Notes under the pieces: model-generated
What the model was told of the DNA's origin: nothing
What the model saw: only the letters and a program-made list of their open reading frames with translations
Database searches by the model: none
Source: an uncultured Planctomycetia bacterium
Lineage (GTDB): Bacteria > Omnitrophota > Gorgyraeia > Gorgyraeales > Gorgyraeaceae
Length of the DNA: 33,102 nucleotides
Direction: 5' to 3'
Assembly (NCBI GenBank): GCA_964445715.1
Contig: CAYULJ010000002.1
Location: 1-33,102 of the forward strand
Part shown: positions 1 through 33,102 of the stretch, piece by piece
Layout of the letters: every line of letters begins with the position of its first letter
How positions within the stretch are numbered: the first letter of the stretch is position 1
Position numbers and translations under genes: made by a program

Positions 1-33
1 CTATCAAGATCAATATCCTCATCCAACTCTTCC

Positions 34-798
34 TTACTTATAGGCGCGAATGTTGGCACAGAGGGCTAACTTATGACCAGTTCTGGCATTTCTAATTTTT
101 GATATGACTTCGATATTTCTAAAGCCAACTGTTTCCATAAGCGTTAAGAAATCTTTCTCTGGCAAAGCTCCTCCTATACACCTAAACCAGTCATCGATAT
201 TCTTTTTTATACTTTCTGGAAGGCTATCTTTTAGAACGACTTCACAAAAAACCGTTCTGCCTCTGGGCTTTAATACCCTGAATACCTCTTTCATAACGTT
301 CTCTTTGTTGGGTGAAAGGTTATAAATCCCATTCGAAGCTACAACATCAAAGAAATTATCTTCAAAAGGAAGGTTATCGGAGTGACCGCATTTAATTTCA
401 ACGTTCTTAATTCCTACTGCTTCCATATTATCTCTTGCTTTACTAATCATATCTTGTGAGATATCTAAGCCATAGACTTTACCCTTAGTTCCTACTGCTT
501 TTGCATAAAAGTAAAGGTCTAAGCCTGCCCCACACCCTAAATCTAAGACCATCTCTCCTTCTTTTAACTCTACAAAAGGCTGAGGATTATTAGCGCCTGT
601 AAAAGATTCATACATGGATTGAGGAAGTCTACCAAGTGTATCTTTAGGATAACCTACTTTTAAAGCAAAAGATTTACCTACAGGGAAATTAAATAAAGCA
701 CATGGCTTTTTTGCCACTTTGCTATACTTTCCTTTAACTGCTTCTTTTATTTCATCCGAGGACATCTCTTTTAGAGGTTTTTTCTTTGCACCAAACAT
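34..798 (-). CDS. ArsM-like class I SAM-dependent methyltransferase
   Basis: VLDLGCGAGLD SAM motif, FDVVASNGIYNLSPNK and WFRCIGGAL segments typical of arsenite-methyltransferase-like proteins. Confidence 0.8.
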   Translation of the reverse strand: MFGAKKKPLKEMSSDEIKEAVKGKYSKVAKKPCALFNFPVGKSFALKVGYPKDTLGRLPQSMYESFTGANNPQPFVELKEGEMVLDLGCGAGLDLYFYAKAVGTKGKVYGLDISQDMISKARDNMEAVGIKNVEIKCGHSDNLPFEDNFFDVVASNGIYNLSPNKENVMKEVFRVLKPRGRTVFCEVVLKDSLPESIKKNIDDWFRCIGGALPEKDFLTLMETVGFRNIEVISKIRNARTGHKLALCANIRAYK

Positions 799-822
799 TT
801 TTCTTATCCTTTTTAATTGTAT

Positions 823-1005
823 CTACTTTATATTACACTTTCCCTGTATCCCAAACTTATTAAAGAGTTTCTCTAACAAACAAATCCCTGTTAATCCAGC
901 AAATATCATCATTATACCTACAAAATAAGCCAAAGGTTTAAAGAAAAGAAGACCTATTAAGATAAGTATCCCCATGGTAAGTCTTGTGAGCTTTATTGAA
1001 GACAT
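823..1005 (-). CDS. Small membrane protein, DUF2892/YgaP-like
   Basis: Two hydrophobic segments, AGLTGICLLE motif, strong SD (AGGAGG) upstream. Confidence 0.7.
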   Translation of the reverse strand: MSSIKLTRLTMGILILIGLLFFKPLAYFVGIMMIFAGLTGICLLEKLFNKFGIQGKCNIK

Positions 1006-1033
1006 ATAATCACCTCCTATCTTTGTTCTTGAT

Positions 1034-1058
1034 GTACTCAGATAAATAATCTGAGTAC
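1034..1058. promoter_or_regulatory. Inverted repeat, possible operator
   Basis: GTACTCAGAT-N5-ATCTGAGTAC between the promoter and the SD of the 823..1005 gene. Confidence 0.4.
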
Positions 1059-1080
1059 CCTATAATCACAGATTAAACTT

Positions 1081-1109
1081 ATTCTACACCCCTCCTTCAA
1101 AATAGTCAA
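1081..1109 (-). promoter_or_regulatory. Sigma70-type promoter
   Basis: TTGACT-17-TAGAAT on the minus strand. Confidence 0.65.
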
Positions 1110-1154
1110 TAAGTCGCAGTGAGCCCCTTCGAACATACGACTTCAAGGGTTAAA

Positions 1155-1192
1155 AATAAAAAACCCTCACAGCTTTCGCCGTGAAGGTTTTA
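1155..1192 (-). terminator. Intrinsic terminator
   Basis: Minus strand AAAACCTTCACGGC-GAAA-GCTGTGAGGGTTTTTTATTTTT, a hairpin followed by a U-tract. Confidence 0.7.
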
Positions 1193-1245
1193 CTTTATTA
1201 TTGTCCGGGATTTCCCCCTTCGAACACGGGACATTATTTAATTGT
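1155..1245 (-). ncRNA. Candidate ~90-nt small RNA or attenuator leader
   Basis: Promoter TTGACG-17-TAAACT at 1252..1280, internal hairpin 1202..1233, terminator 1155..1192, no credible ORF. Confidence 0.35.
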
Positions 1246-1303
1246 AATCATAGTTTACATCGGGATCGCGGGTTCGTCAAGAGATCGAGAAAAAAGTCGG
1301 CTC

Positions 1304-1732
1304 TTATCCTCTTTTTTTGGATTTCTTCCCAATCTCCTTAAGGTATTGCTTAAAAAGCTCTGTAACGCTTCTATCAGGCATGCTGTTTATTATTTTATAT
1401 ACTGCCTTCTTATCTACTGATCTTACATTTTCAACCATTTGTTCCATGGTCATGTCCGAGGTAATCTTGTAAGTAGCCTTAATATCTGAAGGCAAATCCT
1501 TTACCAGCTCATAAAGCTTAGCATATCGCGTCCTGAATTCTTCTTCATCTGTTTTTTGTATCTTATCAATAATCTTCTTCTTTGTCTTTTCAATATTTGT
1601 TATTGCTACATATATCTTAACTGTGCTTTTAATAGCTACGCCGGCCAGTTTTTCTCCTACACCAGCTTCAGCCGGGGCCGGGTTTTTCAAAAAGAAAATC
1701 ACAGCCAATAACAAAACCACCCTCAATCTCAT
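1304..1732 (-). CDS. Hypothetical secreted protein
   Basis: 142-aa ORF with signal peptide ending in AEA. Confidence 0.65.
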   Translation of the reverse strand: MRLRVVLLLAVIFFLKNPAPAEAGVGEKLAGVAIKSTVKIYVAITNIEKTKKKIIDKIQKTDEEEFRTRYAKLYELVKDLPSDIKATYKITSDMTMEQMVENVRSVDKKAVYKIINSMPDRSVTELFKQYLKEIGKKSKKRG

Positions 1733-1751
1733 AAGGCCCTTCTTCTATATA

Positions 1752-1986
1752 TTAAAACGCGATCCGGTAATACTCCTTTATGGTTTCTAAGGAATCAGCC
1801 ACCAAAAGCCCTACAAAATAAGCTAGAAAAATAACAATAAGGGTTATGACCAGCTTTTTCTTCGCGTCAAAACCAGGATTAAGCCAGACCAACGGCAAGG
1901 CAAATGGGCCCCACGAACAGAAAGGCAATTACCAAAGAAGAAGTCTTAAAATACCATTTACTCTGTTGTTTTTTATCTAAATCCAT
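1752..1986 (-). pseudogene. Small membrane protein with a one-base frameshift (or sequencing error)
   Basis: Reads MDLDKKQQSKWYFKTSSLVIAFLFVGP, then continues in another frame as FALPLVWLNPGFDAKKKLVITLIVIF...YYRIAF*; span is 235 nt (78 codons + 1), with the extra base in the G/C run near 1906..1912. Confidence 0.65.
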
Positions 1987-1994
1987 ATCTTGTG

Positions 1995-2231
1995 TCATTT
2001 GGAAACAGTTGCCAGTATCTCCGCTATCTTTCTGTCAGAAGTCGCGCCTGATACGATCCTGATATCCCGCCTCTTCACGCCAAACTCTTTTGACAAAAGC
2101 TCTATTATCCTCTTATTGGCTTTGCCTTTCTCCGGCGCGCTTGAGACCTTTATCCTGTAGCTATCCTCAGAAAGTCTCAGCAGTTCTTCTTTTTTCGCCC
2201 TTGCTATGACCTTCAGTTTTATTCTCCGCAT
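1995..2231 (-). CDS. DUF167 (YggU/UPF0235) family protein
   Basis: APEKGKANKRIIELLS and IVSGATSDRK family motifs. Confidence 0.85.
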   Translation of the reverse strand: MRRIKLKVIARAKKEELLRLSEDSYRIKVSSAPEKGKANKRIIELLSKEFGVKRRDIRIVSGATSDRKIAEILATVSK

Positions 2232-2233
2232 CC

Positions 2234-2467
2234 TTACATCTGCGGCAAGGCTTCCTGTATTAAAGGAACGATGCTCTCCGCCTCTTCCTTTGTCATTCTC
2301 CCTAATTTTGCAAATTTATATTCGCCTTCTGCGTCCCGCCTCTCTCTCGATATCTGCAATTTCTTGACGCCTTCATTATAAGCCATGACCTTTACTGACA
2401 ATCTACCCATGTCATTTTCAACAGCTTTACCAAAGACTTCCTTGTCTAAAGAAGCATCGTACGGCAT
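2234..2467 (-). CDS. Conserved hypothetical protein, possibly PC4-like ssDNA-binding fold
   Basis: 77-aa ORF with strong SD AAGGAGG; fold assignment is inference. Confidence 0.6.
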   Translation of the reverse strand: MPYDASLDKEVFGKAVENDMGRLSVKVMAYNEGVKKLQISRERRDAEGEYKFAKLGRMTKEEAESIVPLIQEALPQM

Positions 2468-2527
2468 TGGTCTTCCTCCTTTTGTTTAAAACGTTGCCCT
2501 CTATTTTTTCTTACAGCTGATCTCATT

Positions 2528-3328
2528 TTACACCTCATCACAAGTATAGTCAATATGACATTCCTTAGGAGGATTACCTTCCAGGGTATTTTTTATCATC
2601 ACCTTGACTTCCTCACTGAAATCCCCGGTGAGCATCCACTCTAAATATGGTCGGTCGCTCTTGAGTATACTCTTTATGTGTTTTTTCTTCCTGTACTTGC
2701 CGAACATAGGGTACAATTCACCGTTCCACCAACAGAATTTGCGGTCCTTATCAAAATAAGCGCTCGAACGTTCATAATCGAAATCCTTCAATGACTCTAC
2801 GCCCTGCTTCTCTGTTCCGTACATCTTGATCTGCGCATCAAGTATCTCAACTGTCGCCTCAGCGTCGCCCAGGGCAGAATGCGCGTTATCGAGATTCTTA
2901 TCACAATATAATTTATAAGCGGCTGTCAGGTCCCTCTTCTCGTGTATGTGATAGACTTTTTGAGCATCATATATATTGCGCTCCTGCCAGTTAAAAACGA
3001 GTCCTGCGCCAAAAAACTCGCGCTCAAGCACAGGCAGATCAAACCTCATGACATTGAATCCGCCTATATCAGAATCGCCTATAAAATCCAGCGCCTCCCT
3101 AGCGATATCCTTAAAGCTCGGGGCGTCTTTCACGTCATCATCGGTTATATTGATAAGGCGGCTGACATTTGGTGGGATCGGCATGCCAGGATTGACGCGC
3201 TTCACGTAGCTTTTCTTTGAACCGTCAGGCAAGAGCTTGACCATGCCTATCTCGACTATCTTGTCCTTCTCTATCCACGTCCCGGTTGTTTCCAGGTCAA
3301 ATACCACTAAAGACCTAAGTAATTTCAT
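2528..3328 (-). CDS. DEDDh 3'-5' exonuclease (DnaQ/PolIII epsilon-like)
   Basis: FDLETTG, GFNVMRFD and AHSALGDA motifs; the track start at 3361 lies in the palindrome, so ATG 3328 is preferred. Confidence 0.85.
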   Translation of the reverse strand: MKLLRSLVVFDLETTGTWIEKDKIVEIGMVKLLPDGSKKSYVKRVNPGMPIPPNVSRLINITDDDVKDAPSFKDIAREALDFIGDSDIGGFNVMRFDLPVLEREFFGAGLVFNWQERNIYDAQKVYHIHEKRDLTAAYKLYCDKNLDNAHSALGDAEATVEILDAQIKMYGTEKQGVESLKDFDYERSSAYFDKDRKFCWWNGELYPMFGKYRKKKHIKSILKSDRPYLEWMLTGDFSEEVKVMIKNTLEGNPPKECHIDYTCDEV

Positions 3329-3360
3329 ACGACTATCACTCCATTCTTCTCCCCTGTTCA

Positions 3361-3401
3361 CTTAAGTTTACACTTTAACATTGTTAAAGTGTAAACTTAA
3401 G
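3361..3401. repeat. 41-bp dispersed palindrome, copy 1
   Basis: CTTAAGTTTACACTTTAACA-T-TGTTAAAGTGTAAACTTAAG, perfect; 4 nt from the stop at 3406. Confidence 0.95.
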
Positions 3402-3405
3402 TTAG

Positions 3406-3825
3406 TTATTCAAGGGATACCAGAGGGGTCTTGCGTAGTTCCTTCTTTTCAGAGCGGATCTTTTTATACCTGAGCATCTTTTCCTTGGCCCTGCGGGAAC
3501 GCTTTCGCTTCTGACGTCTTATTTTTTCTATTTTTCTCTGCTCCTCTGCCTTCTTGCCTAGAATGAGCGATTCGATCTTATTGACAAGTATCCTTCTTGC
3601 AAGAAACCTATTCAATGCCTGGGAACGCTCTTTCTGGCACTTGACATCTATTCCCGTGGGCTTGTGCTTGAGATAGACACATGAGGATGTTTTATTGACC
3701 TTCTGCCCGCCCTTCTTACTTGCGCGTATAAATTTTTCCTCTATGTCGCTTTCTCTTATTCCAAGCGACTCCATCCGCGCCTTTAAAGCAGTTTCTTTTT
3801 CGCTGGTTACATTGAATATTGTCAT
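3406..3825 (-). CDS. RF-1-domain peptidyl-tRNA hydrolase (ArfB/C12orf65-like rescue factor)
   Basis: GGQKVNKTSS motif, RSQALNR, highly basic C-terminal tail, no codon-recognition domain. Confidence 0.8.
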   Translation of the reverse strand: MTIFNVTSEKETALKARMESLGIRESDIEEKFIRASKKGGQKVNKTSSCVYLKHKPTGIDVKCQKERSQALNRFLARRILVNKIESLILGKKAEEQRKIEKIRRQKRKRSRRAKEKMLRYKKIRSEKKELRKTPLVSLE

Positions 3826-3827
3826 AA

Positions 3828-5051
3828 TCAGATCTTCTTCCGCCAGAGAAATACTTTATCGTTCTGCCTTACAGAAAAAGGAAGCTTCACTCCGACTTCC
3901 TCGCCCCTTAAAGCCTTTTTTCTGGGTTTATGCCTATGCTCGATCCGACTTACTGAAACTATCCGAGCAGGCGTGTTTTTCCCGATAAACATTATATCAT
4001 CTCCCACATTAAAAGGGCGATCAAATACCTTTATACGCGCAACGCTTATCTTCTTGAAAAACTTTGTCACCTCTCCTATGAAGACCTTCTCGTGAGTATG
4101 TTCCACGCCTTTACTTATCTCACCTACGGGAACGCCAAATAAAAATCCCCTGGAAAACCCGCGGTTATAGACTGTTTCCAGCTCTTTCTTGAGACTTTTC
4201 TTTAGAGAAGTTGACAATCTGTTTTTCAATGCAGCGTCTATTGCTTTTCTGTAAACAGAAGTCGTCACCCTTACATACTCGGCAGATTTCATCCTTCCTT
4301 CTATCTTAAACGCGCGTATACCCACTGCGATCAAATCATCGATAAAACCAATTGTACACAAATCCTTTGGACTTAGAACATAATCTTTGCCTAAGCGATA
4401 AGAACCCTCCCCCTCGACACCAGAGATATAATATTCCCTGCGGCATGGCTGGAGGCACTGGCCTCGATTCGCCGATTTTCCGAACGAATGTTCAGATAAA
4501 AAACACCTACCCGAAACACTCACGCACATTGCGCCATGAATAAACGTCTCTATCTCGCAAGACAAACGCCTTTTCGTAATATAATCCGTGATCGACTTTA
4601 TGTTTTCCAAAGAACACTCTCTTGCGAGCACGATCCTTTTCGCGCCGAGCTTAGAAAAAAACAAAAGCGCCTCTTCATTGGAAACACTAGCTTGTGTCGA
4701 AAGATGGATTTTTAAGCCAAGCTTTTTCGCAATAGAAAAAACAGCCATGTCCCACAGGATAACTGCATCCACCCCTGCTTTTTTCGCAGCAGAGAGGATC
4801 CTCTCGACCTTAGCAAGCTCTTTATCCATGACTATCACATTAAGTGCCAGATAGCCTTTCTTATTATTATCATGCAGGAACTTCATTATCTTTGGTAATT
4901 CTGTTACATCAAAGTTAGTCGCCAAATTCCTCATATTGAGGATCTTCGCGCCAAAATAGACGCTATCTGCTCCGCCCTCTACTGCAGCTGCCAATGAAGG
5001 CCAGTCTCCCACAGGCGCAACAAGCTCAGGCTTTACAATATGTCTTTTCAT
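3828..5051 (-). CDS. Peptidase U32 family protein (TrhP/RlhA-type RNA hydroxylation)
   Basis: PELVAPVG, ETFIHGAMCVSVSGRC, NRGQCLQPCR, SPKDLC and FKIEGR motifs. Confidence 0.9.
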   Translation of the reverse strand: MKRHIVKPELVAPVGDWPSLAAAVEGGADSVYFGAKILNMRNLATNFDVTELPKIMKFLHDNNKKGYLALNVIVMDKELAKVERILSAAKKAGVDAVILWDMAVFSIAKKLGLKIHLSTQASVSNEEALLFFSKLGAKRIVLARECSLENIKSITDYITKRRLSCEIETFIHGAMCVSVSGRCFLSEHSFGKSANRGQCLQPCRREYYISGVEGEGSYRLGKDYVLSPKDLCTIGFIDDLIAVGIRAFKIEGRMKSAEYVRVTTSVYRKAIDAALKNRLSTSLKKSLKKELETVYNRGFSRGFLFGVPVGEISKGVEHTHEKVFIGEVTKFFKKISVARIKVFDRPFNVGDDIMFIGKNTPARIVSVSRIEHRHKPRKKALRGEEVGVKLPFSVRQNDKVFLWRKKI

Positions 5052-5072
5052 ATTTACCCACTCAACTTCTAC

Positions 5073-5113
5073 TTTAAGTTAACACTTTAACATTGTTAAA
5101 GTGTTAACTTAAG
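5073..5113. repeat. 41-bp palindrome, copy 2
   Basis: TTTAAGTTAACACTTTAACA-T-TGTTAAAGTGTTAACTTAAG; compensatory A-T at pair 9/33. Confidence 0.95.
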
Positions 5114-5120
5114 CATCATA

Positions 5121-5585
5121 TTATCTACCAAGAGATTCCCACAGCTTAAAGAAATGATCTTTTATAAGGATAAGTAACTTACCTGTATCGTCATTGTTAA
5201 AACCGAATTCTTTGAGTAATTTCTGGACCCTGTCTATATAAGTATTTATATAAGGATCTGGCTTGTTTCCATCTATTATTTCTGCGAGAAAAATCTCGTA
5301 TAGAGGCAATGACCTGTCAATGACCTCTTCTGCTTCCTTTGCTTCTAATCCTCCGCTTATCAATATCACGGCCATATTGAGAAAATACACCTCAATATCA
5401 TTTTCGAGCACTCCTGCTTTATCGCTGATCTTATCCAGCACTATCTTAGAAAAAGACTCTGCGATTTTCTTGGCTTCACCAGAAACATCTGCCTTGTTAA
5501 TCTCAATGCCAGGCGGTTGGATAGCCATTGCTGTCGCAGTAACAATCAAAACCAAACCAAAAGCTAAAACCATGATCTTCCTCAT
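5121..5585 (-). CDS. Hypothetical secreted protein
   Basis: Signal peptide (ATAMA), SD AAGGAG. Confidence 0.65.
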   Translation of the reverse strand: MRKIMVLAFGLVLIVTATAMAIQPPGIEINKADVSGEAKKIAESFSKIVLDKISDKAGVLENDIEVYFLNMAVILISGGLEAKEAEEVIDRSLPLYEIFLAEIIDGNKPDPYINTYIDRVQKLLKEFGFNNDDTGKLLILIKDHFFKLWESLGR

Positions 5586-5597
5586 ACATGCTCCTTT

Positions 5598-5789
5598 CTA
5601 TATTATTAAAAACAAAAAAGCCAAGAGCAGTAATGCAACAACAATCGCCAGCATGACTCTTGGCGTGGGATATTTAAATTTTCCCATAAAGCCCACGCTA
5701 CGCTTAAGGCTATCACCACAGTAAAGGCACAGCAAGGCCTCGTCATCATATATAGGCTTCCTGCAGTTAGGACAGATATATTCAGCCAT
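5598..5789 (-). CDS. Small zinc-ribbon membrane protein
   Basis: CPNC...CLYC plus C-terminal transmembrane helix. Confidence 0.65.
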   Translation of the reverse strand: MAEYICPNCRKPIYDDEALLCLYCGDSLKRSVGFMGKFKYPTPRVMLAIVVALLLLAFLFLII

Positions 5790-6066
5790 TGTTTTGCCTC
5801 ACATAAGCGCACTGCGTACGGCCCCACCAGGTCTTATGGAGCATATTTCGGATCGGAACGCAAAGCACAGGCTCGCCCTTGACAGTCTTTCGCAGGCCAA
5901 AGCGATTCTCGTAAATATCGCAGAGATACCTCCCATCAGCCCCTCTCTGCAGGTGCTCACATGGGTCGCCCTCTAAAACGCCGCAGCAGGCGCCACAACG
6001 CTTGCACTTAGCCTCATGCTCGTGAAGTTTCCTATCCTGGGTCTCATAATAGAACGCTTCGTCCAT
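5782..6066 (-). CDS. YkgJ-like CxxCxxCC cysteine-cluster protein
   Basis: CKRCGACC, C-x-HL and CDIYENR motifs. Confidence 0.7.
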   Translation of the reverse strand: MDEAFYYETQDRKLHEHEAKCKRCGACCGVLEGDPCEHLQRGADGRYLCDIYENRFGLRKTVKGEPVLCVPIRNMLHKTWWGRTQCAYVRQNNG

Positions 6067-6497
6067 TATCTTTTAATAAAATCAAAAAATATTGCCAGCG
6101 CCAATGCTAAAATAGATGAGGCAAATATAAAAAAATAATTTATCTTGTCTTTTTTTGAACTTAATTTACAAAGAATAGTGCCCAGGACCTCTCTATCGTG
6201 CTGAGAAAGATCTTTATTGTGAAGCAACTTATCTGTCAGTCCGGTCTTCTGCAGTTCTCTATGCAATACCTGATCGTATCTGAACTTATAAACAAAAAAT
6301 ATAAAAAAACCAATAACGCCTGTATACCATAATATCTTGGCAAACAAAGGATTTGCATCCAGGACAATATTCACCGCTCTTAAGGATACAACCGCTATAA
6401 GAGCTATAAAGAAAAAGATCCAGGAAGCTGCAGGATCTTTACAGCTCTTTAACTTAAAACAATCGTAGCAGACAAATTGTTTATTCTTCTTTGTCAT
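6066..6497 (-). CDS. Hypothetical membrane protein
   Basis: Three hydrophobic segments; ATG 6497 overlaps the rlmN stop (ATGA) and has a GGAGG SD. Confidence 0.65.
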   Translation of the reverse strand: MTKKNKQFVCYDCFKLKSCKDPAASWIFFFIALIAVVSLRAVNIVLDANPLFAKILWYTGVIGFFIFFVYKFRYDQVLHRELQKTGLTDKLLHNKDLSQHDREVLGTILCKLSSKKDKINYFFIFASSILALALAIFFDFIKR

Positions 6498-7525
6498 GGA
6501 CTTATCCTCCCAGCCAATTGACCGCATGCAGCATCTATATCGCTGCCTTTTGATTTTCGCAATGTAACACTTGCCTTTTTTCTTTTAAGAGCGCTCATAA
6601 ACAATTTTATTTTTTCTTCAGAAGGCGGCTCGTAACCAGTCTCTGCTACAGAGCTGCATCTTATAAGGTTCACCTTGGCATGCAACCTCCATGCTATCTC
6701 GCCAAGCTTCAAGGCGTCCTTTGTCGAATCATTTATGCCCTTTATCAATACATACTCTAGCGTTATTAGTCTTCCCATTTTTTCAATATACCTCTCGCAT
6801 GCCCTAAAAAGCTTCTCGAGCGGATAGCGCCTATTAACAGGCACCAGGATGTTTCTTAGAGGGTCATTCGCCGCGTGAAGTGATATCGAAAGATTCACCT
6901 GCAAGCCCAGTTCTTTCAGCTTGTCGATACCAGGTACTATGCCGCAGGTCGACACAGTGAACCTCCTAGAGCCTATACCAAGCCCTTCCTTTGAATTCAT
7001 GATCATTATGGACCTTGCCATGTTTACATAGCTATCCAATGGTTCGCCCATGCCCATAAAGACATAATTAGTCAGATCGTAGCGAAGATTGCTCTTTAAA
7101 AATAACACCTGGCCTGTTATCTCGGCAGGCCTGAGGTTTCTTGTAAAGCCGCGACTGCCGCTCGCACAAAAAGGACAGGCGAATTTACAGCCCACCTGCG
7201 TGGAAATACACACTGTCTTTCTTTTCCCGGCATATAAGACAACTGTCTCTATTAGATTATCGTCTTCTAGCTTAAAAACAAACTTCTCAGCGCCATCTCT
7301 TGACCTAAGCCTACCTTCCAGACCCAGGTCTCCCGAATAATAATTCTTACTCAATGTATCTATGAAACTAGCGGGCAAGTTTTTCATCCTTCCAAAATCA
7401 GAGACGCCCTTCCTGTAAAGCCACTCAAAAACCTGTTCTGCCCTGTAGCGCGGCTCGCCAAGATCCAAAAAATCATTTTCCAGTTCTTCTAAAGTGAAAT
7501 CTCTTATATCTGGGAAGGAAAGCAT
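6494..7525 (-). CDS. rlmN: 23S rRNA (adenine-2503-C2)/tRNA methyltransferase RlmN
   Basis: CISTQVGCKFACPFC radical-SAM motif, MGMGEP, ISLHA, EYVLIKGIND and DIDAACGQL; start 7525 or 7531. Confidence 0.93.
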   Translation of the reverse strand: MLSFPDIRDFTLEELENDFLDLGEPRYRAEQVFEWLYRKGVSDFGRMKNLPASFIDTLSKNYYSGDLGLEGRLRSRDGAEKFVFKLEDDNLIETVVLYAGKRKTVCISTQVGCKFACPFCASGSRGFTRNLRPAEITGQVLFLKSNLRYDLTNYVFMGMGEPLDSYVNMARSIMIMNSKEGLGIGSRRFTVSTCGIVPGIDKLKELGLQVNLSISLHAANDPLRNILVPVNRRYPLEKLFRACERYIEKMGRLITLEYVLIKGINDSTKDALKLGEIAWRLHAKVNLIRCSSVAETGYEPPSEEKIKLFMSALKRKKASVTLRKSKGSDIDAACGQLAGRISP

Positions 7526-7546
7526 GATCAATAGTATTAGCGGGAA

Positions 7547-7696
7547 CTAAGCTCTTTTTTTCTTTCTCTTTAAGGCCTTTTTCATCCTATCCTTTGCCTG
7601 CTCACTCGTCCTGCCTTCTGTCAGATGCCCGCAGCATATAGCTGCAAAGCCCTTGCGATTCTTCATCTTGAACACCTGCATCCTTGACTTAGACAT
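7547..7696 (-). CDS. Small basic hypothetical protein (49 aa), absent from the ORF track
   Basis: MSKSRMQVFKMKNRKGFAAICCGHLTEGRTSEQAKDRMKKALKRKKKRA*, SD AAGGAG, fills the gap exactly. Confidence 0.6.
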   Translation of the reverse strand: MSKSRMQVFKMKNRKGFAAICCGHLTEGRTSEQAKDRMKKALKRKKKRA

Positions 7697-7756
7697 ACTC
7701 AACTCCTTCCCCTACGCCTTAAGTTTACACCAAAAATACCACTTTATGATGCTTTA

Positions 7757-8200
7757 TTATTTGTCTCTCGTGCAGAGCCCTTTGAGCTTCTTCTTTTGCT
7801 CTTCTGTAAAAACATTTTTCAAAGCGACGTATGCCGCTATCAAAGCCTTGGTCTTTTCCTTTTTAAGCTCATATTTCTTATCTATTAACGCATTAACCGC
7901 ATTTACGTCTACCGAGTCTTCCCACATAGCTGCCTTGATATCAATAGCGAGTATGTCGATCTCAGCCTTTTTCCTTATCACTTCTTTTTTGGTGGTGATC
8001 TTCAGATCCTTTATCTTTTTTACCTGTTCATCGGAAAGGCCTAATTCTTCCTGGTTTTTAATAACCATCATCGCCTTGAGGTAAAATTTACTACTAAGGT
8101 CTCCCTTGTGATCCTTTTTCATGCCATGCTCTGCATAGACGTAAGTTGTAGATAAAGCAAAACAAACCAGCAGCATTAAAACAATAAATCTTTTACACAT
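7757..8200 (-). CDS. Spy/CpxP-like periplasmic helical protein
   Basis: Signal peptide, ELGLSDEQ and VFTEEQ LTxxQ-like motifs; SD AGGAGG before ATG 8200. Confidence 0.7.
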   Translation of the reverse strand: MCKRFIVLMLLVCFALSTTYVYAEHGMKKDHKGDLSSKFYLKAMMVIKNQEELGLSDEQVKKIKDLKITTKKEVIRKKAEIDILAIDIKAAMWEDSVDVNAVNALIDKKYELKKEKTKALIAAYVALKNVFTEEQKKKLKGLCTRDK

Positions 8201-8235
8201 GCCTTCCTCCTTCCGGCTCTTAGCCGTTCTTTTTA

Positions 8236-8655
8236 TTACCACTTCGAGTTCAGAAGCCCGAATGCCACGTCGTTATTTGAAGCTGCAAAAACTATCTTTG
8301 CCGGGCAACCGCCTGAACAGGTCGTACAATAAAGATACTCTATATTCACTCCGTTACTGGCAAGAAGCTCAGATAGATTCTTTAATGTCCCTGGTTCATT
8401 CTCGAGCTCTGCGACAATAACGTCCCTTTCTCCGATATCCTCATATCCATTATTAATCAATTCAGCGATAGATTTTTGATTGTTATTGGTTATAAATATG
8501 AGATTGCCTTGCGTGCCAGTCCGATCCGAATATCCTGCTACTGTCTCAATATTTATGCCATGATTGACTAAAAAAGACATCATCCGCGCTAGTGCGCCGA
8601 CTTCATTCCTAATACCCACGCTGATTTCTTTTGTCCTCACCAACTTTTTAATCAC
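8236..8655 (-). CDS. Tandem ACT-domain protein
   Basis: NEVGALA...GINIE and ENEPGTL...GVNIEYLY ACT signatures. Confidence 0.85.
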   Translation of the reverse strand: MIKKLVRTKEISVGIRNEVGALARMMSFLVNHGINIETVAGYSDRTGTQGNLIFITNNNQKSIAELINNGYEDIGERDVIVAELENEPGTLKNLSELLASNGVNIEYLYCTTCSGGCPAKIVFAASNNDVAFGLLNSKW

Positions 8656-8665
8656 GCGATCCTCC

Positions 8666-9082
8666 TTATTCGCCTATAATTTTTACAAGGACTCTTTTAT
8701 TGCGCTGGCCATCGAATTCACCGTAGAAGATCTGCTCCCACGGCCCAAAATCAAGCTCACCACCTGTGACAGCGACCACGACCTCTCTGCCCATTATAGT
8801 CCTCTTTAAATGCGCGTCGGCATTATCTTCAGCAGTCAGATTGTGCTTATATTTCTTGACATTGTAAGGCGCGAGCTTCTCGACCCATTCCATAAAATCC
8901 TGATGCAGCCCGCTCTCATTGTCATTGATAAAAACGCTGGATGTGACATGCATGCTGTTTACAAGACACAGGCCCTCTTTTACATTGCTCTTCCTGAGGG
9001 CCTGCTCAACATGAGGCGTGATATTTATGATCTCGTACCGCTCTTTTGTATTAAGCGTCAGGTATTCCGTATGCGTCTTCAT
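8666..9082 (-). CDS. yjbQ: YjbQ/UPF0047 family (secondary thiamine-phosphate synthase)
   Basis: [19 protein letters not shown] and [13 protein letters not shown] motifs. Confidence 0.9.
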
Positions 9083-9143
9083 ATTGCCATTATATTAACA
9101 TAAGAGGGAGGCAAAGACAAACTGTTTTCATCAGGGAATAACT

Positions 9144-9184
9144 CTTAAGTTCACACTTTAACATTGTTGAAGTGTGAACTTAAG
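9144..9184. repeat. 41-bp palindrome, copy 3
   Basis: CTTAAGTTCACACTTTAACA-T-TGTTGAAGTGTGAACTTAAG; compensatory C-G at 9/33; symmetry extends to 9142..9186. Confidence 0.95.
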
Positions 9185-9189
9185 AGGAC

Positions 9190-9840
9190 TTATTGCTTGG
9201 CGGAGGATTTATTGGCGGAGGACTTGCCTTCCGAAGTATAAAAACCAGGGTAAAATTCCTTGTAAAGCAGCTTGCTAAATCTGGGCCTATCTTTATCACC
9301 GAGTTCAACTATTTTAATGCCGGCTTCTAAACCACTGTCTTCATCTCGTTTCTTGACCCAGCAGATGCGGCCAACCATTGTAATGGGGCTATAAGGTTCA
9401 TCAGGATCACTTATTGCAAACTCGAGCACCTCGCCTACTTTCCTGTATTCTTTTAACTCTATCCTGAACCCACCTTCGCATATATCTGATGCCGAACCTT
9501 CTTTGTACCTTTCATCTGACGATCCCTTGCGCCAAGAAAGCGTCACTTCTTTTTTAAATCTAGGATACATCCTCTGTTCTTTTTTTATTCTCAATTTCAC
9601 AAGTACCCTATTTTTTAACTCTTCAGCGTTGTATAGACCATCTCCCTTTATCTTTATCTCCTTCATTACGCTGATAAAGGCACAGATGATCTTATTGTTA
9701 GTCAGGCGTTTTCCTGTAGTGAATAAGGCATCCCTACCTATATTGTCTATGAATTCAAGCTCTTCGCGGGTGAGATTTACCACTACGCGGCCAGCCTTTA
9801 ATCCTCTATTAATATTATTGTTAATAGCCTTTTCTTCCAT
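9190..9840 (-). CDS. PilZ-domain protein with an N-terminal possible ribbon-helix-helix domain
   Basis: QRMYPRF (RxxxR) and DICEGGF (D-x-S/C-x-x-G) PilZ motifs; N-terminal domain call is inference. Confidence 0.8.
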   Translation of the reverse strand: MEEKAINNNINRGLKAGRVVVNLTREELEFIDNIGRDALFTTGKRLTNNKIICAFISVMKEIKIKGDGLYNAEELKNRVLVKLRIKKEQRMYPRFKKEVTLSWRKGSSDERYKEGSASDICEGGFRIELKEYRKVGEVLEFAISDPDEPYSPITMVGRICWVKKRDEDSGLEAGIKIVELGDKDRPRFSKLLYKEFYPGFYTSEGKSSANKSSAKQ

Positions 9841-9864
9841 GCCCTTTCACTTCCTTCGGCTCTC

Positions 9865-9919
9865 AAAAAAAATACCTTATTTTATCAGATTCCTGATCTG
9901 GAAAAATAAGGCATTTTTT
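9865..9919 (-). terminator. Terminator, expression platform of the upstream riboswitch
   Basis: Minus strand AAAAAATGCCTTATTTT...AAAATAAGGTATTTTTTT hairpin with U-tract, directly after the aptamer. Confidence 0.7.
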
Positions 9920-9920
9920 C

Positions 9921-10010
9921 TCTACGGTAGCTGGTCGGCCTTGCCCGCCTTTGGTGGATTTAGGCACCTAGCTTTGCGCCTCATCTTTTCAGATGATTTG
10001 CCCTTTTACG
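9921..10010 (-). ncRNA. c-di-GMP-I (GEMM) riboswitch
   Basis: GGGCAAATCATCT-GAAA-AGATGAGGCGCAAAGCT...CCTAA...CAGCTACCG matches the class-I consensus; lies upstream of the PilZ gene. Confidence 0.9.
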
Positions 10011-10039
10011 GAGCATTTATCAATTTGTCTTCTACTATA

Positions 10040-10067
10040 AGTGTACCATATTTTGCGAAATAGTCAA
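10040..10067 (-). promoter_or_regulatory. Sigma70-type promoter for the riboswitch-PilZ unit
   Basis: TTGACT-16-TACACT with TG extension. Confidence 0.5.
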
Positions 10068-10078
10068 ATTCTACAATT

Positions 10079-10978
10079 TCACATTTTCAGCAGTTCATAG
10101 CCTTTTACTATGCCTTCACATAGCATCTGGACTATATTATTGAAGTCGCCAAGGTCTCCTTTTGAAAGCGCCATGTAATACTGGTATCTGTCATCTATCC
10201 TTATGATAGCAGGAGCAAAACCCTGGCTCAAAAGCTGTGTAATCATGATCAGCCTGCCAACCCTGCCGTTTCCATCAAAGAACGGATGGATCGCCTCGAA
10301 TTCATAGTGGTCCCGGGCTATCTTCGTTATAGGGTCATGGCCGTAACTATTGATGTTTTTGGCAAATCTTCCCATCCTGAGCGGCACATCCTGGGCTGAA
10401 GGCAGGGCAATATCTGCGCTTGTCAGATTGACCGCGCCTGTCCTGTATTTGCCAGGCAATTTGTTATTGAAATTGTACATGACTATCTCGTGGAGCCTCA
10501 GTATATATTCAGCGTCTATCCTGAAACCAGCGCGGACTTTATCAAAAAGACACACAAGCGCATTCTTGTGGTTCACAGCCTCGAATATCTCGAAGAGTTC
10601 CTTGCCTTTGACCTTTTTCCCGGCAAAGGCCTTTTCTGTCTCCTTTATTGTCATGCGGCTCCCTTCTATGGCATTGGAATGATAGGTCATCTCAAGGATA
10701 AATCTCCCCCGGATTTCTTTGTTGTTATTCAATATTTTCAGCGGATCTTTGATCGTCTCTTTTAACTCCAGCACTGCATCTCTTAAGTCCACATATTCCT
10801 TGAAAAGCTGGTCAATATCTCGAATCTGAGCTGAGTGCGGCTCTATACCTCTATCAAGCCAGCGATACACAGTCTTATAGGTAACCTCCAGTCGTCTGGC
10901 AAGCTCGGAGCGCGAGATCCCTGTTGTCTGCAGTATTTTATTTATCTTCTCTTTTGCGCTTAACCTAAAACTAACCAT
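10079..10978 (-). CDS. Fic family protein with N-terminal HTH
   Basis: HPFFDGNGRVGR Fic motif, SNAIEG autoinhibitory motif, SRSELARRLEVTYKTVYRW HTH. Confidence 0.9.
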   Translation of the reverse strand: MVSFRLSAKEKINKILQTTGISRSELARRLEVTYKTVYRWLDRGIEPHSAQIRDIDQLFKEYVDLRDAVLELKETIKDPLKILNNNKEIRGRFILEMTYHSNAIEGSRMTIKETEKAFAGKKVKGKELFEIFEAVNHKNALVCLFDKVRAGFRIDAEYILRLHEIVMYNFNNKLPGKYRTGAVNLTSADIALPSAQDVPLRMGRFAKNINSYGHDPITKIARDHYEFEAIHPFFDGNGRVGRLIMITQLLSQGFAPAIIRIDDRYQYYMALSKGDLGDFNNIVQMLCEGIVKGYELLKM

Positions 10979-10990
10979 ATTTCACACTCC

Positions 10991-11058
10991 TATGTCTTAG
11001 GACATATGTCCTATCTTTATATACACTAAAAGTATACCATATGTCCTATATATGTCAA
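10991..11058 (-). promoter_or_regulatory. Fic promoter with operator-like repeats
   Basis: TTGACA-16-TATACT (11031..11058); perfect palindrome TAGGACATATGTCCTA 10998..11013; TATGTC at 10991, 11005, 11040 and 11051. Confidence 0.65.
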
Positions 11059-11069
11059 CAAAAACTCCC

Positions 11070-11110
11070 CTTAAGTTCACATTTTAACATTGTTGGATTG
11101 TAAACTTAAG
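11070..11110. repeat. 41-bp palindrome, copy 4 (internally degenerate)
   Basis: CTTAAGTTCACATTTTAACA-T-TGTTGGATTGTAAACTTAAG; symmetry extends through ACTCCC/GGGAGT to 11064..11116. Confidence 0.9.
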
Positions 11111-11246
11111 GGGAGTGGCTATTTCTTGGCCTTGCTGATTTTCTCCTGCAAAAACCCTGGGAATAATCCTGTTGCGGCGGACTCTTGATAATACAATGTC
11201 TAAAGCGGGAGAAACCACATCATTATTAACTGAGATCTCTTATGTT

Positions 11247-11924
11247 TCATCTTAAGATCCTCAAAATATTTGTTGCCTCTTGAGGCATACTGCCTTTACC
11301 TCGAATTAAAATCTCATCTGCTGACAAGGCCTGGCCATAAAGAGTTGCGTTGCCGTCCTTATGCTCCTTAACAACAGCTCCTTCTAATTTGACTCCGGCA
11401 AACAAGCCCCTGCTCCTAGAGTAAGAGAGAATCCCACCTTTTAACTGTGCATCTGTTGATGCCTCAGCATTCCTGCCAACAGGACCTGCTGACACGCTAG
11501 CATCTGCACCAAACTTGAATTTGCCCTGCAAAATCCCGTCTACGCTACGCCTGTTCATTATAAGGAGGACTATGTCTATTGCCTGGCCGCCTATCTGCCA
11601 ACCAAAACTCCCGCCTGCCAGAGTGAAGATAGCTGGGCTTGACCAACCAGCTCCACTTTTATTGCGCACCATGATTATACCCTGGCCGTATTTACCGCCA
11701 ATGCCCAAGCCAACGGATACTGTGTTTGGAAAAATAGCAATAGCCTCGCATTTACGGATAAGATCTTCCGGGATATTTTGGTCAGGCATTTCCTGTATAT
11801 CACCAAGCACCTTGTCGCATTCCTCTACTAGATCGACCCATTTATTATCGCCAGCCATCACATGACCACTAAGCGCGAAACTCATTATAAATATCCCAAA
11901 AATCAAAACCTTGCAAATCTTCAT
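11247..11924 (-). CDS. Lipid-binding SYLF (Ysc84-like) domain protein
   Basis: GGSFGWQIGGQ, ASVSAGPVGR and YSRSRGLFAGV motifs; signal peptide. Confidence 0.9.
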   Translation of the reverse strand: MKICKVLIFGIFIMSFALSGHVMAGDNKWVDLVEECDKVLGDIQEMPDQNIPEDLIRKCEAIAIFPNTVSVGLGIGGKYGQGIIMVRNKSGAGWSSPAIFTLAGGSFGWQIGGQAIDIVLLIMNRRSVDGILQGKFKFGADASVSAGPVGRNAEASTDAQLKGGILSYSRSRGLFAGVKLEGAVVKEHKDGNATLYGQALSADEILIRGKGSMPQEATNILRILR

Positions 11925-11938
11925 ACCTGCTTGCCTCC

Positions 11939-12703
11939 TTATCTTTTAACTGCTGTCACAAGCATCCTAGATGTCAAAAAACCATAATCTCTCTTCTGCT
12001 TATGCAAAGACACCCCTTTTTTTACAGAAACTGTGTCAAAGCCGGCTCTTTTCAAAAGACGCGTGATCTCATCTTTGCCGTATATCCTTTCACAATAAAA
12101 ACCATCTCTTAAAAGACCCTTCTTTTTTGATAGGACTATTTCCCTTGCCTTTACGATATCGCCTTCGAGCTGTCTCTGTCTGCACACTAGCACGTCACCA
12201 TCTGCTTCGTGCCAGGAAATTGGCTTAAGATTGCTTCTTACATGATTTGAATCGACCATGTCCAACAACAATCTGCCTCCCTTTTTCAATAATCTATAAG
12301 TCTCTTTCAATATGCGCCTGTTTTCTTTTTCATCTGGAAAATAACCGAATGAATTCGCCATTATGAATATCGCAGAGTAGTCGCCCGCTCTTAACCCACT
12401 GAAACGCGCATCACGACGCACGAATCTCACCTTGCAACGCGCCTCTTTTGCCAATCTCCTGCCGAGTTTAATAAGATAATCTGAAAAATCCAATACCGTG
12501 AGGTCATGATAACCTCGCTTCGCCAATTCCAAAGAATGTCTTCCGTGACCACCGCAAAGGTCAAGGATCCTATCTTTCTTATGCAACTTCAGGATCTTTT
12601 CCAATAATTCTGTCTCTCTGCGCGTCAAATCATCATCGCAGACACTCCTGGAATCCGTGATCAGATATATCTCATTAAAGAACTTCTTCCACCAATCCCT
12701 CAT
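11939..12703 (-). CDS. Class I SAM-dependent methyltransferase
   Basis: ILDLCGGHGRHS, NSFGYF and LKKGGRLLLD motifs. Confidence 0.85.
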   Translation of the reverse strand: MRDWWKKFFNEIYLITDSRSVCDDDLTRRETELLEKILKLHKKDRILDLCGGHGRHSLELAKRGYHDLTVLDFSDYLIKLGRRLAKEARCKVRFVRRDARFSGLRAGDYSAIFIMANSFGYFPDEKENRRILKETYRLLKKGGRLLLDMVDSNHVRSNLKPISWHEADGDVLVCRQRQLEGDIVKAREIVLSKKKGLLRDGFYCERIYGKDEITRLLKRAGFDTVSVKKGVSLHKQKRDYGFLTSRMLVTAVKR

Positions 12704-12710
12704 ACCTCTC

Positions 12711-12751
12711 CTTAAGTTTACATTTCAACAATGTTAAAGTGTAAACTTAGG
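12711..12751. repeat. 41-bp palindrome, copy 5 (supplies the stop codon of 12747..14123)
   Basis: CTTAAGTTTACATTTCAACA-A-TGTTAAAGTGTAAACTTAGG. Confidence 0.93.
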
Positions 12752-14123
12752 CAAAGCCGAACAAGCCGTCAGAGGCTATTAGCGCAGGTCGACCCTTCCA
12801 CGAGGCTAACTTTGCAATATCTTCTTCTTCTTTGCTGATCTGGACATACTTACCAAGCTGGCCTTGTAGCCATAATTCCTCTAAAACCAATGCGTCTTTC
12901 CATAAGTTTTGAGCGTATTGTTTCAATTGCTCGACATGTACCTCAGTGATAATGCGCGGCCTTAGCGTGTTCATCAAAGGCCCTAGCAGGTACACATTAC
13001 CAATCTCTATGGATCTCTTGTCCATCTCCTGTTGTATTTTTAAGACAAAGTCAAAGCCTAAGCTTAAAATAGCGTCATTGACCCTCTTGACCGCCTCTTT
13101 TATAGGCATGTTCGAACGCAGTATTGCGCTACTCTGGACACCTCCACCAGAACCGACATTAGTAGGAATGCCGCCGAATCTCGTCACAAAGCCGATAAGC
13201 CCGACATCTGTCACAAAACAACGAAAATCAGTCTGCCAGCGCTTTATAAAAAGTCTTTTCTTATCTTTGCCTATCCACGGAAATTCCTCTGCCCATAAAT
13301 CCATAGGCACAAGCGGCTGCACAATATAATCTCCGGCCTTCAATGCGCGCTCAATACCTGCATCCCTATCAGGCTCTTTGTGTCCTATGATAATACCTTT
13401 TCCAGAATAGCCATGAACTGGTTTCAATATAATACCAGCCCAGTTATCCTTGGCCCATTTCACCAGGTCTGGAATATTTTCACCATCAGGCCCGATTGTA
13501 GCGCGCTTATAAAACTGCCTTGTCCATGGCGTCCTCTTGATAGTCGTATCTGACAATCTGTTTTTATACTCTGAAGTCACTATTTCAAAAATGCCTTTTG
13601 CACCAACAGGCTCCATGCCTCTTGGATTCGTAACCAGACCCTGCTTTATAGCCGCCAAGAGCCCATCAAGATTATGCGATTTTTTTAGTCTCACAATGAC
13701 ATTGTTGTTAAAATCCAAGAAAACAGCTGTTAACCTGTCCCCTCCAACGCAGACCTTATCGTCTTTCAGTTCTAGGCCAGTTGGATCAACTAAAACCGCC
13801 TTGACACCTGGAAGGCTATTGAGGTATTTGGTAAATCTTATATTCTCGCCTACTTTATCTAATGTTTCTTTTTCCGCTACAATAGCTATAAAAGGAGCTT
13901 TTTTGGGAAAATTCTTTCGATGCGCTCTAAGAAGAAGTTCTGCAAAATTCGGCACAGGGTTCAATATGGGATCATCGAAATCCAACTCAATATCTAATCC
14001 ACTCTTCTTCTTTATCTTTTCCCAAGCAACCCTGCCTATTTCCTGAGCCATCTTCTGGTAATCCCATCCTCCAGGACTACCCAAATTCCACTCAGAATGA
14101 TATCCTAAAAACTCTTTTGTCAT
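12747..14123 (-). CDS. Glutathionylspermidine-synthase/circularly permuted ATP-grasp-like ligase
   Basis: EWNLGSPGG, ILKPVHGYSGKGIIIG, YIVQ, TDFR and PTNVGSGGG motifs. Confidence 0.65.
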   Translation of the reverse strand: MTKEFLGYHSEWNLGSPGGWDYQKMAQEIGRVAWEKIKKKSGLDIELDFDDPILNPVPNFAELLLRAHRKNFPKKAPFIAIVAEKETLDKVGENIRFTKYLNSLPGVKAVLVDPTGLELKDDKVCVGGDRLTAVFLDFNNNVIVRLKKSHNLDGLLAAIKQGLVTNPRGMEPVGAKGIFEIVTSEYKNRLSDTTIKRTPWTRQFYKRATIGPDGENIPDLVKWAKDNWAGIILKPVHGYSGKGIIIGHKEPDRDAGIERALKAGDYIVQPLVPMDLWAEEFPWIGKDKKRLFIKRWQTDFRCFVTDVGLIGFVTRFGGIPTNVGSGGGVQSSAILRSNMPIKEAVKRVNDAILSLGFDFVLKIQQEMDKRSIEIGNVYLLGPLMNTLRPRIITEVHVEQLKQYAQNLWKDALVLEELWLQGQLGKYVQISKEEEDIAKLASWKGRPALIASDGLFGFA

Positions 14124-14133
14124 ATTTGCAAAC

Positions 14134-14174
14134 CCTAACTTTACATTTCAACAACGTTAAAGTGTAAAGTTAGG
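14134..14174. repeat. 41-bp palindrome, copy 6
   Basis: CCTAACTTTACATTTCAACA-A-CGTTAAAGTGTAAAGTTAGG; compensatory changes at pairs 2/40 and 6/36; abuts the stop at 14175. Confidence 0.92.
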
Positions 14175-15710
14175 CTAGTCTTGATTCTCTAATCTCTTTT
14201 TAATCAATCCAAACGGTGCTTCGCCGCCCTGCAAAAGCAAATCATGAAACCTCTTTAATCCCAATTTAGAAGAAAATTTCTGCCTTAATCTATCGATCTC
14301 GAATTTACCAATAGTATAACACAACTGATATCCTGGCGAAAGCGCGTAATGCCTAAACATAAACTTGGCTATCTTTGGCTCATAGCCTAGATCCATAAGA
14401 AGGCCCTCGGCCTCTTTAAACTTTAATCTATTGATCCTTATACCGACATCCAACATTGCCCGAACCGCCCTCCAGGCCTGACGTTTTAATCCTAATAACT
14501 TATGTACCGGGTCTTTTACATATCCTAATCTATCAATAAGCCTTTCGCTATAAGAGGCCCAGCCCTCGTAAAATAAAGGGGATTCTATCTGCTGCCTTAT
14601 GGGATTTTTCATGCTCCGCCTTATCGAATCCAATAAGTGATGGCCTGGATATGTCTCGTGCGCGCTTACAAATAAATATTCGTTGTGCACATTGCTAAAA
14701 TCAGCTGTTATGTAAAAATAAGCTGGTTCGCGCCTGTCCTCTGTAGCAGGAGAGCTATAAGACGCTGAAGCCCTTATAGGCCTCAGAAACTGTGGAGTAA
14801 ATTTCACGGCTATCTCCTGTGTACCAGGAATCGTAATGACGTCTTTTTCTTTGATAAATTCCTTTAATTTTTTTATCTCATCAGTATAAACAGCCAATAG
14901 CGCCTCAGGTGTCTTAGCAGTTATGCTGTATTTGGAAAGCACGGCTTTCCATCCCGCTCCGGTTCTTACTCCGCTGGCAACGTCTTTTAATTCTTCGAGT
15001 GTCTTACGATATTCTTCGTATGCTATTTCAAAGATCTCTTTGAGGCTCTTATCACAAGAAAAAGAATCTCTTAATATATCCTCTATAAGAACCCTGTCCT
15101 TAATTATGACTTCTTTTGAAGGCATTTTTATCAAAAATCTTCTAAACTCCTCCAATGCATCAATTGCTTTTTTGATCGACCTGGTCTCTGCGCTGGGAAA
15201 ACTAGCAGAAGCGAGGTATACTATTGAAGCGTCTGCCATCTCTCTGGCAACTTCAAGGTAAGCCGAAGGCACATTTTTTAAATTCCTCCTGCCCTCTTCC
15301 AGCAAGCGCGGTATTTGAGAAATCTTTTCATGGAACACATTGCCTGGTCGACAACTGCCCAAAAGAGAGGCCTTCAGGTAAATGCCAGGGTCTATCTGCC
15401 ATATCTTGACTTGATCGAACTCTCTTAAAAATGTCGATAAACTCTGCCTAAGGAGGGTAAAATCGATTTGCGCTTCGATATCTAAATCAGGAAGGTTTAT
15501 TTTCTCCAGAGCACTTCTAAGACTTTTAACGCGCGAAACATCATGTTTTATTTTATCTTCATCAAAACCGTCCAGGATATCTAGATATTCAATGGCCTTC
15601 TTTGCCCTAGGGAAAAAATAAAATTCGTCGCTCAAGCACATCACAGGATAACTCTTTGCCATATAATCAAAATAATCCTGCGCTATCTCTGCAACCCCGG
15701 ACTTCCCCAT
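14175..15710 (-). CDS. DUF885 family putative metallopeptidase
   Basis: HETYPGHH, YEGWASYSE, PGYQLCYTIG and LKRFHDLLL motifs. Confidence 0.88.
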   Translation of the reverse strand: MGKSGVAEIAQDYFDYMAKSYPVMCLSDEFYFFPRAKKAIEYLDILDGFDEDKIKHDVSRVKSLRSALEKINLPDLDIEAQIDFTLLRQSLSTFLREFDQVKIWQIDPGIYLKASLLGSCRPGNVFHEKISQIPRLLEEGRRNLKNVPSAYLEVAREMADASIVYLASASFPSAETRSIKKAIDALEEFRRFLIKMPSKEVIIKDRVLIEDILRDSFSCDKSLKEIFEIAYEEYRKTLEELKDVASGVRTGAGWKAVLSKYSITAKTPEALLAVYTDEIKKLKEFIKEKDVITIPGTQEIAVKFTPQFLRPIRASASYSSPATEDRREPAYFYITADFSNVHNEYLFVSAHETYPGHHLLDSIRRSMKNPIRQQIESPLFYEGWASYSERLIDRLGYVKDPVHKLLGLKRQAWRAVRAMLDVGIRINRLKFKEAEGLLMDLGYEPKIAKFMFRHYALSPGYQLCYTIGKFEIDRLRQKFSSKLGLKRFHDLLLQGGEAPFGLIKKRLENQD

Positions 15711-15721
15711 AACCCCTCATC

Positions 15722-15762
15722 TTTAAGTTTACACTTTAACATTGTTAAAGTGTAAACTTAAG
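15722..15762. repeat. 41-bp palindrome, copy 7
   Basis: TTTAAGTTTACACTTTAACA-T-TGTTAAAGTGTAAACTTAAG; ends just before the SD of the DUF885 gene. Confidence 0.95.
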
Positions 15763-15871
15763 CGCCTACGTTATACGGTTATATCGTCCAATGGATTTTA
15801 AAACTTGTGAGGTGATGATATTAAAAGGTAAGTACGTTCTCAATTTGCGTCTTTACTGCTTTTTTGCTCTC

Positions 15872-16393
15872 TTATTCCTGTTCTCTCTTATCGCTTGCTT
15901 TCTTCTTAACTGAGATCTTTCCAAGGTCTACGCCTTCAATGCCTTCCCTATATGTCAATGCCCTATTGTCATCGTATATCTTCAAGTCCCAATCCTGCAT
16001 TGCCATCTTGAATTCGTCTATCTCATCCTGCAGCTTTTCCATTCTCCTCCTAAGCCTGCTGACTTTTAAATCACTGATCTCGCCTTTAAGATCCGAAACT
16101 GCCCTATTGTATCCTGCTTTCCAATCCTTCAGGATCTCCTGCATTGACTCCAGCTGCGACAAGACCTTCCTCATCTCTATCTTGTTCTCATCTGTCGCGC
16201 TCGACAAGGCAATATCAATGTCCTTCACGCCTTCTTCCAGTTTCTTGAATTTATCCATGGCAAGCTGTGCTTGGCTATCTAAATATAGTGTCTTTTCCTT
16301 GTAATCATTGTATATAAAATACCCCATAACATATGTAGCGATCAACAAAGCAAACAAAACTACTATTGAAATTTTCAACATACCTTTTCCCAT
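15872..16393 (-). CDS. Membrane-anchored coiled-coil hypothetical protein
   Basis: N-terminal TM helix, heptad-rich body; promoter TTGACT-17-TAAAAT at 16429..16457. Confidence 0.7.
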   Translation of the reverse strand: MGKGMLKISIVVLFALLIATYVMGYFIYNDYKEKTLYLDSQAQLAMDKFKKLEEGVKDIDIALSSATDENKIEMRKVLSQLESMQEILKDWKAGYNRAVSDLKGEISDLKVSRLRRRMEKLQDEIDEFKMAMQDWDLKIYDDNRALTYREGIEGVDLGKISVKKKASDKREQE

Positions 16394-16465
16394 TATCCTT
16401 AACCTCTCATAACCAGTTATTAGTATTTATTTTACACCTTATTGTCTAAATAGTCAATAAAAGAG

Positions 16466-16525
16466 CTTAGGTTCGCATACCACTTCGTGGCACAGGCTTC
16501 CCCAATGTTAAAGTGTGAACTTAAG
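16466..16525. repeat. Palindrome copy 8, left arm interrupted by a 19-nt insert
   Basis: CTTAGGTTCGCA-[TACCACTTCGTGGCACAGG]-CTTCCCCA-A-TGTTAAAGTGTGAACTTAAG; the right arm is intact and coding. Confidence 0.8.
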
Positions 16526-17470
16526 ACGGAATATCAATAGCCATGCAGGGATGGTTATTATGGCGAGTAAATGCGAATAGACTATCATGCCGCTCAAAAA
16601 TCTATTGTCAGCATTCACGTATTGTCCTATCACGACAAGGCTTACAGCAGCAGGCATTGTCGCCTCTAAAAAAATAAAAAACTTCAAAGCGTACGGCAGC
16701 GGCAGACACCTAATTAAACCAAGCGCTATAATAGGCAAGATTATCAGCTTAGCGAACATGCAAGTCGCCAATGCGCCCCAGTTTTCGGATTTAAATCCGC
16801 GATATGCCGCAAGTTGCGCGCCAAGCACTATCAATGCTAAAGGAAAACTCGAATCGCCCAGCATGGCCAATGGGTCAAATACCAGATTATGGACACTGCC
16901 TTTGCCCATTAAAAAAACCCATACGATTGATAATATCGTAACTGTGACAGGCGGATTTAAAACAGCACTGAGCTTGAAATTTCCCTTGAGATTTCCTGAG
17001 AGAAACGCAGGGCCAAATGACCATATGAGTACATTAAAACCCATAAGAAAGAGAAATATGTAGACAAGGACCTTGTCGCAAAACGCCCCCGTGCAAACAA
17101 AAGCCACTAAAGTCATGGGCAAGTACCCTGAGTTCTGAAATGCGCAAGACATCATAAATTCCCGGCCTGACTTAAAACCCTTCAAAGGCCTTTGGAATAA
17201 ATATCCTACGCCCAGGCCTATAAAAGCCATGATCATTGAGCTAATAGGCAATATCCACCATTTCGGGAACACAAAAGGATCGAATGTAGATGTTATTTTG
17301 GTAAAGATCAAGGCAGGGAAGCACGCCCAGATCAATATGCTGCTAAGATCTCCTATAGAGTCTCTTTTTATAATCTTCTTCGCATAAAGCGCATAGCCTA
17401 TGGCGAGCAAAAAGAATATCTTCAATATGCCATATGCTATGGAATGAAAATTATAAAACCCTTCTGTCAC
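16508..17470 (-). CDS. AEC (auxin efflux carrier) family transporter
   Basis: FPALIF, FQNSGYLP, LNPP and EATMPAA motifs; about 10 TM helices. Confidence 0.88.
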   Translation of the reverse strand: MTEGFYNFHSIAYGILKIFFLLAIGYALYAKKIIKRDSIGDLSSILIWACFPALIFTKITSTFDPFVFPKWWILPISSMIMAFIGLGVGYLFQRPLKGFKSGREFMMSCAFQNSGYLPMTLVAFVCTGAFCDKVLVYIFLFLMGFNVLIWSFGPAFLSGNLKGNFKLSAVLNPPVTVTILSIVWVFLMGKGSVHNLVFDPLAMLGDSSFPLALIVLGAQLAAYRGFKSENWGALATCMFAKLIILPIIALGLIRCLPLPYALKFFIFLEATMPAAVSLVVIGQYVNADNRFLSGMIVYSHLLAIITIPAWLLIFRLKFTL

Positions 17471-17484
17471 TATGCACCTTACTT

Positions 17485-17525
17485 CTTAAGTTTACACTTT
17501 AACAATGTTGAAGTGTAAACTTAAA
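17485..17525. repeat. 41-bp palindrome, copy 9
   Basis: CTTAAGTTTACACTTTAACA-A-TGTTGAAGTGTAAACTTAAA. Confidence 0.95.
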
Positions 17526-17539
17526 CGAGAAGTTCTCTA

Positions 17540-18058
17540 TTATTGCTTCTTATAAAGGCCTATTAACTCGGCCCTGTCCAATATATGGCCTTCCATGGCC
17601 TTTTCCAGGTCCTTTTTTCTAGAATTTTCTTTCAGGTTAAGCTTTGTATCTAATGCATATATCTTAAAGAAATAACGATGCGTACCAGACGGTGGACAAG
17701 GACCTCCGTATTCAATCCTGCCAAAATTATTCATAACCTGTATTCCGGGAATACTATCTTCTTTGATCTCAGATACAACAGAAATGTTATACAAGACCCA
17801 ATGTACCCATGTTCCCATTGGCGCGTCTGGATCATCTACTATTAAAGCAAGCGCCTTTGCGCCTTCAGGAATACCTTCTATGATTAGCATCGGGTTCACA
17901 TCATCTCCTTGACATGTAAATTTTTTCGGAATATACCCATTATGCTCGAACTCGGGACTTGAAAGCTTCATAGCTGCGCCTCCTTTTTCTTCGCTTGCAA
18001 CAGATGAAACTGTAGTCATAAAAACAAACATCGATAATATAAAAATAACCTTCTTCAT
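17540..18058 (-). CDS. YbhB/YbcL (PEBP/RKIP) family protein
   Basis: DDPDAPMGTWVHW and YGGPCPPSGTHRYFF motifs; signal peptide. Confidence 0.92.
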   Translation of the reverse strand: MKKVIFILSMFVFMTTVSSVASEEKGGAAMKLSSPEFEHNGYIPKKFTCQGDDVNPMLIIEGIPEGAKALALIVDDPDAPMGTWVHWVLYNISVVSEIKEDSIPGIQVMNNFGRIEYGGPCPPSGTHRYFFKIYALDTKLNLKENSRKKDLEKAMEGHILDRAELIGLYKKQ

Positions 18059-18064
18059 AAGAAT

Positions 18065-18382
18065 CTATTTCACTTCTTTCTCGATCCACTCTAAATATGG
18101 TTTATATCCGCCCGTAATCGGCAAAGTTATTATTTCGGGCACCTCATAAGAATGAATGGATTTCACCTTTTTAATGATTTTGTTAAGGCAAGACTTTTTT
18201 GACTTGGCAATAATCAGGCATTCTCTGGTTTTTTCCTTCTTGTCTTTCCACCAAAAATGAGACTCTATCCCGTTTATTATATTAGCGCACGCTATCATGC
18301 GCTCATCAAGAAGCGTGCTGCTGATCTTTTTTGCCTCTCTCTTATTAGGCGCTGTAATAAAAATCAAAGTGTAAGGCTGCAT
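18065..18382 (-). CDS. cutA: Divalent-cation tolerance protein CutA
   Basis: IACANI, HSYEVPEII and YLEWI motifs. Confidence 0.92.
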   Translation of the reverse strand: MQPYTLIFITAPNKREAKKISSTLLDERMIACANIINGIESHFWWKDKKEKTRECLIIAKSKKSCLNKIIKKVKSIHSYEVPEIITLPITGGYKPYLEWIEKEVK

Positions 18383-20193
18383 TATTTGGGGGAGCTGATT
18401 ATGTCAAATATGGTTTTTATGATAGCTTCTTCCGGGCTGATTTCTTCTTGTTGTTCTTCCTCTTGGCCTGCCTGCCCTTCAGGCTCAGGCCCTGTCTCTG
18501 TTCCTGTACTAGGCGCACCCTTTGGCTCTTTGCGCCTTTCTATTTTAAAAATATCCTCTAGTAACTCCTGCCCCTTCGAGATAGCCAGTCTCTGTATCAC
18601 ATAATCAAGATCCGGCTTTACTACAACATCAGGAAATCTACCGTAAATATCCATGGGCATTGTTATCATGCCCTGCCTATTTTGTAAATACTTGAACTCG
18701 CGAACCGCATCCACAAAGGCCTCTGAGAGGTCAGCCGCTATAAACAAATCAGAATCTATTATAAAATCTCCATTCGCTTTTAGATGACCATTGCACACAA
18801 AGTAGAAACCATCGGACTCTATAACAGTCTCCTGCAAAAATAATGTATCGCCTTCAATATTAAAATTTAGATCCATGGGACCAAAGGCTGTAAAATTTTG
18901 CCTCAAGAGCTCTCTATAATGCGCAGGCAGCTTACTCTTTAATTTCCGCACCAATCCCGGCAGCATGTCAAGTTTATCAAGCGCAACGACCAAAAGGTTC
19001 ATGTTCTTCAATACGCCTTCGTCTATTTTAACAACACCTTTTGCTTTTAGTGTCTCAAGAATCTTCTCACTAGCCAGCCCCCTGACTGAGGAAAGAGTCT
19101 CCGCGCTCAACCGTCCTTCTAAATATGGCTTGTCAGGTGATATATCAAAAAACAATGACGAAATGTCGATATCACTCAATTTGATGTCCAGGCTGGAGTA
19201 TTGACGAGACAAAATGTCTTTAATGCTCCCCTTGGCTAAAAAAGATCCCCTGGAAACCGAGCCACTGAGCTTTTGCATAATCAAGTCACCGCGTTCTATC
19301 TCAGCTTTGAGCGCTATATCCCTGATGCCGCCTTTCACAGGAAGAAGGTCTGTTTCAACGTTAGACAAATTCACATATAGATTCGATTCATAAATCCGCC
19401 TTGGATCAAAATATATCTTTTCTGAGCTTACAACCAGGTCTCCCTTGAATTCCTTTCCTATGATCTCCTCCGCGATATCAGCCTGTCCCAATGCATCCAA
19501 CGCGCCTCTAAGGTTAAATTTGGCCAAGTCTATTTTTAGATCAAGATTTTTAATATAAGGCCTTTTGGTCTCTAATTCCGGATACAACAGGGCTTTTAAA
19601 TCTATATTCTCGGCCCCTCTTCCAAAAAGAGACAGCCTGGCGTCAATATTTATAGGTCCGAATAGAGATATATTTTCAAGCACGGCTTTTACGACATCTA
19701 CTTTCATATCACCATATCTAATACTTGAATCTATTATAGATACGGATTTTGCCAAAAAATTCAATGCCCCTACTGCCGCTATCCCGATATCCGAATCCTT
19801 TGCTGTGCCTGCCTCTATTTTGCCAGTTGATATAGGCACGATATCATTTGCAATAGTTATATCCATGCCCCTGACTATAACATGCTCAATCTGCACATCT
19901 TTCTTCAGGAGCGGCAAAGGCCTGATGTTTGCCTCTATAGAAGAAACTCTTAGATCAGAATCCTCCCATGCCTCATCACGGCCTTTTATAGAAACTCCTG
20001 CCAATCGCAATCTGACCGTAGGCAAAAAACTCAGAGATATATTGCCTATCTTAATATCCTTATCTATTGCCTGCTCAATCCTTTCTGTCAACAGAGGCTT
20101 GTATTCATTCGCATCGAACGTCAATAGGAATACGAGAAGGGCTATCGCGACAATTATGGCAACAAAAAACAGCAGGATAAATAATTTTTTCAT
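18382..20193 (-). CDS. AsmA family protein
   Basis: N-terminal TM, FDANEYKPLL and IRPLPLLKKDVQIE; the track start at 20235 is inside the palindrome, so ATG 20193 is preferred. Confidence 0.8.
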   Translation of the reverse strand: MKKLFILLFFVAIIVAIALLVFLLTFDANEYKPLLTERIEQAIDKDIKIGNISLSFLPTVRLRLAGVSIKGRDEAWEDSDLRVSSIEANIRPLPLLKKDVQIEHVIVRGMDITIANDIVPISTGKIEAGTAKDSDIGIAAVGALNFLAKSVSIIDSSIRYGDMKVDVVKAVLENISLFGPINIDARLSLFGRGAENIDLKALLYPELETKRPYIKNLDLKIDLAKFNLRGALDALGQADIAEEIIGKEFKGDLVVSSEKIYFDPRRIYESNLYVNLSNVETDLLPVKGGIRDIALKAEIERGDLIMQKLSGSVSRGSFLAKGSIKDILSRQYSSLDIKLSDIDISSLFFDISPDKPYLEGRLSAETLSSVRGLASEKILETLKAKGVVKIDEGVLKNMNLLVVALDKLDMLPGLVRKLKSKLPAHYRELLRQNFTAFGPMDLNFNIEGDTLFLQETVIESDGFYFVCNGHLKANGDFIIDSDLFIAADLSEAFVDAVREFKYLQNRQGMITMPMDIYGRFPDVVVKPDLDYVIQRLAISKGQELLEDIFKIERRKEPKGAPSTGTETGPEPEGQAGQEEEQQEEISPEEAIIKTIFDIISSPK

Positions 20194-20224
20194 AATCAGT
20201 AAGTCCTGGTGGTCTTTATGATAC

Positions 20225-20265
20225 CTTAAGTTCACATTTTAACATTGTTAAAATGTGAACTTAAG
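20225..20265. repeat. 41-bp palindrome, copy 10
   Basis: CTTAAGTTCACATTTTAACA-T-TGTTAAAATGTGAACTTAAG, perfect with two compensatory pairs (9/33, 13/29). Confidence 0.95.
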
Positions 20266-20267
20266 GA

Positions 20268-21329
20268 CTATCTTAGTTCTTTGAGGCTCATCATAAGTTC
20301 GTTTCTTCTGTCTGCATAAGCCAGGGCTGTCTCTTCTGATATCTTCTTTTCTTTGTATAGATTAAGCAAGGCCTGGTCAAATGTCTGCATGTCATACAAG
20401 CTTCCGTCTTTGATATAATATTCTATCTCGTCGATCTTGCCTTCCCTGATCAACTCTATTATGGTAGGCGTTGACATAAGAACCTCGCACGCAGGCACCC
20501 GGCCGCTGCCATCCATAAGCGGCATCAGCCTCAATGATAAAATACCCTTTAACAATAGTGAAAGCTGCATCCTGATCTCTGCATGCTGATGCGGCTGGAA
20601 GAAATTAACGATCCTCTCTATTGTATGCGTAGTATTTATAGTATGCAGATTCGCTATTACAAGCTGTCCTGTCTCAGCAGATGTAAGGGCAGTCGACATG
20701 ACCTCTGAATTTCTTATGTCTCCTATAAATATCGTGTCCGGGGTCTGGAGCATGATGAATTCGAGCGCACTCTGAAAGCTCTCTGTGTCTACCCTGACTT
20801 CTCTCTGAGTCACTATAGATTTTTTATCTTTAAACATAAACTCGATCGGATCTTCAAGCGTTATAATATGCCTGGCCATGTTTCTGTTTATATATTCTAA
20901 CATGCTTGCTACGCTGGTAGATTTTCCACTGCCCGTGGTTCCCGTGATCAGCACCAGTCCGCGTTTCTCGCCGCACAGATTTTCCAGCACTTTTGCCGGC
21001 AGGTTTAGATCTGTAAATGTGGGGACATTAGTATTTACCGCGCGCACCACAATGACAAAATTACCCTTTTCTCTAAAAACAGTTGTCCTAAATCTGCCTA
21101 AATCATCCACGCCAAAAGACAAGACTACTTCGTTCCTCTCTCTTAAGGCATTAAATTGACTTCTTTTTTGTATCTCATCGACTAACTCGCTAACACACTT
21201 ATCTGTCAATTCAGGCCCATCTTTGAAAAGAGACCCATTGATCCTCATGTATGCTGGACTGCCTGCTTTAAGCACCAGATCAGACGCCTTTTTTTTAACC
21301 ATGCTTTTTAATAATGTTTTTAACTCCAT
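20268..21329 (-). CDS. PilT/PilU family type IV pilus ATPase
   Basis: GTTGSGKS Walker A, ITLEDPIEF, QREV, AETG...LHT and MQTFDQAL motifs. Confidence 0.9.
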   Translation of the reverse strand: MELKTLLKSMVKKKASDLVLKAGSPAYMRINGSLFKDGPELTDKCVSELVDEIQKRSQFNALRERNEVVLSFGVDDLGRFRTTVFREKGNFVIVVRAVNTNVPTFTDLNLPAKVLENLCGEKRGLVLITGTTGSGKSTSVASMLEYINRNMARHIITLEDPIEFMFKDKKSIVTQREVRVDTESFQSALEFIMLQTPDTIFIGDIRNSEVMSTALTSAETGQLVIANLHTINTTHTIERIVNFFQPHQHAEIRMQLSLLLKGILSLRLMPLMDGSGRVPACEVLMSTPTIIELIREGKIDEIEYYIKDGSLYDMQTFDQALLNLYKEKKISEETALAYADRRNELMMSLKELR

Positions 21330-21353
21330 AACACCGCGCCTCTCTGTAAATAT

Positions 21354-21392
21354 AAAAAGCGTAGCGGACCTTTGTGACCCGCTACGCTTTTT
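21354..21392. terminator. Bidirectional-looking intrinsic terminator after the OMP gene
   Basis: AAAAAGCGTAGCGG-N11-CCGCTACGCTTTTT. Confidence 0.8.
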
Positions 21393-21424
21393 GTTAAAAA
21401 CTATTCACGCGTATGATTCTCTAC

Positions 21425-22204
21425 TTAAAACTTATAGTTCATCCCTACGCTAAAAGCTTCTTCGTCAATGAATCTGCCTTCTAGATTCAATGAGAACTGT
21501 TCACTCTTTGGCATACCTTCTATCTTAGGAGTAATCGATAGCCCTACGAATACGCCGACATTCTGTGAGGCATTCTTGCCTTGAGCATCATGCGTTGCGC
21601 CATTTTCCACAAAATAACCATCGACTTCAACATCTGAATATTTCACGCCAACATAAGGTATGAAATAATCTGTTCTCCAGCCAACCTCACAAGCCACATG
21701 CCAATCTTCATAGTCTCCATCCTTATAGCTTGACACAGAAGATGATGTAAAAGATGTACCATCTCTATCACCTTTGTCGAAGTTCATATCAGCTGCCCTG
21801 TAAGCAGCATTAACCCCTACTTCAATGCCATTGTCCCAGCGATAGATCAATGCACTTCCGCCTATGCCCCATAAAAATTCATCCTCAAATTCGTATTTTA
21901 TCTTCTCTCCATTATCCGTCCATGTTAATTCCATGTCCTGGGCCTGGCCAAGGTCGACGTAGAAATTAAATCTCTCGATGATATTCAACCCGATCCTCGC
22001 TGCATATGCTGCCATTTCAAAGTCGCCGCTATCGATGTCAATCTTTCTTTCAAGCGAGTCACCAATAAATCCTATGCTCGCAGTAATGTCATTATACGCC
22101 CACTCTGCGCTCGTTGCGTCTGCCTCTGAAACAAGTCCCACTGGAGCAGCATAAACTGCGCCTGCAAAACCAATTACCATTAACGCTGCTAACAAGATCC
22201 TCAT
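21425..22204 (-). CDS. Outer-membrane beta-barrel protein
   Basis: Signal peptide, alternating beta pattern, C-terminal YKF; strong SD; promoter TTGACT-17-TAAACT at 22358..22386. Confidence 0.75.
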   Translation of the reverse strand: MRILLAALMVIGFAGAVYAAPVGLVSEADATSAEWAYNDITASIGFIGDSLERKIDIDSGDFEMAAYAARIGLNIIERFNFYVDLGQAQDMELTWTDNGEKIKYEFEDEFLWGIGGSALIYRWDNGIEVGVNAAYRAADMNFDKGDRDGTSFTSSSVSSYKDGDYEDWHVACEVGWRTDYFIPYVGVKYSDVEVDGYFVENGATHDAQGKNASQNVGVFVGLSITPKIEGMPKSEQFSLNLEGRFIDEEAFSVGMNYKF

Positions 22205-22400
22205 TTGCCCCCTCCTTGGTATATTATTTTGAGTGCGTTTTTATATTATTTAGATCATTGAGTATTTTAATAAAAACCCCATCTTGTATAAATAGCTATT
22301 TCCTCCCCCCTTTCTTCTTTATACAAGACAGCAAAAGACAATAATTCTTAATGTAATAGTTTACACAGTGTTTGCAGAATAGTCAAGGGTGATTGAAAAT

Positions 22401-23093
22401 TTATTTTCTAAGCTCAAAAGCCTCTTCCTTTGTCAAAAACCTCCATTTACCTCTAGGCAAGACCCCCAAGCTTAAAGGGCCTTCTTCTAGTCTCTTTAAG
22501 TCTATGACCTTATAGCCCACTTTTTTAAACATTCTTTTTATCTGTCGCTTCCTGCCTTCACGCAAAGTCATTTCTACCTTGCTGTTCTCTATTGATCTTA
22601 TATTACAAGGCGCCGTGAGCTTGCTTTCGAGATAAACACCTTTCTCCAATCTAGTCTTATGCGCGTTCTTCAATCTCTTATCAAGCTCTACTATATATAG
22701 TTTCTTTATATTAAATCTAGGATGAGTAAGCTTGTTAAGCAATTCACCGTCATTTGTCAATAAAATCAGGCCTGTTGTATCCTTGTCTAATCTGCCAACG
22801 GGATTCAGGTGCTTCAAGTTCTGTGGCAAGCAATCTATCACTGTTTTTTTTGCAAAGGGGTCTTTTTTTGTGCTCGTAACACCCTTGGGCTTGTGAAGCA
22901 TTACGTATTTTTTTTCTCTTAAAAGCGCTCTCTTTTTATTATAAAAAACCTCGTTTCTTTCAGGATCTACTTTAAACGATGGTTCGAAAATCTTTTTGCC
23001 ATCAACAATGATCTTGCCGGATTTTATAATATTGACTGCACTGCGCCGCGATGCAACCCCTGCCTTAGATAAAAAAGTCTGTAATCGCATCAT
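22401..23093 (-). CDS. RsuA/RluB family rRNA pseudouridine synthase
   Basis: S4 domain (GVASRR), PVGRLDKDTTGLILLTNDG and EGRKRQIKRM motifs. Confidence 0.92.
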   Translation of the reverse strand: MMRLQTFLSKAGVASRRSAVNIIKSGKIIVDGKKIFEPSFKVDPERNEVFYNKKRALLREKKYVMLHKPKGVTSTKKDPFAKKTVIDCLPQNLKHLNPVGRLDKDTTGLILLTNDGELLNKLTHPRFNIKKLYIVELDKRLKNAHKTRLEKGVYLESKLTAPCNIRSIENSKVEMTLREGRKRQIKRMFKKVGYKVIDLKRLEEGPLSLGVLPRGKWRFLTKEEAFELRK

Positions 23094-23116
23094 TTACAGT
23101 GGCTTTCGGTCAGGCA

Positions 23117-23231
23117 GCTTCAAAAAGACGTTCGTCCGCCCCAGCGAAGCGTCCATCGCTCCATTTTATTTTTTGCTCGCCTAAGTTTACACTTTAACAA
23201 TGTTAAAGTGTAAACTTAGGCACCCATGCCC
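23117..23231. repeat. Composite repeat: arm + palindrome copy 11 (23180..23220) + arm stub
   Basis: 23117..23179 closely matches the reverse complement of 28327..28389; core CCTAAG...CTTAGG is perfect; GCACCCATGCCC stub matches 28276..28286 reversed. Confidence 0.92.
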
Positions 23232-23232
23232 A

Positions 23233-24171
23233 TCACTGAAAATATTCAAAATACTCGCTGTCCGAACTGAAAATCACAGTAGTGTCACCATCGATTGTAT
23301 TTTTATACGTATCCAGGGTCTTTAAGAAAGAATAGAATTCTGGATCTCTGTTGTATGCATCTGCGTATACGCTGATAGCCTCTGCGTCTGCCTTGCCTTT
23401 TATTTCTTCTGCTGATTTATACGCCTCTGACCGTATCTTTTTTAATTCCTTGCCCATCTGCCCTGATATCTCTGCCTTCTTTCCCTGTCCTTCTGAACGA
23501 TACCTTTCTGCTGCCCTTTTTCTTTCAGATATCATCCTTTCGTATACCTTATCCCTGACCTCCTGCACGTAGTTTATCCTTTTTATTCTGACATCCACCA
23601 GCTCGATCCCGTATTGAGGGGCCATCTCTGAAGCCTGTTCTAATATCCCTCTCGTGATCTCTTCTCTCCCGACCACCACCCTATCAAGCGCATCATCAGA
23701 AGCCTTTATCTCATCCTGCTCGCTTATGATTTGTGATTCAATGATCCTGTTTGAATCCCTGACCACCTCCACTAAATTGTGATTCGTAATATAATCTCTT
23801 GTCGCAGAGTCTATTATATCATCCAGCCTTGCATGCGCGCCTGTCTCATTTGTAACAGATTGCATGAATTTAAGGGGGTCTTTGATCTTCCATCTAGCGG
23901 TTGTATCGACCCATATATATCTTTTATCTTTGGTCGGGATCTGATTAGGGTTCCCGTCCCACTGAAGAAGCCTTTTATCAAAATAATTCGCGTGCTGAAT
24001 AAAAGGCAATTTGAAATACAAGCCCGCTTTCATTGCCGGGTCGCCAACAGGCTTGCCAAATTGGGTAACGACCACCTGTTGTGTCTCATCGACAATATAA
24101 AGCGCTCCGCTCATAAAAAGTAACATCGCTACAACAAAAAGACCTATTGCAGTATTTATCAACAGCTTCAT
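23233..24171 (-). CDS. hflC: FtsH protease modulator HflC
   Basis: SPFH domain, DVRIKRI, RMISER and DPEFYSFL motifs; follows hflK. Confidence 0.93.
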   Translation of the reverse strand: MKLLINTAIGLFVVAMLLFMSGALYIVDETQQVVVTQFGKPVGDPAMKAGLYFKLPFIQHANYFDKRLLQWDGNPNQIPTKDKRYIWVDTTARWKIKDPLKFMQSVTNETGAHARLDDIIDSATRDYITNHNLVEVVRDSNRIIESQIISEQDEIKASDDALDRVVVGREEITRGILEQASEMAPQYGIELVDVRIKRINYVQEVRDKVYERMISERKRAAERYRSEGQGKKAEISGQMGKELKKIRSEAYKSAEEIKGKADAEAISVYADAYNRDPEFYSFLKTLDTYKNTIDGDTTVIFSSDSEYFEYFQ

Positions 24172-25175
24172 CTCGCACCCCCTTCTTTATTCAGTTTCAG
24201 AAGAGGCAATATACCGTCCTGAGCAGAAGGATCTATGATGTATTTATATCCTGCTTTTGGTAATACCTCGTTCATGGTCTCAAGATACATCCTCTTGCGA
24301 GTCACTTCCTTTGCTTTATCATAAGACTCTCTCGTATCTATAAATCTTTGAGCGTCTCCTTTGGCCCTGTTTACTCTTTTTAAGGCATAGCCCTCGGCTT
24401 CTCTTATAGTCTTTTCTGCCTCGCCTTTGGCAGCCGGAATAGCCTTGTTATAAGCCTCCCATGCCTCATTTATCACTTTTTCTTTTTCCTGTTTTGCCTC
24501 GTTCACTTCGTTAAAAGACGGCTTCACTTCATCAGAAGGATTGACATCCTGCAATTTAACCGTAACGATCTGTATACCGCTCTCGTAAGAATCAAGTATA
24601 TCCTGAAGCCTGTCCTGGACTTCCTGATTTATTTCCACTCTTCTCGTGGTCAAGACTTCACTCACAGAGCTGTTCCCTACAGTCTGCCGCATCACTGCTT
24701 CTGATATGTTACGGATCGTCTCACGTGGATCCCTTACGTTAAATAACAATTTTACAGGGTCTTTTATCTTAAACTGCACTATCCACTCTACGACCAGCAC
24801 GTTTAAGTCCCCTGTAAGCATCAAGGATTCATCAAAATATTCCCTAGGCGAATATCTGGTCTTCACCCCTGCCTTCAATGTCTTGAATCCGAATTCTTCC
24901 TTAAAAATATAACGGACCTTGACCTTGTTGACCTTTTCGATCCCCATCGGTATCTTGAAATGAAGTCCTGGGTTTGTCGTACGGATATATTTACCGAATC
25001 GCCTTATAACCCCGACCTCGTCAGGTCCTACTGAGTATAGGCCTGAAAAAATAAATATCAATACAAAAAAACCGCCTACTGCCGGAACTATATACTTTTT
25101 AATATCAGGCAAGCTAGTTCCTTCCTTTTTCTTCCCTCCGGGTTCCAAGAGATCTTCCGGTGTATTAAATTGCAT
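24168..25175 (-). CDS. hflK: FtsH protease modulator HflK
   Basis: SPFH domain, MLTGDLN, LQDVNP and VTRKRMYLETM motifs. Confidence 0.93.
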   Translation of the reverse strand: MQFNTPEDLLEPGGKKKEGTSLPDIKKYIVPAVGGFFVLIFIFSGLYSVGPDEVGVIRRFGKYIRTTNPGLHFKIPMGIEKVNKVKVRYIFKEEFGFKTLKAGVKTRYSPREYFDESLMLTGDLNVLVVEWIVQFKIKDPVKLLFNVRDPRETIRNISEAVMRQTVGNSSVSEVLTTRRVEINQEVQDRLQDILDSYESGIQIVTVKLQDVNPSDEVKPSFNEVNEAKQEKEKVINEAWEAYNKAIPAAKGEAEKTIREAEGYALKRVNRAKGDAQRFIDTRESYDKAKEVTRKRMYLETMNEVLPKAGYKYIIDPSAQDGILPLLKLNKEGGAR

Positions 25176-25201
25176 ATCCCCCTCCTCCTCTGTTTAAAGG
25201 A

Positions 25202-26263
25202 TTAAAACCTCCACGTCAGTCCGGTCTGTAAACTTACATCCGGGCTCGAAGCAGCACTTATATTTTCCGTGATACCAAAATGACAAGATATATCGCTCCT
25301 CTCCTTCCATGTATAATTAAATGCTATGCCAAAATCATGGCTATCATTATCTAAGGGATTAGTCTCGCTATGTGGATAAGGAGTGGTGTTTCCTGTGACC
25401 TGAGTCACTATAGAGAACCTTTTCGTAAAACAATATTCTAATGCCAGAAGATACGAATAGACATGCTCGCCTATGCCCAACTCATCAAAAACTTTAGGCT
25501 TTTCTATGGCAACAATATTAGCACCCCCGTAGAGAAAAAGCCTATCAAAAAAACCTTTATCCACCAAGACGCCAAAACCGTAATCAAATTCCCCGCTGCC
25601 GAGCATGTCATCTTCATTTGCTGTTGGAAATTTAACAGACGATCTTAAAGAAAAATTAGGCCAGAACCAGCCACTGTCTCGCAGCAATTGATATTTTGCA
25701 TTAAGCATGACATCGCCGATGCCTTCTACGGATTTATTCATGGAAATCACATTCCTATTATTATATATAAAAGAATAATCAAATTCGTTCGACCCCTGTC
25801 TTTCCCTTGATCGAGGCGTCCTGGCTCCGACCCCATCCTCAAAACCCTCTATAACATCATCTAAGTAACCGCTAGAAAAACTTGTATAGGGTACTTCTAA
25901 GCCTATTTCGAGATTATCGTAAAGCCCATACCTAAAATCAAGAGTCACAGTAGAGACTTCAAGATCTATGTCTATCTGGTAAAGTGATGAGGCAGGAGTA
26001 AAGGCGCTTACAGTGATATTCGAGACTGTGTAGTTTGCATTTGTCGTAAATTTGTTACGCTCTCTGACTGATGCCTTATCCGGGACCATCTGCAGATAGA
26101 TCAGGTGCAAAGGCATTTGATTTCTTATTCTCAAAGGGCCGCCATTATTATACTCACTTTCTTCATCCCAATCATCCGCAAACGCAAAACTATTAGTAAA
26201 AATAAAAAATGATACCGTGAGAAACGATAAAAACACCAAGATGCCAAAACTTTTTTTCTTCAT
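25202..26263 (-). CDS. DUF3187-like outer-membrane beta-barrel protein
   Basis: Signal peptide, GPLRIRNQMP, GYLDDVIEGF, KFPTA...GSG and C-terminal WRF. Confidence 0.7.
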   Translation of the reverse strand: MKKKSFGILVFLSFLTVSFFIFTNSFAFADDWDEESEYNNGGPLRIRNQMPLHLIYLQMVPDKASVRERNKFTTNANYTVSNITVSAFTPASSLYQIDIDLEVSTVTLDFRYGLYDNLEIGLEVPYTSFSSGYLDDVIEGFEDGVGARTPRSRERQGSNEFDYSFIYNNRNVISMNKSVEGIGDVMLNAKYQLLRDSGWFWPNFSLRSSVKFPTANEDDMLGSGEFDYGFGVLVDKGFFDRLFLYGGANIVAIEKPKVFDELGIGEHVYSYLLALEYCFTKRFSIVTQVTGNTTPYPHSETNPLDNDSHDFGIAFNYTWKERSDISCHFGITENISAASSPDVSLQTGLTWRF

Positions 26264-26299
26264 TCATGTCCTCCCAGCCTCTAATATTTTCAACACCAT

Positions 26300-26440
26300 C
26301 TTAAGTTTACACTTTAACAATGTTAAAGTGTAAACTTAAGCACCGTGCCCGCAAAAAATAAAACGGAGCGAGGCCCACATTTTCAAAAAACTAACACTGG
26401 CCGAGCGTCTTTTTGAAGCTTGCTCTGGCTGTCGAAAACT
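26300..26440. repeat. Composite repeat: palindrome copy 12 (26300..26340) + chimeric arm
   Basis: Perfect core followed by CACCGTGCCCGCAAAAAATAAAACGGAGCGAGGCC...GCGTCTTTTTGAAGC, modules shared with 28227..28411. Confidence 0.9.
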
Positions 26441-26460
26441 AACACTCCTCCTAACATGAC

Positions 26461-26489
26461 TTGAAAACACTCCAATTTTATGGTAAACT
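26461..26489 (+). promoter_or_regulatory. Sigma70-type promoter for the plus-strand riboswitch
   Basis: TTGAAA-17-TAAACT with TG extension, just upstream of the aptamer. Confidence 0.65.
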
Positions 26490-26495
26490 TGTAAT

Positions 26496-26633
26496 AGCCG
26501 ATAAGGGCAAACCCTAGAGAAATCAGGGGGCGCAAAGCCAACAGACCTAAGTTACTAGTGATAAGCCGTAACTCATTGCAAATAAAAGAGTTAGTTAGGC
26601 AATCAATAGTAATATGGTGGCTGGGTTACCGAG
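26496..26633 (+). ncRNA. c-di-GMP-I riboswitch with a long stem extension, antisense to the GGDEF gene
   Basis: GGGCAAACCCTAGA-GAAA-TCAGGGGGCGCAAAGCC...GACCTAA-[~60-nt stem]-ATGGTGGCTGGGTTACCGA matches the class-I consensus. Confidence 0.85.
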
Positions 26634-26639
26634 CGATGA

Positions 26640-26677
26640 AAAGCCGACGCTACTGGCCTTTATCGGCTTTCTTTATT
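26640..26677 (+). terminator. Putative terminator hairpin after the riboswitch
   Basis: AAAGCCGA-N15-TCGGCTTT followed by CTTTATT; overlaps the GGDEF stop codon. Confidence 0.5.
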
Positions 26678-28113
26678 ACCCTCTTATATATCTCGTTAAA
26701 CTCACTCTCAAGAACAAAAAACGGCGCAACATTACATCCAGTAAAATTCTTTATTTCGTTTATAGCCTCGATATCCTTGGGATTTAGCATAACAACGCTT
26801 ATCACGTTCTTTTCCTGATTAATCGGAATAATATTGCGCTCCTTGATAAGCCTTGCCGGTATATTCTTTGCGTAGCCCTCTAATTTTTCATCTTTATCTA
26901 AAGACCTTATATCATAATGCGGTATATTAAGTTGTGATTCCAATGCCCTCACTATATCTCCCGAAGAAGCATAACCAAGATCAATGATGCTTTGGCCTAT
27001 TCTCTGGCCTGTACTCCAATGTTTATCCAAAGCCATCTCGAGTTGATGAATATCTAAGATCTGGGACTCCAAAAGGATCTGCCCTAAAGGCCTATAGTTA
27101 AACTTTATCTCTGCTGTAAATTCTTTTCGGACAGATTTGCCAGGCGATTCTTCTATAGGGATAAATTCTTTTTTTACTTGCTTCCTCCGATTGACTAAAA
27201 AATTGCTACCAGGAAGAGTCTTCAAGTGACGCTTTATCTCTGTTATTATTTCCATTAGCTCAACGATGTTCTGTAATTTGAATTCGCTGTTGTTTGCTAT
27301 TGCTACCGAGACACTCATAAGCGGCATCTCTACTACGTTTCCCCTGCGATCCTTGGCTACAATATGACCCCTATCCCTGTCATCCGCGCTGTAATGAAAA
27401 GAGGTCAGTCTGCTAAAATCCAGTATTGATTCAGAGGCTATCAATCTCTCTCGCTTAGGCGTAGTGACTACGACAAAATCATCGCCGCCTATGTGTCCGA
27501 CAAAATCACTTTTATTTCCATGTTTCTTTACAGTATTTGATATGATATAAGCTGTGTGCCTTATTACGCTATCCCCTTTTCTGTATCCGTATTTATCGTT
27601 GAAACATTTAAAATTATCAATGTCATAATACGCCACTGAAAAGATCGCGCCTTCCTCGATCTTTGCCTGAATGATCTTTTCTATCTGGCGATTCCCGGGA
27701 AGCCTTGTCAGCGCGTTTGCGTGGAGCTGATGCGTTATGCGGCGCAATGCCATCTCCATCCTCACTTCTAGATCAATAGGGTCAGGCGGATTTACGATAT
27801 AATCATCCACGCCCTGCTCTAGCTCGAGCATCTTCTTTCTGATCCGCTTCTTGTCTATAAGGATTACTACGGGGATATGAGCGGTGAGAAAGTCTTCCTT
27901 GAGGGCTTTGGAAAGCTGCAACCCGTCCATTTCCGGCAGGTTAAAATCGACGATTATTATATCTGGCTGCTCGCGTCTTACTGTCCCAAGGACTGACAAC
28001 CCATCCGTTGCAGTGACGACTTCGTAATCCCATGCCTTCAACAGATACGTCAATATATCTACGATATTCTTGTCGTGCTCGGCTAATAATACCTTTCTAT
28101 TTCTCGTTGCCAT
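26650..28113 (-). CDS. Response regulator-GGDEF-MshEN fusion (putative diguanylate cyclase)
   Basis: REC (PDIIIVDFNLPEMDG), DIDNFKCFNDKYG, GHIGGDDF, then RPLGQILL...RIGQSIIDLG MshEN repeats. Confidence 0.88.
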   Translation of the reverse strand: MATRNRKVLLAEHDKNIVDILTYLLKAWDYEVVTATDGLSVLGTVRREQPDIIIVDFNLPEMDGLQLSKALKEDFLTAHIPVVILIDKKRIRKKMLELEQGVDDYIVNPPDPIDLEVRMEMALRRITHQLHANALTRLPGNRQIEKIIQAKIEEGAIFSVAYYDIDNFKCFNDKYGYRKGDSVIRHTAYIISNTVKKHGNKSDFVGHIGGDDFVVVTTPKRERLIASESILDFSRLTSFHYSADDRDRGHIVAKDRRGNVVEMPLMSVSVAIANNSEFKLQNIVELMEIITEIKRHLKTLPGSNFLVNRRKQVKKEFIPIEESPGKSVRKEFTAEIKFNYRPLGQILLESQILDIHQLEMALDKHWSTGQRIGQSIIDLGYASSGDIVRALESQLNIPHYDIRSLDKDEKLEGYAKNIPARLIKERNIIPINQEKNVISVVMLNPKDIEAINEIKNFTGCNVAPFFVLESEFNEIYKRVIKKADKGQ

Positions 28114-28119
28114 ATTATC

Positions 28120-28148
28120 ATTATAAATTAAAAAAAATCCACGGTCAA
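28120..28148 (-). promoter_or_regulatory. Sigma70 promoter directly before the ATG (leaderless-type)
   Basis: TTGACC-17-TATAAT with the ATG 6 nt after the -10 box; no SD. Confidence 0.65.
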
Positions 28149-28226
28149 CCAGAATAAGTAGTATTTGAAAAAATTATTACGCTTCTTAAGCCAAAAGAGG
28201 TTCTGCTTCTTCTTGTGGCTCTACAG

Positions 28227-28411
28227 TTGTCTTTCCAACCTGAGCAGTGCTTCAAAAAGCCTCTTTATTTTTTGCGGGCATGGTGCTTAAGTTTACACTT
28301 TAACAATGTTAAAGTGTAAACTTAAGCGAGCAAAAAATAAAACGGAGCGAAGGCCGCCTCGCTGGGGCGGACAAGCGTCTTTTTGAAGCACTGCTCAGGT
28401 TGGAAAGACAA
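28227..28411. mobile_element. 185-bp MITE/REPIN-like nested inverted-repeat element containing palindrome copy 13 (28286..28326)
   Basis: Perfect 33-bp terminal IR (28227..28259 / 28379..28411), inner 12-bp IR (28264..28275 / 28330..28341), central 41-bp palindrome; mobility is inferred. Confidence 0.7.
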
Positions 28412-28454
28412 AAGTATAGTTGCAAGGAAAGTATATTCTGCTATAATGGATGTT

Positions 28455-29153
28455 ATGAAACTTTCGATTTTGATTCCCGCGTACAATGAAGAGCGTTTTA
28501 TACAAGAGATAATGTCAGAAATAAAATCTCTCGATCTTTCGCGCCTGGGGATACCGGAAAAAGAGGTCATCCTTATAAACGACGGCTCTACTGATAGGAC
28601 AGTAGAAAAAGCCTCGAATGTCATTCCGAATATAAAAATCATACACCACATAAAAAACCAAGGCAAAGGCGCAGCGCTTACATCAGGCATCCCCCACGCC
28701 ACCGGCGACATAATAATAATACAGGACGCGGACCTGGAATACAGACCATCTTTATATCCCGAGCTTTTAAAACCGATTGTCGAAGGAGGAGCCGATATCG
28801 TATACGGGTCCAGATTCTTGGAGAAGCCTCATCCAGAAAACATGAGGATGTCGTATTTTCTAGCTAACCGCTTTGGGACGTTTTTAGTAAACATTCTGAA
28901 CAGTATACATCTTACTGACCCTATGACATGTTTTAAGGTCTTTAGAAAAAAGACATTGGAAGGCATAAAGCTTACCTGCAAAGGCTTTGGAACTGATGCG
29001 GAGCTTACTGCGAAAGTCACCAAGAAAGGTTTTAAGATAAAAGAAGTGGCTGTGCCTTACAAGGCAAGGACTTTCAAGGAAGGAAAAAAATTTCACCCTC
29101 TTTGTTCTCTTAATGTACTCTGGTCTATAATAAAGTACTCACTCCGAGGCTAA
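28455..29153 (+). CDS. Glycosyltransferase family 2 (DPM1-like)
   Basis: [33 protein letters not shown] and VYGSRF motifs; the track start at 28383 lies in the repeat. Confidence 0.92.
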
Positions 29154-29437
29154 CCGAATAATCCTTTGGCCTTTAACTTACCTGTTGTTTTTTTGTAATC
29201 ATCGAAATCAATAAATGTCAGATTAGGTCTTTTATTTTTTATTTTTGTTATTTCTCTGGTCCGGGAAGCAATGTATTTAAAAGGTGTTCCGCATTTCGGG
29301 CAACTAGTTGCTTTTGAATAATCTATGCCAAGCTCTCTGCACTTAGCGCAATCTCCCGTAGACTCACCTACTATAAGAAGATGAGCCATAACATCGTTTA
29401 TCTCAATCTTTGTCCATACGCGTATAAAATCAGACAT
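29150..29437 (-). CDS. Zinc-ribbon hypothetical protein
   Basis: CAKC...CPKC; the track's upstream extension runs through a terminator hairpin, so ATG 29437 is preferred. Confidence 0.65.
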
Positions 29438-29440
29438 ATC

Positions 29441-29494
29441 AAAAAATACCCCGTACCGCTTTTTTGCCATCAAAAAGCGGTACGGGGTAAAAAA
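29441..29494 (-). terminator. Intrinsic terminator after the csp gene
   Basis: TACCCCGTACCGCTTTTT / AAAAAGCGGTACGGGGTA inverted repeat with A/T tracts. Confidence 0.8.
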
Positions 29495-29508
29495 GGTTGC
29501 TATATAGT

Positions 29509-29709
29509 TTATAACAGCTTGACTACGTTAGCTGCTTGCTCCCCCTTTGGACCTTGGACTATATCGAATTCTACTTCTTCTCCTTCTGCCAAACTCTTAT
29601 AGCCTTCTCCCTGTATGGCTGTATGATGAACAAACACTTCCTTGCCGCTTTCAGGAACAATAAAGCCATAGCCTTTTTTGTTATCAAACCACTTAACTTT
29701 TCCTTTCAT
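29509..29709 (-). CDS. csp: Cold-shock domain protein
   Basis: GKVKWF, KGYGFI (RNP1) and VFVH (RNP2); promoter TTGACA-17-TATACT at 29776..29804. Confidence 0.95.
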
Positions 29710-29810
29710 AGCGCTTCTTTCTCCTCCTGCCGTTCACCTCACAAAACCCTTTCTGTAAGGTATAAATTAAAAATAAGTATAGTACCACGTCGACATTTTG
29801 TCAAATTTTT

Positions 29811-30524
29811 CTACTGCTCTGGCAATTCCTCAGTGGCCTTTTCTTCGTAATCGTGAAAAATGCTTCTCGCCTTTATATTATGGTCCTTCTCTATGGTCTT
29901 TAATCTCTCTTCTAATTCGTGCTGCATCTTGAGCATAATGCGCACAACATCTGCTATGGGGTCGGGTAAATTCCCGTGCTCAAAATCCAGCGTCAATTTT
30001 TCCATTGTCTTTTTTTCAACGACCTTGCCAGGCACGCCTACTACGGTCGCACCAGGCGGAACGTCTTTAATAACAACAGAACCAGAGCCTATCTTTGCGT
30101 TATCGCCTATATTTACAGGACCTAGGATGCAAGAATTAGAACCTACGACCACGTTTTTGCCCAGTGTCGGGTGTCGCTTTTCCTTTTCAAGACTTGTCCC
30201 GCCCAAGACCACTCCCTTATAAAGAAGCGTATTATCTCCTATCTCAGCGGTCTCGCCAATGACAATGCCCATTCCATGGTCTATAAAAACACTATGACCT
30301 ATCTTTGCTCCAGGATGTATCTCTATCCCAGTAAGAAACCTTGAGACATGAGAAATAATCCTTGCTACCATGTAAAGCCTCTTCAAATAGAAAAAATTAG
30401 CTATCCTGTGAAGCCATAAGGCATGAAGCCCTGGATAGCATAATATTATTTCTAAGGTGTTTTTTGCCGCAGGATCTTTCTCTTTGGCAGATTTTATATC
30501 CTCTTTCATCCTATCTATAAACAT
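29811..30524 (-). CDS. cysE: Serine O-acetyltransferase
   Basis: [26 protein letters not shown] and KRHPT hexapeptide-repeat motifs. Confidence 0.95.
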
Positions 30525-30562
30525 GCAAGCCCTCCCTTTATAGATTTAGCTAAAAATAACCA

Positions 30563-30603
30563 CCTAAGTTTACACTTTAACAATGTTAAAGTGTAAACTT
30601 AGG
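30563..30603. repeat. 41-bp palindrome, copy 14
   Basis: CCTAAGTTTACACTTTAACA-A-TGTTAAAGTGTAAACTTAGG, perfect. Confidence 0.95.
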
Positions 30604-30605
30604 GA

Positions 30606-30740
30606 TTAATTGTCTTCTTTTGGTTCGCCGTCAAAGACAACCCAATCAATGTCATTCGCAATACGCTTCGTACGAGCGCAGCCTGCTACTATAGCAGGGA
30701 CCAAGGCTAATAACAAGATTATAAGCAATGCTCGTTTCAT
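30606..30740 (-). CDS. Small lipoprotein (44 aa), absent from the ORF track
   Basis: MKRALLIILLLALVPAIVAG-CARTKRIANDIDWVVFDGEPKEDN*, lipobox VAGC, SD GAGGAG. Confidence 0.7.
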   Translation of the reverse strand: MKRALLIILLLALVPAIVAGCARTKRIANDIDWVVFDGEPKEDN

Positions 30741-30754
30741 CTGCATCTCCTCGT

Positions 30755-31903
30755 TTATTTTGGAAGAGTAAAGTAGAATTGACTTCCCTTGCCGGCCTCA
30801 CTCTTCACCCACATCCTTCCTTTATGAAGCTCTACTATATCCTTTGCTATAGGAAGCCCCAAACCCGTACCTTCTTTTTTCTCAGCAGTCACGCGCGTGA
30901 ACTTATCGAATATTTTATCTATATCTTCCAGATATATCCCCTCGCCAGTATCTGAAACTCCCACCAGTACCTCTTTCTCTAGGTTCAGACTCCTCACGGC
31001 AATAGCGCCTCTCTCAGGGCTATATTTTATGGCATTACTGAGAAGATTGACAAAGACTTGTGTTATTTTATCTAGGTCAGCATTTACGACTAAAGCCCCC
31101 TTCGCAAGTTCCTTTTTAAGGGTCTGTTTTTTATCTCCCAATATCTTATCAAAAATCTTTATGTTTTGCTCGATTATTTCATTTATATTCACAGGCTCCT
31201 TCTTTAATCGTAACTTTCCAGATTCGATCTTTGATATATCCAGTAGATCATTTACAAGTCTGGATAACCTATTGGCAATATTTATAGCGCCGTCAAGCAT
31301 GTCCTTCTGCTCGGGCGACACATTGCCAAGGCGACCTTTAGCGACCATGTCGACGTTTCCCTTTATGATAGTCAAAGGAGTCCTGAATTCATGGGCCACA
31401 TTTGAAACAAAGTTGGACTTTAAATTATCCAGCTCTTTTAATCTCCTGTTTGCCGCCTCCAGCTCTGCCTTCTTCGCAACTATCTCATTCTGTAATCTTT
31501 CTCTTTCCTTTGCTGCATGGAATGAGGTAAGGGCATTATGAATAACCAGAGGTAGCCCCTCTTCAAAACCTTCATGACGCATCACAAAATCATAGGCGCC
31601 CAACCGCATTGCTTGAGTAGAAAATTCCTCACATCCCTCGTCAGCCATCATAATAACTGGCCCTTTGAGATCCTTATATTGCAAATCAGAGAGTACTTCA
31701 AGACCATTAGACCCGGGAAGCTCATAAGAAAGAAGGATCGCGTCCAAATCTTCTTCATCGACTTTATTAAGGACTCTTTCCTCCTTCTGTAACAACAAAA
31801 CCTCATAAGAAACGCCTGTTTGATTTGCAAAGACATCTTTTATCTTTGTTATCTTCGGCGGATCAAATTCTATCAACAATATCTTTATCGTCTCTTTTCC
31901 CAT
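30755..31903 (-). CDS. Hybrid receiver-histidine kinase
   Basis: N-terminal REC-like domain, AHEFRTPL H-box, NLLSNAIKY, DTGEGI and GTGLGL boxes. Confidence 0.92.
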   Translation of the reverse strand: MGKETIKILLIEFDPPKITKIKDVFANQTGVSYEVLLLQKEERVLNKVDEEDLDAILLSYELPGSNGLEVLSDLQYKDLKGPVIMMADEGCEEFSTQAMRLGAYDFVMRHEGFEEGLPLVIHNALTSFHAAKERERLQNEIVAKKAELEAANRRLKELDNLKSNFVSNVAHEFRTPLTIIKGNVDMVAKGRLGNVSPEQKDMLDGAINIANRLSRLVNDLLDISKIESGKLRLKKEPVNINEIIEQNIKIFDKILGDKKQTLKKELAKGALVVNADLDKITQVFVNLLSNAIKYSPERGAIAVRSLNLEKEVLVGVSDTGEGIYLEDIDKIFDKFTRVTAEKKEGTGLGLPIAKDIVELHKGRMWVKSEAGKGSQFYFTLPK

Positions 31904-31914
31904 CTCTCGCCTTT

Positions 31915-33102
31915 TTATTTAGAGATCAGATCTTCTATCTCTTTGATATGCGACAATGCCTCTCCTTCTCCGACTTTGATGAAATTCTTGACTAAGTGAA
32001 AATCTATGGATGTCGCTTCGACTAATACAGGATGTAATGCCACGCTGGCTTTTTTACAGCTATTTTCAGCAAGGACATATTCGATCGACTGCATGCTAGT
32101 CATAATGATATCGAATATATTTGGAGTAAAGATCTTTTTAAAAAACTTTCGAATGCCAGCGATCAGCTTTATATAAAATGGGGCTCGGCGCAATGCATCC
32201 TGCTCTCCTGCTATCTTCTTTTTTAACAACATGTTCCTTTTGTGTATATCTTCAGGACCCGGCAAGACATTTACTGCTATTATTTTTCTGACACCTTGTT
32301 TCAATAAGATATCCACGGGCACAGGATCAGAGACTCCGCCGTCAACTATCAATCTTTCTTTATCTACTTTAGGCTTAAAAATACCTGGTATTGCAATGCT
32401 GGTATAGACAGCATCCACCAACCTGCCCTTTTCTATTGCAAACGTCTCTCTATTGGCCAAGTCGTATACCATTATCTTAACAGGTATTTTCAAATCTTCA
32501 AATCTTTTTTCTCCCAATATATTGATCAAAAACCTCTTCAGTCTCCTGCCAGCTAAGATACTAGATATAGGTATGGTAAAATCCATCAGCCTCATAATAT
32601 TAAGCTTATTTCTGAGTTTTTTCGCAATAAGTCCTATCTCCGAAGGAGAAAATCCCAACCCCCACAGGCTCGCAATAAGCGCGCCTATACTAGAGCCAGA
32701 AACAATATCCACCGGGATGTTTTTTTCTTTCAAGATCTTCAAGATGCCTATGTGCGCAAGGCCAAAAGCAGCCCCGCTCCCAAGGGCAAGACCTAAAAGC
32801 ACGCCGGATTCTCTCTTGGCGATCCTCAGTACTGACTTAGAATAATCTGATATCTGCGATCTCAAGACTAATGGGCTCCCCTTTGAATCTACAGAAGCAT
32901 CTAAGATGCTGGCTTCGGGTACTACAGCCCATATGTCCCTCCGGATCAGCCAAGACATCTCCTCCACAGAAAACTTATCAAATATATTCAACCTGTTTAC
33001 AATTACCTTCAGCGCTTTATGTATGTCTTTCTCTCCTTTTTCAAGTATATCCTCAAGGAATTTATATCCGCTCTCAAGATCATCCTTTGTCGAATCAGAA
33101 AA
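31915..33102 (-). CDS. Patatin-like phospholipase, 5'-truncated by the window edge
   Basis: LGSGAAFGLAHIG, GSSIG and DGG motifs; the frame stays open from 32991 to the end of the window. Confidence 0.88.
   Translation of the reverse strand, partial: FSDSTKDDLESGYKFLEDILEKGEKDIHKALKVIVNRLNIFDKFSVEEMSWLIRRDIWAVVPEASILDASVDSKGSPLVLRSQISDYSKSVLRIAKRESGVLLGLALGSGAAFGLAHIGILKILKEKNIPVDIVSGSSIGALIASLWGLGFSPSEIGLIAKKLRNKLNIMRLMDFTIPISSILAGRRLKRFLINILGEKRFEDLKIPVKIMVYDLANRETFAIEKGRLVDAVYTSIAIPGIFKPKVDKERLIVDGGVSDPVPVDILLKQGVRKIIAVNVLPGPEDIHKRNMLLKKKIAGEQDALRRAPFYIKLIAGIRKFFKKIFTPNIFDIIMTSMQSIEYVLAENSCKKASVALHPVLVEATSIDFHLVKNFIKVGEGEALSHIKEIEDLISK

Follow-up and report, generated by a model that had tools for sequence, protein, structure and literature searches.

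Results

The window, i.e., the whole stretch of 33,102 nucleotides that was analysed, carries 13 full copies of a 41-bp palindrome as detected with a repeat finder, together with the right arm of a fourteenth (16498-16523). Matching of the 41-mer with at most three mismatches recovered 10 of the places listed in the initial annotation, and none in 100 shuffles; taken together, mismatch-tolerant matching and the repeat finder located all 14 copies that had been claimed, with the same counts of central bases (T in six copies, A in eight). The exact consensus is found at 3361-3401 (centre T), with an RF-1 domain gene (stop at 3406) to one side and an RNase_T-type exonuclease gene to the other; at 26300-26340; and at 28286-28326, where the copy donates the stop codon of gene 28322-28711 and forms the centre of a larger inverted repeat (28212-28426). 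Compensated changes in both arms distinguish the copies at 5073-5113 (TTAAC/GTTAA), 9144-9184 (TTCAC/GTGAA) and 20225-20265 (two pair changes). Those at 23180-23220 and 30563-30603 read CCTAAG...CTTAGG, the former within a longer repeat of 108-115 nt whose inverted counterpart lies at 28282-28389. The copy at 11070-11110, with five changes relative to the consensus, adjoins a Fic/DOC gene found only in the host genome (G000), and the asymmetric variant at 12711-12751 provides the TAA stop codon of the minus-strand gene 12747-14123. The copy at 16466, previously described as interrupted, is not broken: it belongs to a 60-nt variant ("type B", 16466-16525, minus strand) with 23 copies in the genome, and it supplies the stop codon of gene 16508-17470. 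In this variant one arm is complete and its partner is reduced to the outer 12 nt; a conserved 25-nt insert takes the place of six inner bases.

Orthologous comparison with a congener (G001) indicated that this species, too, has a copy at 10 of the 13 window sites, including 9144-9184, 11070-11110, 12711-12751 (in the opposite orientation), 17485-17525, 20225-20265 and 30563-30603. Occupancy differs at only 3 of the 13 sites, one of which resembles a deletion remnant rather than an empty site. The counterpart of 5073-5113 is a 12-nt arm remnant only, the palindrome at 15722-15762 is absent from the orthologous site, which reads ...CATC TAAG CC..., and the copy at 26300-26340 lies in a stretch of about 170 nt without counterpart in the congener. 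At the site of the 60-nt variant, G001 carries a 200-nt element bounded by the same arms. The consensus sequences of the two species differ at 8 of 41 positions and, at the shared sites, 9 of 10 copies in each species are nearer to their own species' consensus. The copy at 14134-14174 belongs to a G001-type subfamily (CCTAAC...GTTAGG), with one change relative to the G001 regional consensus and seven relative to that of G000.

The host of this palindrome family is an uncultured, streamlined marine Omnitrophota lineage, represented by a 90%-complete assembly of 1.59 Mb in 153 contigs. The hundreds of copies predicted from the window were indeed counted by a whole-genome scan: 375 copies of the 41-mer at up to eight substitutions (80 exact, 104 with one change) and 23 of the 60-nt variant, i.e., 398 elements occupying 1.06% of the assembly, with a palindrome density of about one copy per 4 kb. 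Two congeners hold 361-477 copies per 1.6 Mb. None of the 398 elements lies inside a called gene, which extends to the genome the earlier statement that copies never sit in mid-gene. An assembly artefact can be set aside, the organism being present in contigs from runs of four studies; a contig (X4 record 4) crosses the copy at 12711-12751 without any difference, and an arm is present at just 9 of the 306 contig ends.

The borders of the palindrome are sharp at positions 1 and 41, the flanking bases being unconserved and flank pairs complementary in a fraction of 0.19-0.30 of the copies, which is the chance level. Arm pairs with a fixed offset of 21 and a single central base numbered 364. The logo of 374 copies displays CTTAAG at both ends and no GT[AG]G or CGTC tetranucleotide at the hairpin foot, in agreement with the initial distinction from GC-rich GTAG/CGTC REPs. 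Among 375 copies, pair 9-33 is T-A in 296, C-G in 70, A-T in four, G-C in one and mismatched in four, while pair 6-36 is G-C in 335 copies and C-G in 32; such compensated pairs maintain the hairpin. As single-stranded DNA, the consensus folds at -16.4 kcal/mol (z -7.25). The stem is AT-rich and no T-run follows it (T at positions +1 to +8 amounts to 10-36%), and the 41-bp elements are therefore not intrinsic terminators. Target-site duplications of 2-8 bp were not found, identical flank pairs being present in 0-15 of 375 copies and not exceeding shuffled means. In an Rfam search, no family matched any copy and nothing credible was obtained at the 60-nt variant; the only matches passing in the window were two c-di-GMP-I riboswitches.

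Of the 398 copies, 332 lie between same-direction genes. The spacing of the genes is at most 80 nt in 213 of the 313 same-direction junctions that hold a 41-mer, which therefore leaves no room for a promoter, and the median spacing is 59 nt at junctions with a 41-mer versus 13 nt at those without a copy. Most copies facing the 3' end of a gene (299/366) either overlap its stop codon or are no more than 15 nt away, and the first TAA of the element is the stop codon of 134 of the 1423 called genes (about 9%). Among asymmetric copies, 105 present the G.U-compatible form on the sense strand, against 62 with the C.A mismatch there. The 60-nt variant has no preferred orientation with respect to flanking genes (12 copies with one strand in sense, 7 with the other).

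Profile searches of the window gave no match to a Y1 transposase, DDE transposase, TnpB or tyrosine recombinase, as the initial annotation had stated. All PF01797 and PF00589 matches lie on other contigs, and PF01609 (DDE_Tnp_1), PF00665 (rve) and PF07282 (TnpB) had no match anywhere in the assembly. The accompanying statement that no cognate enzyme was obvious does not hold for the genome: the HUH/RAYT gene flanked by copies that it had proposed to look for is present outside the window, on contig C5 (25560-26351). This gene, one of three PF01797 (Y1_Tnp) genes, encodes a RAYT-like HUH/Tyr (Y1) transposase of 263 aa with a C-terminal HTH, and is bracketed by one palindrome copy on each side (C5:25499-25539 and C5:26334-26374), the second of which encodes its last five codons and stop. 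Bracketing in this genome alone is weak evidence, because copies lie no more than 60 nt from each of the two ends in 87 of 1176 genes.

The C5 protein scored 35.6 bits against PF01797 (cut-off 23), and 59 relatives show no variation in its HUH motif (N75-H76-x-H78) or in Y135 (S-L-Y-I-H-x-N-P-V). All three Y1 proteins reached 62-65 bits with NCBIfam REP_Tyr_transpos (C5 protein, 64; cut-off 80). The structure model (pLDDT 87) found its best PDB fold match in 4ER8 (E 2.1e-6, TM 0.75 on target), which is the REP-associated tyrosine transposase of E. coli in complex with a REP hairpin; the IS200, IS608 and ISDra2 transposases occupied ranks 2-12, and PDB sequence searches did not reach 4ER8. The C-terminal HTH segment is conserved in the 59 relatives and modelled as helices, with HTH_23 at 23.4 bits (cut-off 24.6) and HTH_7 and HTH_28 also below their cut-offs. 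A repeat of another kind flanks a second Y1 gene (contig C97); the genome contains 21 inverted doublets of this repeat, 40-59 nt apart. A further Y1 gene (C22) has GGGGACGT-type inverted flanks with four occurrences in the genome.

Orthologs of the C5 transposase were present in 14 of 37 other family genomes (52-74% identity, E <= 1e-59), with one ortholog-level match per genome except in G024, which has a second, partial one. The same upstream gene end, in G000 that of a PALP-family enzyme (PLP-enzyme) gene, adjoins most ortholog loci, and the transposase gene is single-copy and vertically inherited. A mismatch-tolerant detector applied to 15 genomes located a long palindrome upstream at 13 of 15 and downstream at 9 of 12 ortholog loci, versus 2 of 30 in-gene control windows. 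Each related genome tested pairs its own ortholog with its own abundant palindrome. Indeed, the flank palindromes of G051, G021 and G010 had 28/24, 84/78 and 84/76 matches, respectively, in their own genome, against 0-2 per genome in the four others tested. The G000 palindrome core occurs 303 times in G000 and 87 times in G001; of the remaining relatives, G023 has a single occurrence and the other 38 have none.

Six family genomes contain no outer-arm palindromes, and the ortholog is absent from all six. Of the 23 family genomes in which no ortholog was detected, 10 still contain 14-74 palindromes of the outer-arm pattern. As MAGs of 75-97% completeness, these 10 may have failed to assemble the gene, yet a palindrome independent of the transposase is conceivable as well. 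The palindrome type adjoins none of 15 loci of paralogous Y1 genes lacking the HTH, and lies about 1.4 kb away at one locus. At the 80 metagenome loci of relatives (36-53% identity), long palindromes flanked the gene upstream at 23 of 74 and downstream at 26 of 69, and in none of the 80 in-gene control windows. Relatives of the transposase at E <= 1e-5 numbered 1220 among 2296 candidates scored, the named ones among the 120 matches listed being mostly Omnitrophota.

Discussion

Knowledge of REP-RAYT systems comes almost entirely from Proteobacteria, in which the hairpins are imperfect, GC-rich and GTAG-tagged. We consider it likely that the 41-bp palindromes are REP-type non-autonomous elements tied to the single-copy, vertically inherited Y1 RAYT-like transposase with a C-terminal HTH. 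The initial annotation of an undescribed REP/MITE-like family is thus retained as to its REP-like nature and not as to an undescribed kind, as the association of REP and RAYT is known; what we describe here is AT-rich, nearly perfect and untagged, with an HTH-bearing transposase. Neither this variant of the system nor its presence in Omnitrophota was found in the literature searched.

From a mechanistic point of view, a copy present on single-stranded DNA, probably at replication forks, would fold into a hairpin of 19-20 bp. A predicted transposase dimer may recognise this hairpin, cutting and rejoining it through Tyr135 and the HUH metal site, so that copies would spread, or existing ones be rewritten, without target duplication. 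Each copy offers TAA in all six frames, and presumably only gene-end copies survive, which would explain the accumulation in tight cistron junctions and the frequent donation of stop codons. Hairpins transcribed within operons probably influence both how stable mRNA 3' ends are and how translation terminates, in the manner of E. coli REPs.

The closest likeness is with the E. coli REP/BIME elements and TnpA-REP (RAYT; 4ER8), namely high-copy extragenic hairpin repeats near stop codons and one Y1 HUH transposase gene with copies on both sides, with a predicted fold here best matching 4ER8. By contrast, the GT[AG]G foot is absent here, nearly perfect AT-rich 20-bp arms around one central base replace the imperfect GC-rich stem of 12-14 bp, and the enzyme, which falls below the NCBIfam cut-off, has an added N-terminal segment and the C-terminal HTH. 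Precedents for REP ends that donate stop codons and for REP effects on translation appear in two reports (PMC3733652, PMC12306157). As in the Pseudomonas REPIN-RAYT system (Bertels and Rainey), the transposase is single-copy, vertically inherited and at a conserved genomic position, and each transposase has a repeat population of its own. Copies kept at orthologous sites with a sequence that follows the genome's own type, the pattern observed here, are likewise reported for Pseudomonas REPINs in a preprint (bioRxiv 10.1101/2024.10.14.618302). The second repeat family of G000, with true inverted doublets around its own Y1 gene, also resembles REPINs. However, a REPIN consists of two imperfect REPs and a spacer, whereas the 41-mer is a single hairpin, and its 364 arm pairs at offset 21, without spacer, led us to reject a REPIN identity; the host, an uncultured and streamlined marine lineage, is different as well.

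The RAYT-like Y1 enzyme, whose C-terminal HTH may be of the HTH_23/HTH_28 type, recalls those of TIRYT/TIRtrons (Di Nocera 2013) and of TnpA-Y1 subclass 2.1 (Quentin 2018), to which it could belong. Members of this subclass are described as longer than RAYTs, with a C-terminal HTH_23/HTH_28-like domain, a usual TIR motif GGGGWSAS and no nearby REP-like sequences (PMC6006769), and the inverted repeats flanking TIRYTs as devoid of GTAG and, in some genomes, self-complementary and repeated (PMC3733652). Unlike members of the subclass, the C5 gene is flanked by a 41-bp palindrome with hundreds of copies rather than by GGGGWSAS TIRs. IS200/IS605 elements (IS608, ISDra2) have in common the Y1 HUH chemistry, single-strand hairpin recognition (predicted here) and lack of target duplication; here, by contrast, the transposase gene is not multiplied, TnpB was not found, and it is the bare hairpin that multiplies.

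A host function at the RNA level might mainly keep the hairpins, which we regard as possible but somewhat doubtful, and which is compatible with the transposase link. A 20-bp stem located at the stop codon or immediately downstream of it, within an operon transcript, could keep 3' exonucleases away from the upstream cistron; it could also be a substrate for a double-strand RNase, or slow terminating ribosomes and thereby set the relative expression of neighbouring genes. The 332 of 398 copies between same-direction genes, the 213 of 313 junctions too tight for a promoter, the proximity of 299 of 366 copies to a stop codon and the excess of G.U-compatible sense forms (105 versus 62) are in line with such a role, as is the observation, cited from earlier work in PMC12306157, that in E. 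coli a REP no more than 15 nt from a stop codon stalls ribosomes and lowers translation. However, the stem has no T-run and hence is no intrinsic terminator, the 60-nt variant shows no orientation preference (12 versus 7), and the bias of the asymmetric copies is modest and could equally reflect the replication strand, given the tendency of genes to be co-oriented with replication. A role in RNA alone, moreover, leaves unexplained both the bracketing of each genome's transposase gene and the joint change of all copies in a species.

That same joint change, about 400 sites altered in parallel at 8 positions between two species, would be hard to obtain through site-by-site selection, and in our opinion it is very unlikely that the palindromes are double-stranded binding sites of a dimeric chromosome-organising or regulating protein, possibly the transposase's own HTH, kept by selection for binding and not by mobility. 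The perfect two-fold symmetry of the element, the conservation across genera of the outer half-sites (TTTACA...TGTAAA type) with a variable inner stem, and the conserved C-terminal HTH of the linked enzyme speak for such sites. Compensated changes in both arms, including double transversions (G-C to C-G, 32 copies), point instead to within-strand pairing, and remnant half-copies and nested copies look like mobile-element turnover. As to MITEs of a DDE-type insertion sequence, with the two arms as terminal inverted repeats, a short, dispersed, extragenic repeat built of inverted repeats would fit, yet the arms are joined by a single central base and thus enclose no internal sequence. Nor is the outer CTTAAG a duplicated target, since arm variants are inverted rather than direct (CCTAAG...CTTAGG); with no target-site duplication of 2-8 bp and no match to DDE_Tnp_1 (PF01609) or rve (PF00665) in a 90%-complete assembly, this origin is largely refuted and hardly credible.

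In a version of the system domesticated by streamlined genomes, the enzyme would mainly rewrite copies in place and the host would use them as punctuation, i.e., six-frame stops and hairpin insulators between cistrons. We judge this unlikely, although in-place rewriting at fixed gene-end sites would account for the species-specific sequence at hundreds of orthologous sites. If true, the large HTH-bearing Y1 family, reported without REPs, would gain a repeat partner and, in Omnitrophota and uncultured neighbouring phyla alike, a function in the host.

Shared sites, at which each species has its own sharply defined consensus, offer a clean natural case for studying the replacement of repeats in place. 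It should be noted, for annotation purposes, that copies supply real stop codons and should not be labelled as terminators or CRISPR remnants. With REP-type elements tied to a Y1 transposase, which is the reading that we favour, the same REP-RAYT logic would extend to a marine, uncultured phylum whose repeat is very different, being 41 bp long, AT-rich, nearly perfect and untagged. Since many members of the protein family are flanked by long palindromes, the association between transposase and palindrome may be general, and could account for many unexplained intergenic palindromes in metagenome-assembled genomes.

Abundance and structure of the palindrome

A repeat finder run on the window recovered 13 full copies of the 41-mer at the places where the initial annotation had put them, together with the right arm of a fourteenth (16498-16523), and the central base was indeed T in six copies and A in eight. 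In the form originally proposed, the 41-mer occurs at 10 places of the window at up to three mismatches and at none in 100 shuffles. The window makes up the first 33,102 bases of contig C2 in the marine Omnitrophota genome G000 (1,586,528 bases in 153 contigs, 41.8% G+C, 90% completeness). The suggestion that the genome could carry hundreds of copies was also borne out, since G000 has 375 copies at up to eight substitutions (80 perfect, 104 differing at one position, 64 at two) plus 23 copies of a 60-nt form, these elements amounting to 1.06% of the assembly. Most external records that share this core carry the label Candidatus Omnitrophota, and the sequencing runs in which the stretch is found come from four studies of marine or seawater metagenomes. 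Breakage of contigs at the repeats was rejected, as an arm of the palindrome lies at only nine of the 306 contig ends. Among the contigs of four DNA runs, which drop rare variants and so do not address excision, no joint skipping exactly one copy was found; the joints seen there lie between different copies and look like repeat-induced joins.

The arms are paired at a fixed offset of 21 in 364 cases, corresponding to the single central base, and the borders of the element are sharp: positions 3-39 are near-invariant except for covarying pairs, while positions 1, 2, 40 and 41 are looser. A longer palindrome was rejected, the flanks being unconserved and their mutual complementarity at chance level. 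Pair 9-33 is T-A in 296 of the 375 copies, C-G in 70, A-T in four, G-C in one and mismatched in four, and pair 6-36 is G-C in 335 copies and C-G in 32; the stem is maintained through compensated changes. At pair 16-26, 194 of the 375 copies carry a C.A or T.G asymmetry, which is tightly linked to the central base (90 vs 7), so that asymmetric copies have a direction. Folded as single-stranded DNA, the consensus forms 19 pairs and a 3-base loop (-16.4 kcal/mol, z -7.25). No T-run follows the stem, and no target-site duplication of 2-8 bp was found at the copies.

Other readings of the element were tried and dropped. A promoter (TTTACA-17-TGTAAA) was discarded by eye, the second hexamer being without the key -10 bases. 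An attC/integron origin was discarded as well: copies are spread across most contigs amid housekeeping genes, and the three tyrosine-recombinase (PF00589) matches of G000 are all on contigs other than that of the window. At the gathering level, Rfam returned two riboswitches and nothing else in the window, both of c-di-GMP-I type, one at 9923-10012 (-; 71.6 bits), upstream of a PilZ-domain gene (9190-9840), and one at 26496-26633 (+; 58.9 bits). A tRNA scan of the window returned none.

The copy at 16466, previously described as interrupted, does belong to the family, but it is a 60-nt variant (16466-16525) rather than a broken 41-mer. In this variant, one arm is whole, the other is reduced to its outer 12 nt, and six inner bases have given way to a conserved 25-nt insert; neither orientation is favoured with respect to the genes. 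The insert is highly conserved and contains a small CCAC-GAA-GTGG hairpin. Another insert, of about 160 nt and with several strong hairpins, sits exactly at the palindrome centre, bounded by both arms, at C49:6942-7141 (locus L145), C41:4179-4341 and C95:4832-4990, and also at the site of the congener G001 orthologous to window position 16466. It is present in 3-4 copies, occurs in both species and has no match in Rfam; a permissive search with the 60-nt variant and the 200-nt element of C49 gave only chance-level lncRNA matches. Since other repeat families are likewise nested between outer arms, the hairpin tip of the palindrome looks like a preferred landing site. A composite repeat of 115-150 nt with the 41-mer at its centre was observed at window positions 28212-28426, at 23117-23231 of the same contig, on C57 and at several places of G001, and a separate 66-nt repeat (window 26355-26420) has 15 further genome matches of at least 55 nt.

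Position of the copies relative to genes

The claim that the palindrome never sits in the middle of a gene held throughout G000, where none of the 398 elements lies inside a called gene, with 1423 genes called from open reading frames and spanning 93% of the assembly. Same-direction genes flank 332 elements, convergent genes 21 and divergent genes 18, which is close to the baseline mix of junctions. The median distance between genes is 59 nt at junctions with a copy vs 13 nt at those without, and we infer from such tight junctions that most copies must be transcribed within operons.

The 41-mer carries TAA in all three frames of both strands. Among the 366 copies facing a gene 3' end, the TAA at element positions 3-5 is itself the stop codon in 134, the TAA of the other two frames serves in 17 and 18, and a further 101 copies begin 0-10 nt past the stop; summing the position table shows that 299 of the 366 either overlap the stop codon or are no more than 15 nt away. 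Targeting of TAA-containing sequence, selection to keep the C-terminal change as short as possible, or spacer loss in a streamlined genome could each account for this spike at positions 3-5. A precedent for REP ends giving stop codons exists in the GTAG REPs, which supply TAG stops (PMC3733652). The G.U-compatible strand is modestly in excess in the sense direction (105 vs 62), which fits an RNA-level constraint or a replication-strand bias equally.

A Y1 transposase associated with the palindrome

The initial annotation saw no cognate enzyme; the window is indeed without a transposase, but the Y1_Tnp profile (PF01797) matches three G000 genes on other contigs. Searches of the assembly yielded no DDE_Tnp_1, rve or TnpB match. 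One of the three genes (C5:25560-26351) encodes 263 residues, comprising a Y1 core and a predicted C-terminal helix-turn-helix (HTH); one palindrome copy lies 20 nt upstream of its start and a second encodes its last five codons and stop. Within G000, this bracketing proves little, as copies lie close to both ends of 87 of the 1176 genes. It is the comparison across genomes that carries weight for the predicted link between transposase and palindrome.

Orthologs of the C5 gene were found in 14 of the 37 other family genomes (52-74% identity), one per genome except for an additional, partial second in G024, and at most of these loci one and the same gene ends upstream of the Y1 gene, its G000 version encoding a PLP-dependent enzyme. 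A mismatch-tolerant detector placed a long palindrome upstream at 13 of 15 ortholog loci and downstream at nine of 12, vs two of 30 in-gene controls; at the loci that it missed, imperfect palindromes are visible in the flanks, and in G010 the same 31-nt element stands on both sides of the gene. These palindromes share 18-22-bp arms, a 1-3-base centre and conserved outer arms (AACTT-N-ACA), and differ in their inner stems. Each inner type is largely private to its genome: the G051 palindrome gives 28/24 matches in G051 against zero in four other genomes, that of G021 gives 84/78 in G021 against 0-2 in the others tested, and that of G010 gives 84/76 in G010 against zero in the others tested, while the G000 core is found 303 times in G000, 87 times in G001, once in G023 and in none of 38 further relatives. 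The shared outer-arm pattern is found 361 times in G000, 477 in G001, 200 in G051, 136 in G021 and 130 in G010 (controls 0-1), and the six genomes without any outer-arm palindrome are all without an ortholog. Y1 paralogs without the HTH (15 loci) are not flanked by this type of palindrome. In PMC6006769, the pairing of one enzyme with one repeat family is given as the hallmark of REP-RAYT systems. The outer arm of the downstream palindrome encodes the final transposase residues (e.g., K-F-T-L, K-Y-T-F, N-F-T-K) in several genomes, and a conserved promoter-like stretch, TTGAAAGAAAA..., lies between two upstream palindromes (both from loci L015-L028, 12 genomes).

Both the HUH motif (N75-H76-x-H78) and the tyrosine motif (S133-L134-Y135-I-H-x-N-P-V) show little or no variation across 59 relatives. 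A structure model built from the alignment of these relatives reached a pLDDT of 87, a first model from 12 sequences (pLDDT 55.8) having been set aside. The best fold match of the pLDDT 87 model is 4ER8, the E. coli REP-associated tyrosine transposase bound to a REP hairpin (E 2.1e-6, target-normalised TM 0.75), followed by the IS200, IS608 and ISDra2 transposases. Searches of PDB sequences with the single protein and two profiles did not reach 4ER8 and gave weak HTH matches and IS200 transposases (E 0.2-0.9), NCBIfam REP_Tyr_transpos scored 64 bits for a cut-off of 80, and Pfam HTH matches stayed below their cut-offs. The predicted link to 4ER8 thus rests on the fold search and is weaker by sequence. 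Among 2296 candidates scored, 1220 relatives were found at E <= 1e-5; among the 120 of them listed, names, where given, are "transposase" or "hypothetical protein", and most of the named members come from Omnitrophota, Elusimicrobia and WOR-3 contributing single members. At 80 metagenome loci with relatives of 36-53% identity, a long palindrome preceded the gene in 23 of 74 and followed it in 26 of 69, vs none of 80 in-gene windows.

The two other Y1 genes have surroundings of their own. The gene at C97:644-1315 encodes 223 aa without an HTH and has inverted copies of another 20-nt repeat on its two sides. That repeat is present in G000 as 54 half-copies and, elsewhere in the genome, forms 21 inverted doublets 40-59 nt apart, a classic REPIN-like arrangement. 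The gene at C22:592-1200 has short GGGGACGT-type inverted flanks, only four of which occur in G000. A third repeat family, with 31 half-copies, is a canonical GTAG-footed GC-rich hairpin (e.g., C5:7195-7234 and C10:12339-12378).

Turnover between congeneric genomes

The window is collinear with contig C2 of G001 (78-92% identity), the only congener, which is about 18% diverged and gives poor intergenic alignments. The filled-versus-empty comparison suggested at the outset was only partly productive: 10 of 13 window sites are also filled in G001, three are filled only in G000, and at least one is filled only in G001, while clean empty sites from which to read the target were not obtained between the two genomes (one remnant, one ...TAAG... 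and two uninformative). The two consensus sequences differ at eight of 41 positions. Of the ten copies that each species has at the shared sites, nine lie closer to the consensus of their own species (in G001, the regional consensus), and orientation is sometimes reversed between the two. Independent decay would leave both consensus sequences ancestral, so the copies of each species have been replaced or corrected together. Replacement fits the half-arm remnants found next to full copies, the nesting of copies and the 12-nt remnant that G001 carries at the counterpart of window copy 5073. The same behaviour is described for Pseudomonas REPINs, whose copies remain in place and come to match the predominant RAYT of the genome (bioRxiv 10.1101/2024.10.14.618302). 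A Fic/DOC gene (window 10079-10978, -) adjoining the palindrome at 11070 is absent from the matching, otherwise collinear stretch of G001, the interval being about 1.16 kb in G000 vs 67 nt.

Proposed mechanism and comparison with known systems

By analogy with its family, a dimeric Y1 enzyme would recognise the hairpin on single-stranded DNA, and Tyr135 together with the HUH-bound metal would cut and rejoin at the hairpin foot, so as to insert or swap copies while leaving the target unduplicated. Copies landing within genes would be lost, since every frame meets a TAA, and copies would pile up at gene ends. An effect at the RNA level, on mRNA stability or termination, is a likely consequence; work cited in PMC12306157 shows that REPs of E. 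coli stall ribosomes when no more than 15 nt from a stop.

The 41-mer and its enzyme share most of the defining features of a REP-RAYT pair and depart from it in the foot, GT[AG]G (or CGTC) being absent from the 41-mer, which is not a REPIN doublet either. The enzyme architecture recalls TnpA-Y1 subclass 2.1 and the TIRYTs. Those enzymes are reported to have no REP-like sequences nearby and usually the flank motif GGGGWSAS (PMC6006769, PMC3733652), whereas the C5 enzyme goes with a repeat present hundreds of times. Several points speak against a REP/RAYT-type reading: palindrome-rich genomes with no detected ortholog, the sub-cut-off HTH matches and the few differences in occupancy relative to G001. 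Regarding the first of these, no ortholog was detected in 23 family genomes, and ten of them, MAGs of 75-97% completeness, still have 14-74 outer-arm palindromes. The initial annotation was right in kind in proposing a REP-like family and mistaken about the missing enzyme. On the sequence evidence, the 41-mer family with its putative transposase is a variant of a REP/RAYT-type system, of predicted mobility. Among the best-ranked literature matches, no paper was found linking Omnitrophota with RAYT, REPIN or REP terms. The system could bring HTH-bearing Y1 enzymes and uncultured phyla into the scope of REP-RAYT biology.

Follow-up and report, generated by a model that had tools for sequence, protein, structure and literature searches.

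The window, by which we mean the whole 33,102-nt stretch analysed here, belongs to a 1.59-Mb Omnitrophota genome (G000) and contains 13 full copies of a 41-nt palindrome together with one 60-nt variant. They are listed below, all without strand assignment; stem pairs are written as position/position, Watson-Crick pairs with a hyphen and mismatches with a dot:

3361..3401, palindrome copy, consensus form, centre T
5073..5113, palindrome copy, 9/33 A-T (two-sided), 1/41 T.G
9144..9184, palindrome copy, 9/33 C-G (two-sided), 16/26 T.G
11070..11110, most degraded copy, 9/33 C.A, 13/29 T.T, 15/27 T.G, 16/26 T.G
12711..12751, asymmetric copy, 2/40 T.G, 13/29 T.G, 16/26 C.A
14134..14174, minority-subtype copy, 2/40 C-G, 6/36 C-G, 13/29 T.G, 16/26 C.A, 20/22 A.C
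15722..15762, palindrome copy, 1/41 T.G only
16466..16525, 60-nt variant, same 12-bp outer stem as the 41-nt copies
17485..17525, palindrome copy, 1/41 C.A, 16/26 T.G
20225..20265, palindrome copy, two two-sided changes, 9/33 C-G and 13/29 T-A
23180..23220, palindrome copy, 2/40 C-G
26300..26340, palindrome copy, consensus, centre A
28286..28326, palindrome copy, consensus, centre A, in the window's sole divergent gene gap
30563..30603, palindrome copy, 2/40 C-G

Across the 13 full copies, 8 changes are two-sided and Watson-Crick, and 14 affect one arm only. The initial annotation of this DNA had read the double changes as compensatory substitutions, and every pair it named was recovered: 9/33 as A-T at 5073 and as C-G at 9144 and 20225, 13/29 as T-A at 20225, 2/40 as C-G at 14134, 23180 and 30563, and 6/36 as C-G at 14134. 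The one-sided mismatches differ by copy as it had said, with plus-strand G.T at 16/26 in the copies at 9144 and 17485 versus A.C in those at 12711 and 14134. The copy at 3361 (outside its range), the one-sided C.A at 9/33 in the copy at 11070 and the 60-nt variant are additions to it; in this variant about 19 nt with a small CCAC-TTCG-GTGG hairpin are inserted into one arm. Read on the minus strand, the copy at 12711..12751 supplies the gene at 12747-14123 with its stop codon, a TAA at positions 3-5, and an inverted counterpart of this copy lies at the same place in a congeneric sister species (G001). The subtype of the copy at 14134..14174 is the majority subtype in that species, where the copy at 15722..15762 has no counterpart at the syntenic place. 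For the copy at 26300..26340 the predicted single-stranded DNA fold is -16.4 kcal/mol (z -7.7).

Genome-wide we counted 384 copies, each agreeing with the consensus at no fewer than 31 of 40 positions. Watson-Crick changes on both arms filled 200 cells, compared with 72.5 expected under independent arms, so that the outcome named in advance as fatal to compensation, namely double changes no commoner than this expectation, is not what the genome holds. Paired change was strongest at 9/33 and 6/36 (Fisher p = 4e-78 and 6e-47) and also clear at 8/34 (4e-12), 12/30 (4e-10) and 13/29 (4e-12). Sliding the partner by 1-3 columns gave 2-32 two-sided cells versus 181 in register. We found 16 alternative fully compensated pair types spread over 12 of the 20 pairs, and the common ones occur on many backgrounds, the C-G form of 9/33 being present in 71 copies on 46 sequence backgrounds. 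Intermediates can be very rare: at pair 9/33 there are 4 non-Watson-Crick cells among the 384 copies, compared with 76 two-sided changes, and at 8/34 there are 4 one-sided changes compared with 7 A-T. Private double changes, one copy each, were seen at 10/32 (G-C), 11/31 (T-A) and 4/38 (G-C). The pairing stops abruptly at positions 1/41, with flanks that are not complementary; the positions adjacent to the foot (AAGTT.ACA) are constant and it is the inner stem that covaries.

Pair 16/26 behaves differently, being T-A in 156 copies, C.A in 102, T.G in 101 and C-G in 25. It is thus mismatched in 203 of 384 copies, with double changes below expectation (25 versus 41.7), and it is linked to the centre base, C16 occurring with A21 in 108 of 127 cases. 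The asymmetric form is copied stably, stem symmetry is not absolute, and the tolerated irregularity at 16/26 together with the centre base gives the palindrome an orientation. We also compared the one-sided changes on the sense strand of transcription. With 16/26 left aside, G.T and A.C were about equally common (81 versus 70, p = 0.42), which favours DNA pairing over RNA pairing, while 16/26 alone showed a modest bias (T.G 112 versus C.A 65, p = 5e-4). The earlier view that no strand is clearly favoured stands outside 16/26, and of its two structural options, a DNA hairpin or cruciform and a double-stranded RNA, the DNA hairpin fits better.

The sister species provided an independent sample of 190 copies from 456 kb. 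By pattern search the exact family was found in G000 (381 matches) and G001 (551) and in none of 29 other relatives. In G001 pair 6/36 is C-G in 126 copies, G-C in 30, C.C in 17 and G.G in 17, and pair 8/34 is T-A in 162 and A-T in 19. Of the 190 copies, 130 lack a Watson-Crick pair at 13/29, 171 at 16/26 and 134 at 20/22, and the commonest G001 form is mismatched at all three. Since asymmetric forms are common in both species, copying takes whole strands, mismatches included, and does not go arm onto arm. A wider alignment, of 16 palindromes drawn from 11 genomes, has 93.9% of its cells paired, compared with 71.8% after shuffling, and two-sided changes occur at 16 of 20 pairs, a number reached in 0 of 500 shuffles; three foot pairs never vary in these 16 sequences. 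In G000, the sister species and the 11 genomes alike, pairing rather than sequence is conserved over most of the stem, as had been proposed. An adapter artefact is ruled out, again as proposed, by the presence of the family in a congeneric genome and of the stretch itself in contigs of runs from 4 studies.

The two species also share sites. For 92 of the 143 G001 copies with both flanks mapped (64%) a G000 copy lies at the same place, against a background of 357 of 1208 (p = 9e-18). At the 85 of these 92 sites where the G000 copy had at least 31 of 40 consensus matches, orientation was random (centre base the same in 44, flipped in 41) and subtype was species-specific, 6/36 being C-G in G001 versus G-C in G000 at 54 of 85 sites. 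As orientation and subtype are unrelated at shared sites, the copies turn over.

By our own gene calls none of the 384 copies lies inside a gene; 357 occupy gene gaps and the other 27 sit at contig ends, with a density of one copy per 4.1 kb and about 30% of gene gaps occupied. Gaps between same-strand genes hold 331 copies, and 10 of 28 divergent gaps are occupied. Copies directly follow the upstream gene, whose stop codon falls within the palindrome in 152 of the 331 (in 121 it is the TAA at positions 3-5) and 0-15 nt upstream of it in 108 more. On the sense strand the centre base is T in 178 and A in 153. Public contigs aligned to the window break at every copy and revealed no sign of activity or excision. 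The consensus has 24% G+C, the copies match no Rfam family, and neither GTAG nor CGTC occurs in the 41-nt consensus, whose flanking positions are not conserved. A second, rarer repeat family in G000 carries GTAG. Several familiar elements were considered and set aside. An intrinsic (Rho-independent) terminator does not fit a stem with so little G+C and no U-tract within 25 nt downstream, T staying at 0.10-0.32 at each sense-strand position from +1 to +25. A MITE of a DDE transposon is contradicted by the lack of any direct flank repeat or target-site duplication around the 384 copies (identical flanks of 2, 3 and 4 nt occur in 16, 5 and 1) and by pair 2/40, which varies as a pair, C with G, and not as a direct repeat. 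A REPIN was rejected, the element being a single continuous hairpin paired from 1/41 to 19/23 with arms that, by inspection, are not self-complementary except at the CTTAAG end.

Three Y1_Tnp matches were found in G000, and one of these genes (C5:25560-26351) is flanked by palindrome copies at 25499 and 26334; the other two paralogues, on C22 and C97, are not bracketed by the family. With about 30% of gaps occupied, bracketing in G000 alone could be chance, at roughly 1 in 10 per gene by our own estimate, and the link between repeat and transposase therefore rests on other genomes. Close orthologues in G001, G010, G011 and G019 (56-74% identity) are each bracketed by their own genome's version of the palindrome, so that repeat and transposase co-vary, the sequence differing and the architecture staying the same; in four relatives the gene occupies one conserved chromosomal place. 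Related repeats flank the transposase gene on either side at 15 of 21 public loci, and the 6 without bracketing repeats are mostly distant, truncated or contig-end cases. The encoded protein has 263 aa, with a Y1 domain that passes the Pfam Y1_Tnp cut-off (35.6 bits, cut-off 23) and a C-terminal tail weakly matching a helix-turn-helix (HTH_23 at 23.4 bits, E = 5e-5, not reaching its cut-off of 24.6; HTH_28 at 18.6 bits). In NCBIfam it is closest to REP_Tyr_transpos, the REP-associated tyrosine transposase (NF047646), a full-length match to positions 6-146 of the 146-position profile with E = 1.3e-17 and 64 bits, below the curated cut-off of 80. An HxH motif (H76, H78) and Y135 are invariant across 19 aligned sequences, and by family resemblance Y135 is the likely catalytic tyrosine. 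The AlphaFold model (pLDDT 84.8) has as its best structure match 4ER8_A, a RAYT in complex with a REP hairpin (E = 7.9e-6, target-normalised TM 0.69), with the IS200, IS608 and ISDra2 transposases ranking behind it (E about 6e-4).

Taken together the paired base changes are real and belong to an ordinary kind of bacterial repeat. In our judgement the palindrome is probably a REP-type repeat, a small non-coding hairpin whose copies are made and replaced between genes by its own dedicated transposase, the product of a single-copy HUH/Y1 gene of the RAYT (TnpA-REP) kind, a connection absent from the initial annotation. What the analysis establishes is the covariation, the presence of the repeat on both sides of the transposase gene in many genomes, the match in fold, the replacement of copies between the sister species and the fidelity with which asymmetric forms are copied. 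RAYT enzymes recognise their repeat in the form of a folded single-stranded DNA hairpin, and if only copies with a paired stem are processed and copied, one-arm mutants would be dead ends, while a matching change on the other arm would found a new sub-lineage; such a pairing filter would produce covariation inside one genome. The C5 protein would then bind the hairpin and catalyse its copying, and pairing would be selected by this requirement rather than by a host function. The constant foot positions would probably be the protein's recognition sequence, leaving the inner stem free to covary. Work on a perfect-palindrome REP is described in PMC8266576, according to which a mid-stem mismatch “affected or almost eliminated cleavage”, swapping stem-base blocks for their complements had a mild effect, and the bases of the loop, together with irregularities in the stem, determine the strand bound. 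For such hairpins compensatory change is already in the literature, PMC3116915 reporting it as common in REPIN hairpins. Against a strict filter stand pair 16/26, unpaired or wobble in 203 of the 384 G000 copies, and pair 6/36 in G001, where the 34 of 190 copies with C.C or G.G evidently persist. It is also conceivable, if rather doubtful, that we are looking at a distinct REP/RAYT branch, in which a helix-turn-helix-tailed Y1 enzyme, of a type reported without a REP partner, acts on untagged near-perfect 20-bp hairpins and preferentially re-targets gaps already holding a copy, replacing or flipping it in place. Re-targeting, if true, would explain the 64% of shared sites with orientation and subtype drawn at random from each species' pool, and compensation would be kept by re-seeding from few competent source copies and not by point mutation at each locus.

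The placement of the copies suggests another reading, that of an RNA hairpin selected by the host because at gene ends it terminates or attenuates transcription, blocks 3' exonucleases or serves as an RNase III site, with the transposase only spreading the copies or being unrelated. All 384 copies are intergenic, most adjoin an upstream gene on the same strand and often hold or closely follow its stop codon, and the sense-strand wobble bias at 16/26 is in the direction expected of RNA. Yet the low G+C and missing T-run, the occupied divergent gaps where no transcript ends, the near-even centre base and the absence of an Rfam match speak against it; an RNA constraint should moreover disfavour A.C, which is nearly as frequent as G.T outside 16/26, and selection in place on a fixed hairpin does not predict sister copies that differ in orientation and subtype at the same site. 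We consider this reading unlikely as the main cause, although it is not exclusive of a REP-type repeat and a host side-effect may exist.

The initial annotation had offered as its own alternative that intrastrand template switching, or in our extension hairpin-directed repair, copies one arm onto the other without selection. The scarcity of intermediates at 9/33 and 8/34 and the private double changes at 10/32, 11/31 and 4/38 are what such a process would leave, but an efficient one would also erase asymmetry, and the mismatched, centre-linked form of 16/26 makes up over half of the G000 copies with fewer double changes than chance, while the commonest form of the sister species is mismatched at three pairs and its 6/36 mismatches remain. 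Arm-onto-arm copying is thus not supported as the main cause and we hold it to be quite improbable. A double-stranded site for a dimeric protein, either through the transposase tail or a nucleoid protein, would have half-sites that match because identical subunits read them; the invariant foot motif and the weak helix-turn-helix match are compatible with this, and a co-evolving dimer would mimic covariation between species. Within one genome and for one protein, however, 9/33 is T-A, C-G, A-T or G-C across copies with one-sided changes nearly absent, where one would expect independent arms from a tolerant protein and no variation from a strict one, which makes a dimer site very improbable.

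With the REP-type reading preferred, the 384 copies of G000 and the 190 sampled from G001 offer a very clean case of base-pair covariation within a genome in a DNA element. Three notions that tend to be confused can be told apart here: the pairing is conserved, symmetry as such is not (one pair is stably mismatched and marks orientation), and the transcription strand hardly matters. REP biology gains a lineage, the Omnitrophota of marine metagenomes, with a small genome of 1.6 Mb where roughly one gene gap in three contains the repeat and 152 of 331 upstream genes take their stop codon from it. Shared sites with random orientation between sister species point to turnover at preferred sites. 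For annotation, such repeats fragment assemblies, as the 27 copies at contig ends illustrate, and extend or truncate predicted protein C-termini.

Among known systems the Y1 domain followed by an HTH_23/HTH_28-like extension recalls the TIRYT or subclass 2.1 TnpA-Y1 proteins (PMC3733652, PMC6006769). For subclass 2.1 no REP-like sequences were reported near the gene, and TIRYT flanks are reported to share GGGGWSAS inverted repeats; the C5 gene is instead bracketed by a hyper-abundant palindrome without GGGGWSAS. With IS200/IS605 elements (IS608, ISDra2), which recognise sub-terminal hairpins in single-stranded DNA, the system shares the HUH/Y1 fold and the lack of target duplication, those elements making none and none being seen around the palindromes. 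They move their own gene in multiple copies, whereas the C5 gene occurs once, at a conserved place, and it is the 41-nt hairpin alone that multiplies. REPINs of Pseudomonas fluorescens SBW25, as described in PMC3116915, are similar in that the hairpin is the replicated unit and variant populations exist within one genome, but they consist of two small inverted palindromes with a variable spacer, about 100 bp, and not of one continuous 41-nt hairpin. The closest likeness is to the REPtron, as described for the short perfect palindromes of Stenotrophomonas maltophilia and Marinomonas (PMC8266576) and for E. coli REP/TnpA-REP (PDB 4ER8): an extragenic palindrome in many copies, one HUH/Y1 gene with the repeat on either side and co-varying with it across genomes, a gene fixed at one chromosomal place as reported for RAYTs (bioRxiv 10.1101/2021.07.10.451892), and a predicted fold closest to 4ER8. 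Repeat ends that provide stop codons to neighbouring genes are likewise described for GTAG REPs (PMC3733652). The palindrome differs in having no GTAG or CGTC head, which according to the same source defines the two described REP super-families, in its stem of 19-20 bp with a 1-3-nt loop compared with the 8 bp described for S. maltophilia, in a protein with a tail of about 100-150 aa that weakly matches a helix-turn-helix and scores under the NCBIfam equivalog cut-off, and in its very high density of one copy per 4.1 kb.

The 41-nt palindrome, a REP-type repeat, occurs in 13 full copies in the window, where they fill the short gaps between long open reading frames that, with one exception, lie on the minus strand. 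The features of the window that enter the analysis are as follows.

26300-26340: consensus copy of the 41-nt palindrome
16466-16525: 60-nt palindrome variant, the only one in the window
9923-10012, minus strand: c-di-GMP-I riboswitch aptamer (Rfam, 71.6 bits)
26496-26633, plus strand: c-di-GMP-I riboswitch aptamer (Rfam, 58.9 bits)
23117-23179 and 28327-28389, partial 26351-26371: 63-nt module, directly adjoining three palindrome copies
1079-1112, 2523-2556 and 16427-16460: three-copy direct repeat

The whole genome (1.59 Mb, 153 contigs, 42% G+C) was scanned by scoring 40 positions of the consensus and ignoring the centre. This gave 384 places with 31-40 of 40 matches, cleanly split from the rest, or one copy per 4.1 kb; 57 further places at 24-29 matches consist of variants, half copies, true copies matched out of register or chance resemblances. 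Gene calling by a simple script based on ORFs and codon scores yielded 1361 genes (91% coding), and none of the 384 copies lies inside a called gene: 331 are in same-strand gaps, 16 in convergent gaps, 10 in divergent gaps (out of 28 such gaps) and 27 at contig ends. By the same calls gene co-orientation is extreme across the genome, with 1150 same-strand gaps vs 58 strand switches, and the GC skew is strong and constant at about -0.2 across the window. On either strand the palindrome has a TAA in each of the three frames, and among the 331 same-strand gaps the stop of the upstream gene falls inside it in 152 (through the TAA of positions 3-5 in 121) and 0-15 nt upstream of it in 108 more. Pairing halts sharply at 1/41; beyond it the adjoining flank positions do not exceed shuffled columns in pairing, and direct flanks are identical over 2, 3 and 4 nt at 16, 5 and 1 of the 384 copies, respectively. 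The palindrome is a discrete element. A target-site duplication (TTAA or TAA) was rejected, as none is present in the flanks and 2/40 acts as a stem pair. Logan contigs from four public runs covering 11000-18000 break at every palindrome copy, and their joints tie different copies together and resemble joins caused by the repeat; they gave no readable polymorphism within a copy. The palindrome fragments the short-read assemblies of its lineage, with 27 of 384 copies at contig edges here. No RNA runs are listed among the public sequencing runs that contain the stretch.

The initial annotation had read paired substitutions in the window as preserving the pairing of the two arms, and a script check of every one of its pair-by-pair statements found all of them correct. 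In the 13 window copies, 8 changes affect both arms and leave a Watson-Crick pair, and 14 are one-sided. A genome-wide excess of paired double changes, on which that reading had been staked beforehand, is indeed present: 200 cells in the 384 copies carry two-arm Watson-Crick changes vs 72.5 expected from independent columns.

Pair types at stem positions in the genome under study (384 copies) and in a 456-kb sample of its congeneric sister species G001 (190 copies)
Genome under study, 9/33: T-A 304, C-G 71, A-T 4, G-C 1, other 4
Genome under study, 6/36: G-C 336, C-G 39, other 9
Genome under study, 8/34: T-A 373, A-T 7
Genome under study, 12/30: A-T 369, G-C 7
Genome under study, 13/29: C-G 321, T-A 20, C.A 19, T.G 18
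Genome under study, 16/26: T-A 156, C.A 102, T.G 101, C-G 25
G001, 6/36: C-G 126, G-C 30, C.C 17, G.G 17
G001, 8/34: T-A 162, A-T 19
G001, 13/29: T.G 72, C.A 54
G001, 16/26: C.A 92, T.G 79
G001, 20/22: A.C 73, G.T 61

The main covarying pairs gave Fisher p values from 4e-10 to 4e-78, and when the partner column was shifted out of register by 1-3 positions the two-sided cells fell from 181 to 2-32. Since sub-lineages are copied and the copies are therefore not independent, we counted kinds of change besides cells. Fully compensated alternative pair types comprise 16 kinds at 12 of the 20 pairs, and the frequent ones stand on many backgrounds (C-G at 9/33 on 46, at 6/36 on 33), which confirms the covariation far beyond chance.

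To explain these changes a DNA hairpin or cruciform, double-stranded RNA and intrastrand template switching had all been proposed. For the first two we used the 331 copies between same-strand genes, oriented by our own gene calls. With 16/26 left out, one-sided changes on the sense strand were G.T 81 vs A.C 70 (p 0.42), in line with the earlier view that no strand is clearly favoured; at 16/26 the split is uneven, with G.T 112 vs A.C 65 (p 5e-4), and there may be a weak transcript-level effect at this pair alone. The sense-strand centre base is T in 178 copies and A in 153. A constraint at the RNA level should avoid A.C on the transcript, yet A.C is not avoided, and so DNA pairing is the better reading and double-stranded RNA the lesser one. 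A terminator was rejected as there is no downstream T-run and the stem is A+T-rich (consensus 24% G+C). We also rejected a known RNA family, since Rfam at gathering thresholds returned the two c-di-GMP-I riboswitches, nothing else, and no match at the palindromes; the aptamer on the plus strand sits where called genes run on the minus strand. Integron attC sites and CRISPR had been set aside at first look because the flanks are syntenic housekeeping genes and the spacing is 1.4-4 kb.

Template switching, in which one arm is copied onto the other, meets its difficulty at 16/26. Double changes at this pair are below expectation (25 vs 41.7), and the centre base goes with its state: of 127 copies with C16, 108 have A21. 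C.A read from the opposite strand is T.G, and so these are a single asymmetric form present in both orientations. The commonest form in G001 is unpaired or wobble at 13/29, 16/26 and 20/22, and the outer stem of that species covaries at 6/36 and 8/34. The mismatches are faithfully copied in hundreds of elements, which is hard to reconcile with arm-onto-arm copying and speaks against template switching as the main cause. The proposal that symmetry matters more than sequence is upheld for pairing, given the excess of compensated cells, but not for symmetry at 16/26, where 203 of 384 copies are C.A or T.G.

The window is syntenic with contig C2 of G001 at about 80-87% identity, and at 10 of its 14 sites G001 has a copy at the same place, some flanks aligning right up to the element. 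In a larger sample of 143 G001 copies mapped by both flanks, 92 have a counterpart at the same place in the genome under study, vs a background occupancy of 357 of 1208 gaps (p 9e-18). We compared 85 of these 92 shared sites, those where the copy in the genome under study has at least 31 of 40 consensus matches. The centre base was the same at 44 and flipped at 41, the 16/26 marker was the same at 24 and flipped at 19, and 54 of the 85 had C-G at 6/36 in G001 vs G-C in the genome under study. Orientation being random and the subtype that of the species, a common site is occupied by a random pick from each species' own pool. Since the two species diverged, copies have therefore been replaced, inverted or inserted anew, and they are not static inherited hairpins. 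Loss of copies occurs as well, since at site 5073 G001 keeps only a 12-nt half remnant; the filled vs empty comparison with G001 gave no clean empty site from which to define the boundaries of insertion, sites besides 5073 being too diverged or rearranged.

Pfam Y1_Tnp matches three genes of the genome, and one of them (contig C5:25560-26351, 263 aa) has a palindrome copy on either side, its final codons extending into the downstream copy. With about 30% of gaps occupied this bracketing could be chance in a single genome, and so other genomes were examined. Close orthologues (56-74% identity) are present in G001 and three other relatives (G010, G011 and G019), and a fourth, G028, has a partial one; matches in the remaining relatives are at most 45% identical, mostly about 30%. 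In each of G001, G010, G011 and G019, similarly built palindromes with that genome's own sequence stand on both sides of the gene, which adjoins a common 352-372-aa ORF that we take, by eye, to be a putative threonine synthase. Among 185,579 species genomes scanned there were 21 loci, recorded as Candidatus Omnitrophota and a few Desulfobacterota-type MAGs. Related repeats lie on both sides at 15 of them, and the 6 loci without bracketing repeats are mostly distant, truncated or at a contig end. The exact palindrome family gave 381 pattern matches in the genome under study, 551 in G001 and none in 29 other relatives, and a looser pattern of the common build matched in 14 of 31 genomes (reversed control 0-1 matches). 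Aligned across genomes, 16 bracketing palindromes from 11 genomes form one common hairpin with 93.9% of cells paired vs 71.8% in shuffles, two-sided changes at 16 of 20 pairs (0 of 500 shuffles) and three invariant pairs near the foot. Several orthologous loci (L025-L038) have in common a short A-rich sequence, TTGAAAGAAAAT, which lies between the start of the transposase gene and the palindrome preceding it and may serve as that gene's own promoter or operator.

The Y1_Tnp match of the protein is above cut-off, and its best NCBIfam model, 'REP-associated tyrosine transposase', covers the whole profile at E 1.3e-17, scoring 64 vs a curated cut-off of 80 bits. A weak match to HTH_23/HTH_28 covers the last 30 residues, and an alignment of 19 sequences shows no variation at H76, H78 and Y135. 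Structure prediction was unusable from 5 sequences (pLDDT 50.5) and reached pLDDT 84.8 with the 19-sequence alignment. The predicted model is closest to 4ER8_A (E 7.9e-6), the E. coli RAYT in complex with a REP hairpin, with the IS200, IS608 and ISDra2 transposases next. The protein and a 5-sequence profile searched against PDB chains gave no Y1 match, with weak HTH-like matches at E of at least 0.004.

Other repeats accompany the palindrome. The 60-nt variant (26 copies; 15 in gene direction, 8 opposite, 3 mixed) has the 12-bp outer stem of the 41-nt form, about 19 nt with a small CCAC-TTCG-GTGG hairpin in one arm, and an altered adjacent inner arm. A second, rarer palindrome family of roughly 52 nt, centred on CTTAAG or TTTAAA, occupies about 14 loci (contigs C5, C8, C10, C27, C32, C42, C53, C60, C66, C72 and others). 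Its stem is GTAG-headed, G-rich and likewise shows paired changes, and its outer tails read TTATCCACA, the DnaA-box consensus; it flanks neither of the other two Y1 genes. The two full copies of the 63-nt module are 90% alike in inverted relative orientation, and elsewhere in the genome we found only one partial copy (contig C57) and a 19-nt fragment (contig C81). A 54-nt inverted repeat (28212-28265 / 28373-28426) encloses the palindrome copy at 28286. On the minus strand the three-copy direct repeat looks like a putative TTGACT / 17 nt / TAAAAT promoter upstream of genes.

In known RAYT systems, as described in PMC8266576, the enzyme binds and cleaves its repeat in folded single-stranded form, the strand used being set by loop bases and stem irregularities; when the REP is a perfect palindrome, cleavage is almost lost on a mismatch in mid-stem and is mildly affected by exchanging stem blocks for their complements. 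We infer that the partner protein would act catalytically on the palindrome in a similar way. Should the palindrome behave as the repeats of known RAYTs do, copying would be confined to copies whose stem is intact, and such a filter would give covariation, an unvarying foot motif and tolerance of the marker mismatch. For hairpins of this kind compensatory changes were already noted in PMC3116915, and stop codons supplied by REP ends in PMC3733652. Among the papers listed in a literature search on Omnitrophota palindromes, none concerns this one by title or abstract start; it is a new family of an already known kind, the REP-type repeat. Compared with described REP/RAYT systems it lacks a GTAG or CGTC head, its stem is far longer and almost perfect, its copy density of one per 4.1 kb is high, and its partner protein has an HTH-like tail. 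Y1 proteins with HTH-like tails (subclass 2.1, 'TIRYT') are reported in PMC6006769 to lack REP-like neighbours, whereas such neighbours are present here.

What the first reader, a model, noticed from the sequence alone, without database searches (positions are those of the whole stretch)
26461..26677. c-di-GMP-I riboswitch transcribed antisense into a diguanylate-cyclase gene
Seen: plus-strand promoter TTGAAA-17-TAAACT, a class-I aptamer, and a terminator-like hairpin overlapping the stop codon of the minus-strand REC-GGDEF-MshEN gene. No credible plus-strand CDS follows until 28455. The aptamer 5' end AGCCGATAAGGGC (26496..26508) can pair with GCCTTTATCGGCT (26656..26668), the 3' arm of that hairpin, giving a mutually exclusive fold. 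Established: riboswitch-controlled antisense RNAs exist for the S-box and B12 classes. Inference: c-di-GMP gates an antisense transcript against the gene for its own synthase (feedback of unknown sign), or the RNA is a stand-alone c-di-GMP sponge.
Basis: partly seen in the sequence, partly recalled or inferred. Interest (0 to 1): 0.85.

Follow-up and report, generated by a model that had tools for sequence, protein, structure and literature searches.

The report
Stand-alone c-di-GMP riboswitch RNA gene
A c-di-GMP-sensing RNA with its own promoter and terminator sits backwards at the end of a signalling gene, and the same RNA recurs in many other gene neighbourhoods across a class of small-genome uncultured bacteria, so it looks like an independent small RNA rather than a switch for a neighbouring gene.

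Summary
There is a c-di-GMP-I aptamer at 26496..26633 (+) scoring 58.9 bits (cut-off 35). It has a near-consensus promoter. A hairpin plus T-run straddles the stop codon of the convergent REC-GGDDF-MshEN gene. A 13-bp pairing joins the leader (26496-26508) to 26656-26668, and no conserved plus-strand ORF follows.

The module is kept in 33 of 38 genomes of the family. The leader signature also occurs in 168 of 401 sampled genomes of the class, at unrelated loci. There it is again closed by a leader:3'-strand helix that covaries, and it usually ends in its own terminator(s). The neighbouring genes are unrelated: the next ORF is sense in 30 copies, antisense in 14 and absent in 3.

Both alternative folds in the window (closing helix, or proximal P1 plus local hairpin) place a helix against the T-run. 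Ligand-gated antisense read-through is therefore not what the anatomy suggests.

Best reading (0.6): a self-contained, constitutively terminated c-di-GMP-binding small RNA whose conformation, not its length, is switched. In this family it lies antisense in an operon junction. The gene's "synthase" status is unproven, because its motif is an invariant GGDDF. No expression data could be obtained.

The parts
26461..26489 (+). Promoter: -35 TTGAAA, 17-nt spacer, TG-extended -10 TAAACT. The predicted start lies about 26494-26497.
   Evidence: 9/12 matches, TG before the -10. Conserved in family alignment A1 and in the 32 copies.
26496..26508 (+). S1: leader AGCCGAUAAGGGC, the 5' strand of the closing helix. 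It overlaps aptamer model positions 1-13.
   Evidence: Invariant apart from G/A at position 10 in 31 family copies. The signature is found in 168/401 class genomes.
26496..26633 (+). c-di-GMP-I aptamer (P2 with GAAA loop; P3)
   Evidence: RF01051, 58.9 bits. P3 shows two-sided compensatory changes.
26557..26608 (+). 52-nt insertion extending P3 as a long hairpin
   Evidence: insert of 52 in the P3 loop. Present in 26 of 31 family copies, with covariation.
26630..26634 (+). S2: proximal strand CGAGC, able to pair with leader GCCG (26497-26500) around a bulged A26632. Candidate P1 of the ligand-bound form.
   Evidence: 96% of cells paired in A2. Duplex only -4.1 kcal/mol. The likeness to the Vc2 P1 is recalled.
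26639..26647 (+). S3: AAAAGCCGA, the 5' arm of the local hairpin T
   Evidence: 93.2% paired. The U.G variants in G007 and G024 pair only on the plus strand.
26656..26668 (+). S4: GCCUUUAUCGGCU. It pairs with S1 (closing helix) or, through UCGGCU, with S3. On the minus strand it encodes the tail ADKG.
   Evidence: It stays invariant where it is not translated as ADKG (G007, G013, G022). It covaries with the leader across the class.
26668..26677 (+). T-run TTTCTTTATT directly after both alternative helices
   Evidence: median 7 T in the 9 nt after S4, over 32 family copies.
26650..28113 (-). Convergent gene: REC + GGDEF-like (GGDDF) + MshEN, 487 aa. Its last 6 codons overlap S4 and the T-run.
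25202..26263 (-). DUF3187 gene, the next gene on the minus strand. In most relatives its SD and start codon lie 1-27 nt from the riboswitch -35.
   Evidence: The junction is 17-19 nt where the module is absent.

Best explanation
The element is a self-contained small-RNA gene: promoter, then an RNA of about 175-185 nt starting at the leader, then a terminator. Its body is a c-di-GMP-I aptamer. Its 5' end (S1) and a 3' strand (S4) form a 12-13-bp closing helix that also covers aptamer core nucleotides. Without ligand the RNA takes this closed form. With c-di-GMP the leader is drawn into the aptamer (proximal P1 plus binding pocket), and in this family S4 re-pairs with S3 into a local hairpin. 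Both forms end in a helix followed by the T-run, so the transcript should stop at about 26672-26680 either way (inferred). The ligand would then change the RNA's conformation and the strands it exposes, not its length. The RNA would act as a c-di-GMP binder or buffer, or as a ligand-gated regulator working through the unmasked strands. It is an orthologous RNA found in many families of the class. In this family it sits antisense in the REC-GGDDF-MshEN | DUF3187 junction and shares a two-way terminator hairpin with the REC gene.
For: The aptamer is real, and it is the only one of 7 in the genome without a sense ORF 11-116 nt downstream. The promoter, leader, S3, S4 and T-run are nearly invariant in 31-32 family copies, while the orthologous proteins are only 64-89% identical. 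S4 is constrained as nucleic acid: it stays invariant in G007 and G013, where the CDS ends before it, and in G022, where the frame differs. Energies: closed form -61.5 (MFE); with P2+P3 enforced the leader:S4 helix is still best at -53.2; P1+T gives -45.4; T alone gives -10.1. Over the family, T has a median of -10.1, S1:S4 a median of -21.7, and the T-run a median of 7 of 9. The leader signature is found in 168 of 401 class genomes, against rare matches of the reversed-pattern control. Among 62 assessable non-family copies, the leader:downstream duplex is <= -16 kcal/mol in 33 and <= -13 in 47. Shuffled leaders reach those levels in 2.9% and 15.8% of trials, and the six ordinary aptamers of this genome reach only -5.1 to -9.7. 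Pair types covary at leader positions 3 (CG 36, UG 3, UA 1), 10 (AU 23, GU 5, GC 10), 7, 6 and 11. Of the 47 copies with the helix, 24 have a U-run at S4, 27 have a canonical terminator within 200 nt, and 42 have at least one of these. The next ORF is sense in 30, antisense in 14 and absent in 3. The sense neighbours are unrelated: clusters of 6, 3, 3, 3 and 2 plus 13 singletons, including CorA, GH1, IlvD, M48 and cyclophilin. In several copies a fresh promoter follows the terminators (sequences, read by eye).
Against: There are no expression data: no RNA run was listed. The start, the end and the abundance of the RNA are therefore all inferred. One search's terminator scan does not list hairpin T, and T's 15-nt loop is unusual. 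That a long-range helix terminates as well as a local one is my inference, not a result. Within the family, P1, T and S1:S4 show no two-sided covariation because they are too conserved. Twenty-three of the 47 non-family copies lack a U-run right after S4, so the helix is not always a terminator stem. Thirty of 47 have a sense ORF downstream, so cis-regulation is not excluded there. Only 38 of 59 scanned non-family loci reach an Rfam gathering score at or near the leader, and many of those score best with the variant model RF03167, whose ligand I cannot state. The non-family loci were picked by the leader pattern, so nothing is known about genomes that lack it. The strict retention at the REC 3' end in 33 of 38 family genomes would also fit a local cis-antisense role.
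Confidence: 0.6

Rival explanations
1. Riboswitch-gated antisense RNA. c-di-GMP decides whether the plus-strand transcript stops at the T-run or runs antisense through the REC-GGDDF-MshEN gene and lowers its expression.
For: The convergent layout is conserved in 19 of 21 orthologue loci. Two mutually exclusive folds exist. T is a weaker hairpin (-10.1, 15-nt loop) than S1:S4 (-21.7), so termination efficiency could differ between the two states. Antisense-oriented c-di-GMP riboswitches are reported as over-represented: 152 cases in PMC9943018 (passages read).
Against: Both folds use the same 3' strand directly before the T-run, and neither frees it as an anti-terminator would. The same RNA occurs away from any REC homologue across the class. 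Two family genomes deleted the module and kept the gene.
Confidence: 0.12
2. A family-specific cis-antisense role after transcription. The short RNA pairs with the 3' end of the REC mRNA, or with REC-to-DUF3187 read-through RNA, and the ligand state decides which complementary strand is exposed (29-nt linker, or 15-nt hairpin loop). This would alter processing or stability at the operon junction.
For: The module lies inside what looks like an operon junction. Stop-to-ATG distance is 17-19 nt where it is absent. The next gene's SD lies 1-27 nt from the riboswitch -35 in about 24 of 32 copies. Twenty of 31 copies have no minus-strand promoter-like site in the module. It is retained in 33 of 38 family genomes while flanking genes vary.
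Against: The idea is purely inferential. The location could simply be inherited, since the RNA and the gene share a terminator. In other families the RNA has other neighbours.
Confidence: 0.15
3. An ordinary cis-acting riboswitch. Elsewhere in the class it controls whatever sense gene lies downstream, and the family's copy is an orphan left by rearrangement.
For: Thirty of 47 non-family copies have a sense ORF next. Some neighbours are plausible c-di-GMP targets, such as a pseudopilin and a cNMP-binding ParA-like protein.
Against: Most neighbours are unrelated housekeeping genes, and 14 of 47 copies are convergent. Double terminators followed by new promoters separate the RNA from the next gene in several copies. 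An orphan would not keep its promoter, aptamer and platform invariant across 17 genera.
Confidence: 0.08

Closest known systems
c-di-GMP-I (GEMM-I) riboswitch, Rfam RF01051
   Same: Full-length covariance-model match (58.9 bits), GAAA-capped P2, P3 with compensatory changes, and consensus nucleotides at the positions I recall as ligand contacts.
   Different: It is not in the 5' leader of a gene. The leader is invariant and pairs with a distal 3' strand that also covers aptamer core positions 6-13. There are large lineage-specific insertions. Many orthologues score best with the variant model RF03167.
merRNA of Bdellovibrio bacteriovorus (PMC3627812; passages read)
   Same: A c-di-GMP riboswitch carried on a small RNA with no conserved downstream ORF, proposed to soak up c-di-GMP.
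   Different: merRNA is 445 nt, was found by its massive attack-phase expression, and was reported as not conserved outside Bdellovibrio. Here there are no expression data, but there is conservation across many families and a defined closing helix. Sequence relatedness to merRNA was not tested.
'Antisense-acting' riboswitches: in-silico survey PMC9943018 (passages read); B12/AspocR and S-box/ubiG cases (recalled)
   Same: The riboswitch lies within 500 nt of, and convergent on, the 3' end of a gene. The c-di-GMP family is reported as the one most prone to this layout (152 antisense against 2,554 sense).
   Different: In those models the ligand decides whether antisense transcription proceeds. 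Here both folds abut the T-run, and the RNA is not tied to the gene outside one family. I could not see that paper's supplementary target tables, so I cannot say whether a REC-GGDEF-MshEN target or this lineage is listed there.
Riboswitch-containing sRNAs such as EutX/Rli55 (recalled)
   Same: An aptamer embedded in a non-coding RNA that acts beyond cis control of a downstream ORF.
   Different: There the ligand selects a short or a long isoform. Here, in this family, it is inferred to select between two folds of one length. Some other families do have a second terminator 19-180 nt on, which could give two isoforms.

Membership tests
c-di-GMP-I riboswitch aptamer (RF01051) | Covariance-model score at or above the curated gathering score | tested here: met
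   58.9 bits against 35, model positions 1-87.
c-di-GMP-I riboswitch aptamer (RF01051) | Helices supported by compensatory changes among relatives | tested here: met
   P3 and its extension have 8 pairs with two-sided changes. P2 and P3 are 100% paired in 31 copies.
c-di-GMP-I riboswitch aptamer (RF01051) | Ligand-contact nucleotides (the G before P2, the A after the P2-closing GC, the C in ACCGA). Which positions make contact is recalled from the Vc2 structures. | tested here: met
   The consensus letters are present in the alignment and invariant in A2. Note GGC at 26529-26531 where the model consensus reads GAC.
c-di-GMP-I riboswitch aptamer (RF01051) | Binds c-di-GMP | not testable with these tools
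   Needs in-line probing or ITC.
Cis-regulatory riboswitch (5' leader of the gene it controls) | A sense ORF or operon directly downstream under its expression platform | tested here: not met
   There is no conserved plus-strand ORF. The other six aptamers of the genome do have one.
Riboswitch-gated antisense RNA | Convergent on the target gene | tested here: met
   The aptamer ends 16 nt before the stop codon. Conserved in 19 of 21 loci.
Riboswitch-gated antisense RNA | One ligand state lacks a terminator, so antisense transcription proceeds | tested here: inconclusive
   Both modelled states keep a helix at the T-run. Relative termination efficiency cannot be computed.
Riboswitch-gated antisense RNA | The riboswitch travels with its target gene | tested here: not met
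   Zero of 7 homologue loci outside the family have an aptamer, and the same RNA is found at unrelated loci.
Stand-alone riboswitch sRNA (merRNA-like) | Own promoter and own terminator, with no conserved ORF | tested here: met
   All are sequence predictions.
Stand-alone riboswitch sRNA (merRNA-like) | Expressed as a discrete, abundant RNA | not testable with these tools
   No RNA run was listed.
Diguanylate cyclase (GGDEF domain) - the convergent gene | GG(D/E)EF active-site signature | tested here: not met
   GGDDF in 21 of 21 orthologues and in the paralogue. Pfam matches only profile positions 5-92 of 161.
Diguanylate cyclase (GGDEF domain) - the convergent gene | Catalytic competence | not testable with these tools
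   The DxD, N and D residues align with PleD. PMC8835794 (passages read) reports one active GGDDF enzyme and one inactive one.
MshEN c-di-GMP-binding domain - the convergent gene | Pfam PF05157 above its cut-off | tested here: met
   44.4 bits against 23.1, residues 395-479. The two tandem LGxxL...G motifs are conserved; the motif definition is recalled.

The most novel reading that the evidence does not exclude
An ancient orthologous regulatory RNA of this class of small-genome bacteria, in which a c-di-GMP aptamer works as the sensor of a trans- or cis-acting small RNA. Ligand binding pulls the invariant leader out of the closing helix. That unmasks the invariant 3' strand (CCUUUAU...) and the linker for pairing with other RNAs or a protein, so c-di-GMP is read out by RNA conformation rather than by transcription or translation of a downstream gene.
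Probability: 0.25. Interest if true: 0.85.

Novelty: new variant of a known kind. Interest (0 to 1): 0.7.

Why it matters
Riboswitches are almost always read as cis-controls of the next gene. Here the comparative evidence points to a c-di-GMP aptamer kept for a long time as a gene in its own right. It has a defined self-closing architecture and occurs in many families of a poorly known, uncultured lineage. The record titles of distant homologues name Candidatus Omnitrophota, though the same-genus record is titled Planctomycetia.

If confirmed, it would be a conserved, tractable counterpart to the single-lineage merRNA idea. It could serve as a natural model for how second-messenger levels are buffered or relayed by RNA. 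It also cautions against scoring convergent riboswitches as antisense regulators from layout alone.

Tried and rejected
**Small ORF.** The frame from ATG 26636 (60 aa in the window) is rejected. It stops after 5 codons in many relatives, and the ATG is ATA in G018, G045 and G050. Pfam finds nothing in the longer frame 26558-26818.

**'Excludon' reading.** This would have the transcript run through the REC gene and serve the GT2 gene at 28383-29153. It is rejected. GT2 lies on that strand in 12 loci, but it is missing from L014, L017, L027 and L028, which keep the aptamer, and it is present in L023, which lacks it.

**Hidden minus-strand promoter in the module.** None was found in 20 of 31 copies. 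The other 11 carry only weak sites, 8 of them one shared site lying in the AT-rich stretch before +1.

**Expression data.** The look-up of sequencing runs listed no RNA holder.

**G005 pattern hit.** The hit in G005 (L118) is a chance match inside coding sequence, with no aptamer.

**Flanking repeat.** The ~120-nt repeats on both sides of the riboswitch+REC block are copies of a dispersed REP-like palindrome, with 36 exact copies in the genome. They are not specific to the block.

**Covariation within the family.** P1, T and S1:S4 are too conserved to test. The test only became possible with the class-wide copies.

**Literature.** Searches found no description of this RNA. Supplementary tables of PMC9943018 could not be seen.

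**Not done.** No covariance model of the whole RNA was built, no scan beyond the class was run, there was no comparison with the merRNA sequence, and no structure prediction of the protein was made.

Full report
**Observation.** Rfam's c-di-GMP-I model (RF01051) matches window 26496..26633 on the plus strand over its whole length, at 58.9 bits against a gathering score of 35. A 52-nt insertion sits in the P3 loop. A promoter-like site TTGAAA-17-TAAACT with a TG extension lies at 26461-26489. That puts the likely start at the first bases of the leader. The aptamer ends 16 nt before the stop codon (26650-26652) of a minus-strand gene, 26650..28113. A hairpin runs from AAAAGCCGA (26639-26647) to UCGGCUUU (26663-26670) and encloses that stop codon. 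The run TTTCTTTATT follows it. Folded alone the hairpin gives -10.1 kcal/mol. The leader AGCCGAUAAGGGC (26496-26508) is complementary to GCCUUUAUCGGCU (26656-26668) with one G.U. This pairing is reported by the repeat finder and is the minimum-energy fold. None of 2000 shuffles of the downstream 67 nt reached its energy.

**Surroundings.** The convergent gene encodes a receiver domain, the first half of a GGDEF domain, and an MshEN domain. The next minus-strand gene is a DUF3187 protein (25202..26263), followed by two SPFH genes. The genome holds seven class-I aptamers. The other six each have a sense ORF starting 11-116 nt downstream, and four of those ORFs have Pfam matches. These are a PilZ protein, a DPBB/RlpA-like protein, a GH113 hydrolase and other signal-peptide proteins. 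Only the aptamer under study faces the 3' end of a gene.

**Conservation in the family.** Orthologues of the gene (64-89% identity) exist in the family's genomes. Of 21 orthologue loci with an intact 3' flank, 19 carry an RF01051 hit on the opposite strand just beyond the stop (17 of 19, plus 2). A DNA search of the order found the 230-nt module in 33 of 38 family genomes, counting the window's own. Three of the five misses are genomes 60-75% complete; two of them (G009, G023) were screened for the orthologue and lack it, and G041 was not screened. The other two (G005, G019) have the gene but no aptamer even at E <= 0.1. In those two, the stop codon is followed after 17-19 nt by the SD and ATG of the DUF3187 gene, which looks like an operon junction. 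In most copies that carry the module, the SD of the next minus-strand gene lies 1-27 nt from the riboswitch's -35. Twenty of 31 copies have no minus-strand promoter-like site inside the module. The RNA gene therefore sits antisense inside what is probably an operon junction; this is an inference. Flanking genes vary. GT2 is absent beyond the REC gene in four loci that keep the aptamer, and DUF3187 is absent in G008.

**Anatomy.** Across 31-32 family copies the promoter hexamers, the leader, the aptamer core and the stretch CGAUGAAAAGCCGACGCUA-nnn-GCCUUUAUCGGC plus T-run are nearly invariant. Four strands matter:
- S1: the leader.
- S2: CGAGC at 26630-26634. It can pair with leader GCCG around a bulged A, which I recall resembles the P1 of the Vc2 aptamer.
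- S3: AAAAGCCGA.
- S4: GCCUUUAUCGGCU.

Two folds exclude each other. One is S1:S4, a closing helix that also covers aptamer model positions 6-13. The other is S1:S2 together with S3:S4. Computed energies are -61.5 for the closed form and -45.4 for P1+P2+P3+T. With only P2 and P3 enforced, an 11-bp S1:S4 helix is still preferred (-53.2). In the family alignment the three helices are 96%, 93% and 97% paired, but they are too conserved to covary. Covariation is seen in P3 and its extension. The few changes are wobbles that pair only in the plus-strand RNA. These are G.U at leader position 10 in most copies, GGU in G020, G022 and G042, and GCUGA in G007 and G024. G010 is one exception. G044 turns the G.U into G-C.

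S4 is constrained as nucleic acid rather than as codons. It encodes the tail ADKG in 16 of 21 orthologues. It is equally invariant in G007 and G013, where the CDS stops before it, and in G022, where the frame differs.

**The key point for mechanism.** Both folds use the same 3' strand immediately before the T-run. An anti-terminator normally captures the terminator's 5' arm and leaves the 3' arm free. Here the alternative to hairpin T is a longer helix ending at the same place. I therefore infer that transcription stops at about 26672-26680 in either state, and that the ligand selects the conformer rather than the length. This step is inferred, not shown.

**Beyond the family.** A 17-nt pattern for the leader and aptamer start (one mismatch allowed) matched 168 of 401 sampled genomes of the class. 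Most have one copy each, in many families, while the reversed-pattern control matched rarely. I fetched 66 such loci outside the family, and 62 were assessable.
- The leader's best partner within 60-560 nt downstream reaches <= -16 kcal/mol in 33 and <= -13 in 47. Shuffled leaders reach those levels in 2.9% and 15.8% of trials.
- The six ordinary aptamers of this genome reach only -5.1 to -9.7.
- Over 40 distinct leader/partner combinations the pairs covary: position 3 CG 36, UG 3, UA 1; position 10 AU 23, GU 5, GC 10; position 7 UA 30, UG 10; and single double-changes at positions 6 and 11.
- Rfam gathering-level hits (RF01051 or the variant RF03167) start at or near the leader in 38 of 59 scanned loci.
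- By my tally of those calls against, 27 of the 44 scanned loci that have the closing helix also have such a hit. Several of the rest show large insertions by eye.
- Of the 47 loci with the helix, 24 have a U-run right after it, 27 have a canonical terminator within 200 nt, and 5 have neither. The next ORF of at least 80 aa is sense in 30, antisense in 14 and absent in 3.
- The 30 sense neighbours fall into clusters of 6, 3, 3, 3 and 2 plus 13 singletons.
- Ten of them were scanned against Pfam: CorA, a family-1 glycosidase, a pyridine-nucleotide disulphide oxidoreductase, an M48 peptidase, IlvD, a corrinoid adenosyltransferase, a cyclophilin, a PD-(D/E)XK nuclease, a cNMP-binding ParA-like protein and a pseudopilin.
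- In several copies (L104, L109, L110, L112, L119) the helix and U-run are followed by a second terminator and then a new promoter for the next gene. I read these by eye.
- A local hairpin that engages the 3' half of S4 exists in 23 of 47 copies, often using the aptamer's own GCCGAA tail. The extra S3 strand is thus one lineage's version of a common theme.

The homologues of the REC gene outside the family have no aptamer beside them (0 of 7). Together this shows an orthologous, self-contained RNA gene whose neighbourhood changes. The family's convergent arrangement is one of its locations.

**How it most likely works.**
- Shown: a real class-I aptamer; a conserved promoter-like site; a closing helix supported by covariation; terminator-like ends; variable neighbours.
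- Inferred: the RNA is made as a discrete species of about 180 nt (about 125-135 nt in the five family copies without the P3 insertion).
- Inferred: if c-di-GMP binds while the aptamer is being made, the leader is held in the aptamer and S4 pairs locally. Otherwise S4 captures the leader and occludes the binding core.
- Inferred: the closed form costs about 8 kcal/mol to open. That would weaken the apparent affinity of an aptamer class quoted at about 1 nM (passage in PMC3627812).
- The output could be buffering of c-di-GMP, ligand-dependent exposure of S4 and the linker, or, in this family, pairing with the REC mRNA 3' end or read-through RNA. I cannot separate these.

**The gene.** The motif is GGDDF in all 21 orthologues and in a REC-GGDDF paralogue. 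The I-site reads NKxD. The alignment to PleD covers the DxD, N and D substrate and metal residues but stops after the motif. One paper reports an active GGDDF enzyme and cites an inactive one (PMC8835794, passages read). The MshEN domain is above Pfam's cut-off. 'Its own synthase' is therefore unproven, and the protein may be chiefly a c-di-GMP receptor.

**Literature.**
- An in-silico survey reports that c-di-GMP riboswitches are the family most often found convergent on a gene's 3' end (152 cases; PMC9943018, passages read; supplements not seen).
- merRNA of Bdellovibrio is a c-di-GMP riboswitch sRNA proposed as a sponge (PMC3627812, passages read).
- Searches found no description of this RNA or of c-di-GMP riboswitches in this lineage.

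**Limits.**
- No RNA data were available: none was listed.
- All ends, promoters and terminators are predictions.
- The class-wide loci were chosen by the leader pattern.
- Ligand identity is assumed from the model match. The window RNA reads GGC at 26529-26531 where the model consensus has GAC, and many orthologues score best with RF03167, whose ligand I cannot state.

**Verdict.** The evidence favours a conserved stand-alone c-di-GMP aptamer RNA over a gate for antisense transcription.

Noticed in passing
window 9923-10012 (-) and 9190-9840 (-): A second c-di-GMP-I aptamer (71.6 bits) lies in the leader of a PilZ-domain gene, with a terminator-like hairpin between them. This would be a c-di-GMP riboswitch controlling a c-di-GMP receptor.
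   Followed up: partly
window 26300-26340, 28286-28327, and about ten more intergenic sites in the window (e.g. 3361-3401, 15723-15763, 30565-30601): A perfect 41-nt palindrome (20-nt arms around one base) is dispersed through the genome: 36 exact copies, and 292 occurrences of the arm counting both strands. It behaves like a REP-like intergenic repeat. Longer ~120-nt versions flank the riboswitch+REC block.
   Followed up: partly
window 26264-26460: In this genome only, about 200 nt are inserted between the DUF3187 start and the riboswitch promoter. The same-genus relative has the start about 20 nt from the -35. The insert holds the palindrome, a terminator-like module also found at 28330-28355, and a 12-nt direct repeat AAAACTAACACT at 26387 and 26435.
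   Followed up: partly
window 26557-26608; loci L106, L108, L109, L122, L143-L148: The aptamer tolerates large lineage-specific insertions. A conserved, covarying hairpin of about 45-52 nt sits in P3 in 26 of 31 family copies. In other families, insertions of roughly 100-250 nt often push the Rfam score below threshold.
   Followed up: partly
L099 (G262) and L100 (G213), leader at 1501: The same leader, closing strand and U-run enclose about 100 nt that give no Rfam hit. The aptamer may have been replaced or heavily remodelled within the same closed frame.
   Followed up: no
L103 1871-2008 (+); L110 1194-1328 (-): In two families a second, ordinary RF01051 aptamer lies a few hundred nt downstream of the closed RNA, apparently with its own promoter.
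   Followed up: no
window 26650-28113 (-); G000:C26:5296-6216 (-): REC-GGDDF proteins form a conserved family in this class: one paralogue without MshEN in most genomes searched, at about 40% identity. The non-canonical GGDDF motif is invariant in every copy aligned.
   Followed up: partly
G016 contigs C75 (end) and C100 (end): Two contigs of one relative both end inside the riboswitch module and overlap there, so the assembly breaks at this element.
   Followed up: no

Follow-up and report, generated by a model that had tools for sequence, protein, structure and literature searches.

The locus and its assembly support

The window, by which we mean the whole analysed stretch of 33,102 nt, carries a 185-bp inverted-repeat element in the spacer between a response-regulator/GGDEF gene and a glycosyltransferase (GT2) gene (Table 1). 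An earlier note on this DNA had placed the element between divergent promoters of these genes, and the description was borne out, the genes being those claimed and a promoter-like site being found on both sides. Both sites point away from the element, which places this copy upstream of both, and the GT2 site is kept in G001, the only other species of the genus. If the sites are true promoters, the element is therefore part of neither transcript, and a host effect of an element placed in this way would concern promoter spacing or DNA structure.

The genome of the window (G000) comprises 1.59 Mb in 153 contigs. Public contigs from two studies contain arm and flank on each side of the element with 0 differences, while none of the listed contig pieces spans the whole element; the pieces stop in or beside the core palindrome. 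An assembly artefact, i.e. two contigs of a metagenome-assembled genome chimerically joined across a repeated palindrome, would be compatible with this lack of a bridging piece and with the fragmentation of the genome. Still, it appears vanishingly improbable: the two halves belong together, because 22 nt of their arm sequence occur nowhere else in the genome and nevertheless pair exactly between the halves, sister copies of the same layout occur in both G000 and G001, and each arm–flank junction is confirmed by contigs of two studies. Among 17 public runs, 16 DNA runs from seven studies were listed as containing the organism and no RNA run was. Contigs of four public runs contained no joint skipping the element, and as they break in the palindrome they are uninformative on empty alleles.

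Table 1. Features of the 185-bp element, its neighbours in the window and the public contig pieces covering it
Feature	Position	Strand	Remarks
Response_reg + GGDEF + MshEN gene	26650–28113	−	left of the element
Promoter-like site of the response-regulator/GGDEF gene	28148–28120	−	TTGACC-17-TATAAT, 11/12, consensus match only; 79 nt left of the element
Left arm, closing stem	28227–28259	+	perfect inverted repeat with 28379–28411; outer 22 nt genome-unique
Copy-specific part of left arm	28227–28248	+	opens with the family B stem-base motif GTCTTTCC
Conserved part of left arm, GCTTCAAAAAG	28249–28259	+	family B sequence; 10–21 hits cover these inner 11 nt
Inner helix, left side, TTTATTTTTTGC	28264–28275	+	12-bp perfect inverted repeat; helix 3 of family B
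Junction motif, GCGGGCATGGTG	28274–28285	+	adjoins the palindrome; minus-strand reading CACCATGCCCGC
REP-1 core palindrome, apex of the element	28285–28327	.	28285–28305 against 28307–28327, perfect 21+1+21
Inner helix, right side, GCAAAAAATAAA	28330–28341	+	pairs perfectly with 28264–28275
One-sided side hairpin (GAGCGA ... stem-loop ... AAGCG)	28345–28377	+	helix 4 of family B
GC hairpin, CCGCCTCGCTGGGGCGG	28354–28370		right arm only
Right arm, closing stem	28379–28411	+	exact reverse complement of 28227–28259
Promoter-like site of the GT2 gene	28420–28447	+	TTGCAA-16-TATAAT, 10/12, TG present; 9 nt right of the element
Glycos_transf_2 gene	28455–29150	+	right of the element
Half copy (palindrome, right half, arm)	23117–23224	−	inverted relative to the element; 108 nt, 92% identity to 28282–28389
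Half copy (palindrome, CACCGTGCCCGC, canonical B right half, arm)	26300–26419	+	nhmmer E = 1.5e-14, model positions 56–127
X1 contig pieces	27400–28256; 28382–29200		28321–28411 covered too
X4 contig pieces	28088–28256; 28300–28411; 28382–28623		

Anatomy and predicted fold of the element

The inverted repeat is real, with coordinates and features as first described: the 33-bp terminal repeat, the inner repeat, the core and a GC-rich hairpin on one arm only were all recovered. The terminal repeat is perfect over its 33 bp and retains 85% complementarity when extended to 54 nt. Within the window the 33-mer matched only its own two arms (0 in 100 shuffles), while the 43-mer core gave 11 matches at ≤ 3 mismatches (6 places, both strands; 0 in shuffles). 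Folded as single-stranded DNA, the 185 nt are predicted to form the single rod proposed in the earlier note, at −74.8 and −71.6 kcal/mol for the two strands with z = −15.6 for either, and 0 of 200 shuffles were as stable. In the minus-strand direction a T run comes after the side hairpin, and there is a terminator-like match at 28363–28346. The stated lack of a target-site duplication is likewise correct, as no direct repeat in the flanks exceeds 7 nt, a length that controls with mismatched flanks also reach at their 95th percentile.

The core palindrome and its candidate transposase

The core is one copy of a 41–43-bp palindrome, here REP-1, whose 39-nt centre is present in 360 copies in G000 at ≤ 6 substitutions. 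At ≤ 3 mismatches the counts are 302 in G000, 23 in G001 and 0 in the 29 other relatives, so that two of the 31 genomes are positive; the window itself holds 13–14 copies spaced 1.4–4 kb apart. The sequence is short, repetitive, palindromic and mostly extragenic, the last as judged from the open reading frame lists of the window and a few contigs. From its sequence and distribution, REP-1 is best classified as a REP-type palindrome restricted to the genus.

Three Y1_Tnp genes are found in G000, at C5, C97 and C22. Their RAYT-like products align to the whole NCBIfam profile REP_Tyr_transpos with 62–65 bits, which is under its 80-bit cut-off. The single-copy gene at C5:25560–26351 (Y1_Tnp, 35.6 bits; REP_Tyr_transpos, 64 bits against the cut-off of 80) has REP-1 on both sides, 21 nt upstream and across the stop codon, an arrangement with an estimated chance of ~6% per gene when about one quarter of intergenic gaps are occupied. 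This gene is a candidate for the REP-1 transposase. A second REP family is found on either side of the RAYT-like gene at C97:644–1315; it is recognized by a 17-mer whose 50 hits in G000 form 19 inverted doublets and 12 singlets. Thirteen of the doublets lie no more than 30 nt from a REP-1 arm, a strong association given that only 5% of 2000 random places do so.

A second, older repeat family surrounds the core

Everything around the core belongs to a second and older family, B, of stem-loops of ~160–185 bp, which is defined by the BLAST hits of the 185-mer outside the core. In G000, nhmmer with a profile of B returned 13 full matches, 3 partial matches and 3 with a REP inside, the present element among them. 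Half of the genomes of the same taxonomic family (19 of 38), from 10 of the 17 genera, carry B, with at most 21 matches per genome (G008, G018). A signature pattern of B matched G000 and four of ten further genomes of the family; outside it, 390 genomes gave two single hits, the same number as the reversed-pattern control, and viral contigs gave 0 matches. The canonical order is closing stem, AAAAAGCCTYTTTRTTTTGCG, a variable apical hairpin of ~35 nt, GCCTGTCAAAAYAAAACGGAGCGAGGCC, loop, GGCCGAGCGTCTTTTTGAAG and closing stem, with a conserved part of 127 nt and without the REP-1 41-mer.

Inside the closing stem, B has an asymmetric conserved interior with two covarying inner helices, invariant unpaired blocks and a side hairpin on one arm only. 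In an alignment of 49 copies (A1), 16 of the 27 predicted consensus pairs are changed on both sides. Paired cells amount to 92.6%, compared to 81.3% after shuffling, and cells changed on both sides number 173 versus 51, with 0 of 500 shuffles reaching either value; sliding the partner by 1–3 columns left 36–56% paired. Examples are pair 32–83 in helix 3 (A-T 35, G-C 11, C-G 2) and, in helix 4, pairs 93–147 (C-G 36, T-A 12) and 96–144 (G-C 37, A-T 7). The unpaired block GCCTGTCAAAA is present in 49 of 49 copies. Read by eye, helix 4 may also hold a tandem G-A motif.

The closing stem behaves differently. It measures 17–33 bp, longer in a few copies, and is barely alignable between copies while being complementary within each: after 7 of 54 copies had been dropped for weak, low-scoring stems, 1338 of 1430 stem positions in the remaining 47 copies were Watson–Crick pairs. 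Many stems start with GTCTTTYC and finish with GRAAAGAC. The stem ends of the present element, TTGTCTTTCC and GGAAAGACAA, fit this motif, and its 33-bp repeat is therefore identified as a family B closing stem. No palindrome consisting of the stem alone was found, as all four strict matches to the GTCTTTYC-capped pattern contain B. The non-Watson–Crick positions include 26 G-T and 18 A-C, and hence give no sign of a strand bias in stem mismatches.

These numbers bear on the possibility that family B, and the present element with it, works as RNA, either as a gene for a structured non-coding RNA in many copies or as a cis-acting motif, with a stem that protects or processes the RNA. The covariation of the interior above shuffled and slid controls, the unpaired blocks kept in every aligned copy from 10 genera, the possible tandem G-A motif and the terminator-like side hairpin with its T run on the minus strand would all suit such a role. 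An RNA, conversely, would tolerate G-U on one strand only, whereas the stems are without strand bias and wobble is rare (26 of 1430). Copies in G000 are moreover mixed in orientation relative to their neighbouring genes (about 5 versus 4, as read from the open reading frame lists), this copy is upstream of both promoter-like sites, and presence differs between the sister species, in part with flanking direct repeats. To this may be added that the REP-containing subfamily is devoid of an otherwise invariant GCCTGTC block and still has perfect stems, and that Rfam offers no match. We accordingly regard an RNA as quite unlikely; the equal pairing on two strands, the mixed orientation and the location of this copy favour a DNA element. 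The element probably acts and moves as DNA, via hairpin- or cruciform-forming single strands. Still, invariant unpaired blocks across 10 genera exceed what a decaying selfish repeat would need, and could mean a host or RNA function.

The Rfam comparison (release 15) yielded no family at gathering score for the element, only sub-threshold hairpins such as a miRNA precursor at 37.7 versus 140 bits, and nothing at five sister loci. The only gathering-level Rfam hits in the window are two c-di-GMP-I riboswitches located elsewhere in it. Three other identities considered for B were set aside. A small peptide was rejected because the consensus, read by eye, contains no conserved open reading frame, as indels shift the frame between copies. 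A sigma-70 promoter was rejected as the minus-strand TTGACA has no −10 box at 16–18 nt, and an integron attC array because B copies are dispersed among housekeeping genes.

The element is not the master form of the palindrome

The earlier note took the 185-bp element for the probable full-length member of the palindrome family and the solo 41-mers for either its minimal derivatives or independent inserts into it. The data favour the latter. When the 185-mer was compared to G000 by BLAST, the core gave ~730–780 hits (both strands), the inner arms 10–33, and the outer 22 nt 2–3 hits, all of them its own. Consequently, the expectation that the arms recur in the genome held for the inner 11 nt and the interior, which belong to a family, and failed for the outer 22 nt of each arm, which occur nowhere else.

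Some support for a master form worn down to solo 41-mers comes from about ten places beyond the element where part of its flanks is found on at least one side, mostly next to a copy of the core (C81, C87, C82, C30:14626, C9, C46, C57, and 23117 and 26300 in the window; C8 is a flank fragment without full core). Some solo copies can thus derive from composites. Against the 360 core copies these places are few, and the flank positions of the 185-mer, at 2–33 hits, fall far short of the core. Family B also exists in nine other genera where the 41-mer was not found, canonical B carries a different apical hairpin where the palindrome would be, and the palindrome is found in other contexts as well, namely at the apex of a further scaffold (layer C, below) and around the second REP family. 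Derivation of the palindrome family from the 185-bp element is in our view very improbable. The broader assignment made in the earlier note, a small, repeated, non-coding, hairpin-forming element of the REP/REPIN/ERIC/MITE kind, remains apt.

A probable composite of two nested families

Copies that combine both families form a subfamily, B2, with common junctions (TTTTTTGCGGGCATGGTG, palindrome, CGAGCAAAAAATAAAACGG) and a distinct side hairpin. Relative to canonical B, the palindrome stands in place of the apical hairpin and of the otherwise invariant GCCTGTC block. In G000, B2 comprises the present element, C57:1594–1732, the two half copies in the window (Table 1) and several fragments, and G001 has at least three copies (C1:153958–154113, C1:231149–231270 and C1:102711–102795). 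The C57 copy and that at C1:153970 of G001 are 92–94% identical to the element, and every full B2 copy has a complementary stem of its own.

We favour, at a probability of about two in three, the reading that two nested repeat families make up the 185-bp element, which would be a composite and non-autonomous DNA hairpin. The core is one copy of REP-1, and the remainder a member of family B with a closing stem that is free in sequence and whose sides are kept complementary. A REP-1 copy would have taken the apex of B in the genus ancestor, replacing the apical hairpin, and the B2 composite would then have multiplied as a unit, with identical junctions and its own stem in each copy. A single nesting event followed by spread of the composite is the simplest history that the shared junctions suggest. 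Selection, or correction from arm to arm, would keep the two sides of the stems complementary.

Nesting is a general habit of this genome. A further hairpin scaffold, layer C, has family B at its apex in six G000 copies. It is empty at C36:7310–7404, holds another, longer insert at C57:4000–4330 and has only a short hairpin at C123:880–1090. Its outer stems are copy-specific, and it has a covarying side hairpin with a conserved loop. At C30:14626 a right arm of layer C has REP-1 where the apex would be, and the junction motif of the present element, GCGGGCATGGTG/CACCATGCCCGC, also borders an inserted hairpin in the layer-C scaffold. These arrangements suggest that hairpin elements prefer the apex or centre of other palindromes as a landing place.

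Signs of movement from a comparison of the two species of the genus

The locus is not invariant among relatives, as it differs between the two species of the genus, whose flanking sequences are 68–89% identical in the regions compared. In G001 the locus of the element has a solo palindrome and unrelated spacer. For the two canonical B copies at C69 and C140 of G000, the orthologous sites of G001 are cleanly empty, and the copies lie between direct repeats of ~16 and 14 nt, respectively, each of which includes the start codon of the downstream gene. Clean empty sites in combination with 14–16-bp direct repeats at two copies indicate that B has moved, although the empty sites could also be precise deletions in G001 instead of insertions in G000. 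Of the 45 copies scanned, only these two have clear direct repeats in their flanks; the present element has none.

Other loci display palindromes at the sites of difference. The G001 B2 copy at C1:153958 corresponds to a 20-nt mini-palindrome in G000 (C99), which matches the outer 9–10 bp of both arms, and that at C1:231149 to a solo REP-1 (C56). Where G000 carries B at C18, C39 and C42, a whole or partial palindrome stands in G001, and the left arm of the C42 copy has homologous sequence in G001. Orthologous flanks in G001 were not found for C57 and C45, and only one flank was found for C147; similarly, the G048 locus gave no match in five genomes of its genus. In G018 and G002 one and the same spacer contains B, with stems and subfamily that differ, and these copies may be orthologous or independent.

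Overall, orthologous presence was conserved in 0 of 8 informative two-species comparisons, and this figure is relevant to the idea that B is a host-domesticated DNA site, a protein-binding or cruciform module for regulation or chromosome organization whose mobility is past. Such a role would agree with the interior kept across genera and with B2 copies that are 88–92% identical between species where flanks are 68–89% identical. Two copies have 0 mismatches in 41 stem pairs while their direct repeats differ at 2 of 26 aligned positions, and the right end of the present element is 9 nt from a promoter-like −35 box. Apart from the unconserved orthologous presence, the idea is weakened by copies that adjoin unrelated housekeeping genes in either orientation. 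We rate domestication as a minor possibility next to the composite mobile element preferred here.

As to what could mobilize B, the three RAYT-like Y1 (HUH) proteins are the only transposase-like candidates seen. RVT_1, DDE_Tnp_1 and rve were found in neither of the two genomes of the genus, which are 90–92% complete and in which IS elements may be missing, as these often fail to assemble. The nhmmer hits to B included no open reading frame between B-like ends, and they and the transposase profiles in the two genus genomes gave no autonomous element with the same ends. None of eight loci has a RAYT-like gene abutting the B copy; one copy has such a gene 1.5 kb off, beyond another gene. The C22 gene does not track B, because 36 of 38 family genomes have homologues of it, some of these genomes being devoid of B. 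Y1/RAYT-type (IS200/IS605) transposition is not known to leave a target-site duplication, and the direct repeats of 14–16 nt consequently fit the RAYT-like candidates poorly. A casposon-derived element was also considered for these repeats, the casposon target repeat being 14–15 bp, and was rejected since Cas1 (PF01867) is found in 0 of 38 family genomes, with the control positive in 7 of 14 reference genomes.

A more far-reaching scheme, which we regard as unlikely, is that B, C and REP-1 share a mobility specified by structure instead of terminal sequence. Hairpins would home to the apices or centres of palindromes and give concentric "Russian-doll" elements, each move would duplicate a target of ~14–17 bp, and the enzyme would be RAYT-like HUH or an unrecognized one. 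An ordinary target would then yield long direct repeats, as at C69 and C140, while the duplicated copy of a palindromic target would become an extra stem, as at the G001 copy facing the mini-palindrome. Duplication of palindromic targets would explain the private yet perfect closing stem in every copy.

Relation to known repeat systems

Bertels and Rainey (2011; PMC3116915) describe REPs as attracting insertions, including those of IS, state that a REPIN may be reduced to a single long palindrome by internal deletions, treat ERICs as presumed non-autonomous elements and also name NEMIS. Compared to the REP/REPIN–RAYT system as presented there, the likeness lies in short extragenic palindromes in hundreds of copies, in hairpin units that preserve pairing, and possibly in single-copy, mutually distinct RAYT-like Y1 genes flanked by their own repeat (C5 with REP-1, C97 with the second family); the occurrence in several related genera would fit vertical persistence. 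The 185-bp element nevertheless differs from a REPIN in that it has one central REP-1 instead of two inverted REPs and a spacer, with arms from family B, and in that the terminal stem sequence is free between copies. The direct repeats of 14–16 nt at two sister copies are likewise not a known product of RAYT-type transposition.

The ERIC/IRU elements of Enterobacteria offer a likeness of architecture only, as these imperfect palindromes measure ~127 bp and the conserved part of B is 127 nt. Wilson and Sharp reportedly gave in 2006 the size of ERIC/IRU and longer variants that arise via internal insertions at fixed sites. Like ERICs, B copies are intergenic, found in either orientation, conserved across genera and accompanied by internal-insertion variants, here with REP-1 at the apex; B is, however, presumably unrelated to them in sequence and phylum, and it has a copy-specific closing stem outside its conserved part. 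ERICs are described as transcribed parts of mRNAs, whereas the present copy is upstream of both promoter-like sites.

Bacterial MITEs (Correia/NEMIS, RUP, Nezha and others) are small, non-coding and multi-copy, with terminal inverted repeats, and the same applies here with 185 bp, a 33-bp perfect repeat and 13 full B copies; presence/absence differences extend the resemblance, and the direct repeats at two of the 45 scanned copies may do so too. The terminal repeats of MITEs are conserved because a transposase reads them. In B, conversely, it is the ends that vary most, around a conserved interior, so that conserved ends in common with an autonomous IS are not found, the stems differing between copies. 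B further differs from MITEs in that no autonomous partner with the same ends was seen, DDE_Tnp_1 and rve being absent from the genus genomes searched, and in the unusual length of its direct repeats.

With BIMEs, REP mosaics and REP-targeting IS elements, the present repeats have in common that palindromic repeats serve as landing sites and build composite intergenic mosaics. In BIMEs the units lie side by side, whereas here the mosaics are concentric, one hairpin being set into the tip of another, and of the composites at least B2 has multiplied. A literature search on Omnitrophota palindromic repeats and on ERIC found no description of such elements by title or abstract. Notable within the REP/MITE/ERIC kind are the free but paired terminal stem around a conserved interior, the concentric nesting and the long direct repeats at two copies.

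The streamlined 1.6-Mb genome of this uncultured lineage thus combines at least four interlocking hairpin repeat families with three RAYT-like genes. In family B an interior is kept over ten genera while the stem is free as long as it is paired, which is the reverse of ends read by a transposase. If the nesting and the long direct repeats reflect movement, these elements would provide a test case for REP-type copying, a question still open for E. coli and Pseudomonas. On a practical level, the repeats end many of the contig pieces compared here and could mislead the annotation of promoters and small RNAs.

Nested hairpin elements

Layer C, the third scaffold of the nested elements, is a conserved sequence of ~95 nt. 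It has an outer stem of its own, which differs from copy to copy, together with a side hairpin in which the stem covaries and the loop, CCCAGCG[A/T]G, is constant. A single position at its apex holds varied hairpin inserts, located beside CACCGTGCCCGC and a direct repeat of 7 nt, CGCTCGT; the composites in which the insert is B, the second hairpin family, are listed in the table. An extra hairpin-rich insert of ~65 nt within the side-hairpin loop of one B copy (C19:17163-17227; C numbers are contigs of the source genome, G000) is an additional nesting level. The same contig also carries a 3969-aa ORF (5058-16967).

The B copies at C140:1720-1885 and C69:1815-1995, both with clear direct repeats, lie directly 5' of a start codon, which has been duplicated in each case. 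For the C140 copy, the AGGA-like sequence ahead of the kept start codon is derived from the end of the element.

Locations of the features (C numbers, contigs of G000)
Feature	Location	Strand	Remark
Layer C copies	C36:7310-7404; C57:4000-4330; C123:880-1090		
C+B composites (n = 6)	C19, C30, C39, C46, C90, C147		
Second REP family	C97:504-529; C97:1328-1353		either side of RAYT-like gene C97:644-1315
Second REP family	C3:20447-20518		example among ~19 other loci
Third RAYT-like gene	C22:592-1200	minus	within region C22:547-2145
c-di-GMP-I riboswitch aptamer	window 9923-10012	minus	Rfam, 71.6 bits
c-di-GMP-I riboswitch aptamer	window 26496-26633	plus	Rfam, 58.9 bits

A second REP family and RAYT-like genes

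A second REP family, defined by a 17-mer core with 50 matches in the genome, forms 19 inverted doublets of ~75 nt each, which resemble REPINs. Thirteen of these are found within or adjoining arms of the 41-bp palindrome, and a search of the window returned no copies of the family. One of the three RAYT-like (Y1 transposase-like) genes, on C97, has a copy on either side. The third such gene, on C22, adjoins a 231-aa ORF, and the pair is enclosed by an inverted repeat of 14-17 bp (GGGGACGTCTTACC), a further copy of which, with one mismatch, is present at C22:4416; this contig contains a run of N at ~1914-1923.

Half elements and riboswitches in the window

Two mutually inverted half elements, each combining the palindrome with an arm and with the right half of B, were observed at 23117-26419, enclosing a three-gene block (23233-26263). 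The layout resembles a rearrangement at these palindromes or a composite unit. Judging from their N-terminal sequences, the first two genes of the block may be HflK/HflC-like.

Both c-di-GMP-I riboswitch aptamers detected in the window score above the Rfam gathering threshold. Just 3' of the half element (26300-26419) is the plus-strand aptamer; it and the response-regulator/GGDEF/MshEN gene, encoded on the opposite strand, overlap at the 3' end of the gene.
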